Source: Antedon mediterranea (taxonomy: Eukaryota; Animalia; Echinodermata). From it: a DNA stretch of 64,000 bases. The stretch is from NCBI RefSeq assembly GCF_964355755.1, contig NC_092679.1, positions 12,197,432 through 12,261,431 of the forward strand, written 5' to 3'. Under the pieces are notes generated by a model, which was not told where the DNA came from, searched no databases, and worked only from the letters and a program-made list of their open reading frames with translations. Positions 1 to 64,000 of this stretch are shown here, one piece after another (within the stretch, counting starts at the first letter, position 1; every line of letters starts with the position of its first letter). Position numbers and translations under genes: made by a program.

Positions 1-2324
1 CAAAATAACATATTTTCAATGCCCAAAATAACATTTTATATAACATGTGCACAACATGTCATATTATATAAAATTTGATCATTCCACAAATGCAAAAATA
101 TTTTTTGTTTTGTTTTTGCGATGTAGACAGGCTACTGATACCCACAATGACGTTTGTAAGTAATGTGTTTGTGTGTTGTCGTCAATAACCATCATGAATG
201 AGTTGTGCCCTGAGAAGTGTATGCAACGTTCTATGGACAACAGCCAAAGAGTATAACAGCAATTGTGACAGATTCACAATTCAGATATAGTTTATTATTC
301 TAATTTTCTAACTTTAAAGAAATGTGATGTGCCCATATATGGACATGATAATGTCAATACCATATTTAAGCATATCACTATATTTGGGTATATTTTTGTA
401 AAACTAGTTTGAAAGTGTAGACAAGTTATTTTAAAATTAGATGCAATTATCTTGAATGTTCAAACCTTAAAAATGTAAGAGATACACATTTTAACTTACT
501 AAAAATTGATTTATTGTATTGTGGTTGTGATACATTTTGGGAAAATTTTAGAAGTGGTACAATCGAATATCAACATCATATTTTACTTGATGACCTTTAT
601 TTAGAATTTCCATTTGAGAGAATAGGTGAAATTGTAGATTATCACTATACTAATTACTAACAATACTTAACTGCTGCATAGAAAGACTATACACTTAATA
701 TATAATATATAAATATTTACCGCACACCATATTATCTACTAACTTATATTTTACCATTTATCAAATTCAATAATATATATATTATTATTTTTTAATTTTG
801 TCTTTCTCCAAAATTATATAATCTAACCTAAATCTAAATAAAATAATACAGTACTCACTAAATAGTATAATAAAAATAGTATCACGTTTAATTAAATTAC
901 AATAACTATTAAAATTAAATATAATAAGAACAAATAATCATATAATAGTTGCATTTATTTTATTAAGAACAGTATAATAAAATTGATTATAAATTATATA
1001 TTTTTTTAATAATAATAATGATAATATTCGCTTTAAACTTAAAAATTGTAATAATACTGACTACAAAAATAATGATAATAATAAATAGATGATAACATTA
1101 ACTCCATCATCTAGGTTAAGTATTGTTCAATCTGTAAGATTACCTTGTTTTTACTATTTCATTTTACTTGTATAATTCGCTTCTTATTTAAGACTTAAAT
1201 GAATATTTTTGATACTTTTCTTTTTGTTTTTACATTGCCTTATAAACGCGTGCCGCTGATACAGAAGCGTGTGTTCAATAAATTTATATTTATCTCTTAT
1301 CTTATCTTTGAAAATCCTGAATAGGCCTACTGTTTGATTAGTCCTCATTTTATGCAGACATCCTACCCCTTCTTATCGTGAAGTGTTTTTAAGAAACCCT
1401 CTTCATGCTTATTTTAAATATCTTTAAAAAAATGTATGTTCAATAATGTTTAAAAAGCCTGAATCACTTGTCTTAAATGATCAGACTCTTCCATTTTACT
1501 TTAAGGGTGTACAATAATCGTTAATAATAATTTTGTTATAACTATTATGATAGATTTATTGATTGTATATCGTATTTATCATTTCCAAATACATGGATAA
1601 TTTCTTAATTTGTTCTTGAAGATCAATTTGCTGTAAATTAGAATTCGCGTTGAGTTACCAGTTTGAATAAACTCACTGTAGCGTATCATGAAACAACCCA
1701 ACAATTCGTGCGTATCAATTCAACAGTTGTAGTTTGGCAGATCAGACGATTGCACACAGGAGGTGAGTTAGTTGTGATCATACAGTTAGACAATTACTTA
1801 CGAAAATACACTACACCAGGCATGACAGTTTTACTATGGTAAGTTCAAATAAAGCAAGTTACTGATAACGGAATTTAATCATAGAAATGGTCAAGAAATA
1901 GCTTAATTATGTCATTGGAAAGAGGTTTAAGCTAGCCTATCTAAAGGAAAGCATTCCCTAACTAAAGTCGTAAGTAGGGCCTATAAGTGTCGTGTCTGGT
2001 GGTGATGGTAGACCATTGTTGGTTACAGGTTGGTGGTGTGGGTTAGCCTACTAACTTCTAATCCTGAGATTAATATCGCGATCGATCCTAATATCGGATT
2101 AATAATATTATCAGATTAATATCCACTGTGAAAATAATTTACCAACAGTTTTAAAAAAACCTGGTAACTGACTCACTCAAAGTGATTTTGCATAGATTGC
2201 TAAAAGTAGTATGCTATAAGTACTATCATGGTACTATAGAAAGTAAAGGAATCCAAATGTCCTTGTACTTTACAAATTCAGGAAAGGAACAGCAATTTGA
2301 TAATAAGCACAATTCGAACATGAA

Positions 2325-2768
2325 TACGCCAAGGAGGTATATGTAGTCGAACGCATGTGTCTGTTTGTTTTCGCAAGATCTTTACCAAAATTAAATTTTT
2401 ATTAATTTTACTGTTATTTTCAGACCTGCTAGTGTTAAAAGATAGACAATTTGCAAAAGCCGGCGAGCAGTCGCTTAAAGTAACAAGTAAACTTAAATTG
2501 TATTTTCTCGAGAACTACTTGTCCAAAAAACCTAATTTTTTAAAAACCTATTTCTTTTCATACACACACCCTTTTATTTTTGTTGGCGCTGTTCTATTGT
2601 TAGTCGAAAGGCTGGTTATGTAATCATTACACCAAACTAGCAATTTTGTAGTGAAATTAGCCTTTATCACACGAAGTATTAAACACTAAAATAAAAAAAA
2701 TGTTTCCGGAGAATTTTACAGTACAGAGTAGACGGAAGGGTATGCACTCTCGAAATGCCAGTCTAGTT
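2325..2768 (+). mobile_element. Deleted, diverged copy of the HINE-like element
   Basis: Shares CGCCAAGGAGGTAT, TTTTCAGACCTGCTAGTGTTAAAAGATAG and the 3' CACTCTCG...CTAGTT end with 37611-38300. Confidence 0.72.
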
Positions 2769-5461
2769 AATAATTATACATCAACATATTGAGCAGAAGG
2801 TTCCGTGTTCGATTCTTGGTTGGGAGCAGCTTTTTCTCATTCTCACAGATTTCTTATTTATTGCCAAACACATGAGAAATGAAGATTAATGAAAAAAACA
2901 CTTAGGTCATTTCGTAGTTTTAATATAGTTAATCACTTCCGTAGAAAAAAAACTTAAAAAGACAAAATAAACAGTTAAATTAAACCAAAAACTCATTCCA
3001 GTCAATTTGAATACTTTTTCTTTTAGTTAAATTATTTCACATAAATAAATTTGGTTTTTTTTCGATTATTATTATTATTTCAACTATTATGTGACATTAA
3101 AATGATATATTCAAAAACAAAAACATCTAAAAAAATATTTTTTCAGGGGGAAAATATATCTTTAACCATTTATAATTAATTAGAAGACATAATGTTGGTA
3201 ACCAAACTGGAACCAAACATGATTGTTATCACAAAAAAAATTGTTTTAACACTTCATTCTTTATTGGCCATATTCATACATAACGACCAAAAAGAACATG
3301 ATGAATATTTGTCCTTAGTGTCTTTGTTACGATTTGCACTACAAGGATTTTCTTCCATTATCCATTCCATAAATGGCGACTGATATACACAGTGACCTAT
3401 TGAGCTGGGCAGACAATAGGAAATTGCAATTTGGAATAATTATTAGAATTTGTGTATAAAAACCAATTTCTCAACTTGCATTGCTGCTTGAAGCAAACTG
3501 GGACAAAATGACCCACAAAACCACCAAAGGAGAAACCTTTGCAATGATGTCATAGTCTACAGATGGATGTAGGAAGCCTATCATATCAAAAAATTATTTT
3601 AATTTAGAATTTCAAAACTTTATACTGTGCAAATCAGTTTGACAAAATGAACATATCGACTTTAAGTTCTGTGAATGCAAAATAACTTTGGTAGTTGATG
3701 TGATGAAAAGAAAGTTTTTGTTTCCACACAAGAAAGATACATCATTGACATCATCATCTGATGTCAAATTGATCATGTCTGTCATGAGTGACCCACGACA
3801 GGAAGCTCTTTATACAGACAGGTTCTTCGAAGAAGACTGCTGTGAAGCCATGTTCCCATTCAAAACATTCTTGAGATCTGAATTGGTTATAAAATTGTTC
3901 TCATAATAAAATAAAAAAAAATATACACATTATGTAAAAGAATACTTTCAATTCATACTGATTATCGTTTAATTAAAATTATTGGCTGGTGGTAGCGACA
4001 GGTAAAGTCAGCAAAATTATTTTGTTTTATGTTTTAAATTCAATTAATCTGTTTAACTTATGCAATTGTAATTGATCACAGTATAAACATATAGTGTATA
4101 TACAGTAGTATTAATTACTTGTTGTCCTTAAAGTACTGTATTAGTCTTAAATGTCCAATATATTTCATTTCTCGTCTTGCAAAATTAAATGGTTAATACC
4201 AGTTAATACTGTACTTCACTCCTTGTACCTCTTTGACAGATCATGGAGAAATAAGTACTCTAATTCTCAATAGATAGACATTATCACAAACAAAAGTTGT
4301 TAAACAATTTGTTTATGATAAATACCTGTTAGCATTGCTCTTGTATCTCCATTCATAAATATACAGTAAACAGCCAATGTTTACATATACGGTATACTAC
4401 AGTATAACCATGGCTAATGTTAATTTGATTGTTTAAGGGGCCATGCATATTGCGTTTGATCAAATAAAAGTATAAAATAGATATATATATATATATATGT
4501 TTACCTATACGGTATGCTAAATTAAAGTATAAAATAGATACAGTATATATAATACAGTACTGTATAACCTTAAAATAATAAAGATTCGGAGGTACTGTAC
4601 TTGTAATTGATTGGTTGAATTTATTTGGTTCATACATAAAATACATTATAAAATAGACGAAAAACAGTACATCAAATTCAAAAGACTACACCAGAAAAGT
4701 ACTAAACAACAGAAGGTGTCAAACAATGGAAACAGAACAAAATGAACCAAGGATAATTAGATAAAGTGTCACATTTTCAGTGTAACTTATTTCCATCTAA
4801 GTCCTTGTGTACATTTAACTGAGACATTGACATGTAATTGGGAACGCACCTTTTTAAAAAAAAAATAATTCTGATAATAAATGTATATTTGGTGTATTTT
4901 TTGGCAGCAGAAATCATGGATCTTAAAAATTTACTGTATACATTACAGATACCAATATATTGCATTGTATATTTTTACCATATTTTGCAACAGGCCCTAA
5001 AAGGTTGAGTGTACAGGCTATATATACAGTACTAGTGTTTCTTAACCTTATTACTTGGACTAAAATTCAATTTCCTAGGGTACAGTATATAAACTCTACA
5101 TATTTCCTAATTGTCTATTTCTTATTTGTCGACTACCTTCTATTATTAAATAGATCTTGACAATTAAATTCTAATTGATTTATTGTTAATGTAATTAGTG
5201 TCATGGAAACTAAAATTACCATAAATTTTGTTTTCATTATTGATGGATACTTAAGTATCTTCAATAATCCATTGAGATTAAAAAGGTTTTACTACGAATC
5301 CAATGGAAGCTTTAGAAATCTTCAGTCAATTCCAAATCGATTCAAGTGGCCAACAAGTGGTTATAGGCAAAATCACCACAACCTACAATAAAGCTGTGTA
5401 CTGTATAGGTTCTTCTCATTAGTGTTGAAAGTTTTGTTCAGAGGTCCAGGGTACACACATC

Positions 5462-6056
5462 AATATGTGTTTTTTGTAATGTTTGTTTTTATGGTAATAC
5501 AATGCAAAAAGATAAAATTAAACTTAATCGAATAGGAAATAGAGCAATTAGACTAGTAGGAGAGCACTTACCTGATGTTGAATCCTTGTATAAAGAAAAT
5601 GTGTTAAAAAAAGTAAAAAGTATCATTGATGATGAAACACATCCTCTTCACAAACAATTTGCTCTCATGAATTCTGGCATAAGACTACGTGCACTTAATA
5701 CCAAAACAAAACGGTTTAGGTGCTCGTTTGTACCTAATGCTATACACTTATATAACTCCAGAGTACAAAGGTAAAATGTAACCGCTTTTGTTTATTTTTA
5801 TAGCTCACGCATGTATTTTTAATGCTTTTATATAAACTTTAAATCATCGTTAGTGCAATATAATAATAAATCATATAATATAATTAAATAATAATAATTT
5901 TTATCTAATTTTAACAATTTTTAGCCTCTTAACTTTTTGTGTGTGTTTTTGTAAATTGTATTTTACATTTTTGTATTTTGCCAGTTTTCAAATCACATTT
6001 CTGTTTTTTAAATGGACAATAAAGTATATATGACTATGACTATGACTATATGACAT
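5462..6056 (+). mobile_element. 5'-truncated Rex1/Babar-like LINE 3' end
   Basis: ORF end CFYGN...IIDDETHPLHKQF..MNSGIRLR...TKRFRCSFVPNAIHLYN; AATAAA followed by a (GACTAT)n tail. Confidence 0.8.
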
Positions 6057-7582
6057 ATCTGGCTCATGTGCACAATCTAAAGAACTCGCTACAGCTTTAT
6101 GAGAATACAGTAGGTGACTGACTACCCTGATGATGATTAAATTTAGCTATTTATTGAGCTATCTCTATGGTACAGTATTTCCAATCCATGTTACTATACA
6201 GTACAACATAGAGATATTATAGTGAACTACAATATTTACAATTATCAGTCAACTGTCGGAGCCAGCCAATCATATTCATGGCCAACTTTCTCACACAGAG
6301 ATGACATTTTAATGATGAGTTGTTATCTCAGTTGCTTACAAGCAATCTGCTTTCGAGCCAAGCCACCATGTCAACAACTGTATAAAAGCATTATTTGTCA
6401 TTAGGGGCGGAACCAGGATTTTGAAATAGTGGGGCCCAGGGCATTTAAAATATTGAAATGAATGGACACAATAAGTATTTGAGCCACAGGGATAGATAAA
6501 AATATTTAGAAAATTCAATAGAAACATGAAAAGTAACTAAAAATTAAATGCAAAGTATGTAAATATTGATTTAGGTAAAATACTGCACAATTTTCAGTAT
6601 GTTGAAATTAAAGTTGGCATAATAAAGCTAGTAGTAAGTAGTTAGTAAGACTAATTATACATTTTATAATCAATATTACACAAATTTTTTAGATGCATAC
6701 TGTACATTATAATTTTAATTAAAATCACATCCCCTGTCATCTGTTTATCCCACTCTGTTTTGTTTCCATTTGAATTATTATTTTTTAAATTAATTTGTGT
6801 TTTTTGGTAAACTTAGTTTTTTATCCTTCCATGTTTGATGTAGATTTAAATTAAAAATACATTAACATTTTTAATGTTCTGTATAGATCCCTCTCCATTG
6901 TTATTTTTAACATTGTAATACGTTTTGATTTATAGGTAAAGACATAATTCCATTACATGTTATGTGATAAACAAAAAATAAAATTATTCATTTTATAATG
7001 TTATGCTTAACAGTTTTTGTTAGTCAATTCGTAATTTTGATGTATCATATAAAGCATGAAATTATTCATGAGAGTGTTGAATTATGCACTAGTATAATAA
7101 ATGTATAACAATAATGTAGATTTAGTTGTTAAGGTAATTCATTTTGCTATATATTTGCGGACATCATTGTGTTAGTTGTTAATTGATATCATAAAGCATA
7201 AGATTATTCATGTACAGTATATTGTTATGTACATAAATAAATAATAATATTAATAGGATAGGCTTTAATTGTGTGGTATTATATAATTGGTATAAATATA
7301 CTTTTAATGCACTTCCTTCCTTGCCAATTGATTTTGGTGTGGGTATAACACACCTGAGTATTAGTTCTAATAAAAAATGAAAATTGATATCTTAATGTTG
7401 ATATTATTGAACGACACTAACATTTAGATTTCCTGTTTTTCAAGGTTTTTCAAAAAATGAAGGCCGGCTTTTTATCCATGGAGAAGATAAATGCGATAGG
7501 TATAATTAATTTTTCACAGGATAGTGTTTTTTCCTACAAAAAGAATTAACAATGAGGTTAATTGCAAATAGCGTGCACGATG

Positions 7583-7721
7583 CAGGGCAGTATGCAGGAT
7601 TTTATTTGGGTGGGTGCGGATTAATATATTTTGGACCATTTTCATAATATAATGTATAATACACTACAGATTTATTTTGGGTGGGGCGGGGTGCGTATGC
7701 ACCCCCCTGCGTACGGCCCTG
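7583..7721. mobile_element. Short hAT-like MITE
   Basis: CAGGGCAGTATGCAGG...CCTGCGTACGGCCCTG imperfect TIRs; flanks CGATG / TGATG. Confidence 0.55.
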
Positions 7722-8110
7722 TGATGCATGATGGGAAGGGTTTGGGAGCAAATGTCACAACACGTACATACATGATTTGTTTTTTGTACGTATGCTTCAT
7801 GACATTTGCTTCCAAACCCATCCCATCAGGCATTGTTTAATGACGTTCCTTATGAAATCAAGCTTTTGCGCGAAACCTTATACTGTACATAAGTATAACA
7901 TTTTTTTTAAAGTGCCGATCGGCTATTCCACTGAACACCGGGCATCTAACATACGCACAATTTATTTTCCCACAGTTACAGTAGTCATGTGTGTATACCG
8001 GCAGAAAAAGTATGATAATCATTTCTAGCGCGCTACATACAAATAGAAATGTCGTAATGGCCATTTATTATTACTTTTATATCATTTTCCAGTTATACAG
8101 GGGTGACATC

Positions 8111-8218
8111 TAAGTTCACCTCGCCACCATGAGAAGGGCTGTGGCTCAACTACCTGTAATTCATTTCTCACCATTGTCAGCTCTAAAATTGACACTGACA
8201 TTTTGTATTTTAATACTA
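8111..8218. repeat. Unclassified ~110-bp interspersed repeat (second copy at about 33411-33526)
   Basis: TTCACCTCGCCA.CATGAGAAGGGCTGTGGCTCAACTA...CATTTCTCACC.TTGTCAGCTCT is shared by both copies. Confidence 0.75.
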
Positions 8219-8860
8219 CGGAAATCTTTCATCAAGACTAGAATTTAATTAATTAAAAGCAGTTTTAGAAGTGTAAAGTTGTGTATGGAACTTTCCTTTT
8301 AAGATCAAAGAAGTAGAAAGATCATGTTTCTAATTTGTGCTGTGTTTATAATTACCCTTTGTTATACTGGAACTACACACTTATAATAGCCTATACACAA
8401 TTTGTTGTTATCGGCTAAGTATTGATTAATGAAAAGATGAAGTACTTAGTGTATTGATTGATAATATAAACCATAAACGTACAGTAAATAACATGTAGAA
8501 TAGGTACAGAATGCACATAAGTTACTATGGAAACTATAGATATATGGAAATAGATTAAACTACACAAAGAACAAATTGATGGGAACTCTCAAGTGTGATA
8601 AACAGTAGTACATCTTAATAGTTACAAGATATCAATGAAGAAATTTGAATGTATCTACTATAAATCAGACTGTTAGCGTTTTCTCATGATTTAGGTAAAA
8701 CAAGTGAATATGGCAAAAAAGAATTATTGCAAAACAATTTCAAAGTTTCATGATAATACTACAGAATGTTATATCATAGAGATGTTTTAGTTTAGGCCGA
8801 TGTCGGTTGTGAACGACAATGTCAATTAGAGTTACATTCATCTGAATGGTGGATGAAACT

Positions 8861-9005
8861 AAGCCAGGACTGTTTAAAGCACATCTTTGATTGGTCCTAA
8901 CATTGATCAAGGGCTTCTCTCGTCTATTGCACACCTTGACCACAGGAGAGGCATGGGCCAATACATCTGATGCAGACACTACTGTAGATGCTGGGGATGC
9001 CATAA
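8861..9005 (-). mobile_element. 5'-truncated, diverged copy of the 5S-SINE body
   Basis: AAGCCAGGACTGTTTAAAGCAC...GATTGGTCCTAACATTGATCAAGGGCTTCTCTCGTC matches the body of the other two copies. No 5S head is present. Confidence 0.8.
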
Positions 9006-9416
9006 TGATTTGTTTTACATTACACACCTACTTTTAACGAGAGGCTAGGCCAAATGACATTGCACTCTCGGTGATGTAATTAAGAATTCAATATAACATG
9101 TATTGAATAGCAAGTGACCCATAATCCTCCAATCAAATGACAAGATTCTACTTCGGTGTGATTTGCTGTTACAATAGATGAAATACTGGATATGCTGCTA
9201 TATGAAGCCAAGTAGTTTAAATACGGCCATTATAAATTTATTATGTTTACTTTATATAATTCAACTACTGTTCATGTTGCATAGAGATATTATATTATTG
9301 CATCACCTTTCTATGATTGAACTTTTACCAAATAATTTAAAAATGTATTTTTTTTGTTTTTTTGCAGGCAATTGGTTAATGATTAGCTGCATGTAGAATT
9401 TTTATACATTACAACA

Positions 9417-9747
9417 ATGGAGGAAGACACCAACAGTGGAAGCGTTACAGGGCGCAAATTGTTTATTTTGTGGTTGGTTTTCTTCTGTTACCTTCTACTT
9501 GGTGGATTAATTTTTAATGTGTTAGAAAAACAAAACGAAGATGAGCAGAGAGAAATAGCAAGACTTGTCAAACATAGTTTTTTGAACAATTACACTTGTT
9601 TAGATTCGGAAGCATTAGAAGAACTGATTGATTCTCTGATGGTTATTCAAAGCAACGGTGTGGATCCACGTGGAAATGCTACATCCCCATCCAAGTGGGA
9701 TTTTACAAGTTCTCTATTCTTTAGTGGAACTGTAGTTACAACTATTG
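9417..9747 (+). CDS. K2P potassium channel (TALK/KCNK16-like), first coding exon: M1, cap and P1 helix up to TI-G
   Basis: Translation includes YLLLGGLIFNVLEK (M1), LNNYTCLD (cap Cys), GVDPRGNATSPSKWDF and FFSGTVVTTIG. It ends ACT ATT G|gtgagt (phase-1 donor at 9748). An upstream acceptor tttgcag at 9361-9367 implies a non-coding 5' exon. Confidence 0.95.
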
Positions 9748-11558
9748 GTGAGTTTGATTCAAATTCAAGTTTTACCATATATTACCATTGCTGAATAATT
9801 TTATTCCATCATTTCTGTGTTGTTGGTTTGTATTTTATTGTTTATTTTTTGGTTTGCATGTCATTGTCAATAATCAATGATGGATTTTATTGAATTATAT
9901 GTATCAGTTATATATTACTTTCAAGTTTGGTTTAATGGAACAAGGTATATATACATAAATTACTTTTTATGTTTAATAAAAACTTTGTTTAAAAAAGTTA
10001 GTTTAAATGCTATTCTAATTATGTGTAAAAATAATGAATCATTTTAAAAATAACTTATTCATTGAAATCATTTAAACAATAGAGATAAAATGCAATAGAA
10101 ACGATGTTATGCTTTTAACATTGTAATTAAGTTTTTTTAATTCCACATAAAATGTTCACCATCCACTGTCATCATATTATTATTATCATATAAGTGATTA
10201 AGAAGTCAAATTTGGTCTCTCTTGCATACTAATCCAAACCCTAATTATATCAGCATTTCTAATCCTGTAGTTACAATCAAAATATATTAATTTAGAATGC
10301 CTATCTATTTCATACCGTATCCTTTATCACTGTATTAGATTGAAATTTCATTATTTACTTTGCCTTTGGGAAATGTCATGATTCAATCTGGTCATGTCAA
10401 CTTCATACTTTACACAGAATTATAACATTTAACACAGAATCTTAAAAGCTGATGTTGATGGAGATCTGTATCTTTTCTTCAGTGTGTATATCATACTCCT
10501 CACTCAATGAATGTTTGCGCAATTTAAAAGCGTCTTTTGATGGGTTGGCATTATTTTGAATGAGAAATATAGGACATAATCAAATTATTAAAGTTTTCAT
10601 GTATATTATTGTCACACAGTATTTACAGTTGCTGTTAGTAAAATATCGAAATTGATACCAAGTGGTACTTGTCCGATACTAGTCTGGGCTCCAGACGGAG
10701 TTTTGTCTTAATATTAGTGAAAATATAAATATTTTTGCACATACTGTATGGCATTTCATACGTATTACTTGAGTTTGGATACTCTGTCTGGGGAAACATG
10801 CACAAGTCACGTGGTTTGACACCAAGAATTCTTGGTGCATAGATTTTCCAGTTGACTAGTTTCAGCCGCATGCGATTGGCTACTCACTCGTACACTGTTT
10901 TAATATTCATATTTTAGAATTTCAAAGACTCAACAACTAAGATGATACGCATGCGCTATGTTACGTTTAGACAATGTGTGGAGACGTACACACGTGTGTA
11001 CTTTTGTACGTTGATGAAAGTTTCTGAAGGCTAGAATTGATTTTATATGCCTAGTAGTCTGGTAAACATTTGATGGGATTTTCTCCAAGAACATGAAAAC
11101 TCTTCTTGATAATGATAGGCTAGCTTCTCCGCAAATCTAACATTGAATGGATTTATTATGCGGAGATTATTTAATTCCCACCCAGACCCTATCCTCCTAG
11201 CCTGTCCTGTCTGTGTGGTGGTGTAGCTCTGTTGTGTGCCGGTGGTGGTATGTACCTTATTGACGTTTTATGGCAGGTCATAGGCCTACGTACGAGTTGA
11301 GTTGGCCTACGAAGGAGGCCTAGACAATTTGGCAAAACAACTTGGCAACACGATTTAATATTTCATCAGTTGTTCATTCTCGATCGTACATTCAGCACTG
11401 TACTGTACTCGATCTTTTTATTTTAAAACAAAATGCCCCATATATCCAAATACGATATGATAGCCTACGTCATTCTTATCGGATGTTTCGGTCTGCAAAT
11501 CAATTTCTATACGTGTTTCACAAGTCTGTATTTTCAGACAAAAAGCAAAACGATGACG

Positions 11559-13244
11559 CAGGGCTGCAAATTAAGGGGTATTTGGTCGCATTTGCGACCT
11601 AATTTTTCTGTTTGCGACTAAAGAAACAGAATAGGTCGCGCATAGCGCGACAAGATCGTCTGCTTGTGCGAGTTGTTTCAAATTGAAGTCGGGTGTGTTT
11701 TCCCTATTTCAAACACTGTGTAATTTAATCTCTCTTAGTAAGTAACAAGGTGGGAAAATTATTATTTAATGTGTTATTTTTGACTGGCGGAGGAGGACCA
11801 ATTTGTACATTACTAAGAAATATATAATATAATAGTTTTTATTCGTAAATATTTCATTCGTGTGTGTTTTTTTACTCTCAACGGCGAATATAAATTTCCC
11901 ACAACGTAAACGTAGAGACACGATCCAACACAATGAACTATGCCAACTAATAAAAATAATATAGCGAACGTCCAGTCGATCCAGAAACATGCAAACAAAA
12001 AGATCGTAAACAATTCATTCTAAATATAGTATCAGAACGTTCAATCGGTCGCTCAAAAAGACTGCCGACAGAAGACCGTAATTAATACAGACCTAGTTTT
12101 TTGGTCACATGTCATGAAACGCGATACTCTGTTTTACCACCACCGCCAAACCTCTCGCATGTTTTTTTTACTCTCGGTACGAGGGGGATGGCTACAAAAC
12201 AGTGTACCTGAATTTTGCGTCACATGAAACGTAATACAGCTCTAAACTGTTCCCACGGTTCGCACGTTTTTCCCCTCCAAATTCTGGTCGGGTCTTTTGT
12301 CGTAATAATAATTTACAAAGGCCTATGTTAAATCTTAACATGGAATATATATTTATTCTACATGTATTTTGTTGGTGTCCTAGCCAAGGTGTTGTTTTTA
12401 TAATTCGCTAAACCAAGGTAGGATTGAATCATGTAGGCCGCTGAAACTCTCTCTGCGTGAGCTGAGGGCCTCGGGCCCGATTTCGTCTCGTCGGCGGATG
12501 TCCTGCCAAATTAGGACAACCGATGTGTAGGGCGGCTACAAAAATTAACGTCTAGGATTTTAATTAGCCAACAATACATGTTTGTTTCCATTGTTTATGC
12601 TCCTAACTAAAGGCGATGACATTGGTGTTTACAAATTACTAACCCTACGAACCACCGTACGATCGACGCGTAGATATTATCATAAAATCGTAGGCATGGC
12701 AACGAACAATATTTTGGAAATTACAGAATATGTTTAGCCATGGAGGAAATAGCGAACAATGACCTACGATCTATTTACGCGTAGGCTACGAAAGGTTACG
12801 CGAAGCAGTAATTTCTTTCTGTACCGTAAAAATAATAATTAATAGATCTTGCGTGAATATAAGTGGCGCATCATCAGGACCAGTGCCTAAATGTGCATAA
12901 CCCAAATTAATTGAATTCTTCAGTGCTGAATTTTTATGTGCTCAGAAATCGATTGAAACAACCTATAATTACTCAAAAATCTCCCCCCCCCCCCTCCAAA
13001 AGCGGGGCCATTGGCGGCCCCCCTGACCCCCAGCCTAAGGTTGTACTGTATTTCATTTTTATACACCCCCCCCCTCCCCCCACTAAACTAAAAACGGATC
13101 TGCGCGGATGGGGTTTGAGGGAAGGGGGTTAGTTGTCGATGAAAAGGTGCTACTAAAAAAATTGGTGATGCTACCAAAAATTATTATGAGCCATCATACA
13201 AATTTGATAGTGCTACCAAGTAAAAAAGTTAATTTGCAGCCCTG
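11559..13244. mobile_element. Non-autonomous hAT-like TIR element
   Basis: Perfect 16-bp TIR CAGGGCTGCAAATTAA / TTAATTTGCAGCCCTG, with subterminal GCGAC and GCTAC repeats. No clean 8-bp TSD was seen. Confidence 0.72.
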
Positions 13245-14536
13245 ACGTGCAAAATGACATAACAAAGACAGTAAAATTAATACAGACTTGGAGCAAGTCT
13301 AGTCCGACACATACAGTACTGTATTAATGAACATTTTAGGATTATTGAAAATTTAGCTTGATTGCACAACATGTGTCCTCAAAATTTAATTGATTGATTT
13401 GTATCATGTGCTGTTGAAGTCCCACTCAGCTGTTGGTAAACATTTTGAGAATTCTGTTTGATGGTGTACCGTAGACTGGTGAATAATCATAATCAAAATC
13501 TATCTATAACTGCAGGTCTACTTCGCAACCAAATCCTGAGTGCCTCCTTTTTGTGAGAATGCCTCCAAATTTATTCAAAATGAAAGTGCAAATGATTATA
13601 TGAATAAAAGTTTTAATTTAAAACAGCAGTTGTATTTAATACAAGACAACTGAATGTACTGTATTCTTTGAAAGCCTTCCATTTTCCTATTCAACTTTGC
13701 TCTGACAAAGGCAGCAATTCAAATAATAAAAAATACTGTTGTTTTTCTTTTGTGACAGACTCTACTGTAGATTACTTTTTAAGATTATTAACATGTGCCT
13801 TCCAAGTTGATCAATTGTTGTGGTTATTTAATGTTGCTCATTAACCAAAGGAATTCATTTATGGTATGAAAAAAAAACAATTAAATTTCATTAAGATTTT
13901 AATTAATATTCACAAGCATTTTAGTAGTGTACTGTAATCCACACACCATACAGTGATGCTTGGTGAATTACAGAAGCTTATGAAACTATTTAACGATCTA
14001 CAAAAGATGTTTTTACTGTTTTAAAAGTAAAATGTAAAATGACTCGTTATAGTCATCCTAAAATGTAATCTACTTTGTCAACAAAAAAAATGTTTCATGT
14101 AAGATTAAAATGCATTAGAAGCAAGTGAATATTTGTACATTGATGAACTGGTAGTGTAACTATAGTAATGCACTTTGTATAAGTACTTCATATTATGTTT
14201 TTCTTGTATTTGCCTATGAAAGATGATAGTGAATGGCTTAGCATTTTCAATCTATAATGGGTTTTATTAAAATTTATATTTTGAATAATAATTCGAAATT
14301 GTTATGTTCATAAACTAGATCTTGAATAATAGCCCCTTTCATACAGAGAGATGTGAAATGGTGGTATTGAGATGATTTGTCCAAGTGATGTCTCTGGTGT
14401 TAGACAACTTTTGGACTTATAGTATATAGTCACATTCCTTTCAGTAGGCCTAATTACTGTCACAGTTTTTGATTTGTGAGAAAGGAATTGCTCTATATGC
14501 CTGTTGATGTAGCATAGTATAACGGATTAAAATCGG

Positions 14537-14809
14537 CAGGACTGTTTAAAGCACCTTGATTGGTCCTAACATTGATCAAGGGCTTCTCTCGTCCAGTGCC
14601 CACCTTGACCAGAGGTCTGAGGCAGATACTAGATGCAGGGGCTGCCATAAGAGTCAGCAATGCTGATTTCAAATGCCTAACGGGACCCCAGCTCCGTATA
14701 CAGCACCCGCTATTCCCAGATGGTCTCCCATCCAAGCTCTAACCAGGCCCAACGTTGCTTAACTTCGGTGATCTGACGAGAACCGGTGTTTCAACGTGGT
14801 AAAGCCGTT
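14537..14809 (-). mobile_element. 5S rRNA-derived SINE (SINE3-type), full-length copy
   Basis: The minus strand begins ACGGCTTTACCACGTTGAAACACCGGTTCTCGTCAGATCACCGAAGTTAAGC...GGATGGGAGACC...GGGAATA (5S-like head, about 14698-14809). A ~160 bp non-5S body follows and is shared with 39428-39704 and 8861-9005. Confidence 0.9.
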
Positions 14810-15363
14810 ACATTAAAGTGGCCATATTTAGCCATAAACTCTGGCTTGTTTTTACTGCAATATTGCTGTAATTTCTGTGTGCAAGGACTTATAATAGCAG
14901 GTACTGTATTTATATGATGAATTACTGCCAGTCATTGTGTGTTCATCCAATACTTTCCATTGTGACATACAAACTAGCTAGATCTTTGAAGTTTGATTAA
15001 CTATTCAATATATCTCGCATTAATTGTTACATCATCACGTTGAATTATTATATTCAGGTAAATGTTTACCCGCTAGTGGGTAAACATAAATCAGTCTAAT
15101 TACTTCGTGTCTGAATCATTAAAGAATGCAAGACAAACAGTCTACAGTATGTCTTCTATTAAATATGGTTTAATTGGCATCTTCAGAGATATATGACTTT
15201 ATTGGTTTGCAATTATTCAACTATATATTATCATCATTGCAAGTTAACTGTGTTTGCAAGGTTTGTTAATAATTGCACACCTAACTTTCTTTTTCAGGCA
15301 CATGACCTACAACATTTCTTTATATACAGTAGACCACTGACCCATTTAACAAAATTATATACA

Positions 15364-18291
15364 CTAGAGGGTGAGCTCGCTTCGCTCACTCCCCCTCTAG
15401 GAAGTGTAGACGATGGTTCTCGGAATGATAATGTTCTCCTTATACATTTTCTGTCGGTTACCATTATTGAAAATGCTTGACATTCGTAAAACTTTCACAG
15501 TGTTTTAGATGATTAATAAAATTTTAAAGTATAGTTTTTATTGTTTGGTAGGGCCCTTTGGGGAGGCGGAGGTCATTTGAGGGAGGTGCTTATTCGAGGG
15601 ATATTATGTTAAATTTTTAGTTTTAATAATATGGTAACATTTGTAATCAAATGAAATCCTCTAATACAGTAGATATGAAAAGTGGTAAAAAAGAATAACA
15701 AATGCTTGGTAAATTGTAGATAACAGTGCGGTGAATTCTACTACAAATAGTATAATTGTGTTATTATAAATATGTGGATGGACGTTTATTAGATAGTTGG
15801 GTTGGGGGGGGGGGGTTTATTATTCAAAGTGATGTTTTATTGGAGAGGCGTTTATTCAAATGAATACCATCCTAATAATTATTAATACATTATTTAATTT
15901 AATCATCTTTTGAAACTGCCGTAATAGAGTGGGCCCAAGAAAGAAGACATTACGGCTTGCAACATGGGCAGACATCTCGGTCCTAACGGGACACAGGAAG
16001 ATAGCTACAGTTATTCCTGCAAGCTTACTCAATAAAACTCAGCTATCGGGATTTCACTCGAAAAATGTCTTATCATCAAATCTCCCTATGTAATTTTATA
16101 ATACTATTCCCCACAATATATTCTGATTCTTTATGACGTATATTTAATTTGATCTTTATTAATTTGCAGTATAATTTAACTACCGTACCTTCACACACGC
16201 GTGGTGGTATGTTTTAAAATAAACAAAAAACTGAAATCCACTCCTACTATCTGATTTTTATTTCGTCTTCCAAAGGGACACTGTATTGATTGATGGAAAG
16301 TGCCTGTTTCCAGTCACCTTTAGGGTCAAATCTATTATTTTAACTGCTCCCTTGTGTTTAAAAGAGAGAAAATATTTGAAACCAGGTTGTTGCAAGGTGA
16401 ACTTATCTGAGGGTCTGTTTCTGCTGCATAACGCATTTTAACCGGTTATTTTAAAATAGATTAAAAATAGATAACAATAACAAGACCGCGTTTCTGCTCA
16501 ATTTGTGCTCCGAAATAACCGGTTAAATCTATGGGTGGTCGTCGAGCAAAACGTCATCATTACCCAAAATGCAATACACTCAGACGGAAGTAGTAAGTTG
16601 GCTGTTTGTTTACATCGACGTCAGTACACGGTAGTACACACGTGTGTGATATCGCCATCTTAAACATGTTAACATAATAAAATGTTGTCTCCAGGTCTAC
16701 AAGTTTTGTTTTTTGTAAAGCCTACTTACCATCGGTAATAAAATTAATTCTCATGGCGCCTTCAATAACATGGGGAGGGTCGTGCAGCGCCCGATCGCCT
16801 AGGATAATTTTTATCTAGCCTAATTCCTCAACAAAGGCGATATGACACACGGCCCTTCCCACGTGAACGACTGTTGTCTTTCGCGAGCGCGGTCCTACAA
16901 AAAACTAAACGGAAACAAAAACGAGACTTAGAATGTTGCAATACCTACCAAACGAGAGTAGATAATTGTTAATTAATTATGAAACCCTACCTTTTATAGC
17001 AAAAATCGTCCGAATTTATGTTAAAAACGACGAGTTTAGCCACAAAAACTTAATCAAACGAGAGTATCCAAGTCATAGAATATCGCACGCACATAGTGCC
17101 TTTAATAGAATAATGAGTATTAAACATTGTTTCGTATATTTATGTACTAACATAAATAATAACACATTTCTATGCTTAATAAAATCATATTTAATATATT
17201 ATCAAAGGCTCTTATAACCTTTGTTTTCGGTCGATATGATGTTTTTCTAAAAAATTATATGTAAAACGATCAAAGTAAGATTGTTCATTGTTCTCGTATT
17301 AAAGGCACTAAGGGCGTGCCATAAATACGCTCATTTGGATTAAGTTTTTGTTGCTAAATTCATTGTTTATAACATAAATTCGGATGATTTTTGCTATAAA
17401 ATGTGGGTTTTCATAATTAATTAACCATTATCTACTCTCGTTTGGTAGGTATTTGCAACATTCTGAGTCCCTTTTGTTTCCGTTTTGGTGTTTATATAGG
17501 ACCATCCATACCCTTCGCGAGCGTGTACTAACGCCTCAAATTGCTTAGCTTGGGTAGTCCCTGGAACTCCACCCCAAATTCCTCTTTTACTTTCGCAAAA
17601 ATGCTCTTATTTATTATTTGTGATTCTTTTCTATTGCCTGCCATCCTTCCCCGTACTTTCTCTCCCCCCACAACTGAATAACATATCTTGTGATTTCATT
17701 CATCCACATGTTCACTTCTTCGTTTGACTGTCAAAACCACGAGGAAAACACACATCGTATGCGACGGTATCTGACCCGGGGTCACAACTGTCAATCAAAT
17801 AACAGTTATTTCGTGTTGCAGCTAAGAATTGCTCAGCGATAACCGGTTAAACAGCGTTCTAACACCGATTTAAATTGGTGTTTTTAACCGGTTATTTTGC
17901 GCTGCCTTTTAACCGGTTACCACAAATTTGTCCTGTTTCTGCTGCCAAGAAAATGGAGTTAATTTATTCACACCGATTTTAATTTATTCACACCGATTGT
18001 AACCGGTTATTTTGTATGCAGCAGAAACAGGCCCTTAAACCCGGAAATTACTTTCACTGGGAAGAATTGAAATCTAATGTTGAAATCATAAATGTTGTTA
18101 AAAAACTCTTTATAATATCTTCCTAAGATATAAATATGGAACAATAGCGTCGGCGTGAACACTAATGTTATCAAATCTACGTTTCGCGGTACATCTCGGA
18201 TAGATAAGGTAGGTATCCAAGGCGGAGATTTGTACCGAAGTTTTTGCATTGTGCTCGCCAATGTCAGAATTAACCATAATTTATATATAGA
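15364..18291 (-). mobile_element. Non-autonomous Helitron, family 1, interrupted by a nested TIR element
   Basis: Reverse complement of 43089-44410 in two parts (15364-16410 and 18035-18291). TC...CTAG termini are intact. Confidence 0.9.
16411..18034. mobile_element. Non-autonomous PIF/Harbinger-like TIR element nested in a Helitron
   Basis: TIRs GGG(T/C)CTGTTTCTGCTGCATA, flanked by TGA / TTA where the uninterrupted Helitron copies have a single TTA (3-bp TSD, one mismatch). Repeated subterminal AACCGGTT palindromes. Confidence 0.82.
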
Positions 18292-18421
18292 TACTAGTAT
18301 ATATAAATCTAAAGGCAAATTACTGAAAAAATGACAATGCTGTGGGTATCAGTGGCTGGATCTCAATGGAGATACAAAAAAATAGCTAATTCAAAACGAT
18401 AAATTAAAACAGCCAGAAAAG

Positions 18422-18463
18422 TTAGCAGAGCTTTCGGGCAACACTAGCCCTTCATCAGTGCAA
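18422..18463 (-). ncRNA. Minimal type I hammerhead ribozyme motif (Penelope/retrozyme-type)
   Basis: Minus strand TTGCA-CTGATGA-A-GGGC-TAGTGTT-GCCC-GAA-AGCT-C-TGC: complete core, 4-bp stem II, palindromic short stem III and stem I GCA/TGC. Confidence 0.72.
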
Positions 18464-18699
18464 GTATACTAGTATATATATATACTATATTATTGCTTAT
18501 CAAAGTTATTAAGTTTTGTTACAGTATACCCTTCTAGCAAAAGATATTTTTAATAATTTTTTATTGTCATTTAAAAAAATTTATTTTACAAAATTTCATA
18601 CGCATCCAACATTCATACTGTACACGAGCAACTCGCCAATTACAAGATTACAAGATGGATAAACTATTTGATAATTTATCGTACAAATAAAAAGTAATG

Positions 18700-18832
18700 T
18701 AAGTCTCATTTGAGGCTTAGGGAGTGGAATTGAAAGAGTCGTGAGTTTAAACCCTGGCAGTAGGCCATGATTGAACCCTAGACATTGGGATTGGAAGGCA
18801 AGCATGTTAACCACCAAGCTACAGCGCCGCTC
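18700..18832 (-). mobile_element. tRNA-derived SINE head (degenerate)
   Basis: Minus strand GCGCTGTAGCTTGGTGGTTAACATGCTTGCCTTCCAATCC...GGGTTCAATC contains A and B boxes. Confidence 0.6.
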
Positions 18833-19090
18833 CACTACTACCTTGCACATGAAGGAAGATTTTCTCATAAGCCCTTTGTTTGTGTTTATTGTAATGCAAT
18901 AAATATTGGAACATGCAAATATTAGTAATAATATCCACCCAGTGAATCTGTCAATAATTCCTAAGTGGCTTCATGTTTAATAGCTGTTTCTGAGTTAATA
19001 TTGTTTGAATTGGTATCAAAGTGCATAATTGAGACAAGAAAGGGCACAGGGTTCATTATGAGTGTTTTTTGAGAACATTAACAAACTTAA

Positions 19091-19219
19091 AGCTCTGTCT
19101 ACACTATCAAAAAAAGTATGATGTGCCCAATGTGTTAGTGATATGATATCATTGTGTCCATATACTGTATGGGCACATCACATTCTTTGGTCACAAAGTT
19201 TGATAGAGTAGACAGAGCC
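19091..19219. mobile_element. Small Harbinger/Tourist-like MITE
   Basis: TAA|AGCTCTGTCTACACTATCAAA...TTTGATAGAGTAGACAGAGCC|TAA. Related copies at about 318-424, 28670-28838 and 62525-62648. Confidence 0.8.
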
Positions 19220-21623
19220 TAATAACAAATGTAGTGAGCATTATGGGACAAAGTTATTTGAATCTGACAGGTATGCAAAGACTTTGAGACCTGTCTGTTT
19301 CAAAGCAAGATTTTATTTCCATTATCTTTTGGATTAAGTTACTGTATGGTACATATAAAGTATAGTTTAAAAAAGAGTGTCTTCTTTCCTTGGCTCCGTA
19401 TAATCTAACTTTAATTTCCTCACTTTCCAGTTAACTCAAAACCATTTTATAATTTATACATGCTTTTAATTGTGATGGTTGTGATGAGTAAGAGTAATGA
19501 TTTCCAGCCATCAAACGGCGTATCACGGTAAAAGACTTTAAATAATGAATTAATTGTTGTGAACAGTATAAAGGGTTGTGGCAAGGGCCTTACTATACTT
19601 GTGTTTGAAGCGATCTAGAGAACAGGGAAGCCCATATCAAAATGTATTGTTATATACATTTGGGAACACTTTCCTGTGAAACTACAAGGGGCCATGTATA
19701 ATATTTAACACTACAGTCAACCCCTAATAATAGTTGACTATTCTTGCAAGTTGTCTACTTAGCCAACATGTACAGCCTTTCCTAAAGCTTGACATTACTT
19801 TCTGGCTGTTGATTTTAGTTATTCTTGCTTATTTACTGTGTAAAGCATTATTGTTTAATTTAAATTTAAGTGATCCTATTTCAAGAAGTGTTTTGTTTTC
19901 CAAATTTTTTCTTACCACAGAAAAGAGTTTATGGTTCATTAAATATAGTTACAGTATATCGATTACACTTGCACAACACAATTTTTTCAGTAATTTGTCT
20001 TTTTATATAATAATTTAAGTTGTAATACTTTATCAACAATAAGGACCTGGAGTAGTAAGAATTTCAGCTTCATATGTAGACTGATTTCAATCCAAAAAAT
20101 GAAATGTTGGTACTTTAATCTAACAAACTTTATACTGTACATTATAAGGTTCATGATTAAAGCTTAAAAATATTTAAAAGTATAATATTTTAAGAATAAG
20201 AATCAACTTTATCTTTTAATTGTGTATCTGTTTGTTTTATATATGTGGTTGGTTGCATGACATTTTTCATTTTACACACCTTCACTTTGATAAATTAAGC
20301 ATGATAATTGCATGAAAACACATGAAAGCTGTTATGTTGTTTGGTGTTTCTTCATTGAAAGCGGCCTACTTTTTATTGTTGTGGCATCTTGGAACATTTT
20401 CATTCTACTGTTTTGTCCAACCTGGTGAAAGAACGTCATTGTATTGCTAATCTTTAATGTCTTCCAAAAACAGGTAAGGTAAACATTCTATTTATAATTT
20501 ATATTGTAGTATTTATTAGTATCTTCAGACTTTGCCATTGTTAAAATGAAACAGACCACAGTGTTATGGTGTGACAGCATAGGGTGCGACAAATTTTGTG
20601 TCTGAGTAGTCACAGCTTTCACAAATTTCGGTGTACAAGATTAGTGTAGGACAATGATGTAATTCAGTGTCTTATTTTAATTTAGTACCTTATTCTAATT
20701 CAGCGTTTTGCGCTAATTAAAAATCTCGTGCTAATTCATAGTCTTCCAATACTTTAAAATCTTGCTATATCAAACTTGCTCTATATCAGCGTTTTGCGAT
20801 GAGCAATTTTACTACGCAGGTTTCAAAGGCTTTCAGAAAAGCACAGCCAGCTTTGGCATTCCAAATCAAGAGGAAAGTAGATGGATATTCATTGTGATCA
20901 CTATACAAGTGTTGTTACTCTGCAGCTTAACACTATATTTTTATTAGAATTTGATCATGCATAACGTCATACGCTAATATACCATAACTGTGGTATGAAC
21001 AAACTATCTTGTACACTAAATTTCTTCCGCATTAAAATGTTGAATGAAATAATTATTTCAATAAATTTTATCCAAAAATACCTTTTGGTGATTTGCAAGT
21101 CTGAACATCTAATTTGTATTTTTTTGAAAAATACCATTGTACCTCCCCTAATAATCAGATACCCTGTTGTGTGCGAAAAAAAATGTCAGCTTTACTGAAG
21201 GCTGCCGCTTAAATTATTAAAAAGGTTTAGCCTTTTAAATGAGAATTATGGAAGCTGTCCACTAAATACAAGAGATTTTCAACCAGTTGTCATATCTATG
21301 ACAACATTCACTTCTATTCTATTTGGGATTCTAGTTAATATTGTCGTTGGTATTATTCAATCTTTAATTTTGGAATTTATTTTTGGTCAATAGAAAATAA
21401 CTTATTAATATTAACAACAAATTGACTATTAGTACAATATTACATTCTCTCAACTTATACATTTACTGGTGAAGATTACATACCGGTATGCATGATATTA
21501 TATACCCTTGTTATAGTCAAAACTAAAATCGTGAATAACAAAAGCATAGGCCTATATGCTTTATTAATTTATTACCCATGTGCATCCAAAATACATTAAT
21601 GTTTTCCTTTTATTTGTTTGCAG

Positions 21624-22282
21624 GTTATGGCCATGGATCTCCAAAAACTGAAGAGGGTCAAATTATCTGCGTTTTGTATGCTTTAATTGGCATTCCATTC
21701 ACCGGCTGGTTGTTGAGCGTAGTTGGCGATTTCTATCACAGTAGATTTCATGTCATATGGTCATTTCTCGAACGGGTTATTCGTAAACATCTTTCAAAAC
21801 ACTTATGTCGGCCATGCGCAGTTGTTATAATACTGTTGGCTTGCTATTTCTTCTTGTTGATCATTCCTGCATTTGTTTTTATGTTTCTTGAAGGATGGAG
21901 TTTTCATATAGCTCATTATTATTCATTTATTACTCTTACAACTATTGGTTTTGGTGATTATGTCGCTGCAACAGCAGAAGTCTTAAATGAAGAATGGAAG
22001 GAAATGCTTTATGAAATATGCCTTGTTATTTGGTATACATTTGGTCTTGGATATTTATCGATTATTATCACAGGAATCGGTAGAAAAGAAAAGAAAATTG
22101 CGAGAAAGATAGGATTAGAAATCAAACAAAGGTCACAGAAAATTGATTTACAATTGGATGAATTACGAAAAAGAAGAACAATGAGAAAAGGAAAGGATAA
22201 ACCTGTTGAAGTTTATAAATGTGAAGAGAATGATAATACGATATTTACCATGAGTGGTCAGAGTGGAAACATGGTGTTGTAG
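21624..22282 (+). CDS. K2P channel 3' module A (single exon): P1 filter end, M2, M3, P2, M4, C-tail; 329 aa when joined to exon 9417-9747
   Basis: Acceptor tttgtttgcag|GT TAT GGC completes TIGYG. It continues YALIGIP, EGWSF, FITLTTIGFGDYV, WYTFGL and ends at TAG 22280-22282. Confidence 0.95.
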
Positions 22283-23157
22283 TATTCATTGATGCTTACA
22301 AGGTTTATTGATTGCCTTCACTGAACGAGAAAAAAAGTGATATATTTGCTGTGCCTTACTACTGATTATAGTTTTTTCTTATTTTTAAAGATGTCGTATT
22401 ATTCGTCAAATGTAAATCAAAACTTAAAAGAGCCATTATTTTAGTTTTAATAAGAAATAAACACAAATAATGATTTCACTTTAAAGGAAAAAATAAAATA
22501 TACTCTGAAAAATTGATTGAAATTGATCTCAAGATAATTGATGGACAAACTAATGCTAAGGAAAGAATAAATAATAAATTCAGACAAAATAAGTAAGATT
22601 ATATTGCATGATAATGCATATAACAATGCCACTATTATGCCACTACTATGTCACTATTGTGTCAAAATGCAATGTCATAATTATGTCACAATGCAATCTT
22701 ACTATTTGAATGCAGATAATAAAACATTAGAAAATGTTTTTTTTTTACATTTTAACACATTGTTCTTTTGATATTGCTTTCTTTTTTTAAACTGCATATA
22801 ACTATAGCAATGAATATACTATTTCATAATGCATTATTTGTTGAATGGCATGTGTTGAACTATACCACCAATATAATACTGTTAACCCACTTTGAAATAT
22901 TTATTACGCTTCACTACCTATAACCCATATTACACTTATTATATTTTACCACCTAATATGTTGCTTTTGCACATTATTTTACTAGCTATGAAGGTCTTGC
23001 TTTGTACGTAAGTTCAATAGGCCTAAATGAAGATAGTGAATACCAGTTCAATTCTATGTGATACAGATTTGGATTTTGATTTTACCTATGAATTGGAACT
23101 TAATTCAATTCAACTTATCGGCAGTGATAGGAGCTTTACCAAAAATCAATCTGAACA

Positions 23158-23287
23158 AAGATAGTTAACATACACTACAAACTACCAAACACCAAGGGTT
23201 CAGATAGTTAGCATACACTACAAACTACCAGACACCAAGGGTTCAGATAGTTAGCATACACTACAAACTACCAGACACCAAGGGTTC
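23158..23287. repeat. 43-bp tandem repeat, 3 copies
   Basis: Unit AGATAGTTAGCATACACTACAAACTACCAGACACCAAGGGTTC. Confidence 0.9.
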
Positions 23288-25715
23288 TTAGGTACCGTTG
23301 GTATCTGTAATCACGACGGAAAATTATGGATGTGCCGAGAGAATTATGTTTTGGCCTAAAATTATAGACAATAATTATAGAATCAATCTATGCACAGAAT
23401 GAATGTTTGACGTGATGCATAAAAAACTATTAAAATTATAGAAAGTTGAAAACTTAAGTTTAAAATGTAACCTATGACATTGATTACTGAAACAGGTTGG
23501 GGGGATTTTCGTATCATCGGGGACAGAAGGTTTTTTCCTAGTTTGTTTGTGGGAGCAGAAAGTACTCCAGGCCCTACATACATACACAAAACTCAAACCC
23601 ATGTTCCACAAACTATGGGGTACAAGATTGATATAATCAATCTATCTGCAAATCAATTGTGTGGGGTGTTTCATACATTAATTTCAGTTTTTTGGTTTTT
23701 TTTTTTCACCAGCCTTTGATGTTTGTAATCCATGGACCTATATTTATATAAACCTCTATGTACTGGAATATTAAATATCCATTATATTCTCTACTTAAAA
23801 TCAACAGATTTCCAGTCTGCATAATAATAATTTTCCTGATTGTTTTATTTTGGTAATCTGTGATGATAAAATGATGGTATTAAATGCAGAGTGTCATATG
23901 ACATCATAACATGATAGATCATTTGTTGTCGTTTTAAAACATATTAATATTCCATATTTGTATGGTAATATGATGCTGGCTTACCATAGTATACAGTACA
24001 CGTTGATTGACTAAAAGTGCAATGTTGATGGAAATTATATTGGTAAGATTTTAGGAAATCTAAAATAAAGGTCACAGTATCAATTTTAATTGCTGGTAGA
24101 AAGTAGAGTTGTAGTTGGTAGTATTAAGATGCTTGACTATCACTGATCCTAGGGTCCTTATCCTATGGTTTGGGTTCAAATCCTGTGAGGATTTTTCATC
24201 TATGGTTATGAAATGTTAACCTAATGCTCAAATCTCATCTATAGCTCTTTTATTATTACTTGAGCCATTGGATAAACACATAGACAGCTCCCAGTAATTG
24301 TGTTTGACCATACAGGTATCCATTTACACCTGAGTAAAGAATTGACAATACACCTAAATTGAGGATTTACAGTAAACAAAAACTTAAATCAAATGGTTAA
24401 TGCTTAAGCAATATAGTGTATAGTACAAGGTTAATTATTAATTACAAATTAAATTTATAGAATATTAAATACTATGATTATTTTTAAAATTACCCCTCCT
24501 TTTGCACACCTCACAATTCCCAGTGAAATGAACAACAGCAAATATATTTATAAAAACAAAATCAGCAAGAACAACAAAGTCTTAATAGCTTCTTTCCACT
24601 CACACCATTACAGAACATCTGTGTTGGTGCCGTGGTGTGGGTAAACCCCGGCATTATAGTGGTTACGCGACAGAAATTAAAATACAGGCTGTGACCATAA
24701 TTTTAATGTGAAATCTTGTTTGATGAGTGTCTATTTCTTGCGTTTCTTGACTGGCTAATCCATGATTTCTATAATGGATGGTCCTAGGTTGGAAAACGGT
24801 TGAATGAACCTAATAATATGTCTGTTCTTTTGCATTATAATTCATTTTTATTGATCATTGGAATACTCTATTTAATCTATCTTTTACACATGAAAGCATT
24901 CGATGAGCAAATATTTATCTGTTTCATTTCAACTCTATTGAAGGTTCATTTTCCTGGTGTATATTAAAGTCAATGACAGTTGCTATAGATACAATTAGAT
25001 ATAATTTATATGTCAGCAAATCTGTTTTATAATTAATTTGAAGCATAATTAAGTAGAAAGGACTACCTTCCTTTTATTAATCCAGGATATGACTGATTAA
25101 ATTATATCACGTTTCTATACTTGTGACCATGGATCTATGAATTCATTTTATATGTCCATTTTCTGAAGTGTGGCGGCAGCTTTGTGTTTGAGAGATGACA
25201 ATACATTATTTGATGATAATTTTGAGGTTGAATTTTAATAGCAAATAGTGTATAAATTTAGTTAATTATTGAAATAATACATAATTACAGCACACCATTT
25301 AAACTTCATATCTTTAGTATAAATAATACATTCTATATAACCTTTTTAACTTGAATTATAAGAGTTTTAACTCTTAAGTGTAACTAATTTGTAACTTATT
25401 CAAAAGCCATAGTGTAAAAATAAATGGTTATCTGTGTACCATCGGGATGGTCAAACGAAGGAGACAGTAATTAACAGAGCATGACTGTTCATTCAAGACA
25501 GAAGACATAGACATAATGTAGTCTAGACTTTCTACAGGCAGACTTGATGTGAAGTTTCTGCATTAGCAAGCCTACAGTAGTCTTCAAAATGGATGAACAA
25601 AAAAAACACCTAATCAAAACCTTAAAAGGGGCTTACATGGATTACTAAACGGCCATTTTTATTATTGAAAAGTTTCAAAATGATGTCATAAACTTTGCTC
25701 CGTCTATCGGACCTA

Positions 25716-26234
25716 AAGTGTGGTTCCCACCATTGGGGCAACGTAATGCAACACACGCAATGTAACAAAATGCCCTTCCAATAATTGTGTTTGCCCCCGC
25801 CTGCGTTAAAGCGAACCTGCTTGTTGCTGGTCAACGTTAGCATGCCGTTGACCTTGACCTGTACTAGTTTTCCAGTGTTCTTTTGTCTTGCGTTGTTGCG
25901 TGAAATCAAACTTCCTGTGGCTATGTTTGCAGCACTATTATGTCGTCGGTTCCCACTTGTGATTATGCAATATAGCACTTTGCGTTGATACATCGCTGTC
26001 TTGTGTTGCGTTCTAGTGGGAACGCGTGGTTCCCACTTGAACTCAATGTCGCAGTGACGTATCGACGCAAAGTTCTGTATTGCGTAATCACAAGTGGGAA
26101 CCGACAACGCAACAGTGCTGTAAAAATCACAAGTTTGATTTCACGCAGGTGGGGGCAAACACAATTTAAAAAAATGGAATTTTCTCACGTTGCATAGGTT
26201 ACTTTACGTTGCGTCGCTAGTGAGAACCAAGCTT
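25716..26234. mobile_element. Palindromic Harbinger-like MITE
   Basis: Degenerate termini TGGTTCCCAC / GTGAGAACCAAGCT. An internal ~250-bp hairpin is centred on AGTGGGAAC-GCGTG-GTTCCCACT (about 26015-26037). Confidence 0.65.
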
Positions 26235-26983
26235 AAGTGAACGCAGTGTACTGGGCTTATACACATCCACAGATTAGTATTTTGTATAAACTACCATCTC
26301 CTTTCGTTTACCATCCCGATGCAATTAGGCTCTCTAATGGGTGCACATAAGGTAAGTTACGCAGCCAAATTGTAATTTGAGACATTCATTTATCGCATAC
26401 ATCCAGATCAGTCCCTGTTTTTAAGCACATTTGAAAGGTTACAACACAGTCTCGAAAAGACTGGCGTGTGCCCTGCAAATTTGCTGGCTTCCGAAACCTT
26501 GTTACAACCGCTAAAATAGACAATGCTAGATAATGTAACAACCATTAATGTAGAACTACCGCTTTATTTAGTAAATCTGAAAGCAACAACATGCGATTGT
26601 GAGGCAATCATTATAATAAGTGTTGACCATGTTACATTAGAATTGATTTATTACATAAGCAGTTGGTGTTTGTACATTAGCTTCATGTTTTACTCCATAA
26701 GCGGTGGATTGGTTTACATTTATGGTTTCAGCTTTATTACTTGGTGTTTTTTACTTCAGTGGCTGTAACAAGCCCTGCTAAATCCAGACTTACAGCAATT
26801 AAAAAATAGTTTATAGGAATGATGTAGTTATCTAGCGACATACCCGGAACGTCAAGTTTCGTAAACACACCCTGACCAGTCTATGACAGGTGATACGCCC
26901 CTGTTTTTTCATTTGAAAGACTGTTATGATTCTTACATAGTAAGCTAACAAACTGATAAATTGCACATAATATATCAAATTCA

Positions 26984-27215
26984 GAGTTGGATAGCCGAGT
27001 GGTTAGGACACTTGACTGTCATACAGATATACCCGGGTTCAATTCCCGACAACTCCCTGTCCACTCAGCTGTAAATGAGTACCTAGTTGAAAATACTAAG
27101 GAGAAAAAAAAAAGACGTGGAAAGGAACTGGCCACCCTACCACATAATGCCGAGGCTTAGTACAATGAGCTCCTAACAGCTCATTCCCCTACATTCTGAA
27201 TGAATACAGGACTCA
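26984..27215 (+). mobile_element. tRNA-derived SINE with a conserved central domain
   Basis: A box TAGCCGAGTGG, B box GGTTCAATTCC, GAGTTG/CAACTC acceptor-like stem, then CCACTCAGCTGTAAATGAGTACC...GGAACTGGCCACCCTACC typical of core-bearing SINEs. Confidence 0.82.
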
Positions 27216-28669
27216 GAAAGTTGATACTGTTATTTTAACCTTTATTTATTCATAATGCAAATTTGATATTTGTATGTTCAATGAATCAAGAGATTACCAT
27301 GAAGTAAAAATAAATTTATAAATTCATGAAGTGAAACTTCCTATGGGGAAATGAGCTTGCATTCTGTATCTTTACTATTTTCATAATCGATAGTGGCTTG
27401 TATAATGTATTGATTACTTGAATCCTGCATAAATGTTGATGAATCTATAAAAACATTTACCGTATTTATCAAAGCGGGGCGTTTATTTGAATAAACACCG
27501 TACCCATAATATGTAGGGTTAAAGCCATTGGAATATTAATTTTTTTCTGCATTTAATAATTTCATAAAACAGGCATTTTAATTAATATGTGATGCATCTT
27601 AAAGATTTACATGTTCTATGTTTGAATAAATTTAAAATGGATCACGACATTTTACATTAAATGATGCATCAATTTGAAATATATTAATTGTCTACCTCTA
27701 GTATTAAAAATAAGTAGTAGTATTAGTAATAAAGTAATTAATTTGAAATTTTAAAACTAGGACAAGCTATCACTTTTGAGTATGTGTACTATATTTATTG
27801 GGCCATCTGTTGCATATGCATATAACAACATATTGCATTATTGTGCGGATGGGTATACACATGGGCATATACTGTATACTGTATATATATTCCATATGCA
27901 AATATATTGTCCCCCTGAAAATATATTTTTTAAATTGTTTTCTTGAGTATTCCATTGTCTCTTTATACAAGAAATCAGTTTTTTGGGGGTTTTTTTCTAT
28001 GGAACTGAATAACTCAATTTAAATTGCAAAATGCCTAATCAAAGTCTGGTTTTATAAATCTTTATTTTTCATAAAAGGGCAAAAATCTTGTTACACTGTT
28101 AGTAGTTTCAGGAAAAGTAGGATTCATTCAAAGTTCAAAGCCCCCCTGACTATTAGGATGGTGTTGGTTTAAACTATTTAACAATCTTTTTTATAAAGTG
28201 CATAACTTTTTACGCAAGTATATGCTTCTGATATAAAACATCACCTCTTACTTAGTAAGATATCTTTTGCATAAGGTAACATAATAGGTGGATACACAAA
28301 AAAACCAGATGTGAACTGGTTTGAAATACTAGTGATATACTTGATTGAAACTGTGATACATAAAATGGTTATTAATCAACAGAGGTTTAGACCTACTTAG
28401 GTTACACATTACAAATTGAGTGCAAACACAATCTACGAACACAGGATACATCAACATGAAACAGATGGAATGTTTTAGATGTATAAATAATTGTATGCAT
28501 TTTCAATACTAAAATGTAGCTCATATATTTCAGAATAAACTTGTATATCTAGGTTTAAAAAGAAATTAATTGATACAAGACAAAATTAAGTTTTCATAAA
28601 GGAAAGCTGATAAATCTTGTAATGCATTAGATAAATCCGATAAAATATTTGTTTAATCTGAAAGTCTAA

Positions 28670-28838
28670 AGCACTGTCTACACTATCAAACTTGATGTGA
28701 CAAAAAAATGTGATGTGTTCATATATGGACATGATGATGTCATATCACTACCATATTTGGGCTTATCACTATCATATTTTGGCACATCACAATTTTTTTG
28801 TCAAACTATTTTATCAAGATGGTATAGATAAGACAGAG
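28670..28838. mobile_element. Copy of the small Tourist-like MITE
   Basis: AGCACTGTCTACACTATCAAAC...TGTGATGTG...GGACATGATGATGTCATATCACTACCATATTTGGGC is shared with 19091-19219. Confidence 0.75.
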
Positions 28839-28912
28839 ATGATTCGATAAACAAATATAGCAAGATTTTGTAGCTTGAAGATTTTGTTACAGATAGTTTT
28901 AAAATAGCTTAA

Positions 28913-29159
28913 AGGACAACTTGAACGATTTTTACGATTTATTTACAGTGTTTACTAGAAATTTTTGTGATTTGCCAGACTTTGCCAGAAAACTAATTAC
29001 GTAAATTTTGCGATGCACCTGTGACATCACAGCAATTTACAGCGACGGCTGTACAGCGACCGCGTGCAGCGATATCCTTAATCTCGCGATGGTTCTGAAA
29101 TCAAATGTACATCCCTAATACGTTGTTAAATTAAATATGGTCCTCGGTCAAGTTGTCCT
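28913..29159. mobile_element. Kolobok-like MITE (second family)
   Basis: TTAA|AGGACAACTTGA...TCAAGTTGTCCT|TTAA. Confidence 0.8.
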
Positions 29160-30067
29160 TTAAAGTATTGCAGTAATATTACAGACAATTATGTTTACAT
29201 GGAATAAACAAATTGCAATTGCAAAAAGACCACTATGCAAAAAATCATTATTTTAATAATATAACAATTTTAACAATTTAATTGCAATTCAAAATATTGA
29301 GAAAACCTGTCTTTTGCCAATGAGTTAAGAATATCAATTTTCATCAATTTAATATTATAGATTAATAAATTAATCTTTATGTAGAAGGAATTAAGAAACA
29401 ATGGTAATTTGGTTGTCATGGATACAATATCAAACTTGACATGTTTTTTTATCGTAATAATAAACACGTCACGCTTCATTTGTTATTAATATTTAATGTT
29501 AAAAATTCAGTACTGAACTACATACGGTAGGCCTACAGGAATATACAGAATATTCTTTGCGTTGAGAGTTTCTGGTTAAAACTATGGGAGGTGTCACCAC
29601 AATAGTGATGAAACACATTGAATCACATAAAGCTTTTCCACCAATCACAAGAGTTATATGTACTGACATAAGATCTAAAAATGTAGGCTATATAATAACA
29701 ATTTGCAGAAATTTCAAGGTTTTATATACTTCATTCCAAATTATGCTCCAGAATTGTGTTAATTATTTTAGACCTAATAAACTAAAAGTAAGATTTTTAT
29801 CATTCTTTCTTTCTTGTAATATTCATACACAATGTAGGCCATTATGTATAGACATACTAATAGTTTGATTTCCTAAACAACTCTCAGACTTTACTAACCT
29901 ATGCTTACAACAGTTTGGTCTAATGATGAAACAAGGTTGTACTCTGCAATCACATCTCACAATGAATAGATATAGTACCCCCTTCGCACCAAAATTTATC
30001 AAAAGTAAGGGGTGGGCTTATACCAGAATTAGTATAGTAATATAGTGGTATACAGTTGAAACTCAAC

Positions 30068-30235
30068 ATTCTTTAAATTTCCTATTCTTTAAATTTCCTA
30101 TACTTTAAATTTCCTATTCTTTAAATTTCCTATTTAAATTTCCTATTCTTTAAATTTCCTATTTAGATTTCCTATTCTTTAAATGTCCTATTCTCTAATG
30201 TCCTCATTCTCTAAATGTCCTCATTCTAAATTTCA
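30068..30235. repeat. ~17-bp minisatellite
   Basis: Unit TTCTTTAAATTTCCTAT with decaying variants. Confidence 0.85.
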
Positions 30236-31438
30236 ATTTCATTTTTAAATGAATAGGAAATGTCCTATTCATTTAATATCTTTTTAAAGCATTTTTTATA
30301 TTAATACTAGTTTAGAGTATTGATTTTTAAATACTGTTTGGAAATAGAAAATGATTGTTATTTCGTGACAACAGAATAATTATGGCTTTCCATTCCACAT
30401 GTCAAATGTGTACTGTATACACTTTTTATCATCAGCAGATGTTCAAATTTCTATTATCATTTCCTGAATTAATATGGTAACATTCATTTTCGACTATTTG
30501 TTTTAATCTGAGTGTTTTATGAAATCACAATATTCTCCAGATTATTATGAATTTTGTTATAAATATTCTGGTCTTGTGCCTGTAATTGCTTTATAATAGA
30601 CTATAATCAACTGCATTAATATGCAACCCCTTTAAAAAAAATTATATCTAGACAATAATTGTAATTCATTTTCAATATTTTATTATTTGATAACCAGAAT
30701 ATCATTTCTATTTAATTGGTAGATTTTGTATCAAATTAGCATTGGTAATTAAAAAAAAAGTTTGATTGTAAATAGGAAGTTTAATGGTTCCATTGAACAA
30801 CAATTGTCCACAACAGTAGCACCTATGATACATAGTACAGTATGGTATCACAATCTAGTATCACAATTAGGCCTACTGTATTTAGTTTCATATTCATAAA
30901 ACAGACAAATTTCTTGTTTCTGCCTCAAAATAAAATATTTATTGTACGAGTACTTTCGACCATAGGTCATCATCAGGTATTGATAGAATATTGGTACGAA
31001 TACATATAGAAAAAGGTTTTTCATATTCATCACTATTGAAAATTATTATTATCAATCATGTTATGTATTATGCATTTCTTTTCTAAATTTAAATACAAAC
31101 AATTGTATAGTTTAATTTAATTATAATGTAGGTTTATTTGGGTATTTGAATTGTGTGTGTTTTAAGTATTTATAATAACAGTTGGTTTTGAAATCAGTAA
31201 TATTAATATGATTGCTGATAAGCTGCTTATACCAAAATAAATTGTAAACTACTATATATTTTATTATAAACATTGTGTAAATTATACAGTATATGTATGC
31301 AATTGAAAAAATTTTAAATGTTATTAATAAATTTATGTATTATATTTTTTATTCCGCAATAAATTTGATAATGTAACGTACAGTAGAACAATTACAGAAA
31401 AAGCAAATGTAGAATGAGTGGTGTTTTTTTCTATTTAA

Positions 31439-31951
31439 AGATGTATTGTCCCTTGAAACACAAAAAAAATGAAGGTCAAAATATTCTAAATTTAAAGTGG
31501 CCATATCAAAGTAATATTAAAGTTATTCACTTTAAGTCGAAAATTAGAGCCAAAAACAACAAGTTTACGTAATTAACAGGTAAATTAATTTGATTACAAA
31601 TCGTCGCGAGCGAAAGTAAACAAAGATTTCAAACTACGGGTATGCATTATGCCTGATGCTAATTAGGATTGTTTACAACTCGTCACGGTTGAGAAGAAGT
31701 TTTATGATTATGCATACAAAGTAGCCAAACAACCGCGTTGCATTATGAGATATGTTTTGATCGAAAACTTTGACTAATTCCAGTCAAAGTTATTTTTTGA
31801 ACAAAAAAACGTCTGTATTTCAGCTAAATTTTTTTTGGACTAATTTTTTGGTGAAAGTTAATAACTATTATGATACTTCAAAATGACCCACTTTTTTTCG
31901 AAATCTTTTTTTTGAAATTTTTTTGGAATTAGTCAAAGGGACAATACATCT
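31439..31951. mobile_element. Kolobok-like MITE
   Basis: TTAA|AGATGTATTGTCCC...GGGACAATACATCT|TTAA. Confidence 0.82.
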
Positions 31952-32919
31952 TTAAGACTCTCAATAGAAAACACTGTCATGAAGCACTGTTCACAAAATT
32001 GAAATGCATATGTTGAACATTTTCATTTCACACATTATCCCACACTTTTCACCCTTGATACCCGCATTGTCATTAAATGTAGAGTGGTTCAGGATCAAAC
32101 AACAGAGCTAAAGTCTTTACCAGAAGGTCCACTTTATAATGTTACAAAAAATATAACTATACTCACACCATGAGTTCCATGTTTGTAGATTCACTGATTT
32201 TGTAGTAATACAAAATCCTGACATCAGGCAGGATTTGAACCCACGTTCCTGAATTGCTTCTGAGAATTAACAGTATAGATCAACGATTATTAGTATTAGT
32301 AGTAGTATTATTAGTTAGTTGTCTAATATCAATCAATCAATATTTGCTTTAATTGTTAAAGTTGTGTATTAAAAATTCAATATATAAATTATACACTGTA
32401 AAGTCTTTATTGTTTTTTCTTGTTATATTGTATCATTACAATATATTTGAATTAAAGTGACAAAAAAAGGTCATAATAATAATATTAATATTGATTTAAA
32501 TCAACACTTTTTTAACAGAAGCACACATGCGTAGATGGTGCAGCCATACTAATTATAAAATGTTAACACAATTACTTGGAAACTATAAAAAAACAATAGA
32601 AAATACTAGTTTTGCAACAAAAATAGTAGTAGGTAAATTTATGGGCCCTTGACCTACTCCATAGGTCTGAACCAGGGAAAGATTAGTAGAAGCCACCTCT
32701 TACGACACTGATCTTTCGTTCGTTATGACAGCTCAAGGTACAATATTAGTGAACGACGCTTATGATACGAAAGTCATCAACGATTTTGACCTCTAACCAA
32801 TCAAATTTACTCCTGCATACCAGATGTTTGCCCAAATCGGTGACACTTCAGTTTCAAACTTTATTACTGACAGTTGCTTCTAAACGTTTGAATTAATTAA
32901 TAATTACAAAAAATATAAA

Positions 32920-33402
32920 CGTCGTAGTGCTGTAACATTACATGTACTTTACTATTTCAATCGACTATGACAATAACAGTTTCAACAAAGTATTAAATCG
33001 CAAATGTTTTACTGTGTTTAGTGGTATATTATTTATAAAACATGAAAACAAATATATTGTTACTGAGTGGATAAAGAATATAATTTGTTCCTCTTTGCAC
33101 CCATCCTCTTCCCCATTCCTCAACCCTAATGTTACATACAAAACACAAATTGGGTTTGTTTAAATTAGACTCAACAAATTTGGACTCATTTTGTGACAAG
33201 TTTCTCTTTTGGAAGTAATTCCCAGAGTGCTAATTTTAGTTGACTACATAAATCACCGTGTCTATTCCTTCCTGTAAACGACATGTATCATAGTCCTGCG
33301 GTACGTAAATTTGTAATCGCCAGTTTTTTTACGCTGAAATTACTGTGTATTCAAGAAACATCTGTGGGCACAACCTAGATGGTAAGCGAGCAAACCATCT
33401 AG
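32920..33402 (+). mobile_element. 5'-truncated, diverged Helitron family 2 copy
   Basis: Reverse complement of 35758-36550 without the LINE insert. It ends CTAGATGGTAAGCGAGCAAACCATCTAG|T. Confidence 0.78.
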
Positions 33403-33849
33403 TTCAACTAAATTCACCTCGCCAGCATGAGAAGGGCTGTGGCTCAACTAACGCATTTCTCACCGTTGTCAGCTCTTGTGTTTCACACAAACGTAAAAAA
33501 TACTGACATTTTCTATTTCAATACTAGTTTACACAATTCATTGCAGTAAGATCACGTTGAAGTTTGTGCAATTCAAAATACAATGTAACTTACTACAAAT
33601 TAAAAGGAAATGTTAAACATCGCTTCACCTGACCCACAAACCTTACACTTATTTTTTCCAAGTGGTAAAGTGTTTGAATGGAATTTAAATTTTAAACTTG
33701 AGCCATAAAAATAGGTAAGGTTCTAGGCCAGGTAACTCTTTTATCAAAGAATAATCAAGCAAAGATGATTTTCTTACTACTTCTTGTTTCCAAAAAGTAG
33801 TATATGATTGTTTAATTGTATTTTCAAATGGCTTGACCCAGTTTATATC

Positions 33850-35330
33850 AAACTCAGTACCTGCACATAATATATCATTAAGAATGGCATTGAAATCAAA
33901 CTAATATAATCACAAGTTTTTTCAAATTTCTTAATAAATTGGTACCTTGAATTATAATTCTTAAGTCTAATAATTGTATTTGATATGAGTTTTGGCCAAC
34001 AATTCATTTCCATACACATAATATTTCTTATATATTTTGCTTTAAAAATATCCTGGGTATACTTTAATTTGTTTGCCAACCTAGATCACCATTTTTTGCA
34101 GTGGGTCTACTCGCTTTAAGTATTGTTTGCACAATTTGTAATTGGTATGTTGTTAGTATTTGTATTACACATACAGCACATGCATAGTTAATAGTCGGAA
34201 GGCCGATCCTCCATATACAAACGATCAAAATTGTTGAGTCTATCTAAATCTAGTCTAGATTTAATGTACGCAATGATCCTATTACCCTTTTTGATAACTT
34301 GATTGAATGTGGAAATTGTCTTTTAGATTTCTAGAAATGTTTACACCAATTTACTTATTATATGTGTCAACTTCAGATATAAAAGTATCCCCCAATTTCC
34401 AAAGTTTTTCACTATTCAAATTCTGCCTATTATCAAAACATTTGACTTTTCACTATTAAAATTAAATTTCCATTTATTAGCAAATACGGATACTAAATCT
34501 AACATTTTATTAAATTCTTTTTCACTAACTGCTAAAAGTACGATATCGTCAGCCAAAAAAAATGCTACCCATGGAGATATCGTGTATGCGCACACCTAAC
34601 GCGTGTTCTCGTAATAAGTTAGTGAGTTTGTTCATTTTTTTGCAAAACAAGGATGGGGAAAAGACCCTTGCTTAACAACTTCTTCTATCGTATATTTTGG
34701 TGTATAAGTAGCATATTTGACACGCAAATTTAACCTCTAAATTAAGGGTGCATCTTACACCGAACATAAATGCTTCACCGCACAATTGTACACTGACACC
34801 TCGTTAGCTAGGCCTAAGGCTTTAAGGTAAGACACAAAAGACTGTGTCACCAAATCTTACTTGCCCCTTAACATTGTCATATAGGCTACTTATAATATTC
34901 CATAATCTACTACGAATTCATATATTCCATATTTCCATTAGCAATCCATACGCTATCAAATGCTTTTTTATGTCAAGGCATGCTAAGGAAGTCTTCTTGC
35001 CTTCAGCAAGTCAGAGCATTATTTTTTTCTAAGAAGTCGGAAACTGTGTAATGTACAACAACTCTATTTTTGAAACGCAAAGATGTTAAAGTTATTTAGT
35101 TAACACCCTTTTTATATATTGGTACAACAATGCTACTATTCCATTCCGACGGTACCTTTTCAAGACTCACAATTCTTTTGAATATGGATAAAATTAGTCT
35201 ATTTAAAATTGGCCCACCGTTTTTTAGTAATTTATTTGATAGATTGTCAGAGCCAGCAGATTTGTTGTTTTTTGATTAGTAGATAGCAGATTCCACTATA
35301 TCTAATGTGAGTTTAATGTCAACGACATAT
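33850..35330 (-). mobile_element. Degraded LINE reverse transcriptase remnant (RTE/RTE-X-like), interrupted
   Basis: The minus strand reads KNNKSAGSDNLSNKLLKNGG...VPSEWNSSIVVPIYKKG (about 35330-35105) and FLADDIVLLA...NKWKFNFNSEKSNVL (about 34560-34430), with stops and frameshifts. Lower boundary approximate. Confidence 0.75.
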
Positions 35331-35757
35331 ATATGCATCTTGGCATGACAAACAACATAAATTTTAAAGTTTTTAAGTAATGTGAACAAAAAAGTTTAGA
35401 TTCGTGAAAAAGCATGAGCCTCATGCCAAATCCTTGAGACGTGTATGAACAGTATTATAATCCCATGTCTAATCACTAAACCTCATGGAGACATTTTGTA
35501 CTATTATGTTTGGACCTATGACTAAATAGATTTATTTTACACTTACAGAAAATGACAGAAAATGTTTCAAATTTATCGATGTTCAATATTTTCATCTTCA
35601 CGGTCATCAATGAGTAGATTAATTATTGGTTCATCATTGATGTTTTAAATAATTGCTTTTTTGTCATTTTGATTGCTGTTGTCTTTTATGTCAACAATAG
35701 GGAATTCCCCTAAAACTAGTCAATACAAAGAGGGCAGCATTACTAAAATTGGGAAGA

Positions 35758-37465
35758 CTAGATGGTACGCTCACTTCGCTCGCGTACCATCTAGGTCGTG
35801 CCCACAGATGGTTCGCGAATACATAATAATTTCAGCGTTAAAAAACTGGCGATTTCAAATGTACGTACCGCAGGACAATAATACATGCCTACAGGAACGA
35901 ATAAATAGACACTGTGATTTATGTACTCAACTAAAATTAGCACCATGGGAATTACTTCCGAAAGAGAAATTAATTGTTTAAGTCAAATTTAAACAAACTT
36001 AATTTGTGTTTTGTATGTAACATTAGGGTTGAGGGATGGGGAAGAGGATGGGTGCAAAGAGGAACAATTTTTAAATATTATTCTTTATCCATTTAGTAAC
36101 GAAATATTAATTGAACTTATTCAACCTTATGTTCCTAAGCGGTCTCGGAGATCTAGATCTGAGTCTCTTCTTGCCCATATATTTCATCCTTCCACTAAGT
36201 TTTATGGAAATCGTTCATTTTCTTCGGCATCCGTTTCTCTATGGAATGCGTTGCCTATTGAAATCCGTCAGGCTACTTCCACCAGTGTCTTCAAATCTCT
36301 CCTCAAAACCCACTTTTTAATTTGTAAATTTCTAAATTGTTCTGTCTTTGTAAAGCGCATTGAGGCTTTCAGCATAATGCGCTATATCAAGTACCAGTTA
36401 TTATTATTATTATTATTATTGTTTTCATGTTTTACAAATAATATACCACTAAACACAGTAAAACATTGCGATGTAATACTTTGTTGAAACTATCACCGTC
36501 CTAGTCGATTGAAATAGTACAGTACATGTAACGATACATCACTACGACGTGTATATGTTTATATAATGTAAAACAATTTGTGAAAACCACCTCTATTCGG
36601 GAAAATCATAAATTCGATTTAATCGTCAATAAATATTAAATTATCTAACTCAACTTAATTAGTAGGCCTAATGGTTTTCAATTGTTTCTTAGAGCCAATT
36701 CATACTTAAGTTGGTTCCTACCCTACCCACCAAAGTTGTTCTGCGTTTAGGGCATGTGATGTACCGTAGGCCTATCCTCTACTGGTTTTACAACGCTACT
36801 CATGCCAGTGAGGGAAGGGTGATGATGTGGGTGGTTTAACTGCAATAATAAAGATTTTATACATAATATACAGCGAGTGAAAACGCTAGCTCTTTATCCG
36901 TTTAAAAAAAATTTATATCGAACCTCTGCAGCACAAATTGAAAAAAAAAATGGATCGAATATCTGTTATGAGTATACCGTACTTGCCTTTACGACGCCTG
37001 AGGAAATAGACACTTGTGGAACAGAGATTGGAATGTTCCATTCATCGCAAATCAATACATTTGTATAAACGTATATTAAATCTATCAAAATAGTATTTTT
37101 TAAAGAAAATCGGCCTGTCTTCAACATTATGATGCTGTACTCGAGCTGTTCAACCGGTTTTCAGCCATTAAAAACAATTATCGTAGGAGGAGATAGGAAA
37201 ATGCGAAGCATCCTCGTATATTATCGTCTGCGGGTATTTTTCAAGACGGACATCCATTAGACAGTGTATACCACGATCGAAAAACACCCCTATTTGGGGC
37301 AAATCGTTGAACCTAAATTCGTTTTAATCGTCAATAACTAATTATCGAACTCAATTTAATTAGTAAACAGGGTTACATCAGGCAACTTTATATACCATCG
37401 AGTAAACATTCTAGAAATAACGCGCGATTTACCGAATTTTGCCCTTACGTAAATTTATATATAGA
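35758..37465 (-). mobile_element. Non-autonomous Helitron, family 2 (full length, carries a LINE-tail insertion)
   Basis: The minus strand starts A|TCTATATATAAATTTACG at 37465 and ends with the hairpin GATGGTACGCGAGCGAAGTGAGCGTACCATC + TAG|T at 35758. Confidence 0.8.
36112..36420 (+). mobile_element. L2/CR1-group LINE 3' fragment inserted in the Helitron
   Basis: Translates as PYVPKRSRRS...YGNRSFSSASVSLWNALPIEIR...FKSLLKTH (typical ORF2 C-terminus), followed by the AAGCGCATT...AATGCGCTAT stem and a (TTA)n tail. It is absent from the sister copy at 32920-33402. Confidence 0.85.
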
Positions 37466-37610
37466 TATCAGCTCCTACTGTACAGGCCTCATCATATCTT
37501 GGGACGGTAAATTAATTGTCTTGTATAGGATACAAGATGCAATTTCAAAGGCCAAGTAATTCCAATGACCTTGTGACCATCTTGCTAGGATGTAGTTAAA
37601 TAATTCATTA

Positions 37611-38300
37611 TTTTTTACCTCCGCCAAGGAGGTATATTTAATCGGTAGCGTGTGTTTGTTTGTTTGTTTGTTTGTTTGTTAGCAGGATTACTCAAAAAGT
37701 AATTAAAAGATCTTTACCAAAATGAATAGACAGATAGATATGTGGTCAAGGACCATTCCATTAAATTTTTGGACCATTTGGGACCACAGTCCCAATTCTG
37801 GACCACTTTTTAGTATACTTTTTCAGACCTGCTAGTGTTAAAAGATAGGACAGAATTTTTCAAAAGCCGCAAGCAGTCTTAAAGTAACAAGTAAACTGAA
37901 ATTGCATTTTTTCAAGAACTACTTGTCCAAAAAACTTCATTTTTTAACAAGAGGCAAGAGTTATAATGTGTGATTTGTAATTTTAAAACATAATTTGATT
38001 TAATGTTCATGTCTTTTGATGCGAGTAGTTTAAAAAACTTATTTCTTTTCAAATTCACTCGTTTGATTTTCGCGTTGCTGTTCTATTGTTAGTCAACTGA
38101 AGCTATTGTTAATTGAAAGGCTTGTTACATAACCATTACACCAAACTCGCATACACATGCTTGTAATGAAATTAGCCTAAATCACAAACAGCATTAAGAC
38201 CCACACAAATATATATATATTTTTTTTTTACCGGAGAAATCTTATGTAGAAGAATTTTACAGTAGGCGGAGGTATCCACTCTCGGAGTGGCTTTCTAGTT
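37611..38300 (+). mobile_element. Helentron-associated non-autonomous element (HINE/DINE-like)
   Basis: T-run, ACCTCCGCC sub-TIR, (GTTT)n microsatellite, 3' GGCGGAGGT inverted partner, CACTC/GAGTG stem-loop and CTAGTT end. Confidence 0.78.
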
Positions 38301-38669
38301 ATTTAAGCAATACATTATTAAATCAACATATTTTTTAATTCAATTTTGTAATAATTTATTTTTATAAACACTTCCTATTTAAATTTCTTCTTAATTTGTT
38401 AGGGCTATGTATGACATTTATGCTTTCATTTTGTATATAATTCTATTTCCTGTGGTTTTGTTTGGAATTATATTTGTTCGATATTAGAAAACAATTGTCA
38501 GGAAAACTGATGTGTGAAAAAATTACTTTGGATTGCGTCCTTGTTTTGCATTTTCGTGAAATGAATCTTTATACAATAGCAGTCATGTTTTTAATAATCA
38601 ATTACTTATAATAATAATATATCGTTTCATTCATTTTACATAATATATGTTTTTTTTAATTATTCAAAG

Positions 38670-38996
38670 GTTATGGCAAAATCACACCAGCTTCTCGGTC
38701 GGGTCAACAGTTCTGCATTTGCTACGCCCTCATCGGTATTCCTCTTTGCGGCTTTGTCTTGGCTGCTCTGGGAGAACGAATCAAGAACCGTTCCTTGAAA
38801 TTTAAGGAGCATTGCCAGAAGAGGTTCAAGAAAGCAGATGTGTTCTATATGGCCATGATTTGCATCAGTGGGTTTTTCATATTCTTCCTGATTCCTTCGG
38901 TGGTATTTTCTTACTTTGAGGGATGGTCGTACCACATTTCCTTTTACTACACCTTCATTACTCTCAGTACCATAGGATTTGGTGATTATGTTGCAG
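38670..38996 (+). CDS. K2P channel 3' module B, first exon: P1 filter end, M2, M3, P2
   Basis: Acceptor ttattcaaag|GT TAT GGC AAA gives (G)YGKITPASRSGQQFCICYALIGIP...EGWSY...FITLSTIGFGDYVAG. Donor G|gtaat at 38997 (phase 1). Confidence 0.93.
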
Positions 38997-39427
38997 GTAA
39001 TAGTTTTTATTTTAACAATCTATAGAATACCACCATCTATTCATTCAATACTTATTTCCAATGTTGACTAAAGAAATACAATACATACTGTAAATAGAAA
39101 GGACATATTTTCCGAAGCCTGAATAATAAAATAAATATGGCATGGAACAGGCTAATATAAGGACAATAGAGTGGAAACTGTGTCCTGCCTAATATATTAT
39201 GGAAAATACTTGAAACTTCCAACACAATTGGTATAACATGGATGAGAATGGCACAAAACAATTGGAGTCAAATTGGAGAGGCCTTTTCACCCTGCAGCTT
39301 GTTGAAAATGGCTAGAAATGATAATGAAGATGATAATGACAATTTTTATTTTTTTATATTTATTTTTATTTTATTCAATCGAAACCAACAGCGATAATTA
39401 TCGCCACTAACAGGTTTGATACAAACA

Positions 39428-39704
39428 AAGCCAGGACTGTTTAAAGCACCTTGATTGGTCCTAACATTGATCAAGGGCTTCTCTTGTCCAGTGCCCACCT
39501 TGACCAGAGGTCTGAGGCAGATACTAGATGTAGGGGCTGCCATAATAGTCAGCAGTGCTGACTTCAAATGCCTAACGGGACCCCAGCTCCATATACAGCA
39601 CCCGTTATTCCCAGATGGTCTCCCATCCAAGCTCTAACCAGGCCCAACGTCGCTTAACCCCGGTGATCTGACGAGAACCGGTGTTTCAACGTGGTAAAGC
39701 CGTA
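39428..39704 (-). mobile_element. 5S rRNA-derived SINE, second full-length copy (in the K2P module B intron)
   Basis: Near-identical to 14537-14809 over both head and body. Confidence 0.9.
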
Positions 39705-39856
39705 TGACAATATTGACATCAAGCAATTATTTTATTGTACACAATATATAGACATATTTCTGTTGTATTTTTAAAAAGTGCATGTTTGTGTGGATTTAAT
39801 TTTACTATAGTTTTACTGTCAACATTTATATTGAAATGTTCATTGATTTTTTTCAG

Positions 39857-40230
39857 GATCTAATTCTGACAAAAACTACAATGTTTTTTACCGCATTGCC
39901 ATTTATGTTTGGATTCTCTTCGGCTTAGTTTACTTCATTCTCCTCCTTGGTCATGTTTCCGATTTGTTGTCAAGTGCCGGTAAAAAGGTAAAAAGGAAAA
40001 CGTTATCGATTCGAGGGGTTAAACAGAAACACAAAAAAAATGAGAATAGACAACCAACTAGACAAACAAATGAAGAAATCTCAGATGTTGAAGAAATGTC
40101 TCTACAACAAATTAATGAGAGTAATTTGAAGACGGAAGCAGAGATTAATAATTCTGAGAGTGACGTAGAGGTAAAATCTGAGAAATTACCTGAACAGGAA
40201 TATGATGCAGAAATGGAAATGGTTATTTAA
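39857..40230 (+). CDS. K2P channel 3' module B, last exon: M4 and acidic C-tail
   Basis: Acceptor ttttttcag|GA TCT AAT gives (G)SNSDKNYNVFYRIAIYVWILFGLVYFILLLGHVSDLLS..., open to TAA at 40228-40230. Phase matches the preceding exon. Confidence 0.92.
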
Positions 40231-40231
40231 A

Positions 40232-40616
40232 ATTGAATTTAAATGGTTTTATAGCCTGTTCACATTGAATTTAAATGGTTTTATAGTCTGTTCAGAATGA
40301 ATTTAAATGGTTTTATAGCCTGTTTACATTGAATTTAAATGGTTTTATAGCCTGTTTACATTGAATTTAAATGGTTTTATAGCCTGTTTACATTGAATTT
40401 AAATGGTTTTATAGCCTGTTTACATTGAATTTAAATGGTTTTATAGCCTGTTCACATTGAATTTAAATGGTTTTATAGCCTGTTTACATTGAATTTAAAT
40501 GGTTTTATAGTCTGTTTACATTGAATTTAAATGGTTTTATAGTCTGTTCACATTGAATTTAAATGGTTTTATAGCCTGTTCACATTGAATTTAAATGGTT
40601 TTATAGTCTGTTCAGA
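40232..40616 (+). repeat. 32-bp minisatellite, about 12 copies, immediately after the module B stop codon
   Basis: Unit ATTGAATTTAAATGGTTTTATAG(C/T)CTGTT(C/T)AC repeated head-to-tail. Confidence 0.95.
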
Positions 40617-41940
40617 ATGTAATCATCACAAGCTAGGTATATTTACCCACACCTCCCAACTTGGACAAATGAAATATTTGACAGATTTTAACTATACTGT
40701 ACTTCCGCAGCTGGTCTCTAGTTGAAATGAACACTTCATGCAAAATAGGAGTTCATTCCAAGCTCCATCCCCCTTTCCCCGAACAATTAGGAACATAATG
40801 GAAATGGATCCAGATATGATTATATAAACTGATTGATTTACCTCAACTATGGTACTGGTAGCATTCTTTATTTTACTGGTGTCTTTTCAAATAAAATTTG
40901 GTTGTTTAGTAGTTACCAATCTAATATTGACCTAGACATTAGACAGATGAAAACCATATTTAGAGCATTGTGGTCAATGAAATTGGTCAAAATAAAGCAT
41001 CAAAAGTGGTCACACGAATGTTGATGTATATAATTGAAGTGTATTTTGACAAGTTGAAAATTGAGGAATCTTCTGCATATATTATGGGCAAGATTCAAGT
41101 ATTTCGCTTAAACATTTATGGTATTATTTATTTAACAGAATATAATTTAACATAATTTGTATTTATTTAAATGCTTTGTTTTCTATGTCTATTTTAAGAA
41201 AAATAGGTATGCTGCTTTTAGAAAGTTAATGTGTTTTAAATTGTGTAAATATTGCATAGTTCTTGTATTTTAATTTTTTGGTTTGTTATTGGTTATAAAA
41301 TTAAACCAAATTATATGTTCAGGGGAAAAGATCCAAGATAAAGAAATGTTTATCTGATACTGAGCTAAAAAATTCCAGCTTGCTGTAAATGTTCCTTTAC
41401 AATAATGTTGCGGCTAGACGTTTACTATCCAAGTGAAAACTTTTATTAATTTATTATTCAAAGGTATTTTATATCAATTTTGAATGTAACTAAAATACTT
41501 GATAATCTATGCACTTTGAGTTTTATAATTAAATTTTAACTCCATTTTATATGTGCCTTAATGTATTGTAACTGTCATTGGGAATATTTGTTTGTCTAAT
41601 ACACAGATGTGTACTGGTTGTGGTAAGCTTATTTGTATGTTATGCCTTATAATAAGGCATAAACTCTTATTAGGAATCAAAAACATGGATGTAAATAGCA
41701 TGTTCTGGCATGTTGTAGAAACAAAGAAAAACATTCAATAAACGAACTACTGTGTGGGATCCAGAAGCCATTTTCATCATTCACATTTAGACTAAAAACA
41801 CTAACCTGTAAAATTAAGTACAGGTATCTCCTATTTAATTGAATACAATTTAAATAGAAACACTTAAATATTTATTAAATTGAGTGAAATACTTAATATT
41901 TATGTGAAATATCACACTTAAGTGTGATTACAGCCACTTA

Positions 41941-42076
41941 AGCTGTATTCACCATTCACACTTAGGATATTATCGAAACACTTGCACTTAAAATTTAAAA
42001 ATGATCCTACAGTATCTAAATGAATACCACTTAAGGAAAATCTTTCATTAACTTAGCGTGATTGGTGAATATAGCT
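41941..42076. mobile_element. Short inverted-repeat MITE
   Basis: AGCTGTATTCACCATTCACAC...GCGTGATTGGTGAATATAGCT imperfect TIRs. Confidence 0.55.
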
Positions 42077-43088
42077 ACTGGTCCTCTTCTATTTGCTGAA
42101 TAGTGAGTGTAACACTTTAATTTTCAGAAGGCTTGTACTTAAATCAATCTTTGGTGGATTAATGATGAAATGTCTGTAAACTCTCCTTCTGAAATTGGTT
42201 TCTTCTGTTTTGACACTGTTCTGCATAAAGAAATAGGATATATACTGTTTTATTTATTTATTACCATATTTACTGAGGGTAGCCTATCCAGTTCCTCATA
42301 GAACTGATCATTCAGGGCCCTTTCATTTCGTTTTCATTGTCTCGTTTACCATACATAGCAATTTTCTAATGTGTAATGTCTGTGACAAAAAAAAAGAACC
42401 AATATTACACATAATAATGATCACTATATCAAAATATGTGTGTGAATAATGTATGAAACGATATTGTATAACAATTGTCGTATGCTATAAATGTGTCACT
42501 ATGAATTGCTTTTGGATCGTCCTGTTAGGTTATCTAATATGTTGGTTTCATATATAGTTTTTAAACTAGAACGTTTAAAGTGCTTGTTACTATTACAGTA
42601 ACAAGTTTATTTTTAAAAATTACATGTTACAGTGTTTTTGTAAAGACATCTTTTTATCTTAGTTTTTCAAACACTAAGTTCAAAGAAACCCACTTTAGTG
42701 TGGGAATTATTTTTTAATATCTTTACAGGCCCATATTCATTTTTATCTATTTATTTTAAATTACATATTTTTACTTTTAAAGTTATGTTATACCTTTTAC
42801 TAAAATAGTTGCATCCCGAGGCCTAGATACTGATTTCACAAATCTCGGATATCACTGTTATTTATTTTCAATGTTAATACTGTATTTTTAATACATTTTG
42901 TATGTTACAATTACCTGATTTAAAAGGTTTTCTTTAAATAATTTGAGTAAAACTGTTTAATCAAACACACACATCCTGTCACCAATTTATAATATACCTA
43001 AATATAATAGATTAGACCTAATCTGCTAGCCAGAAGAACATTCCAGTTTGACACCTCTGAAACCAGTTATCACACCAGTAAACCAGTA

Positions 43089-44410
43089 TCTATATATAAA
43101 TTATGGTTAATTCTGACATAGGCGAGCACAATACAAAAACTTCGGTACAAATCTCCGCCTTGGATGCCTACCTTATCTATCCGAGATGTACTGCAAAACG
43201 TAGATTTGATAACATTAGTGTGCACGCCGACGCTATTGTTCCATATTTATATCTTAGGAAGATATTATAAAGAGTTTTTTAACAACATTTATGATTTCAA
43301 CATTGGATTTTCCTCTCAATTTCAATTCTTCCCGGTCAAAGTAATTTCCGGGTTTAAGATAAGTTCACCTTAGTTTCAAATATTTTCTCTCTTTTATACA
43401 CAAGGGAGCAGTTAAAATAATAGATTTGACCCTAATGGTGACTGGAAACAGGCACTATCCATCAATCAATACAGTGTCCCTTTGGAAGACGAAAAAAAAA
43501 TTGGCCATAATCATAGCCATTTCAGTTTTTTGTTTATTTTAAAACATACCACACGTGTGTGAAGGTACAGTAGTTAAATAATAGGAATTATACTGCAAAT
43601 TAATAAAGATCAAATTAAATATACGCCATAAAGAATCAGAATATATTGTGGGGAATAGTATTATAAAATTACATAGGGAGATTTGATGAGACATTTTTCG
43701 AGTGAAATCCCGATAGCTGAGTTTTATTGAGTAAGCTTGCAGGAATAACTGTAGGCTATCTTCCTGTGTCCCGTTAGGACCGAGATGTCTGCCCATGTTG
43801 CAAGCCGTAATGTCTTCTTTCTTGGGCCCACTCTGTCACGGCAGTTAGTTTCAAAAGATGATTAAATTAAATAATGTATTAATAATTATTAGGATGGTAT
43901 TCATTTGAATAAACGCCTCTCCAATAAAACATCACTTTGAATAATAACCCCCCCCCCCCCCACAACCCAACTATCTAATAAACGTCCATCCACATATTTA
44001 TAATAACACAATTATACTATTTGTAGTAGAATTCACCGCACTGTTATCTGCAATTTACCAAGCATTTGTTATTCTTTTTTACCACTTTTAATATCTATGA
44101 GAGGATTTCATTTGATTATAAATGTTACCATATTATTAGAACTAAAAAATTTAACATATATCCCTCGAATAAGCACCTCCCTCAAATGACCTCCGCCTCC
44201 CCAAAGGGCCCTACCAAACAATAAAAACTATACTTTAAAATGTTATTAATCATCTAAAACACTGTGAAACAAAGTAGTTTAGTTTTACGAATGTCAAGCA
44301 TTTTCAATAATGGTAACCGACAGAATATGTATAAGGAGAACATTATCATTCCGAGAACCATCGTCTACACTTCCTAGAGGGGGAGCGAGCGAAGCGAGCT
44401 CACCCTCTAG
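43089..44410 (+). mobile_element. Non-autonomous Helitron, family 1
   Basis: 5' end A|TCTATATATAAA; 3' hairpin AGGGGGAGCGAGCGAAGCGAGCTCACCCT followed by CTAG|T; no TSD. Near-identical copies at 52633-53952 and 15364-18291. Confidence 0.92.
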
Positions 44411-45142
44411 TAAACTAAATTACAGTTAATTCAAACTGGTTTTAACTGGAATTTTTGCTTGAGGGTTACCTTGGCATATTGGAATAACATATAGGTACAA
44501 ACATCTTTTGATGATAACTTCAGCAACATTGTTCAATTTCTACACATCTTTATTTATTATTCAAATCACACTAATACGCGTAATTGAATTAGCCTTACCA
44601 AAGAAGTAAAGCAAGCATCCATCACTTTTTATCTATATGCAAATTAAGTCATGCTTCCTTATTATAGAACTCATTGCCACCTTAAGTGTATCCATAAGAA
44701 TGCTTTTAACAGGCTGCATTCGGATTCAGCAACTTATTTTCTAACTTCTTTTCATGGTTGTAAAGTTGCTGCATGTTTTTTTCTGAGTATGTGTTTTAAA
44801 TATTAAATGTAAGGTTTATAACCGTTCTTATATTAAGCACAATGCAATTCAAATACATTCATTATTTATAAGTAGAAAGATTAAATTGCTTGTTTAAGAA
44901 TGTAACTGTATTGACAGTAGAGGGAAACTGCGCTGTGTTGTGTTTTGCGCTATTCTCATGTAGTTTGTTTTGCCTTCGGTCTCTCGTATGCCGATTTGTT
45001 TCGTTGACGAACCATAACAGAAAATGGTTTTTACGAATAAAGTTCTGATTCTCCGAGATCAATTTTGCCTATTTCATTGATTCCTCTGTGTGGGCTTGTT
45101 CTTCATAATATTTCTCTATTTATATTGAGAAATAACAAGATA

Positions 45143-45297
45143 CAGTAGAACCCCATACTACCAGAACACAACAACGTTTTCCATTTCTCTATTAAAAATG
45201 TATGTAAAAACATATATTCCTCTTTTTTGGTCACTGGAAAGTGTCCACATAATAAGGGATGTCACTACAGTAGGCAGTGGAGAGATCGGTTCCACTG
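45143..45297. mobile_element. Degenerate Tc1/mariner-type MITE
   Basis: TA|CAGTAGAACC...GGTTCCACTG|TA. Confidence 0.5.
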
Positions 45298-46118
45298 TAA
45301 TAATAGCATTTTCATATTTAATGAATTACCCCGGAGTTAGGGATAATAAAGTTGTATTGAATTGATTAAAATGTGTAATATAATTGTAAAGCAATCTACA
45401 TTAGGAAAATTGTCAAGCATCCACTGTGTACACAAAGTTTGTGTATTTTATTGACCCAGCACTGTTGAAGCTTGCTGAACATTTTGAGAATATGAGCATT
45501 GTGAACAGCTAATAAACGGTTGGCAATGGTAATGTTATATCATTTTTTATCAGAAGTCACACACATTACAGAGGCATATTATTAGGCCTGCCGCAGACCA
45601 ATGCAAGTTAAATTTTCGTGATCTGCAAAAGATATTGTGCAGAGAAAAAATGTCTTCTTTTTTGTTAAATTTCTTGTATAATAATATAATTGTTTACCTT
45701 CGTCTAATTACGCCACACTGCAAGCATATTATTTTTTAATTACAATTTAATTCAAAATATATATATTTCACACATATGTACTAAATGTTTATTGTGCACA
45801 GAAAATAATATATACAATGGAATGACTCATGCGTATAGCTTTACTTGTACAGTATCTCACCTGGTGCTCCAGGTATAGCTTATGCAAATTTGGCCAGCAT
45901 GCTTGGATTGGACAGTAGCCTGTTGGAACTTGGTTGGTGGTGTGACTGTAGGCCTATAGAGACTTTGCTTTTAAGAATACTTACTGAGTATTGTAGCTGT
46001 TTTTACTTTACTTTAGAGGAATATCTTAGGTAAGCGTTGTTCTGTTAAATTCACTGCTTGTATCTTTATACAAGTATATGATACATACTTATAAGCTTGC
46101 TTTTATTTAAGCCTAATA

Positions 46119-46300
46119 ATGTTGATATAAAGTTTGCGGTACACCACGTATATTAGTTCTGAAAAGAACTGTTCAGTTTCTCGACGTTTCGATCAATATC
46201 CTTTGATCTGAGGATGATCAAAGCATATAGATCGCAACGTTGAGAAACTCAACAGTTCTTTTCAGAACTAATATGTGTACCGCAAACTTTTTATCAACAT
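46119..46300. mobile_element. Inverted-repeat Penelope-like pseudo-LTR fragment with a degenerate hammerhead
   Basis: About 85-bp arms form a palindrome. The + arm has CTGAGGA-TGATC...GATC-GCAACGTT and the - arm has GATC...GATC-GAAACGTC. Confidence 0.65.
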
Positions 46301-47021
46301 TTGATTTTGCCATGCAAATCTTCAAACAATATTATAGGTCTAATAATATTCTTTATGTAGCGATGTACAGTAGGCCTATCAGGTATTACTTTTATGCACT
46401 TTACGTTAGTACTAAAGTTTAACATTTGTTTTGTTTGTTATAGTCAGTCAGTCAAGCATCCATACCGAAATAAAGAAACTGAATTGCTGTCTCCTTATTT
46501 AGCAGCTACAATTATTGATTTGCTCAAGGTTAATCAGTAAGAAGCGTTTTAATGATGTACGTGTACATCCGTTATTTGCCGTATTTTCATCATTTTTAAA
46601 CATAATTGTTGTAACACAATACGTTTTTGCATACATTGGTCATAATAATATTTATATTGATCATGTATGCACTTATGAAAATAAACACATTATATAATAT
46701 AGCCATAAAAGTAGGATTATGCCTATAATTATAACGACAATTACTAATTTACGAAATTTATAATAATAAAAACAATTACTAATTAACGAAATATGATGAT
46801 AACAAATATTAAAGACATGTCTACAAAATAGTAATTCTAATATATTGTTACCTATAACGTTACTAAAAATCAATTGCATGCCCACCCTCTTTATGGCAAA
46901 CTATTTGATTTCTGTATTTCCATGTTTTTTTAATGGAATTATGTTGCATTTGCTTTAGATTTATTACAAAAATGTACAATTTCATTTTAATTAATTAGTG
47001 TATACTTTGACTTGTATTGAA

Positions 47022-47571
47022 GGGTATTGCTAAACACCGCAAACCTCCAAAAAAACATAGCAAACCCCACCGAACCAACATAAAAGTGATTGAATCATGT
47101 AGTGTACAACCCACTGGGTATATCAATGTAAAAAAAATATTAAATTTCTACTGTTAACTACTTATTTTTGGGGTAAAACATCATTTTTTGGTCAAAAATG
47201 ATTGCTAATTTTTAACCAAAAAATGATGTTTTACCCCAAAAATAATTAGTTAACAGTAGAAATTTAATATTTTTTTTACATGGATATACCCAGTGGGTTG
47301 TACACTACATTATTCAATCAGTTTTATGTTGGTTCGATGGGGTTTGCTATATTTTTTTGGAGGTTTGCGGGGTTTAGCAATCATTTTTGACCAAAAAATG
47401 ATGTTTTACCCCAAAAATAATTAGTTAACAGTAAAAATGTATTATTTGTTTTACATGGATATACCCAGTGGGTTGTACACTACATGATTCAATCACTTTT
47501 ATGTTGGTTCGATGGGGTTTGCTATGTTTTTTTTTAAGGTTTGCGGGGGTTTGCGGTGTTTAGCAATACCC
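47022..47571. mobile_element. Mutator-like foldback MITE
   Basis: Long TIRs starting GGGTATTGCTAAACACCGCAAAC; perfect 9-bp TSD TGTATTGAA (47013-47021 and 47572-47580). The right arm is present twice. Confidence 0.88.
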
Positions 47572-47682
47572 TGTATTGAACTTAAATAAAATGAAAGCTT
47601 TATAGTCTGATTTTACAATCGCTTCCATTTTTTACAGTTTTGATAAAATTATGTAATTTAAAATCAATACATTATAACAGTC

Positions 47683-50600
47683 TTAGTTTATTTTTTCATC
47701 TTCATTGTCCGATTCACTTATGTCTCCTTCTTCTCCACTGCTAACAGATACCTCCATCGCGCTGGCATTCTTGTCCGTAAACATGATGTTGTGAAGTGGA
47801 AATTTGTCTTTCTTTTCATAATCTAAAATATATAATAAAGCTATAGTAAATAAATGATAAATTATCATCGACAATTAAAAAAATAACCGAAAGGGGTATT
47901 TTCTGAATGTTGTACGATTTTTGATGACGTTTTACCTAAATTCGTTTAAATCGTCAATAACTAATTTTCTAACCCCAAGTTAATTAGTTTATACTGGTTT
48001 TCATTAGGTGGTAAAAGTCAGTACCGAAAGTATGTACCAAATTTCTATATATTGAAATATATATATTCTATATATAGTGAAAATTCTAGAAGTTACGCGA
48101 AATTTGTCAATACGAAAATTTATATATATATATATATATTGTTTCGCATGTTTTTTAGGTAGCGAGGTTTTATGGTGTAGCATTATTCCTAGTTTGACAT
48201 ACCTCTTATGTTGTTTTCAATGTTATTGAGAAATCTATCCCACCAGGCACGTTCTTCTGATGTAAAAAATGTGGCAATAGTAAAAACGGTTTTCTTTAAT
48301 CTTGACAAATCAGCATTGCTGAAATCAGGAGTGCATAAAAGTGGTACATCCGTAGGCTTATTCTTTAGCAGATATGGAATTGTCTTGTCCCGTGCGCACT
48401 CAGACCAAGAAGAATCTGTTGACCAGTTCTTGAAAGACATAACACATTTTCCTGTTTGGTCCAAAACAAATTTAAACTGGTGTGGTTTACTGTGGAAGCG
48501 TATATTGTCCTGCATATACGGCATTAACCAGTTCTTAATATCGTGCAGATATGAAATAACTCTTGACTTGATGGTAAACTTTTTGACGGAAGTTTCAACT
48601 GCCTTTTGAAGGTGGTCAAGTGTACAAGCTTGATTTGTATCCATATGTTTGGCCACGCATGAAAATAATTGATCGATATCTTCGTGAGTATGACCCGCCA
48701 TCAGAAATCCTAACTTTATCTGTAATAAAGAGTAAAATAAGTTGTGACTGTCTGTCAAACACAAACTTTACGTGTGGCAAATTTGGGCGCGTGTAACCGT
48801 CCATGACAAATTGTGATTTGGGTTAAACTTAAATAAAATAGGTTTACATCATGAGCGTCAAAACACCATTCATTTTGATAAAATCGTAAGGTAATCGTAA
48901 ATGATAAGATAATATAAAAATTAATTTTGTATTATATTATTATAATTTATATTTGCTTTAAAACTTTTATACAATGTACAAAGTCAAGTGTGGATGTGAC
49001 TGAAATTGTGTATGAATTTGACGTGGTGTTACCATTTGATATAGTAATGTATATTCATACCTTTCGAAAAATCTTTAACTCTACGAGAAGAGCACATAGT
49101 CCCCAAACGAATCGATGTTTGATTCCCTTGCCAACATTATCCAGCTGTAGATATAGCACTGGTGGTAAAGGTTGTATTTCTGACAATACCCTCAGAATGA
49201 TATTGCAGGTTAAATTGCAGTCGTCTGCAAACTGCTTTAGGTCAATAAAGCAGCGTCCATGTCGCCCATGAACCAAGACACCGGTTACATGTGTACCTAG
49301 TTCCCACATATTAGATGTAATCTCCGTTGATCCACCACCAAAAGATGGCAAACTGGTTTTATTTTGGTCCATTCCGTCGATAATCATTGATAAATACTTG
49401 TTCGGATTTTGGCGGGCTTTCTTTATATGCTTGTAGTACTTTCGACGCTCAGTACTGAAAAAAGGATAATCACACATATAACTATAAGATTTATTGATAA
49501 TGTTTAGGGCGGCAACCCTGCAAAACCCCTAAAAAGACAATTATAATGTGCCGTTCGATGTTATTTACACAGGATTGCCTCTAAGAATTCTTTAAAATAT
49601 ACCAATCACATGGTAGGAGACGCCATTTTTTTATTCAAGGTGGCGGATAATTTTTTAATGTACTTTAAAACCTTCCCAGGACTCTCCAGTTCGGTCATCA
49701 TTTTGACACTCCATGTTGTAGCAGCACACACGGGCACTGCAGGTGCTGTTGTCTAGATACGATAATCGGATGGTGTAAAGTTATGTGTAATAGTAGGCCT
49801 AAACATTTATATAACGTGCTTTAGTCATTCTCTGTGTTTTTGTTGATCGCCTTTCTCTCTACCCAACCCAATTGTCTTTGTAACTATTACTATAGTTCTA
49901 AATTATGTAGGCCTACTTACTTTTGTTTTCGTAAATGCTTCTCTCTCTTCATCAGTAGTATTTTCCGCTTTTGCTTTTGATGTTCCTTATGAAGCTCACA
50001 TTTGATTCGTATACATTTGCCACATTTTGCAAAACGATTTTCCTATTTATGAAGTTGTAATGTAAAATAGTATAAAAAGTTTAAGGATATTCCCAGGATA
50101 TTATAGACTCTTCATTCATTACTAGAAGTAAGAAACTGAGTTATTAGGGTACCAACGTACTCTGCATAACTCTCATTATGAGGTACAATTACTTTCGGAT
50201 GTATACTGCTTATTAACAGTGTAGTGCATTGAGAGTTGATTTTACTGGAAATTGAACTCGCAAGTCTTTCTACATGTATCGTAACTACTAGGCTTTAATT
50301 AAGAACATGTCTAAGTAATTAAGGCTAAAACTATTTGATTTATTCAATTTCAGCATGACATAAATTACAATCATACAGTCATGTAAACTACATGATAAGG
50401 ATTATCAGAAACGAACTAAATCAGATTTTTCTTTAACAGAATAAATAAATATATAATATAATTTTGAATAATTGAAAGAAATAACATTTCACAATAACAA
50501 TCTAAAATTACAAAAAAAGATAAAATTTAAAATAGAGGCTTTTATCAGTATCACTGCTTTATGTTTTACTTATATCAATCTGAATGATTTACATTAATTT

Positions 50601-53600
50601 ATCCTTATTCCATTAGCATAAGTCCTGCTACACTGCTTTTATTGCCCTTCTTTGGACCAATATTGAGTCTTAGTAGAGGCAATGTGCGTAATATAATAGG
50701 CTATTGTACAAAGCGGCTACTAAATTATCTGTCTGTGTTTTCGCAATCATTTATTTTAAATTAAGGCGAAGAGGAATGTTATTTGTACTCAATCCAGATA
50801 AGTGTAAATGTAAAATTACCTCAGGTATTACAATGTTTTTGAATTCAGAAGCCCATATCTTGTAAAACGTTGCCAATGCGCACACATCTTCATTTATTAG
50901 CTCAAATTCATCTTTCATGTACATGTACACATCGTGTTTGGTAAGCGTCGATGGTAGATACATTTTACCATTAGTTGATATTAGATCAGCGTGTTCATTA
51001 CAAAACTTGATCAACCAAGCTCGACACTGCTGCGTTGAGTTGCTATACACCATCTTTCTTGAGAAGTTTAGTGGTAAAATATAACGACACCCTTCTGAAA
51101 AAGAAATAAAATGTATGTGTCTAAAATACGTTCTAATGTTATCTATCTATTAATGCTTAACTGGCTGTAGATAGATATGTAATTCTATTTTCAAATTAAA
51201 GTAATCGTGATGCTTAGTAATAGGAAAATTATTGATTATTATAAATCGATTCAGATTATGTCAAGAACATACATGGCATATCTAGCAAAATAAACACATT
51301 CGGTACCCAACCAAGTGTTCTTTTAATAGTGGTGTCCTCTGAATCAGGGTTGGCTTGTGTCCCTTTAATAGTGTTTTCTTTTGAAAGTGTCGCAAAGGAG
51401 AGATTGTAGTTGTACTTAAATGAACTCTGTATGGCGAAAATAATAATTTATAATAATCTATTACCAATAGCTTGCTTCCTTATTTTGTAAAACGTTGACC
51501 GGCCTATACCGTGTACTAGCATCCATGCTTTTGCACAAACATTGTTAGCGCCGACAAGTAGACAGATTTGTTTAGCTCCTTTAGACGTGCTGAGATGTTC
51601 ATTGAAATATTCTAGCATCCAACTACGCTGTTCGTATTCAGTCTTCGCTTGGAACTCTTCCCGTGTCTGATTCATTTCTTTGAAAGTTAGCATACCAATG
51701 CACATTAATGTACAACAGCAGTTTAAATACAATCTGTGTATTGGCTGTAGGTGATTTCTTTTCCTGCCTAGAGAAACAAAACTTATATTATCCCTCTTTT
51801 TATTTTCTACAGGAACATAGCAAATGTTAATATTATTTACATTGTATGTCGAAGCATGTATTATACTGGGTACTAATTCAAGCATGCTTTGGCATAGAGA
51901 CATTTGGTAAATATTACACGGCATAGGCACCCACCATTATATCACTGGTATATCGTATTACACGACATAGGCCACCCACCATTATATCACCGGTATATCG
52001 TATTACACGACATAGGCCACCCACCATTATATCACTGGTATATCGTATTACACGACATAGGCCACCCACCATTATATCACCGGTATATCGTATTACACGA
52101 CATAGGCCACCCACCATTATATCACTGGTATATCGTATTACATGACATAGGCCACCCACCATTATATCACTGGTATATCGTATTACACGACATAGGCACC
52201 CACCATTATATCACTGGTATATCGTATTACACGACATAGGCCACCCACCATTATATCACTGGTATATCGTATTACACGACATAGGCCACCCACCATTATA
52301 TCACTGGTATATCGTATTTAATAATACATAAAAATACATATAAACATAGAATTTCACTAATTCTTAAAATTTAGCAGCAGGAAAAAAATTGAATTGTATC
52401 TTAGTTACCATCAAATTATGTACAAATTACAAAATTCATATGGGCGTTCCATTATTATCGCATTAATTCATAATACATTTTGGTCTTTATCAATGAATGG
52501 CAGAATTCATGGTAAACTTTTCCAATCGTGTTAGCCAACCAGGAAAAAATGATTTTACAATACGACGCCACTGCCATTGAATATTATCAATACAAACATT
52601 GTCTATACATACGAACCTAGTGACAGATGACATCTATATATAAATTATGGTTAATTCTGACATAGGCGAGCACAATGCAAAAACTTCTCTACAAATCTCC
52701 GCCTTGGATACCTACCTTATCTATCCGAGATGTACCGCGAAACGTAGATTTGATAACATTAGTGTGCACGCCGACGCTATTGTTCCATATTTATATCTTA
52801 GGAAGATATTATAAAGAGTTTTTTAACAACATTTATGATTTCAACATTGGATTTTCCTCTCAATTTCAATTCTTCCCGGTCAAAGTAATTTCCGGGTTTA
52901 AGATAAGTTCACCTTAGTTTCAAATATTTTCTCTCTTTTGTACACAAGGGAGTAGTTAAAATAATAGATTTGACCCTAAAGGTGACTGGAAACAGGCACT
53001 TTCCATCAATCAATACATTGTCCCTTTGGAAGACGAAAAAAAAATTGGCCATTAATCATAGCCAATTCAGTTTTTTGTTTATTTTAAAACATACCACACG
53101 TGTGTGAAGGTACAGTAGTTAAATAATAGGAATTATACTGCAAATTAATAAAGATCAAATTAAATATACACCATAAAGAATCAGAATATATTGTGGGGAA
53201 TAGTACAGTATTATAAAATTACATAGGGAGATTTGATAAGACATTTGTCGAGTGAAATCCCGATAGCTGAGTTGTATTGAGTAAGCTTGCAGGAATAACT
53301 GTAGGCTATCTTCCTGTGTCCCGTTAGGACCGAGATGTCTGCCCATGTTGCAAGCCGTAATGTCTTCTTTCTTGGGCCCACTCTGTCACGGCAGTTAGTC
53401 TCAAAAGATGATTAAATTAAATAATGTATTAATAATTATTAGGATGGTATTCATTTGAATAAACGCCCCTCCAATAAAACATCACTTTGAATAATAACAA
53501 CCCCCTCCCCCCCCCCCCCACAACCCAACTATCTAATAAACGTCCATCCACATATTTATAATAACACAATTATACTATTTGTAGTAGAATTCACCGCACT

Positions 53601-55878
53601 GTTATCTGCAATTTACCAAGCATTTGTTATTCTTTTTTACCACTTTTCATATCTATGAGAAGATTTCATTTGATTATAAATGTTACCAAATTTTAACATA
53701 TATCCCTCGAATAAGCACCTCCCTCAAATGACCTCCGCCTCCCCAAAGGGCCCTACCAAACAATAAAAACTATACTTTAAAATGTTATTAATCATCTAAA
53801 ACACTGTGAAACAAAGTAGTTCAGTTTTACGAATGTCAAGCATTTTCAATAATGGTAACCGACAGAAAATGTATAAGGAGAACATTATCATTCCGAGAAC
53901 CATCGTCTACACTTCCTAGAGGGGGAGCGAGCGAAGCGAGCTCACCCTCTAGTGTATTAAACGTACGTAATCTTCGATTCGTATCTAGATGACTGTCAAC
54001 ATTCAGTTAAGTTAATCTACCTAGTGACATCTGCAGAATCGGGTAAACCTTTATGAAATACTATTTTATGTAACTTAAAAGGTACAGGACTGTATTTATA
54101 TTTTCTAAATCAAATAACAAAATTATATTTAATTTATCAACTTACCATTAATTTTGTGACGAGATGTTATAATTTCAGCATTACTTCTTGATTCAGATTT
54201 ACTATAGTCAGTTTCTACAGTCTCTATATTTCCCCTGCACGAGACTAAAAGAGAAACAGAATATTAATGCAGGTATCTATCAACATTATTACAGAATAAA
54301 ACAACTAGCTACAACTTGTTTGTGTTGTTACCGGTACTTTGTGGGAAAGCATTAGATTCAGTTTGTCAAGAAGAACATATAAAGGTGTTATACAATTTCA
54401 GCAAGTGCAGTCTGGATAATGGAATGGAAGATTTACAGAATTGTTCCTATCATGCGTGGGTTTCATAGTAGGCCTACAGTACTTCAAGACTGTGTTCTAT
54501 CACCACAGCAAAACATTCTCCTAAAGTAGGCCTAACTGTAACTATAATTCTAGATACTACCCGTATGGTAGGCCTACTCCATTTGAAATAATCTCTACGA
54601 TTAGCTGATCAACAATCGCAGTTTGGACATAAACTTTAAAATTAGAGGCACACTTATTTTTGTAAAGAAATTGCATCATTTAAACAAAATAAGAATATGA
54701 AAGAAACAGTAATGCTGTAGTTTGTAGTTTCTCATTTATAGGTTCATGCTATAAATATATACACCCATATAGATAATTCGTTCAATTCAGTTGTCCATAA
54801 TGGTAAAATACGAGTATAGATATTTCAGAGTATACAGTACATTGATTTCCCAAACCTAATGCAAATTGCTTTTGCTCGTTTTTTATTTTTATTAAAAATA
54901 TCTTCACATTCTTCATTAATATCTCAAAATATAGTTTTCATTTTATTGAGAAGCATACAATTTGACAACTTTTCCTTGTCACTTTTTTTCTTGAGAAGTA
55001 TTTTATAACAATTATCAAACAACTCTTCCTTGCCATTTTTATATAGTTACGCAGATTCCAAGGCTCACTAGCTTTTTTAAAACTTCCTTTTGTTTTCAAA
55101 TTGTTAAAGCACATCCTGCTTGTCAATAAGAATCCTATTATCTACGCCAACCTAATTGTTTATTTAACAATAGATGAGTCATTGGGTGTGGTATGAACAT
55201 TTTCAGCTTTCAGATCATTAGCAACATACATTAGTGGACCCTCTTGTTTATCAGTGTTAAGCAATGAAAAAAGGAACGTTATTAATGTTCTATATCGAAT
55301 AATACTGTATCAACAGCGAATTAACATAAATAATTAATTCAATAACCCAATAGGCCTAGTTTTGTTAACTTACCCACAAAGTAAATTTAAATATATTATT
55401 GTACTTACAGTTACGTGATTCTGTTATATCATCATCAGTATCGACGTCGGTTGTTGAAACCTCCCATGTTTTGCGCTGACAATCGTTATTTCTTGCTAAA
55501 TGAATTACAAAAACCGTATTATTAAAAAAAAAAATAGAATGTATTATAGAAATAGCCATATTGGAACATCGAATAATACTGTGTCAACAGCGAATTAAAT
55601 ATATATATATATTTTAATTCAATAACCCAATAGGCATAGTTTTGTTAACTTACCCACAAAGTAAATTTAAATATATTATTGTACTTACAGTTACGTGATT
55701 CTGTTATATCATCATCAGTATCGACGTCGGTTGTTGAAACCTCCCATGGTTTTCGCTGACAGTCGATATTTCTTGCTACTGGAGAAACTTCTGTACGCGA
55801 AACTTCCTTGAATGAATTTTGATTAGAACACAGTTCATGGTTTTCGCTTGAGTAATGATGGTTGGAGTCACTTATCAT
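47683..55878 (-). CDS. Multi-exon Sola-like / DUF7869-type DDD transposase-derived gene, ~708 aa
   Basis: Exons 55878-55689, 55495-55409, 54244-54146, 51767-51465, 51094-50820, 50042-49921, 49454-49061, 48719-48203 and 47822-47683 all have GT-AG boundaries and concordant phases (2127 nt, no internal stop). Motifs: CCCxxxC, VCAKAW, RFAKCGKC, IIDGMDQ, LYLQLDN, FLMAGHTHEDIDQLFS. The three 5'-most exons are less certain than the core. Confidence 0.85.
48203..48719 (-). CDS. Transposase-like gene, exon with GHTHEDIDQ motif
   Basis: Acceptor ttattacag|ATA AAG; donor AGA G|gtatgt. Translates as IKLGFLMAGHTHEDIDQLFS...HSKPHQFKF. Confidence 0.9.
49061..49454 (-). CDS. Transposase-like gene, catalytic-core exon (DGMDQ ... 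LQLDN)
   Basis: Acceptor ttttttcag|T ACT GAG; donor CGA AAG|gtatga. Translates as YLSMIIDGMDQNKTSLP...HVTGVLVHG...LPPVLYLQLDN. Confidence 0.9.
51912..52318. repeat. 45-bp minisatellite, about 9 copies (intronic)
   Basis: Unit ACACGACATAGGCCACCCACCATTATATCACTGGTATATCGTATT repeated without spacers. Confidence 0.95.
52633..53952 (+). mobile_element. Non-autonomous Helitron, family 1 (in an intron of the transposase-like gene)
   Basis: A|TCTATATATAAA...hairpin...CTAG|T; colinear with 43089-44410. Confidence 0.92.
55295..55778. repeat. ~280-bp-period tandem duplication covering an exon 3' part and its donor
   Basis: 55295-55497 and 55569-55778 are near-identical, including TTAACTTACCCACAAAG...GTACTTACAGTTACGTGATTCTG. 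Confidence 0.9.
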
Positions 55879-55979
55879 GTTTACGATATGTATTTGCGAT
55901 GATGCAAATTGATAGAATGATCATAAACTATGTGATCTAAAACTAGATGATTGTACCACTATGGAGCTAATAGCTCCAC

Positions 55980-56050
55980 TCCATGATTGGACATGCCTTT
56001 AAAAAGCGCGCACTATTTCGATTGGCTGCTGCTGAGGCCACCTCCCAGTT
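55980..56050 (-). promoter_or_regulatory. Candidate promoter of the transposase-like gene (two CCAAT boxes)
   Basis: ATTGG at 55986 and 56021 on the + strand (CCAAT on -), 35 bp apart, flanking GCGCGCTTTTTAAA. They lie about 110-145 bp upstream of the ATG at 55878. Confidence 0.4.
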
Positions 56051-57597
56051 TTTATTTCAACGGGCAATCAGCTTTATGCAAAGAAATAGAGTAAAAATGA
56101 AGGGTCATGTTAATCTGAATGAATAGATATATAGAATGAAATACCAGGGAAGAGTGAAGTTGTAATTTCAGTATTCCCTTGGCATACTCTTACAACGACC
56201 GTTTTCAGTTCTCTAAGAACAGAATAAAAAAACATTTTCTCATCATTAATTCTATTATAAAATGAGGATTCGTAAAGAATTGTTTAAAAAGAAAAGTTTG
56301 GAAATGAAGTTTTCTGCCTGGTGCAGCTGCAGCGGAATTCACTTGTCATGAAGATGAAGAAGGGTGTGTATTCATGTGTAACCTATGGCCTGTTAAATGT
56401 GTTTACTTTTTGCAAACCATATGATATAAAACTTGGGCTATCTTTCTGAAACAGAAACCATAAACAAAAGATGATCTAAATGTTATTTTAATTAGATATT
56501 TATGTTTCAATATATTTCTGTCTGTAATCTGTATTCTTACCATTTTCTCATATATATCTACCTTGAATTAGTTAATCCTTTTCTTTCTAGTGAAAGAACA
56601 TTTTTGTACCGTACCGGTACATAGTTTAATAACTGTATAATATTGCTCTAGATCTTGCTCTTTGTAATAAAATATTACATTATACAGGATGTAAATAAAA
56701 CAAAATTAGAGTACACTCATATTACATGGCAACAATATTTCCGCGGTAATCACTTACTGTATTCCTCAATTTAAACATTAACATTTATTTAGAACAATTA
56801 TTATTAATACTGCATATAATTAATTAAGTCATAGAATTGATTTTGAAGACTTCTGATTGGTTGAAATTGTCGTTAATTACACGTCCGCATAAATACTGCG
56901 CATTTTTAAAAAAACCATGTTAATGTCATGGTAAAAAAACAATCCAAATTAAAGAAACTGTAATTTTGAAACAAAAAAAAGTCTAAAATATAAATTCTGC
57001 TAGTTTAAAATCTGTACCAGTTATGAAATGAAAAAAGGATTTTTGTTTTGGATAACACAAGAAATAAAAATATCTTTGTACAAATAAAATATATATGGGC
57101 CAAGAATGTAGGAGCTGAAGAAAACAAATTATTCATTATAGTAGAGAATGTTTAAAAAATAAAATACTCAGCAATCAACATCGAGATTTTTAAATTAATA
57201 CAAAGCTATAACACAATTCTGGGTTGACATTATATTCTGTTACTTAGCCAATGGTTACTCCATGCTTAGCCTTAGAGATTACACATATGTTATTTGCAAG
57301 GTGTTGGAATCCTTTAATATACAATTTGTATACTATAAATAGACATAAATAAAGATCAACACAGTGTACAGAATTTATTCAGGAGTGTCAGATTTGGATC
57401 CATTTATATTGTGGATATTAATAGACGATTATAATGACATTGTAAATAATATTTCGTATTCAGTATTTTAAATGTCTCTGGGCAACTATTTATGTTTTAT
57501 TCCCTATACTATGGAGTGATACCAAGTTACACAGAAAGTTCATTAATTTTCAATACATGGCTGCTGTGACGAAACACTTATTGCACGATGAGTATAC

Positions 57598-59518
57598 CAG
57601 GCCCGTAGCCAGGTTTTTTTTGGGGGGTTCGGGCGAACCCCCCCCCCCCCCCCCCTTTTGCGCGAACCCCCCTTTTACCAGCGAACCCCCCTTGAAAAAC
57701 AAAGGCCCCACTTCCAAAATCGTGCAATTAATTATCAATTATAGCAGATTTTTTGGTAATTTTACTTCTATTGACTATGTTTAAATCGATCGAATATACA
57801 GATTGTCCGATGTCAAAGTCACTGCTGAGCGTGAGATCGAGAGATTGTTGAGAGATGATGGTTATAAATATGACAGAAAAATGGACTGACCAATCGCGTG
57901 CTTCGGCCGGGCTTTTCGGAACGCACAAGATCACGTTCAGTTCAGTTCAATCTTTTTGGGGATTTTTATTTTTTCCTGGAAATATTTTTCATTAAACCAA
58001 AGAATTTCACTGTGTAAACTTGGATAAAAATGGTGCTGAGTTAAATTGGTACGTGTACGTAGGCCTACCGTATATTTCGGTATATAAGACGCACTTTTGA
58101 CACGCAAATTTGACCTCTAAATGTTACTAATTAATTTAATTACCTACTAATACTTAAATTAATTAAAAATAGTGTACTACTCTGCAATGTAGGCCTAGCT
58201 AGTTGCTCACTCCTGTCTAACCACAGTGTGGTAACAAGTTTATTGAATTTTTAGTTAAGGTAAATTGTCATCCTCGACTGTATTAATTAATATTACAGTA
58301 CGCATTAGATATTCTACCAAGGCCTAGTAGTACTCGCGGGTGTGTATTCTTGCAGCATGCAGCATCACAGCGCTACACATTTATGGAAGAGTCCATTAAT
58401 TACGGTGGTGTCACATTTTAATTACACAATAACTATTTCCCTTGATCACGGTGGTTTATTTTTATTACATCTCTATGTCAACAATCACATAATTTTATAA
58501 TCATGTAGGCAATAGTTTGTATGTCAAGCGATATCTAAAAGAGTGTGTTGTTATTGTGTTAAGTAGCTTCCCCTAATCTCATAGTGTATATGGCCAACAG
58601 TGCTGGCCACCAGGCCACCAGGCAAGGAGCACATGGTTAGTGCTCTCCTCTCCTCATATTGCTGTAATGCATGCATGGAAATAGGAAAGATTTTCATATA
58701 GGCCTACCCAACATGATATTCCTGGTTCATTATCAGCCCAAAAAACTGAACATCATTTGGATTGATTTTATAATGGTCATACACACAATAAGAAGGTATA
58801 TATTTAAATAATATGAAATTAAAGTTACTTAAATAGACATAGGCTACTGGCTAGCCCTACCCACACAGTGCATCGTAACTGAAACAATATGGGGATTTCC
58901 CTTTTCATTGAACGTTCAGTTGAAGTAGAGACTGATTACGATGTAATAAAGGCAATCAAACAAAATTATATCACTTGATTCTAATAAATATGTCTCAAAT
59001 ATCGTTGTTTTATTATTAAAATACCATTGTTTTGATTGTAAAATGTTTAAATTTCGGCCTAGAAATAAGTGCGTCTTATGCATCGACTACATAAAAAATA
59101 CTAATATTTCAGTCTCCGTTATGGGTGCGTCTTATACACAGGTGCGACTTGTACACCGAAATATACGGTACTATTTGTTTTTTATGTTTATAGGATAAGA
59201 AATTATTTAAGGGCCTAATATAATATACTTTTTTGCAACAATAAAGCTGTATTTCATGATCAGTACTACTAACTTCCATAATACTGTACTATATAATTTC
59301 TCTGCATAACTCAGACTCAGGTAAAAAATGTCTCTGTAAGCTTATTAAAACAACCGAAATTGCTCTGAGAGCCAAAGCTTCCAGGGGCCTTCGCCCCCTC
59401 GACCCCGACCGGGGGCCCTTGGCGGCCCCCTGGCCCCCAGCCTACAGTTGCTCGCTGCGCTCGCAAAATACTTGGTGTCAAGAAAACCCCCCTCTGATGC
59501 ATTCTGGCTACGGGCCTG
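57598..59518. mobile_element. Non-autonomous hAT-like TIR element with a nested insertion
   Basis: TIR CAGGCCCGTAGCCAG / CTGGCTACGGGCCTG, flanked by TATAC on both sides. Subterminal GCGAACCCC repeats. Confidence 0.78.
58068..59168. mobile_element. Tc1/mariner-pogo-type non-autonomous element nested in the hAT-like element
   Basis: TA|CCGTATATTTCGGT...ACCGAAATATACGG|TA. A short relative lies at about 34689-34765. Confidence 0.82.
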
Positions 59519-60524
59519 TATACAGTAGTTAGCCCCTGTATTTTGTATATTGTTTTGCTGTTTGTTTAACTACGGCAATCTAATAACAGGATCCTGAGCT
59601 CCAGAGATCAAAATATTTATCTGTGGCTGCGACACGATCTGCTGTTGCGCGCCCCTTAATAGACGCCGCTGTACTCTCTCTCGGTATTTGTCGCAGCCAG
59701 ACATAAAAACTAACGAATGTTACATGATCCTATCTTGGCAAGGCGGGCTCAGAGTCCACTATTGTTGGATTTACTTGGTTTAACTGTAGGTCTATATGGA
59801 GTGAGTGCAAAATTCCTACTACCAAATAAATTATTATTGTAAACTGGGAAAGGAGTACCGTATGGTATAATCGCTATAACATTTTTATTCCAACACAGCA
59901 AAACCTATAGGCTATGAGTCATTTTATGAAACATTGTAGACCTTTGCCACGATGTGTAATCTCGTGTAAACAAGGAACGCTTTTTATCTTCCAATCAGAT
60001 AACGTATTATTGAATACGCTGTAATGTTGGGCAGAAATAGTGTGCCATCGACATGTGACCGATACGAAACGCGACCGATATTTACCTGTAACCTAGAGCT
60101 CACAGGTAGGTAAATATAGTACAGTAGTAGTAGTCAGTATTTTTGGCCAAGTTATCATTTCAGTTGCTTATTCTGGAGGGTCATAGTATGAATGAAATTA
60201 TAACTGGAATTTGTTAACTGTATACCTTGCGTGTTCCTGGCATAGAGGCACCTACTGTAGGTATAGGCCAAATCTGTGGCCGTTACTAATTAGTACTCCC
60301 AACATCTAATGAATTAGGTAGGTATACTGTACTATGCCCGTATAAATGATTAAAAACGTGCCTTGTCTAATTCGTGCCCAACTAAACTGGAACACCATCA
60401 ACAAGCGCGATGTGCATATTCAGTACCATGAAAAGTCATGAGCCAAGCTCTCTAGGCATACCGTACTTTCAATTAAACAAAATATTTTTTGTTATATAGT
60501 TTTGTAAACAAACAGTGGGCTTAA

Positions 60525-63500
60525 ATGTCAAAGTCTCGTGATATTCATATACAGCCTTCGAGGGCAAATCAAAGTTCTGATGAGCAGTATGTCAAATCAT
60601 CTTCTGAGTACAAACGAGACGAATGGAGAAAAGTAAGAGAATTAGAAGAAGCGAGAAAAACCGGAAGTACTTCTGCTTTTGTGGATGAAGAGGGACAGTA
60701 TGCAAAACTTTTTATTTTTACGAATTAAATAATTTATCAAATGCAGTTGTGTACTAAAATTGGAATTGATAATTTCATAATAATTTCCTTTTCCATATTT
60801 CAATAAAGAACAATTAAAGTGCGTTCGATACTGTTTATTTACTATTACAAAGCTATTAAAATATTTTAAAAACTTGTTATTTTTCAGAGATATCAATTCA
60901 CATTTTCCACAGAATATACCAACAGTACCATGTTATGTTACCGGTGTGGATCGTTTGACCTTAAATCAAGTAAAGGGAGAGAAAAAGGATGTTCACAGTG
61001 GTATTGATCAATGGTACAAACAGGCTGTCTTGACGGTAAAAACAAAATACTGTCTGTACAATTTCATAAAATAGTTTACATTATTTATTTTACATTATTA
61101 TATTCAGTTCAAACTCTCCATGTCGTATTAGTACTGAGTATATATCAACCTCATGTTTTCAGTATATTCAATCAGTACAGTATTACAAAATAATGTACTG
61201 GTTTAATGTATTGAATACATGAGGTTGTTGTACCCGACATTACTTCTATTTCAATTAATTTATATTTCATATACACTCAACTCATCCTGTTAATCAGAAG
61301 TCAGCACTGTACAATTTATTATTCTTAAATTAGATTAAACACACGGTTATCTACTAGCTCAGCTACTATGGCCTCAGTGGCCCCACTTGTACCACCATTT
61401 CATTTTTAGGGGAACGACACATTCTGTTTCGGTCAACAAAACATACGTCTGGGGTGCCATGTGATGTTGGGCCAACACTATTCCTTCTCTGCATAGCATA
61501 TCCGAGAAATATCCAAAGCGAAATGTTTGCTGATGAAAGAATTATTTGTAGCGAGATCTTGTCCACAAACCATTATATTCTCCAGCAAGATCTGGACCTA
61601 CTAACGATAATGTTGTATGTTTTACAAGATATATGGCCTTCATACGTTTTAGGATAATTACCAATATTGAAATACTATCTTCCTGATGTATTTATTTACT
61701 ACTAAAACTTTCCTTCTGCCCACGCACCATCAAATATAGAACCAGTTATCAGCAATTGTATCCGTCTTTCATGAAGACTTGTAGTCGTTGTCTTGTATAC
61801 GTTTTTCACGCTGCTGCTCTAGCCCGCTACGTCACAAGAGATGACTCATTTATTAGATGAAACCAAACAGCAGTTATAGTACTAGACACTGACATTTTTG
61901 CGAAAAAGGATTCTCGACTATAATTTATAGGTACCAGCTGCTGGACCCAAAAAACGTCTGGGAAAAGAGTCTAACGGTTGAACGACAAATCCCAAAGCAT
62001 TTCTGGTATTTATGAGTCCCATGATATTATATGTCAGATAATTAATGAATTATTATCAAAACATTCCATGAAAGTTTGTTTGTAATATGGTTACTTCACA
62101 CTTGAAGTATCTAGGCGTGATGAAGTGACCCCCAGACTTGACCTTAGCAATAAATAAACTAGATTGAGTCTGTGTTTAATATCAAAGTTATTCACTTCTG
62201 TAACAAAATTCACATACAAAAAAGAGAAAAGAAACGTTTGATTATAACTCAAAAACCATTGTCTGGCAGACAATTTAAGTATTTTTTGCTTTAAATTACA
62301 TTTTTTCAGGTAAAATAACTATTATGTGACATACAGAATGAATATATATATATTTTTCAGAGGGACAATATATCTTAAAAACTGATACATCAATAAGCGA
62401 GCAGCGTTTTTTGTAAGAAATATTTCTTGTTTAATTGTACCCTTATTTATCTCAGTTCTCTTGTGACCTTTGTTCATTTGTTTTTGTACATTTTGGATAT
62501 ACTTCACTTAAACTATGTCTATAGGCTACTATCAAACTAATGACACAAAGTGTGATGTGCCCAAACATGGTAGTGGTATGCCAAATATGGTAGTGATATG
62601 ACATCATTATGTCCATATATGGCTACATCAAATTGTTTATATAGTGTAACTTCGTTTGAGTTGCAAAGAAATCACTGCACCCAGAAAAAAGTAATCATGT
62701 ATTGCCTTTTTTGTCGCAGTCCAATAAAGAACTGAAAGCTTCTCAACTTGAAGATGAAATGATAACAAGAAAGCAAACAAAAGAACAAGAAAAGGTTAAT
62801 ATTAAAATTAGAAAAACGTTTTGCATCTTTGTTTTGATGATAAAAGGTTTCCTTACTATCTGCTGTAATAAGCCTCATGACTTCAGATTTTCATTGACAC
62901 ATATATTTTGATTTGTTAAAAGACCGACATTGAAAATAGTGAAGATGAGGACAATTCGGGTGATGTGGCTGGTACAAACTTCGAAAGCAAAAGGTGCGTT
63001 CGAACTTTTAAATTAAGCAATGATAGGCCTAATAATTTATTGTTGGTACCCTTACTGAAAATTGTGCGTAATTATAGATGATTATTTATTTGATTGTAAT
63101 GTTAGAGTACAGTCAGTAATTACACAAATAATCAATGTTTATGAGTTTGATGGTGAGAACATTTCATTCGATGAAAGATTGACTTGTATTCTACTATTAG
63201 TACAGCAATTAGTAGTAAGTAAAAAATACACTCGTTTGGTCAAATAAAGACATAGACTAGACCTAGAGGTAAAATAACAACACACACTACAATTACCTTT
63301 TGATTAATTTCAGACGTGTCACGAAGAGAAAACTGCGTATTCGGGAAGATATACCAAAGTATTTGTGTAATCTCGACCCAAACTCCGCGTACTACGACCC
63401 GAAAACGAGATCATTGCCTGGAAATCCATTCAAAGACCCGAACTCGTTGTACTATGACCCGAAAGTGGGATCATTGCCTGGAAATCCACTCGAAGACACA

Positions 63501-63581
63501 AAATCGGCATACTACGACCTGAACACAAAAATATTGCCTGGAAATCCCTTCAAAGACACAGACAAGCATCCGAATGAGTAA
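60525..63581 (+). CDS. SLU7: Divergent, internally deleted and C-terminally truncated SLU7-like (pre-mRNA splicing factor) gene or pseudogene
   Basis: Exons 60525-60697 ([17 protein letters not shown]...VDEEG), 60888-61035 ([16 protein letters not shown]...WYKQAV), 62720-62794, 62923-62993 (EDED...GTNFESK) and 63314-63581 ([26 protein letters not shown]) have concordant phases. They match the SLU7 motifs ELEEQRK..VDEEGKDINPHIPQYI and [26 protein letters not shown]. Confidence 0.88.
61440..61612 (+). mobile_element. Degraded LINE RT fragment (CR1/L2-like) in a SLU7-like intron
   Basis: [12 protein letters not shown]...[14 protein letters not shown]....LQQDLD resembles the RT core SGVPQGSVLGPLLFL...FADD...LQxDL. 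Confidence 0.65.
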
Positions 63582-64000
63582 AGCTATCGTTTTCTAGTAT
63601 TACAATTTAACTTTCTTTGAGATAGTTTTTCTTTTGAAAAAATGGATTACCCCGGATGCTGGTTCAAGCGGATATGCTAGCAAAATGACCAAGAGAGTGT
63701 TATAAAAATAATTCAAAAATTAAAGCACTACAGAAATAAGCCGCATGTATAATAAACAGTCTTCTCTATGCTTCGACATATAGAAGTCAACTGGTCGATA
63801 ACAACTATAAAAGCCTGTTTTTCATTGTAGGCGAATTTATTTGCATGAATAGTAATAAACATTAGTAGTAGTTCATGGGTATTAATCGGATCTATTTCCA
63901 AAAATACTATTTCCATGAATTATGAATTATTTATTCGTTAACATAGTCACCTCCAAAATATGCCTCTAAGTCAAAGCAATGGTGATTAAACCCGTCCAAA

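Follow-up and report, generated by a model that had tools for sequence, protein, structure and literature searches.

Within a 64-kb stretch of DNA from the crinoid Antedon mediterranea (contig NC_092679.1, positions 12,197,432 to 12,261,431; hereafter, the window), a K2P gene is found in which one shared coding exon leads in frame into either of two bodies, A or B. Our main reading, to which we assign a probability of roughly 60%, is that of a single K2P gene in which splicing links the shared front to one or the other of two paralogous bodies of old origin, yielding subunits predicted to respond to pH in opposite directions. The underlying gene structure, with one front exon and two alternative bodies, we regard as nearly certain.

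All features lie on the forward strand, and the exon coordinates and frames of the original prediction, made by reading the DNA alone, proved exact on recheck, with GT donors and AG acceptors. The shared exon (9368..9747, coding from 9417) encodes M1, the cap with Cys61 and pore helix 1, is preceded by an acceptor AG at 9366-9367 and ends in phase 1 within the first Gly of TIGYG, with a GT donor (GTGAGT) behind 9747. In alignments, its residues D95, S98 and F101 are the equivalents of TALK1 D94, S97 and F100. The prediction had taken it for a single M1-cap-P1 first exon; it is the single front, but RNA-like contigs start at 9367 and hold 625 and 83 extra letters 5' of it, so that 9368-9747 is the first coding exon of a transcript that extends upstream, and not the transcript's first exon. 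Body A is an intronless terminal exon (21624..22282) encoding the rest of filter 1, M2, M3, P2, M4 and the tail (PF07885, E 1.5e-17). Its 3' UTR (22283..22527) runs at least to 22527, the position reached by a contig of run X1, and contains AATAAA/ATTAAA hexamers at 22456 and 22492, with more farther downstream. Body B carries an intron just past the second filter: exon B1 (38670..38996) encodes the rest of filter 1, M2, M3 and P2 (PF07885, E 1e-16), and exon B2 (39857..40230) encodes M4 and the tail, a loose contig end behind 38997 corresponding to 39858 onward. AG acceptors precede 21624, 38670 and 39857, and the donor behind 38996 is GT. Both joins are stop-free and give the predicted channels of 329 aa (front and A) and 343 aa (front and B), letter-identical to RefSeq models P0001 and P0002. 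The part exchanged between the isoforms makes up about two thirds of the subunit and takes in three helices and an entire pore loop; in alignment, the tails of A and B are unrelated.

Judged by their sequence, the products are candidate K2P (KCNK) channel subunits. They contain two pore loops and four helices, about 250 residues align to KCNK10 (E 4e-60 for B and 2e-51 for A), the K+ filter motifs TIGYG and TIGFG are intact in translation and alignment, and Cys61 aligns with the cap Cys of KCNK10/KCNK2.

Splicing was assessed on contigs assembled from sequencing runs. None of the runs is on record as RNA, and we treated X1 and X4 as RNA-like because their contigs end at splice sites and carry the letters of the next exon; the contigs of X2, X3 and X5 cross exon borders and are DNA-like, X2 and X5 being flagged as possible sources of the DNA in the window. 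A 756-nt X1 contig on B opens with 21 letters that match window positions 9726-9746, unique in the window, and runs on into B2. The front-to-B joint is hence present in one of the two RNA-like runs, with 22 shared-exon letters and in a contig, not in long reads; the X4 contig on B spans 38898-38997 only. The B1-to-B2 joint is present in RNA-like contigs. The X1 contig on the front continues for 8 letters beyond the donor, as many as A and B have in common at their start, and the X1 contig on A carries 21 additional letters ahead of 21623, consistent with a fork in the assembly graph there. Of the two junctions that the prediction proposed to look for, 9747>38670 thus appears in one RNA-like contig, and on the contig side 9747>21624 is read from contig ends only; we infer the front-to-A joint from this contig geometry together with the RefSeq X2 model. 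The B-joint contig, the front contig ending where A and B diverge and the RefSeq isoforms of two crinoids support the use of the shared front with two mutually exclusive terminal bodies, as originally proposed, and read depth from contigs cannot rank the A and B isoforms.

The two-body layout is already annotated in RefSeq. The Antedon mediterranea KCNK16-like gene is represented by XP_071961769/70 (isoform X1) and XP_071961771 (isoform X2), identical to the products of the window, and in Anneissia japonica the pairing of this shared front with the two body types recurs in XP_033109133/43 (X1) and XP_033109157 (X2). All these isoforms are models produced computationally, possibly from the reads that also gave the RNA-like contigs. 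Within each species the first 113 aa are common to both isoforms. Between Antedon and Anneissia, body A is 76% identical, body B 74.5% and the front 65.5%, whereas A and B are 37-41% identical to each other. The entries bear automatic 'KCNK16-like' names and make no comment on age, mutual exclusivity or charge swap. A literature search conducted mostly at abstract level and covering few subscription papers found no publication about this gene, or about any K2P gene that has alternative bodies.

In the 64-kb window, which defines the scope of the search and is free of any N, no second front was detected. The best other tblastn match of the front had an E of 1.6, and a profile of 34 non-Antedon fronts matched 9453-9746 only (iE 2e-36; next best, iE 1.6), bearing out the claim that there is no second M1/cap/P1 exon. 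A profile of 41 bodies matched only A, B1 and B2, and of 15 acceptor-like sites that could restore G-Y/F/L-G only 21624 and 38670 open long channel frames; by tblastn, profile and acceptor scan alike, body B has no upstream exon of its own within the window. It could still be argued that A and B are separate genes, the B front having been lost or collapsed in assembly and the B joint arising from read-through noise or a near-identical front, as the presence of the joint in one contig only, with 22 front letters, would allow. We consider this highly improbable in view of the lack of a second front in the window, of the same pair in an independent crinoid genome, of the conservation of B, which equals that of A, and of the even DNA depth over front, A region and B (257, 277 and 263 in DNA-like run X5), a weak check in which nothing points to a collapsed second copy of the front.

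An intron inside the first filter is ordinary for K2P genes. The prediction had described the channel as spliced inside the selectivity filter, which is in itself not unusual: all five channel fronts in four unrelated metagenome loci stop at this codon and are followed by a GT or GC donor. In this metagenome scan, the shared-front layout was seen in none of the four loci, obtained from 168 candidate stretches. Metagenome locus L003 consists of two whole tandem genes. A literature search found no paper on a conserved filter intron, and an atlas search with body A returned only generic Ion_trans_2 clusters.

Sequence comparison indicates that the A and B bodies are ancient, and neither recent nor crinoid-specific. 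The 13 A-type bodies, from crinoids, starfish, an urchin, a brittle star and two hemichordates, form an ambulacrarian clade of their own (99/97), and clades uniting A and B bodies by lineage are rejected (p-AU 0.009 for crinoids, 4e-5 for starfish and 3e-5 for hemichordates). A partial tandem duplication, put forward by the prediction as the origin of both modules, would therefore be neither crinoid-specific nor recent. Type C bodies, which belong to a whole gene with its own front, are sister to A, and B bodies fall, without resolution, among TALK, TREK-type and invertebrate rows, not separated as a clade from the outgroups. The fronts cluster by lineage (starfish, 100/100; four of five hemichordate rows, 92/86), and the test rejects a grouping of A-gene fronts (p-AU 0.0015). 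In starfish, brittle star and Ptychodera, A and B are separate genes, each with its own front; in starfish and Ptychodera the bodies cluster by type and the fronts by lineage, front identity between the A and B genes being 65% in A. rubens and 71% in Ptychodera, and body identity 37% and 32%, respectively. In a mixture-model front tree, starfish support drops to 86/57, Asterias A and B fronts keep 99/91, and the Amphiura fronts are not grouped, appearing together in 18% of bootstrap trees. Two Saccoglossus models, compared at the protein level and both truncated within B, have an identical front, followed in one by an A body and a B body and in the other by the same B body alone; in Lytechinus, two B models come with no front.

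We consider the shared front to be probably ancestral to echinoderms and hemichordates, and the layout likely to be older than the split between echinoderms and acorn worms; in starfish and Ptychodera the front would have been duplicated later, giving each body its own gene. The reverse history, in which A and B were once whole tandem genes, crinoids and Saccoglossus independently lost the B front, and the likeness of fronts in starfish and Ptychodera reflects gene conversion, agrees with the separate genes and fronts of starfish, brittle star and Ptychodera, with the location of the Ptychodera A and B genes on a contig of equal size, with the whole gene found in type C, the sister of A, and with the failure of the Amphiura fronts to group. 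It is nonetheless the less likely history, since it requires two separate same-order fusions and conversion limited to the front, and since the Asterias A and B genes reside on separate scaffolds (of 13.5 and 33.8 Mb in A. rubens, and of 15.8 and 38.0 Mb in A. amurensis) and yet have fronts that group (98/85 and 99/91), leaving out the Patiria A front.

The predicted functional difference centres on the column aligned to R233 of a mammalian KCNK16. R233 is described as the TALK1 pH sensor, and its replacement in R233E as yielding reversed pH gating, with a channel activated by acid and inhibited by Ca/Mg through D94 (PMC9168622). At this column, at the start of M4, B has a TALK-type basic residue (Arg232) and A does not (Glu241). 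All 13 A rows have D or E, all 12 B rows with letters have K or R, and an acidic residue occurs in none of the 17 other rows, or in 0/29 of the non-A rows with letters; the pocket D/S is retained in the seven A-type proteins aligned. By analogy with TALK1, the pH pocket would take its pore-helix Asp and Ser from the shared exon, and the direction of gating would be set by the M4 residue of the body, Glu in A and Arg in B. On this analogy A is likely to be opened by acid and blocked by Ca2+/Mg2+, and B to be opened by alkali; that the two would differ in pH or divalent sensitivity is quite probable, and that outside pH would gate them in fully opposite ways is somewhat short of an even chance. 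The His after GYG in Antedon A was also considered as a pH sensor and rejected, because Anneissia A has Lys there.

A less probable account, which we nevertheless take seriously, holds that both isoforms are made but that the acid of A is not a reversed sensor, the bodies differing mainly in tails, trafficking or TREK-like lipid or stretch gating. The best solved-structure matches of both isoforms are indeed KCNK10/KCNK2, ahead of TASK2, and the tails are unrelated; TREK-1 and TREK-2 have Lys at the sensor column, so a basic residue is no proof of alkali gating, and the equivalent of L114, which belongs to the TALK1 gating network, varies among the A bodies of different species (Gly in Antedon A). 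Set against this are the persistence of the acid in 13/13 A rows across two phyla and its absence from the 29 others, the pocket D/S kept in 7/7 aligned A-type proteins, and the description of that pocket as a common gate-control centre in PMC9168622. A term search of PMC3026807 found no acidic-substitution data.

Under the preferred reading, splicing into A followed by cleavage at the A poly(A) signals would exclude B, and skipping A would yield B, as with alternative last exons. Since the caps are identical, A and B may also pair into putative heterodimers whose pH dependence would be mixed. The fullest version, a single gene since the echinoderm-hemichordate ancestor in which the splice choice at the filter intron would select between an alkali-opened and an acid-opened, Ca/Mg-blocked subunit, with a mixed heterodimer in addition, and which was repeatedly split elsewhere, is at this point speculative. 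The constant cap and first pore helix with swapped bodies would constitute a naturally occurring chimera experiment for asking which half determines gating; A would be a candidate channel for sensing acid and calcium in marine calcifiers, and the shared-front layout would explain the odd concatenated or front-less models in Saccoglossus and Lytechinus.

K2P diversity is usually ascribed to separate genes and their heterodimers, and the vertebrate subunits TALK1, TALK2, TASK2 and TREK are encoded by separate genes. The vertebrate TALK1/TALK2/TASK2 (KCNK16/17/5) and TREK subunits are likewise capped, with four helices and two pores; TALK1 shares the Arg at the R233 column with B, and its D94/S97/F100 have equivalents in the front of the window's gene. 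TALK subunits heterodimerise, and TALK1 splice variants include forms without M4 (PMC9520024); the variants described there include no second full body, unlike the gene in the window. In C. elegans, twk-40 isoforms differ by upstream exons only, according to PMC9049526. Two-isoform ancestral genes have resolved into separate genes in several lineages (PMC4494069; fungal SKI7/HBS1, PMC3597508), and the K2P history proposed here resembles such isoform separation after duplication. We found no report of this process for K2P, the terms KCN and potassium being absent from the main text of PMC4494069, and the gene would be a clear candidate for isoforms becoming paralogs several times. Invertebrate NALCN has ancient alternative selectivity-filter exons that alter pore function and were kept into non-chordate deuterostomes (PMC3557258); there, single short exons are swapped, whereas the Antedon gene swaps about two thirds of the subunit and its filters stay K+-type. 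In vertebrate TALK, an acid at the sensor column is known only as the engineered R233E (PMC9168622), whereas in A it is natural, so that TALK1 R233E seems to have a natural counterpart in the A clade, which would offer a direct test of that gating model.

The gap-free, AT-rich animal DNA of the window contains a modular K2P channel gene with one front and two bodies, which is near certain to be real in structure. The front exon (9368-9747) encodes M1, the cap and pore helix 1, and its last base is base 1 of the first Gly codon in TIGYG; M2-M4, the second pore loop and the tail are all encoded by body A (21624-22282; front+A, 329 aa) or body B (38670-38996 plus 39857-40230; front+B, 343 aa), with GT-AG splice sites at all joins. 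Apart from the start of the front exon (9417 there), these coordinates and frames reproduce the original prediction, and its further claim that no second M1-cap-P1 exon exists was borne out across the whole 64 kb, where exactly one front and two bodies were returned by tblastn, a scan for acceptor and donor sites, and profiles of fronts (34) and bodies (41) taken from other species. Untranslated exon sequence precedes 9368, so the front, predicted as the first exon, is the first coding exon only. Allele differences among sequencing runs fall at 9403-9639 in the front exon, two silent and two altering residues 53 and 75.

Both products are fully identical to A. mediterranea RefSeq KCNK16-like isoforms X2 (329 aa) and X1 (343 aa), and Anneissia japonica has the same isoform pair, with 113 residues common to both. 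The gene is thus already annotated yet apparently undescribed: searches of mainly open-access literature listed none that deals with it or with such an arrangement. Bodies A and B share 37-41% identity, and identity between the two crinoids is higher for A (76%) and B (74.5%) than for the front (65.5%), indicating that both bodies are constrained at least as much as the front. The predicted joint does lie inside the selectivity filter, but this is not special: all five fronts in four unrelated K2P-bearing metagenome loci end at the same filter codon, with donor GT or GC. The filter-codon intron is general in K2P genes and provides a ready-made front/body joint. In one of these loci (L003, 6913-11087), two whole K2P genes of two exons each follow one another, both interrupted at the filter codon; the donor of one of them is GC.

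The front exon is present in five runs (X1-X5), none registered as RNA, which were judged RNA-like or DNA-like by their contig ends: X1 and X4 contigs end at splice sites, whereas X2, X3 and X5 contigs read through exon borders, as DNA would. The X1 contig on B opens with 21 letters equal to 9726-9746, unique in the window, revealing the anticipated 9747>38670 junction; X1 and X4 contigs on B pass from 38997 directly into its second exon, and X4 contigs do not reach the start of B; the front-to-B joint is seen in X1. The X1 front contig extends 8 letters beyond the donor and ends, A and B are identical over exactly their first 8 letters, and the X1 contig on A carries 21 additional letters upstream of A. 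These ends look like a fork in the assembly graph at which both paths were taken, and from this geometry we infer the front-to-A joint. X5 depth over front, A and B (257, 277 and 263) weakly disfavors the collapse of a second front in the assembly. Body A has no intron and forms a terminal exon followed by poly(A) hexamers, so its use would likely end the transcript, and skipping it would likely lead to B.

Elsewhere in the window, two minus-strand 5S rRNA matches (14696-14812 and 39590-39707; 80 and 76 bits) sit within copies of a 272-nt dispersed repeat, probably a 5S-derived short repeat element, one of them in the intron of B. Just past the stop codon of B begins a tandem array of twelve 32-nt units (40232-40614). 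Minus-strand DUF7869 ORFs (48189-51936; E 2e-30 and 3e-28), adjoined by an inverted/tandem 175-nt unit (47026-47548) and flanked by long direct repeats 9.5 kb apart (43088-44419 and 52632-53961), probably constitute a mobile element. A Slu7-like fragment (63273-63581; PF11708, E 3e-20) occurs with three copies of a 60-nt unit.

The history of the two bodies was analyzed on 43 bodies and 35 fronts, hand-picked from about 290 fetched proteins and labeled A or B by BLAST scores and motifs before tree building. The A bodies (13 rows), drawn from crinoids, starfish, an urchin, a brittle star, Saccoglossus and Ptychodera, fall into a single clade (99/97) whose sister (99/93) is a third body type, C, with its own front; B bodies take no resolved position among TALK/TREK-like channels in the 43-row tree, and body clades uniting A and B within each lineage were rejected. 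In the 35-row front tree, with bootstrap not fully settled, starfish fronts of A- and B-genes cluster together (100/100), hemichordate fronts do so in four of five rows (92/86; 68/53 for all five), and a grouping of the A-gene fronts into one clade was rejected (p-AU 0.0015). A 22-row mixture-model front tree gives 99/91 for the Asterias A and B fronts and as little as 86/57 for starfish, with no grouping of Amphiura fronts. Saccoglossus has two protein models with an identical front, one front-A-B and the other front-B, and Lytechinus has two B models without a front.

The simplest reading, with a probability of about 0.6, is that a front-A-B gene is ancestral and predates the divergence of echinoderms and hemichordates more than 500 million years ago. 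The shared-front layout would have been retained in crinoids and probably Saccoglossus, and the ancestral gene would have split into separate A and B genes in starfish and Ptychodera. Independent fusions combined with gene conversion of fronts are a possible alternative explanation for the same trees. The layout may have originated through body duplication or through loss of one gene's front.

The bodies also differ at the alignment column of TALK1 R233, which is Asp or Glu in all 13 A rows, Lys or Arg in the 12 B rows with letters there (Saccoglossus B ends too early) and acidic in none of 17 other rows. According to PMC9168622, R233 is the alkali sensor of TALK1, and R233E is activated by acid and inhibited by Ca2+/Mg2+ via D94; PMC9520024 numbers the sensor R242 and also mentions R233. 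Since the front encodes D95, S98 and F101, equivalent to TALK1 D94/S97/F100, this charge swap leads us to predict, tentatively and by analogy, that A and B would gate oppositely with pH, and that A/B pairs, if formed, would show mixed gating. Against this, TREK-1/2 also carry Lys at the sensor column, Gly stands in place of TALK1 L114 in Antedon A, and the tree does not settle the place of B bodies relative to TALK. Two Amphiura B-only genes (P0027 and P0145) have their own fronts without the pore-helix Asp (Glu and Gly), which is kept in 7/7 aligned A-type proteins; its loss would fit a pocket required mainly for A.

Among known systems, the alternative 3' ends of Drosophila Shaker offer an analogy. 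Alternative pore exons are described for NALCN (PMC3557258), and the turning of isoforms into paralogs is described for vertebrate exons (PMC4494069) and for fungal SKI7/HBS1 (PMC3597508).
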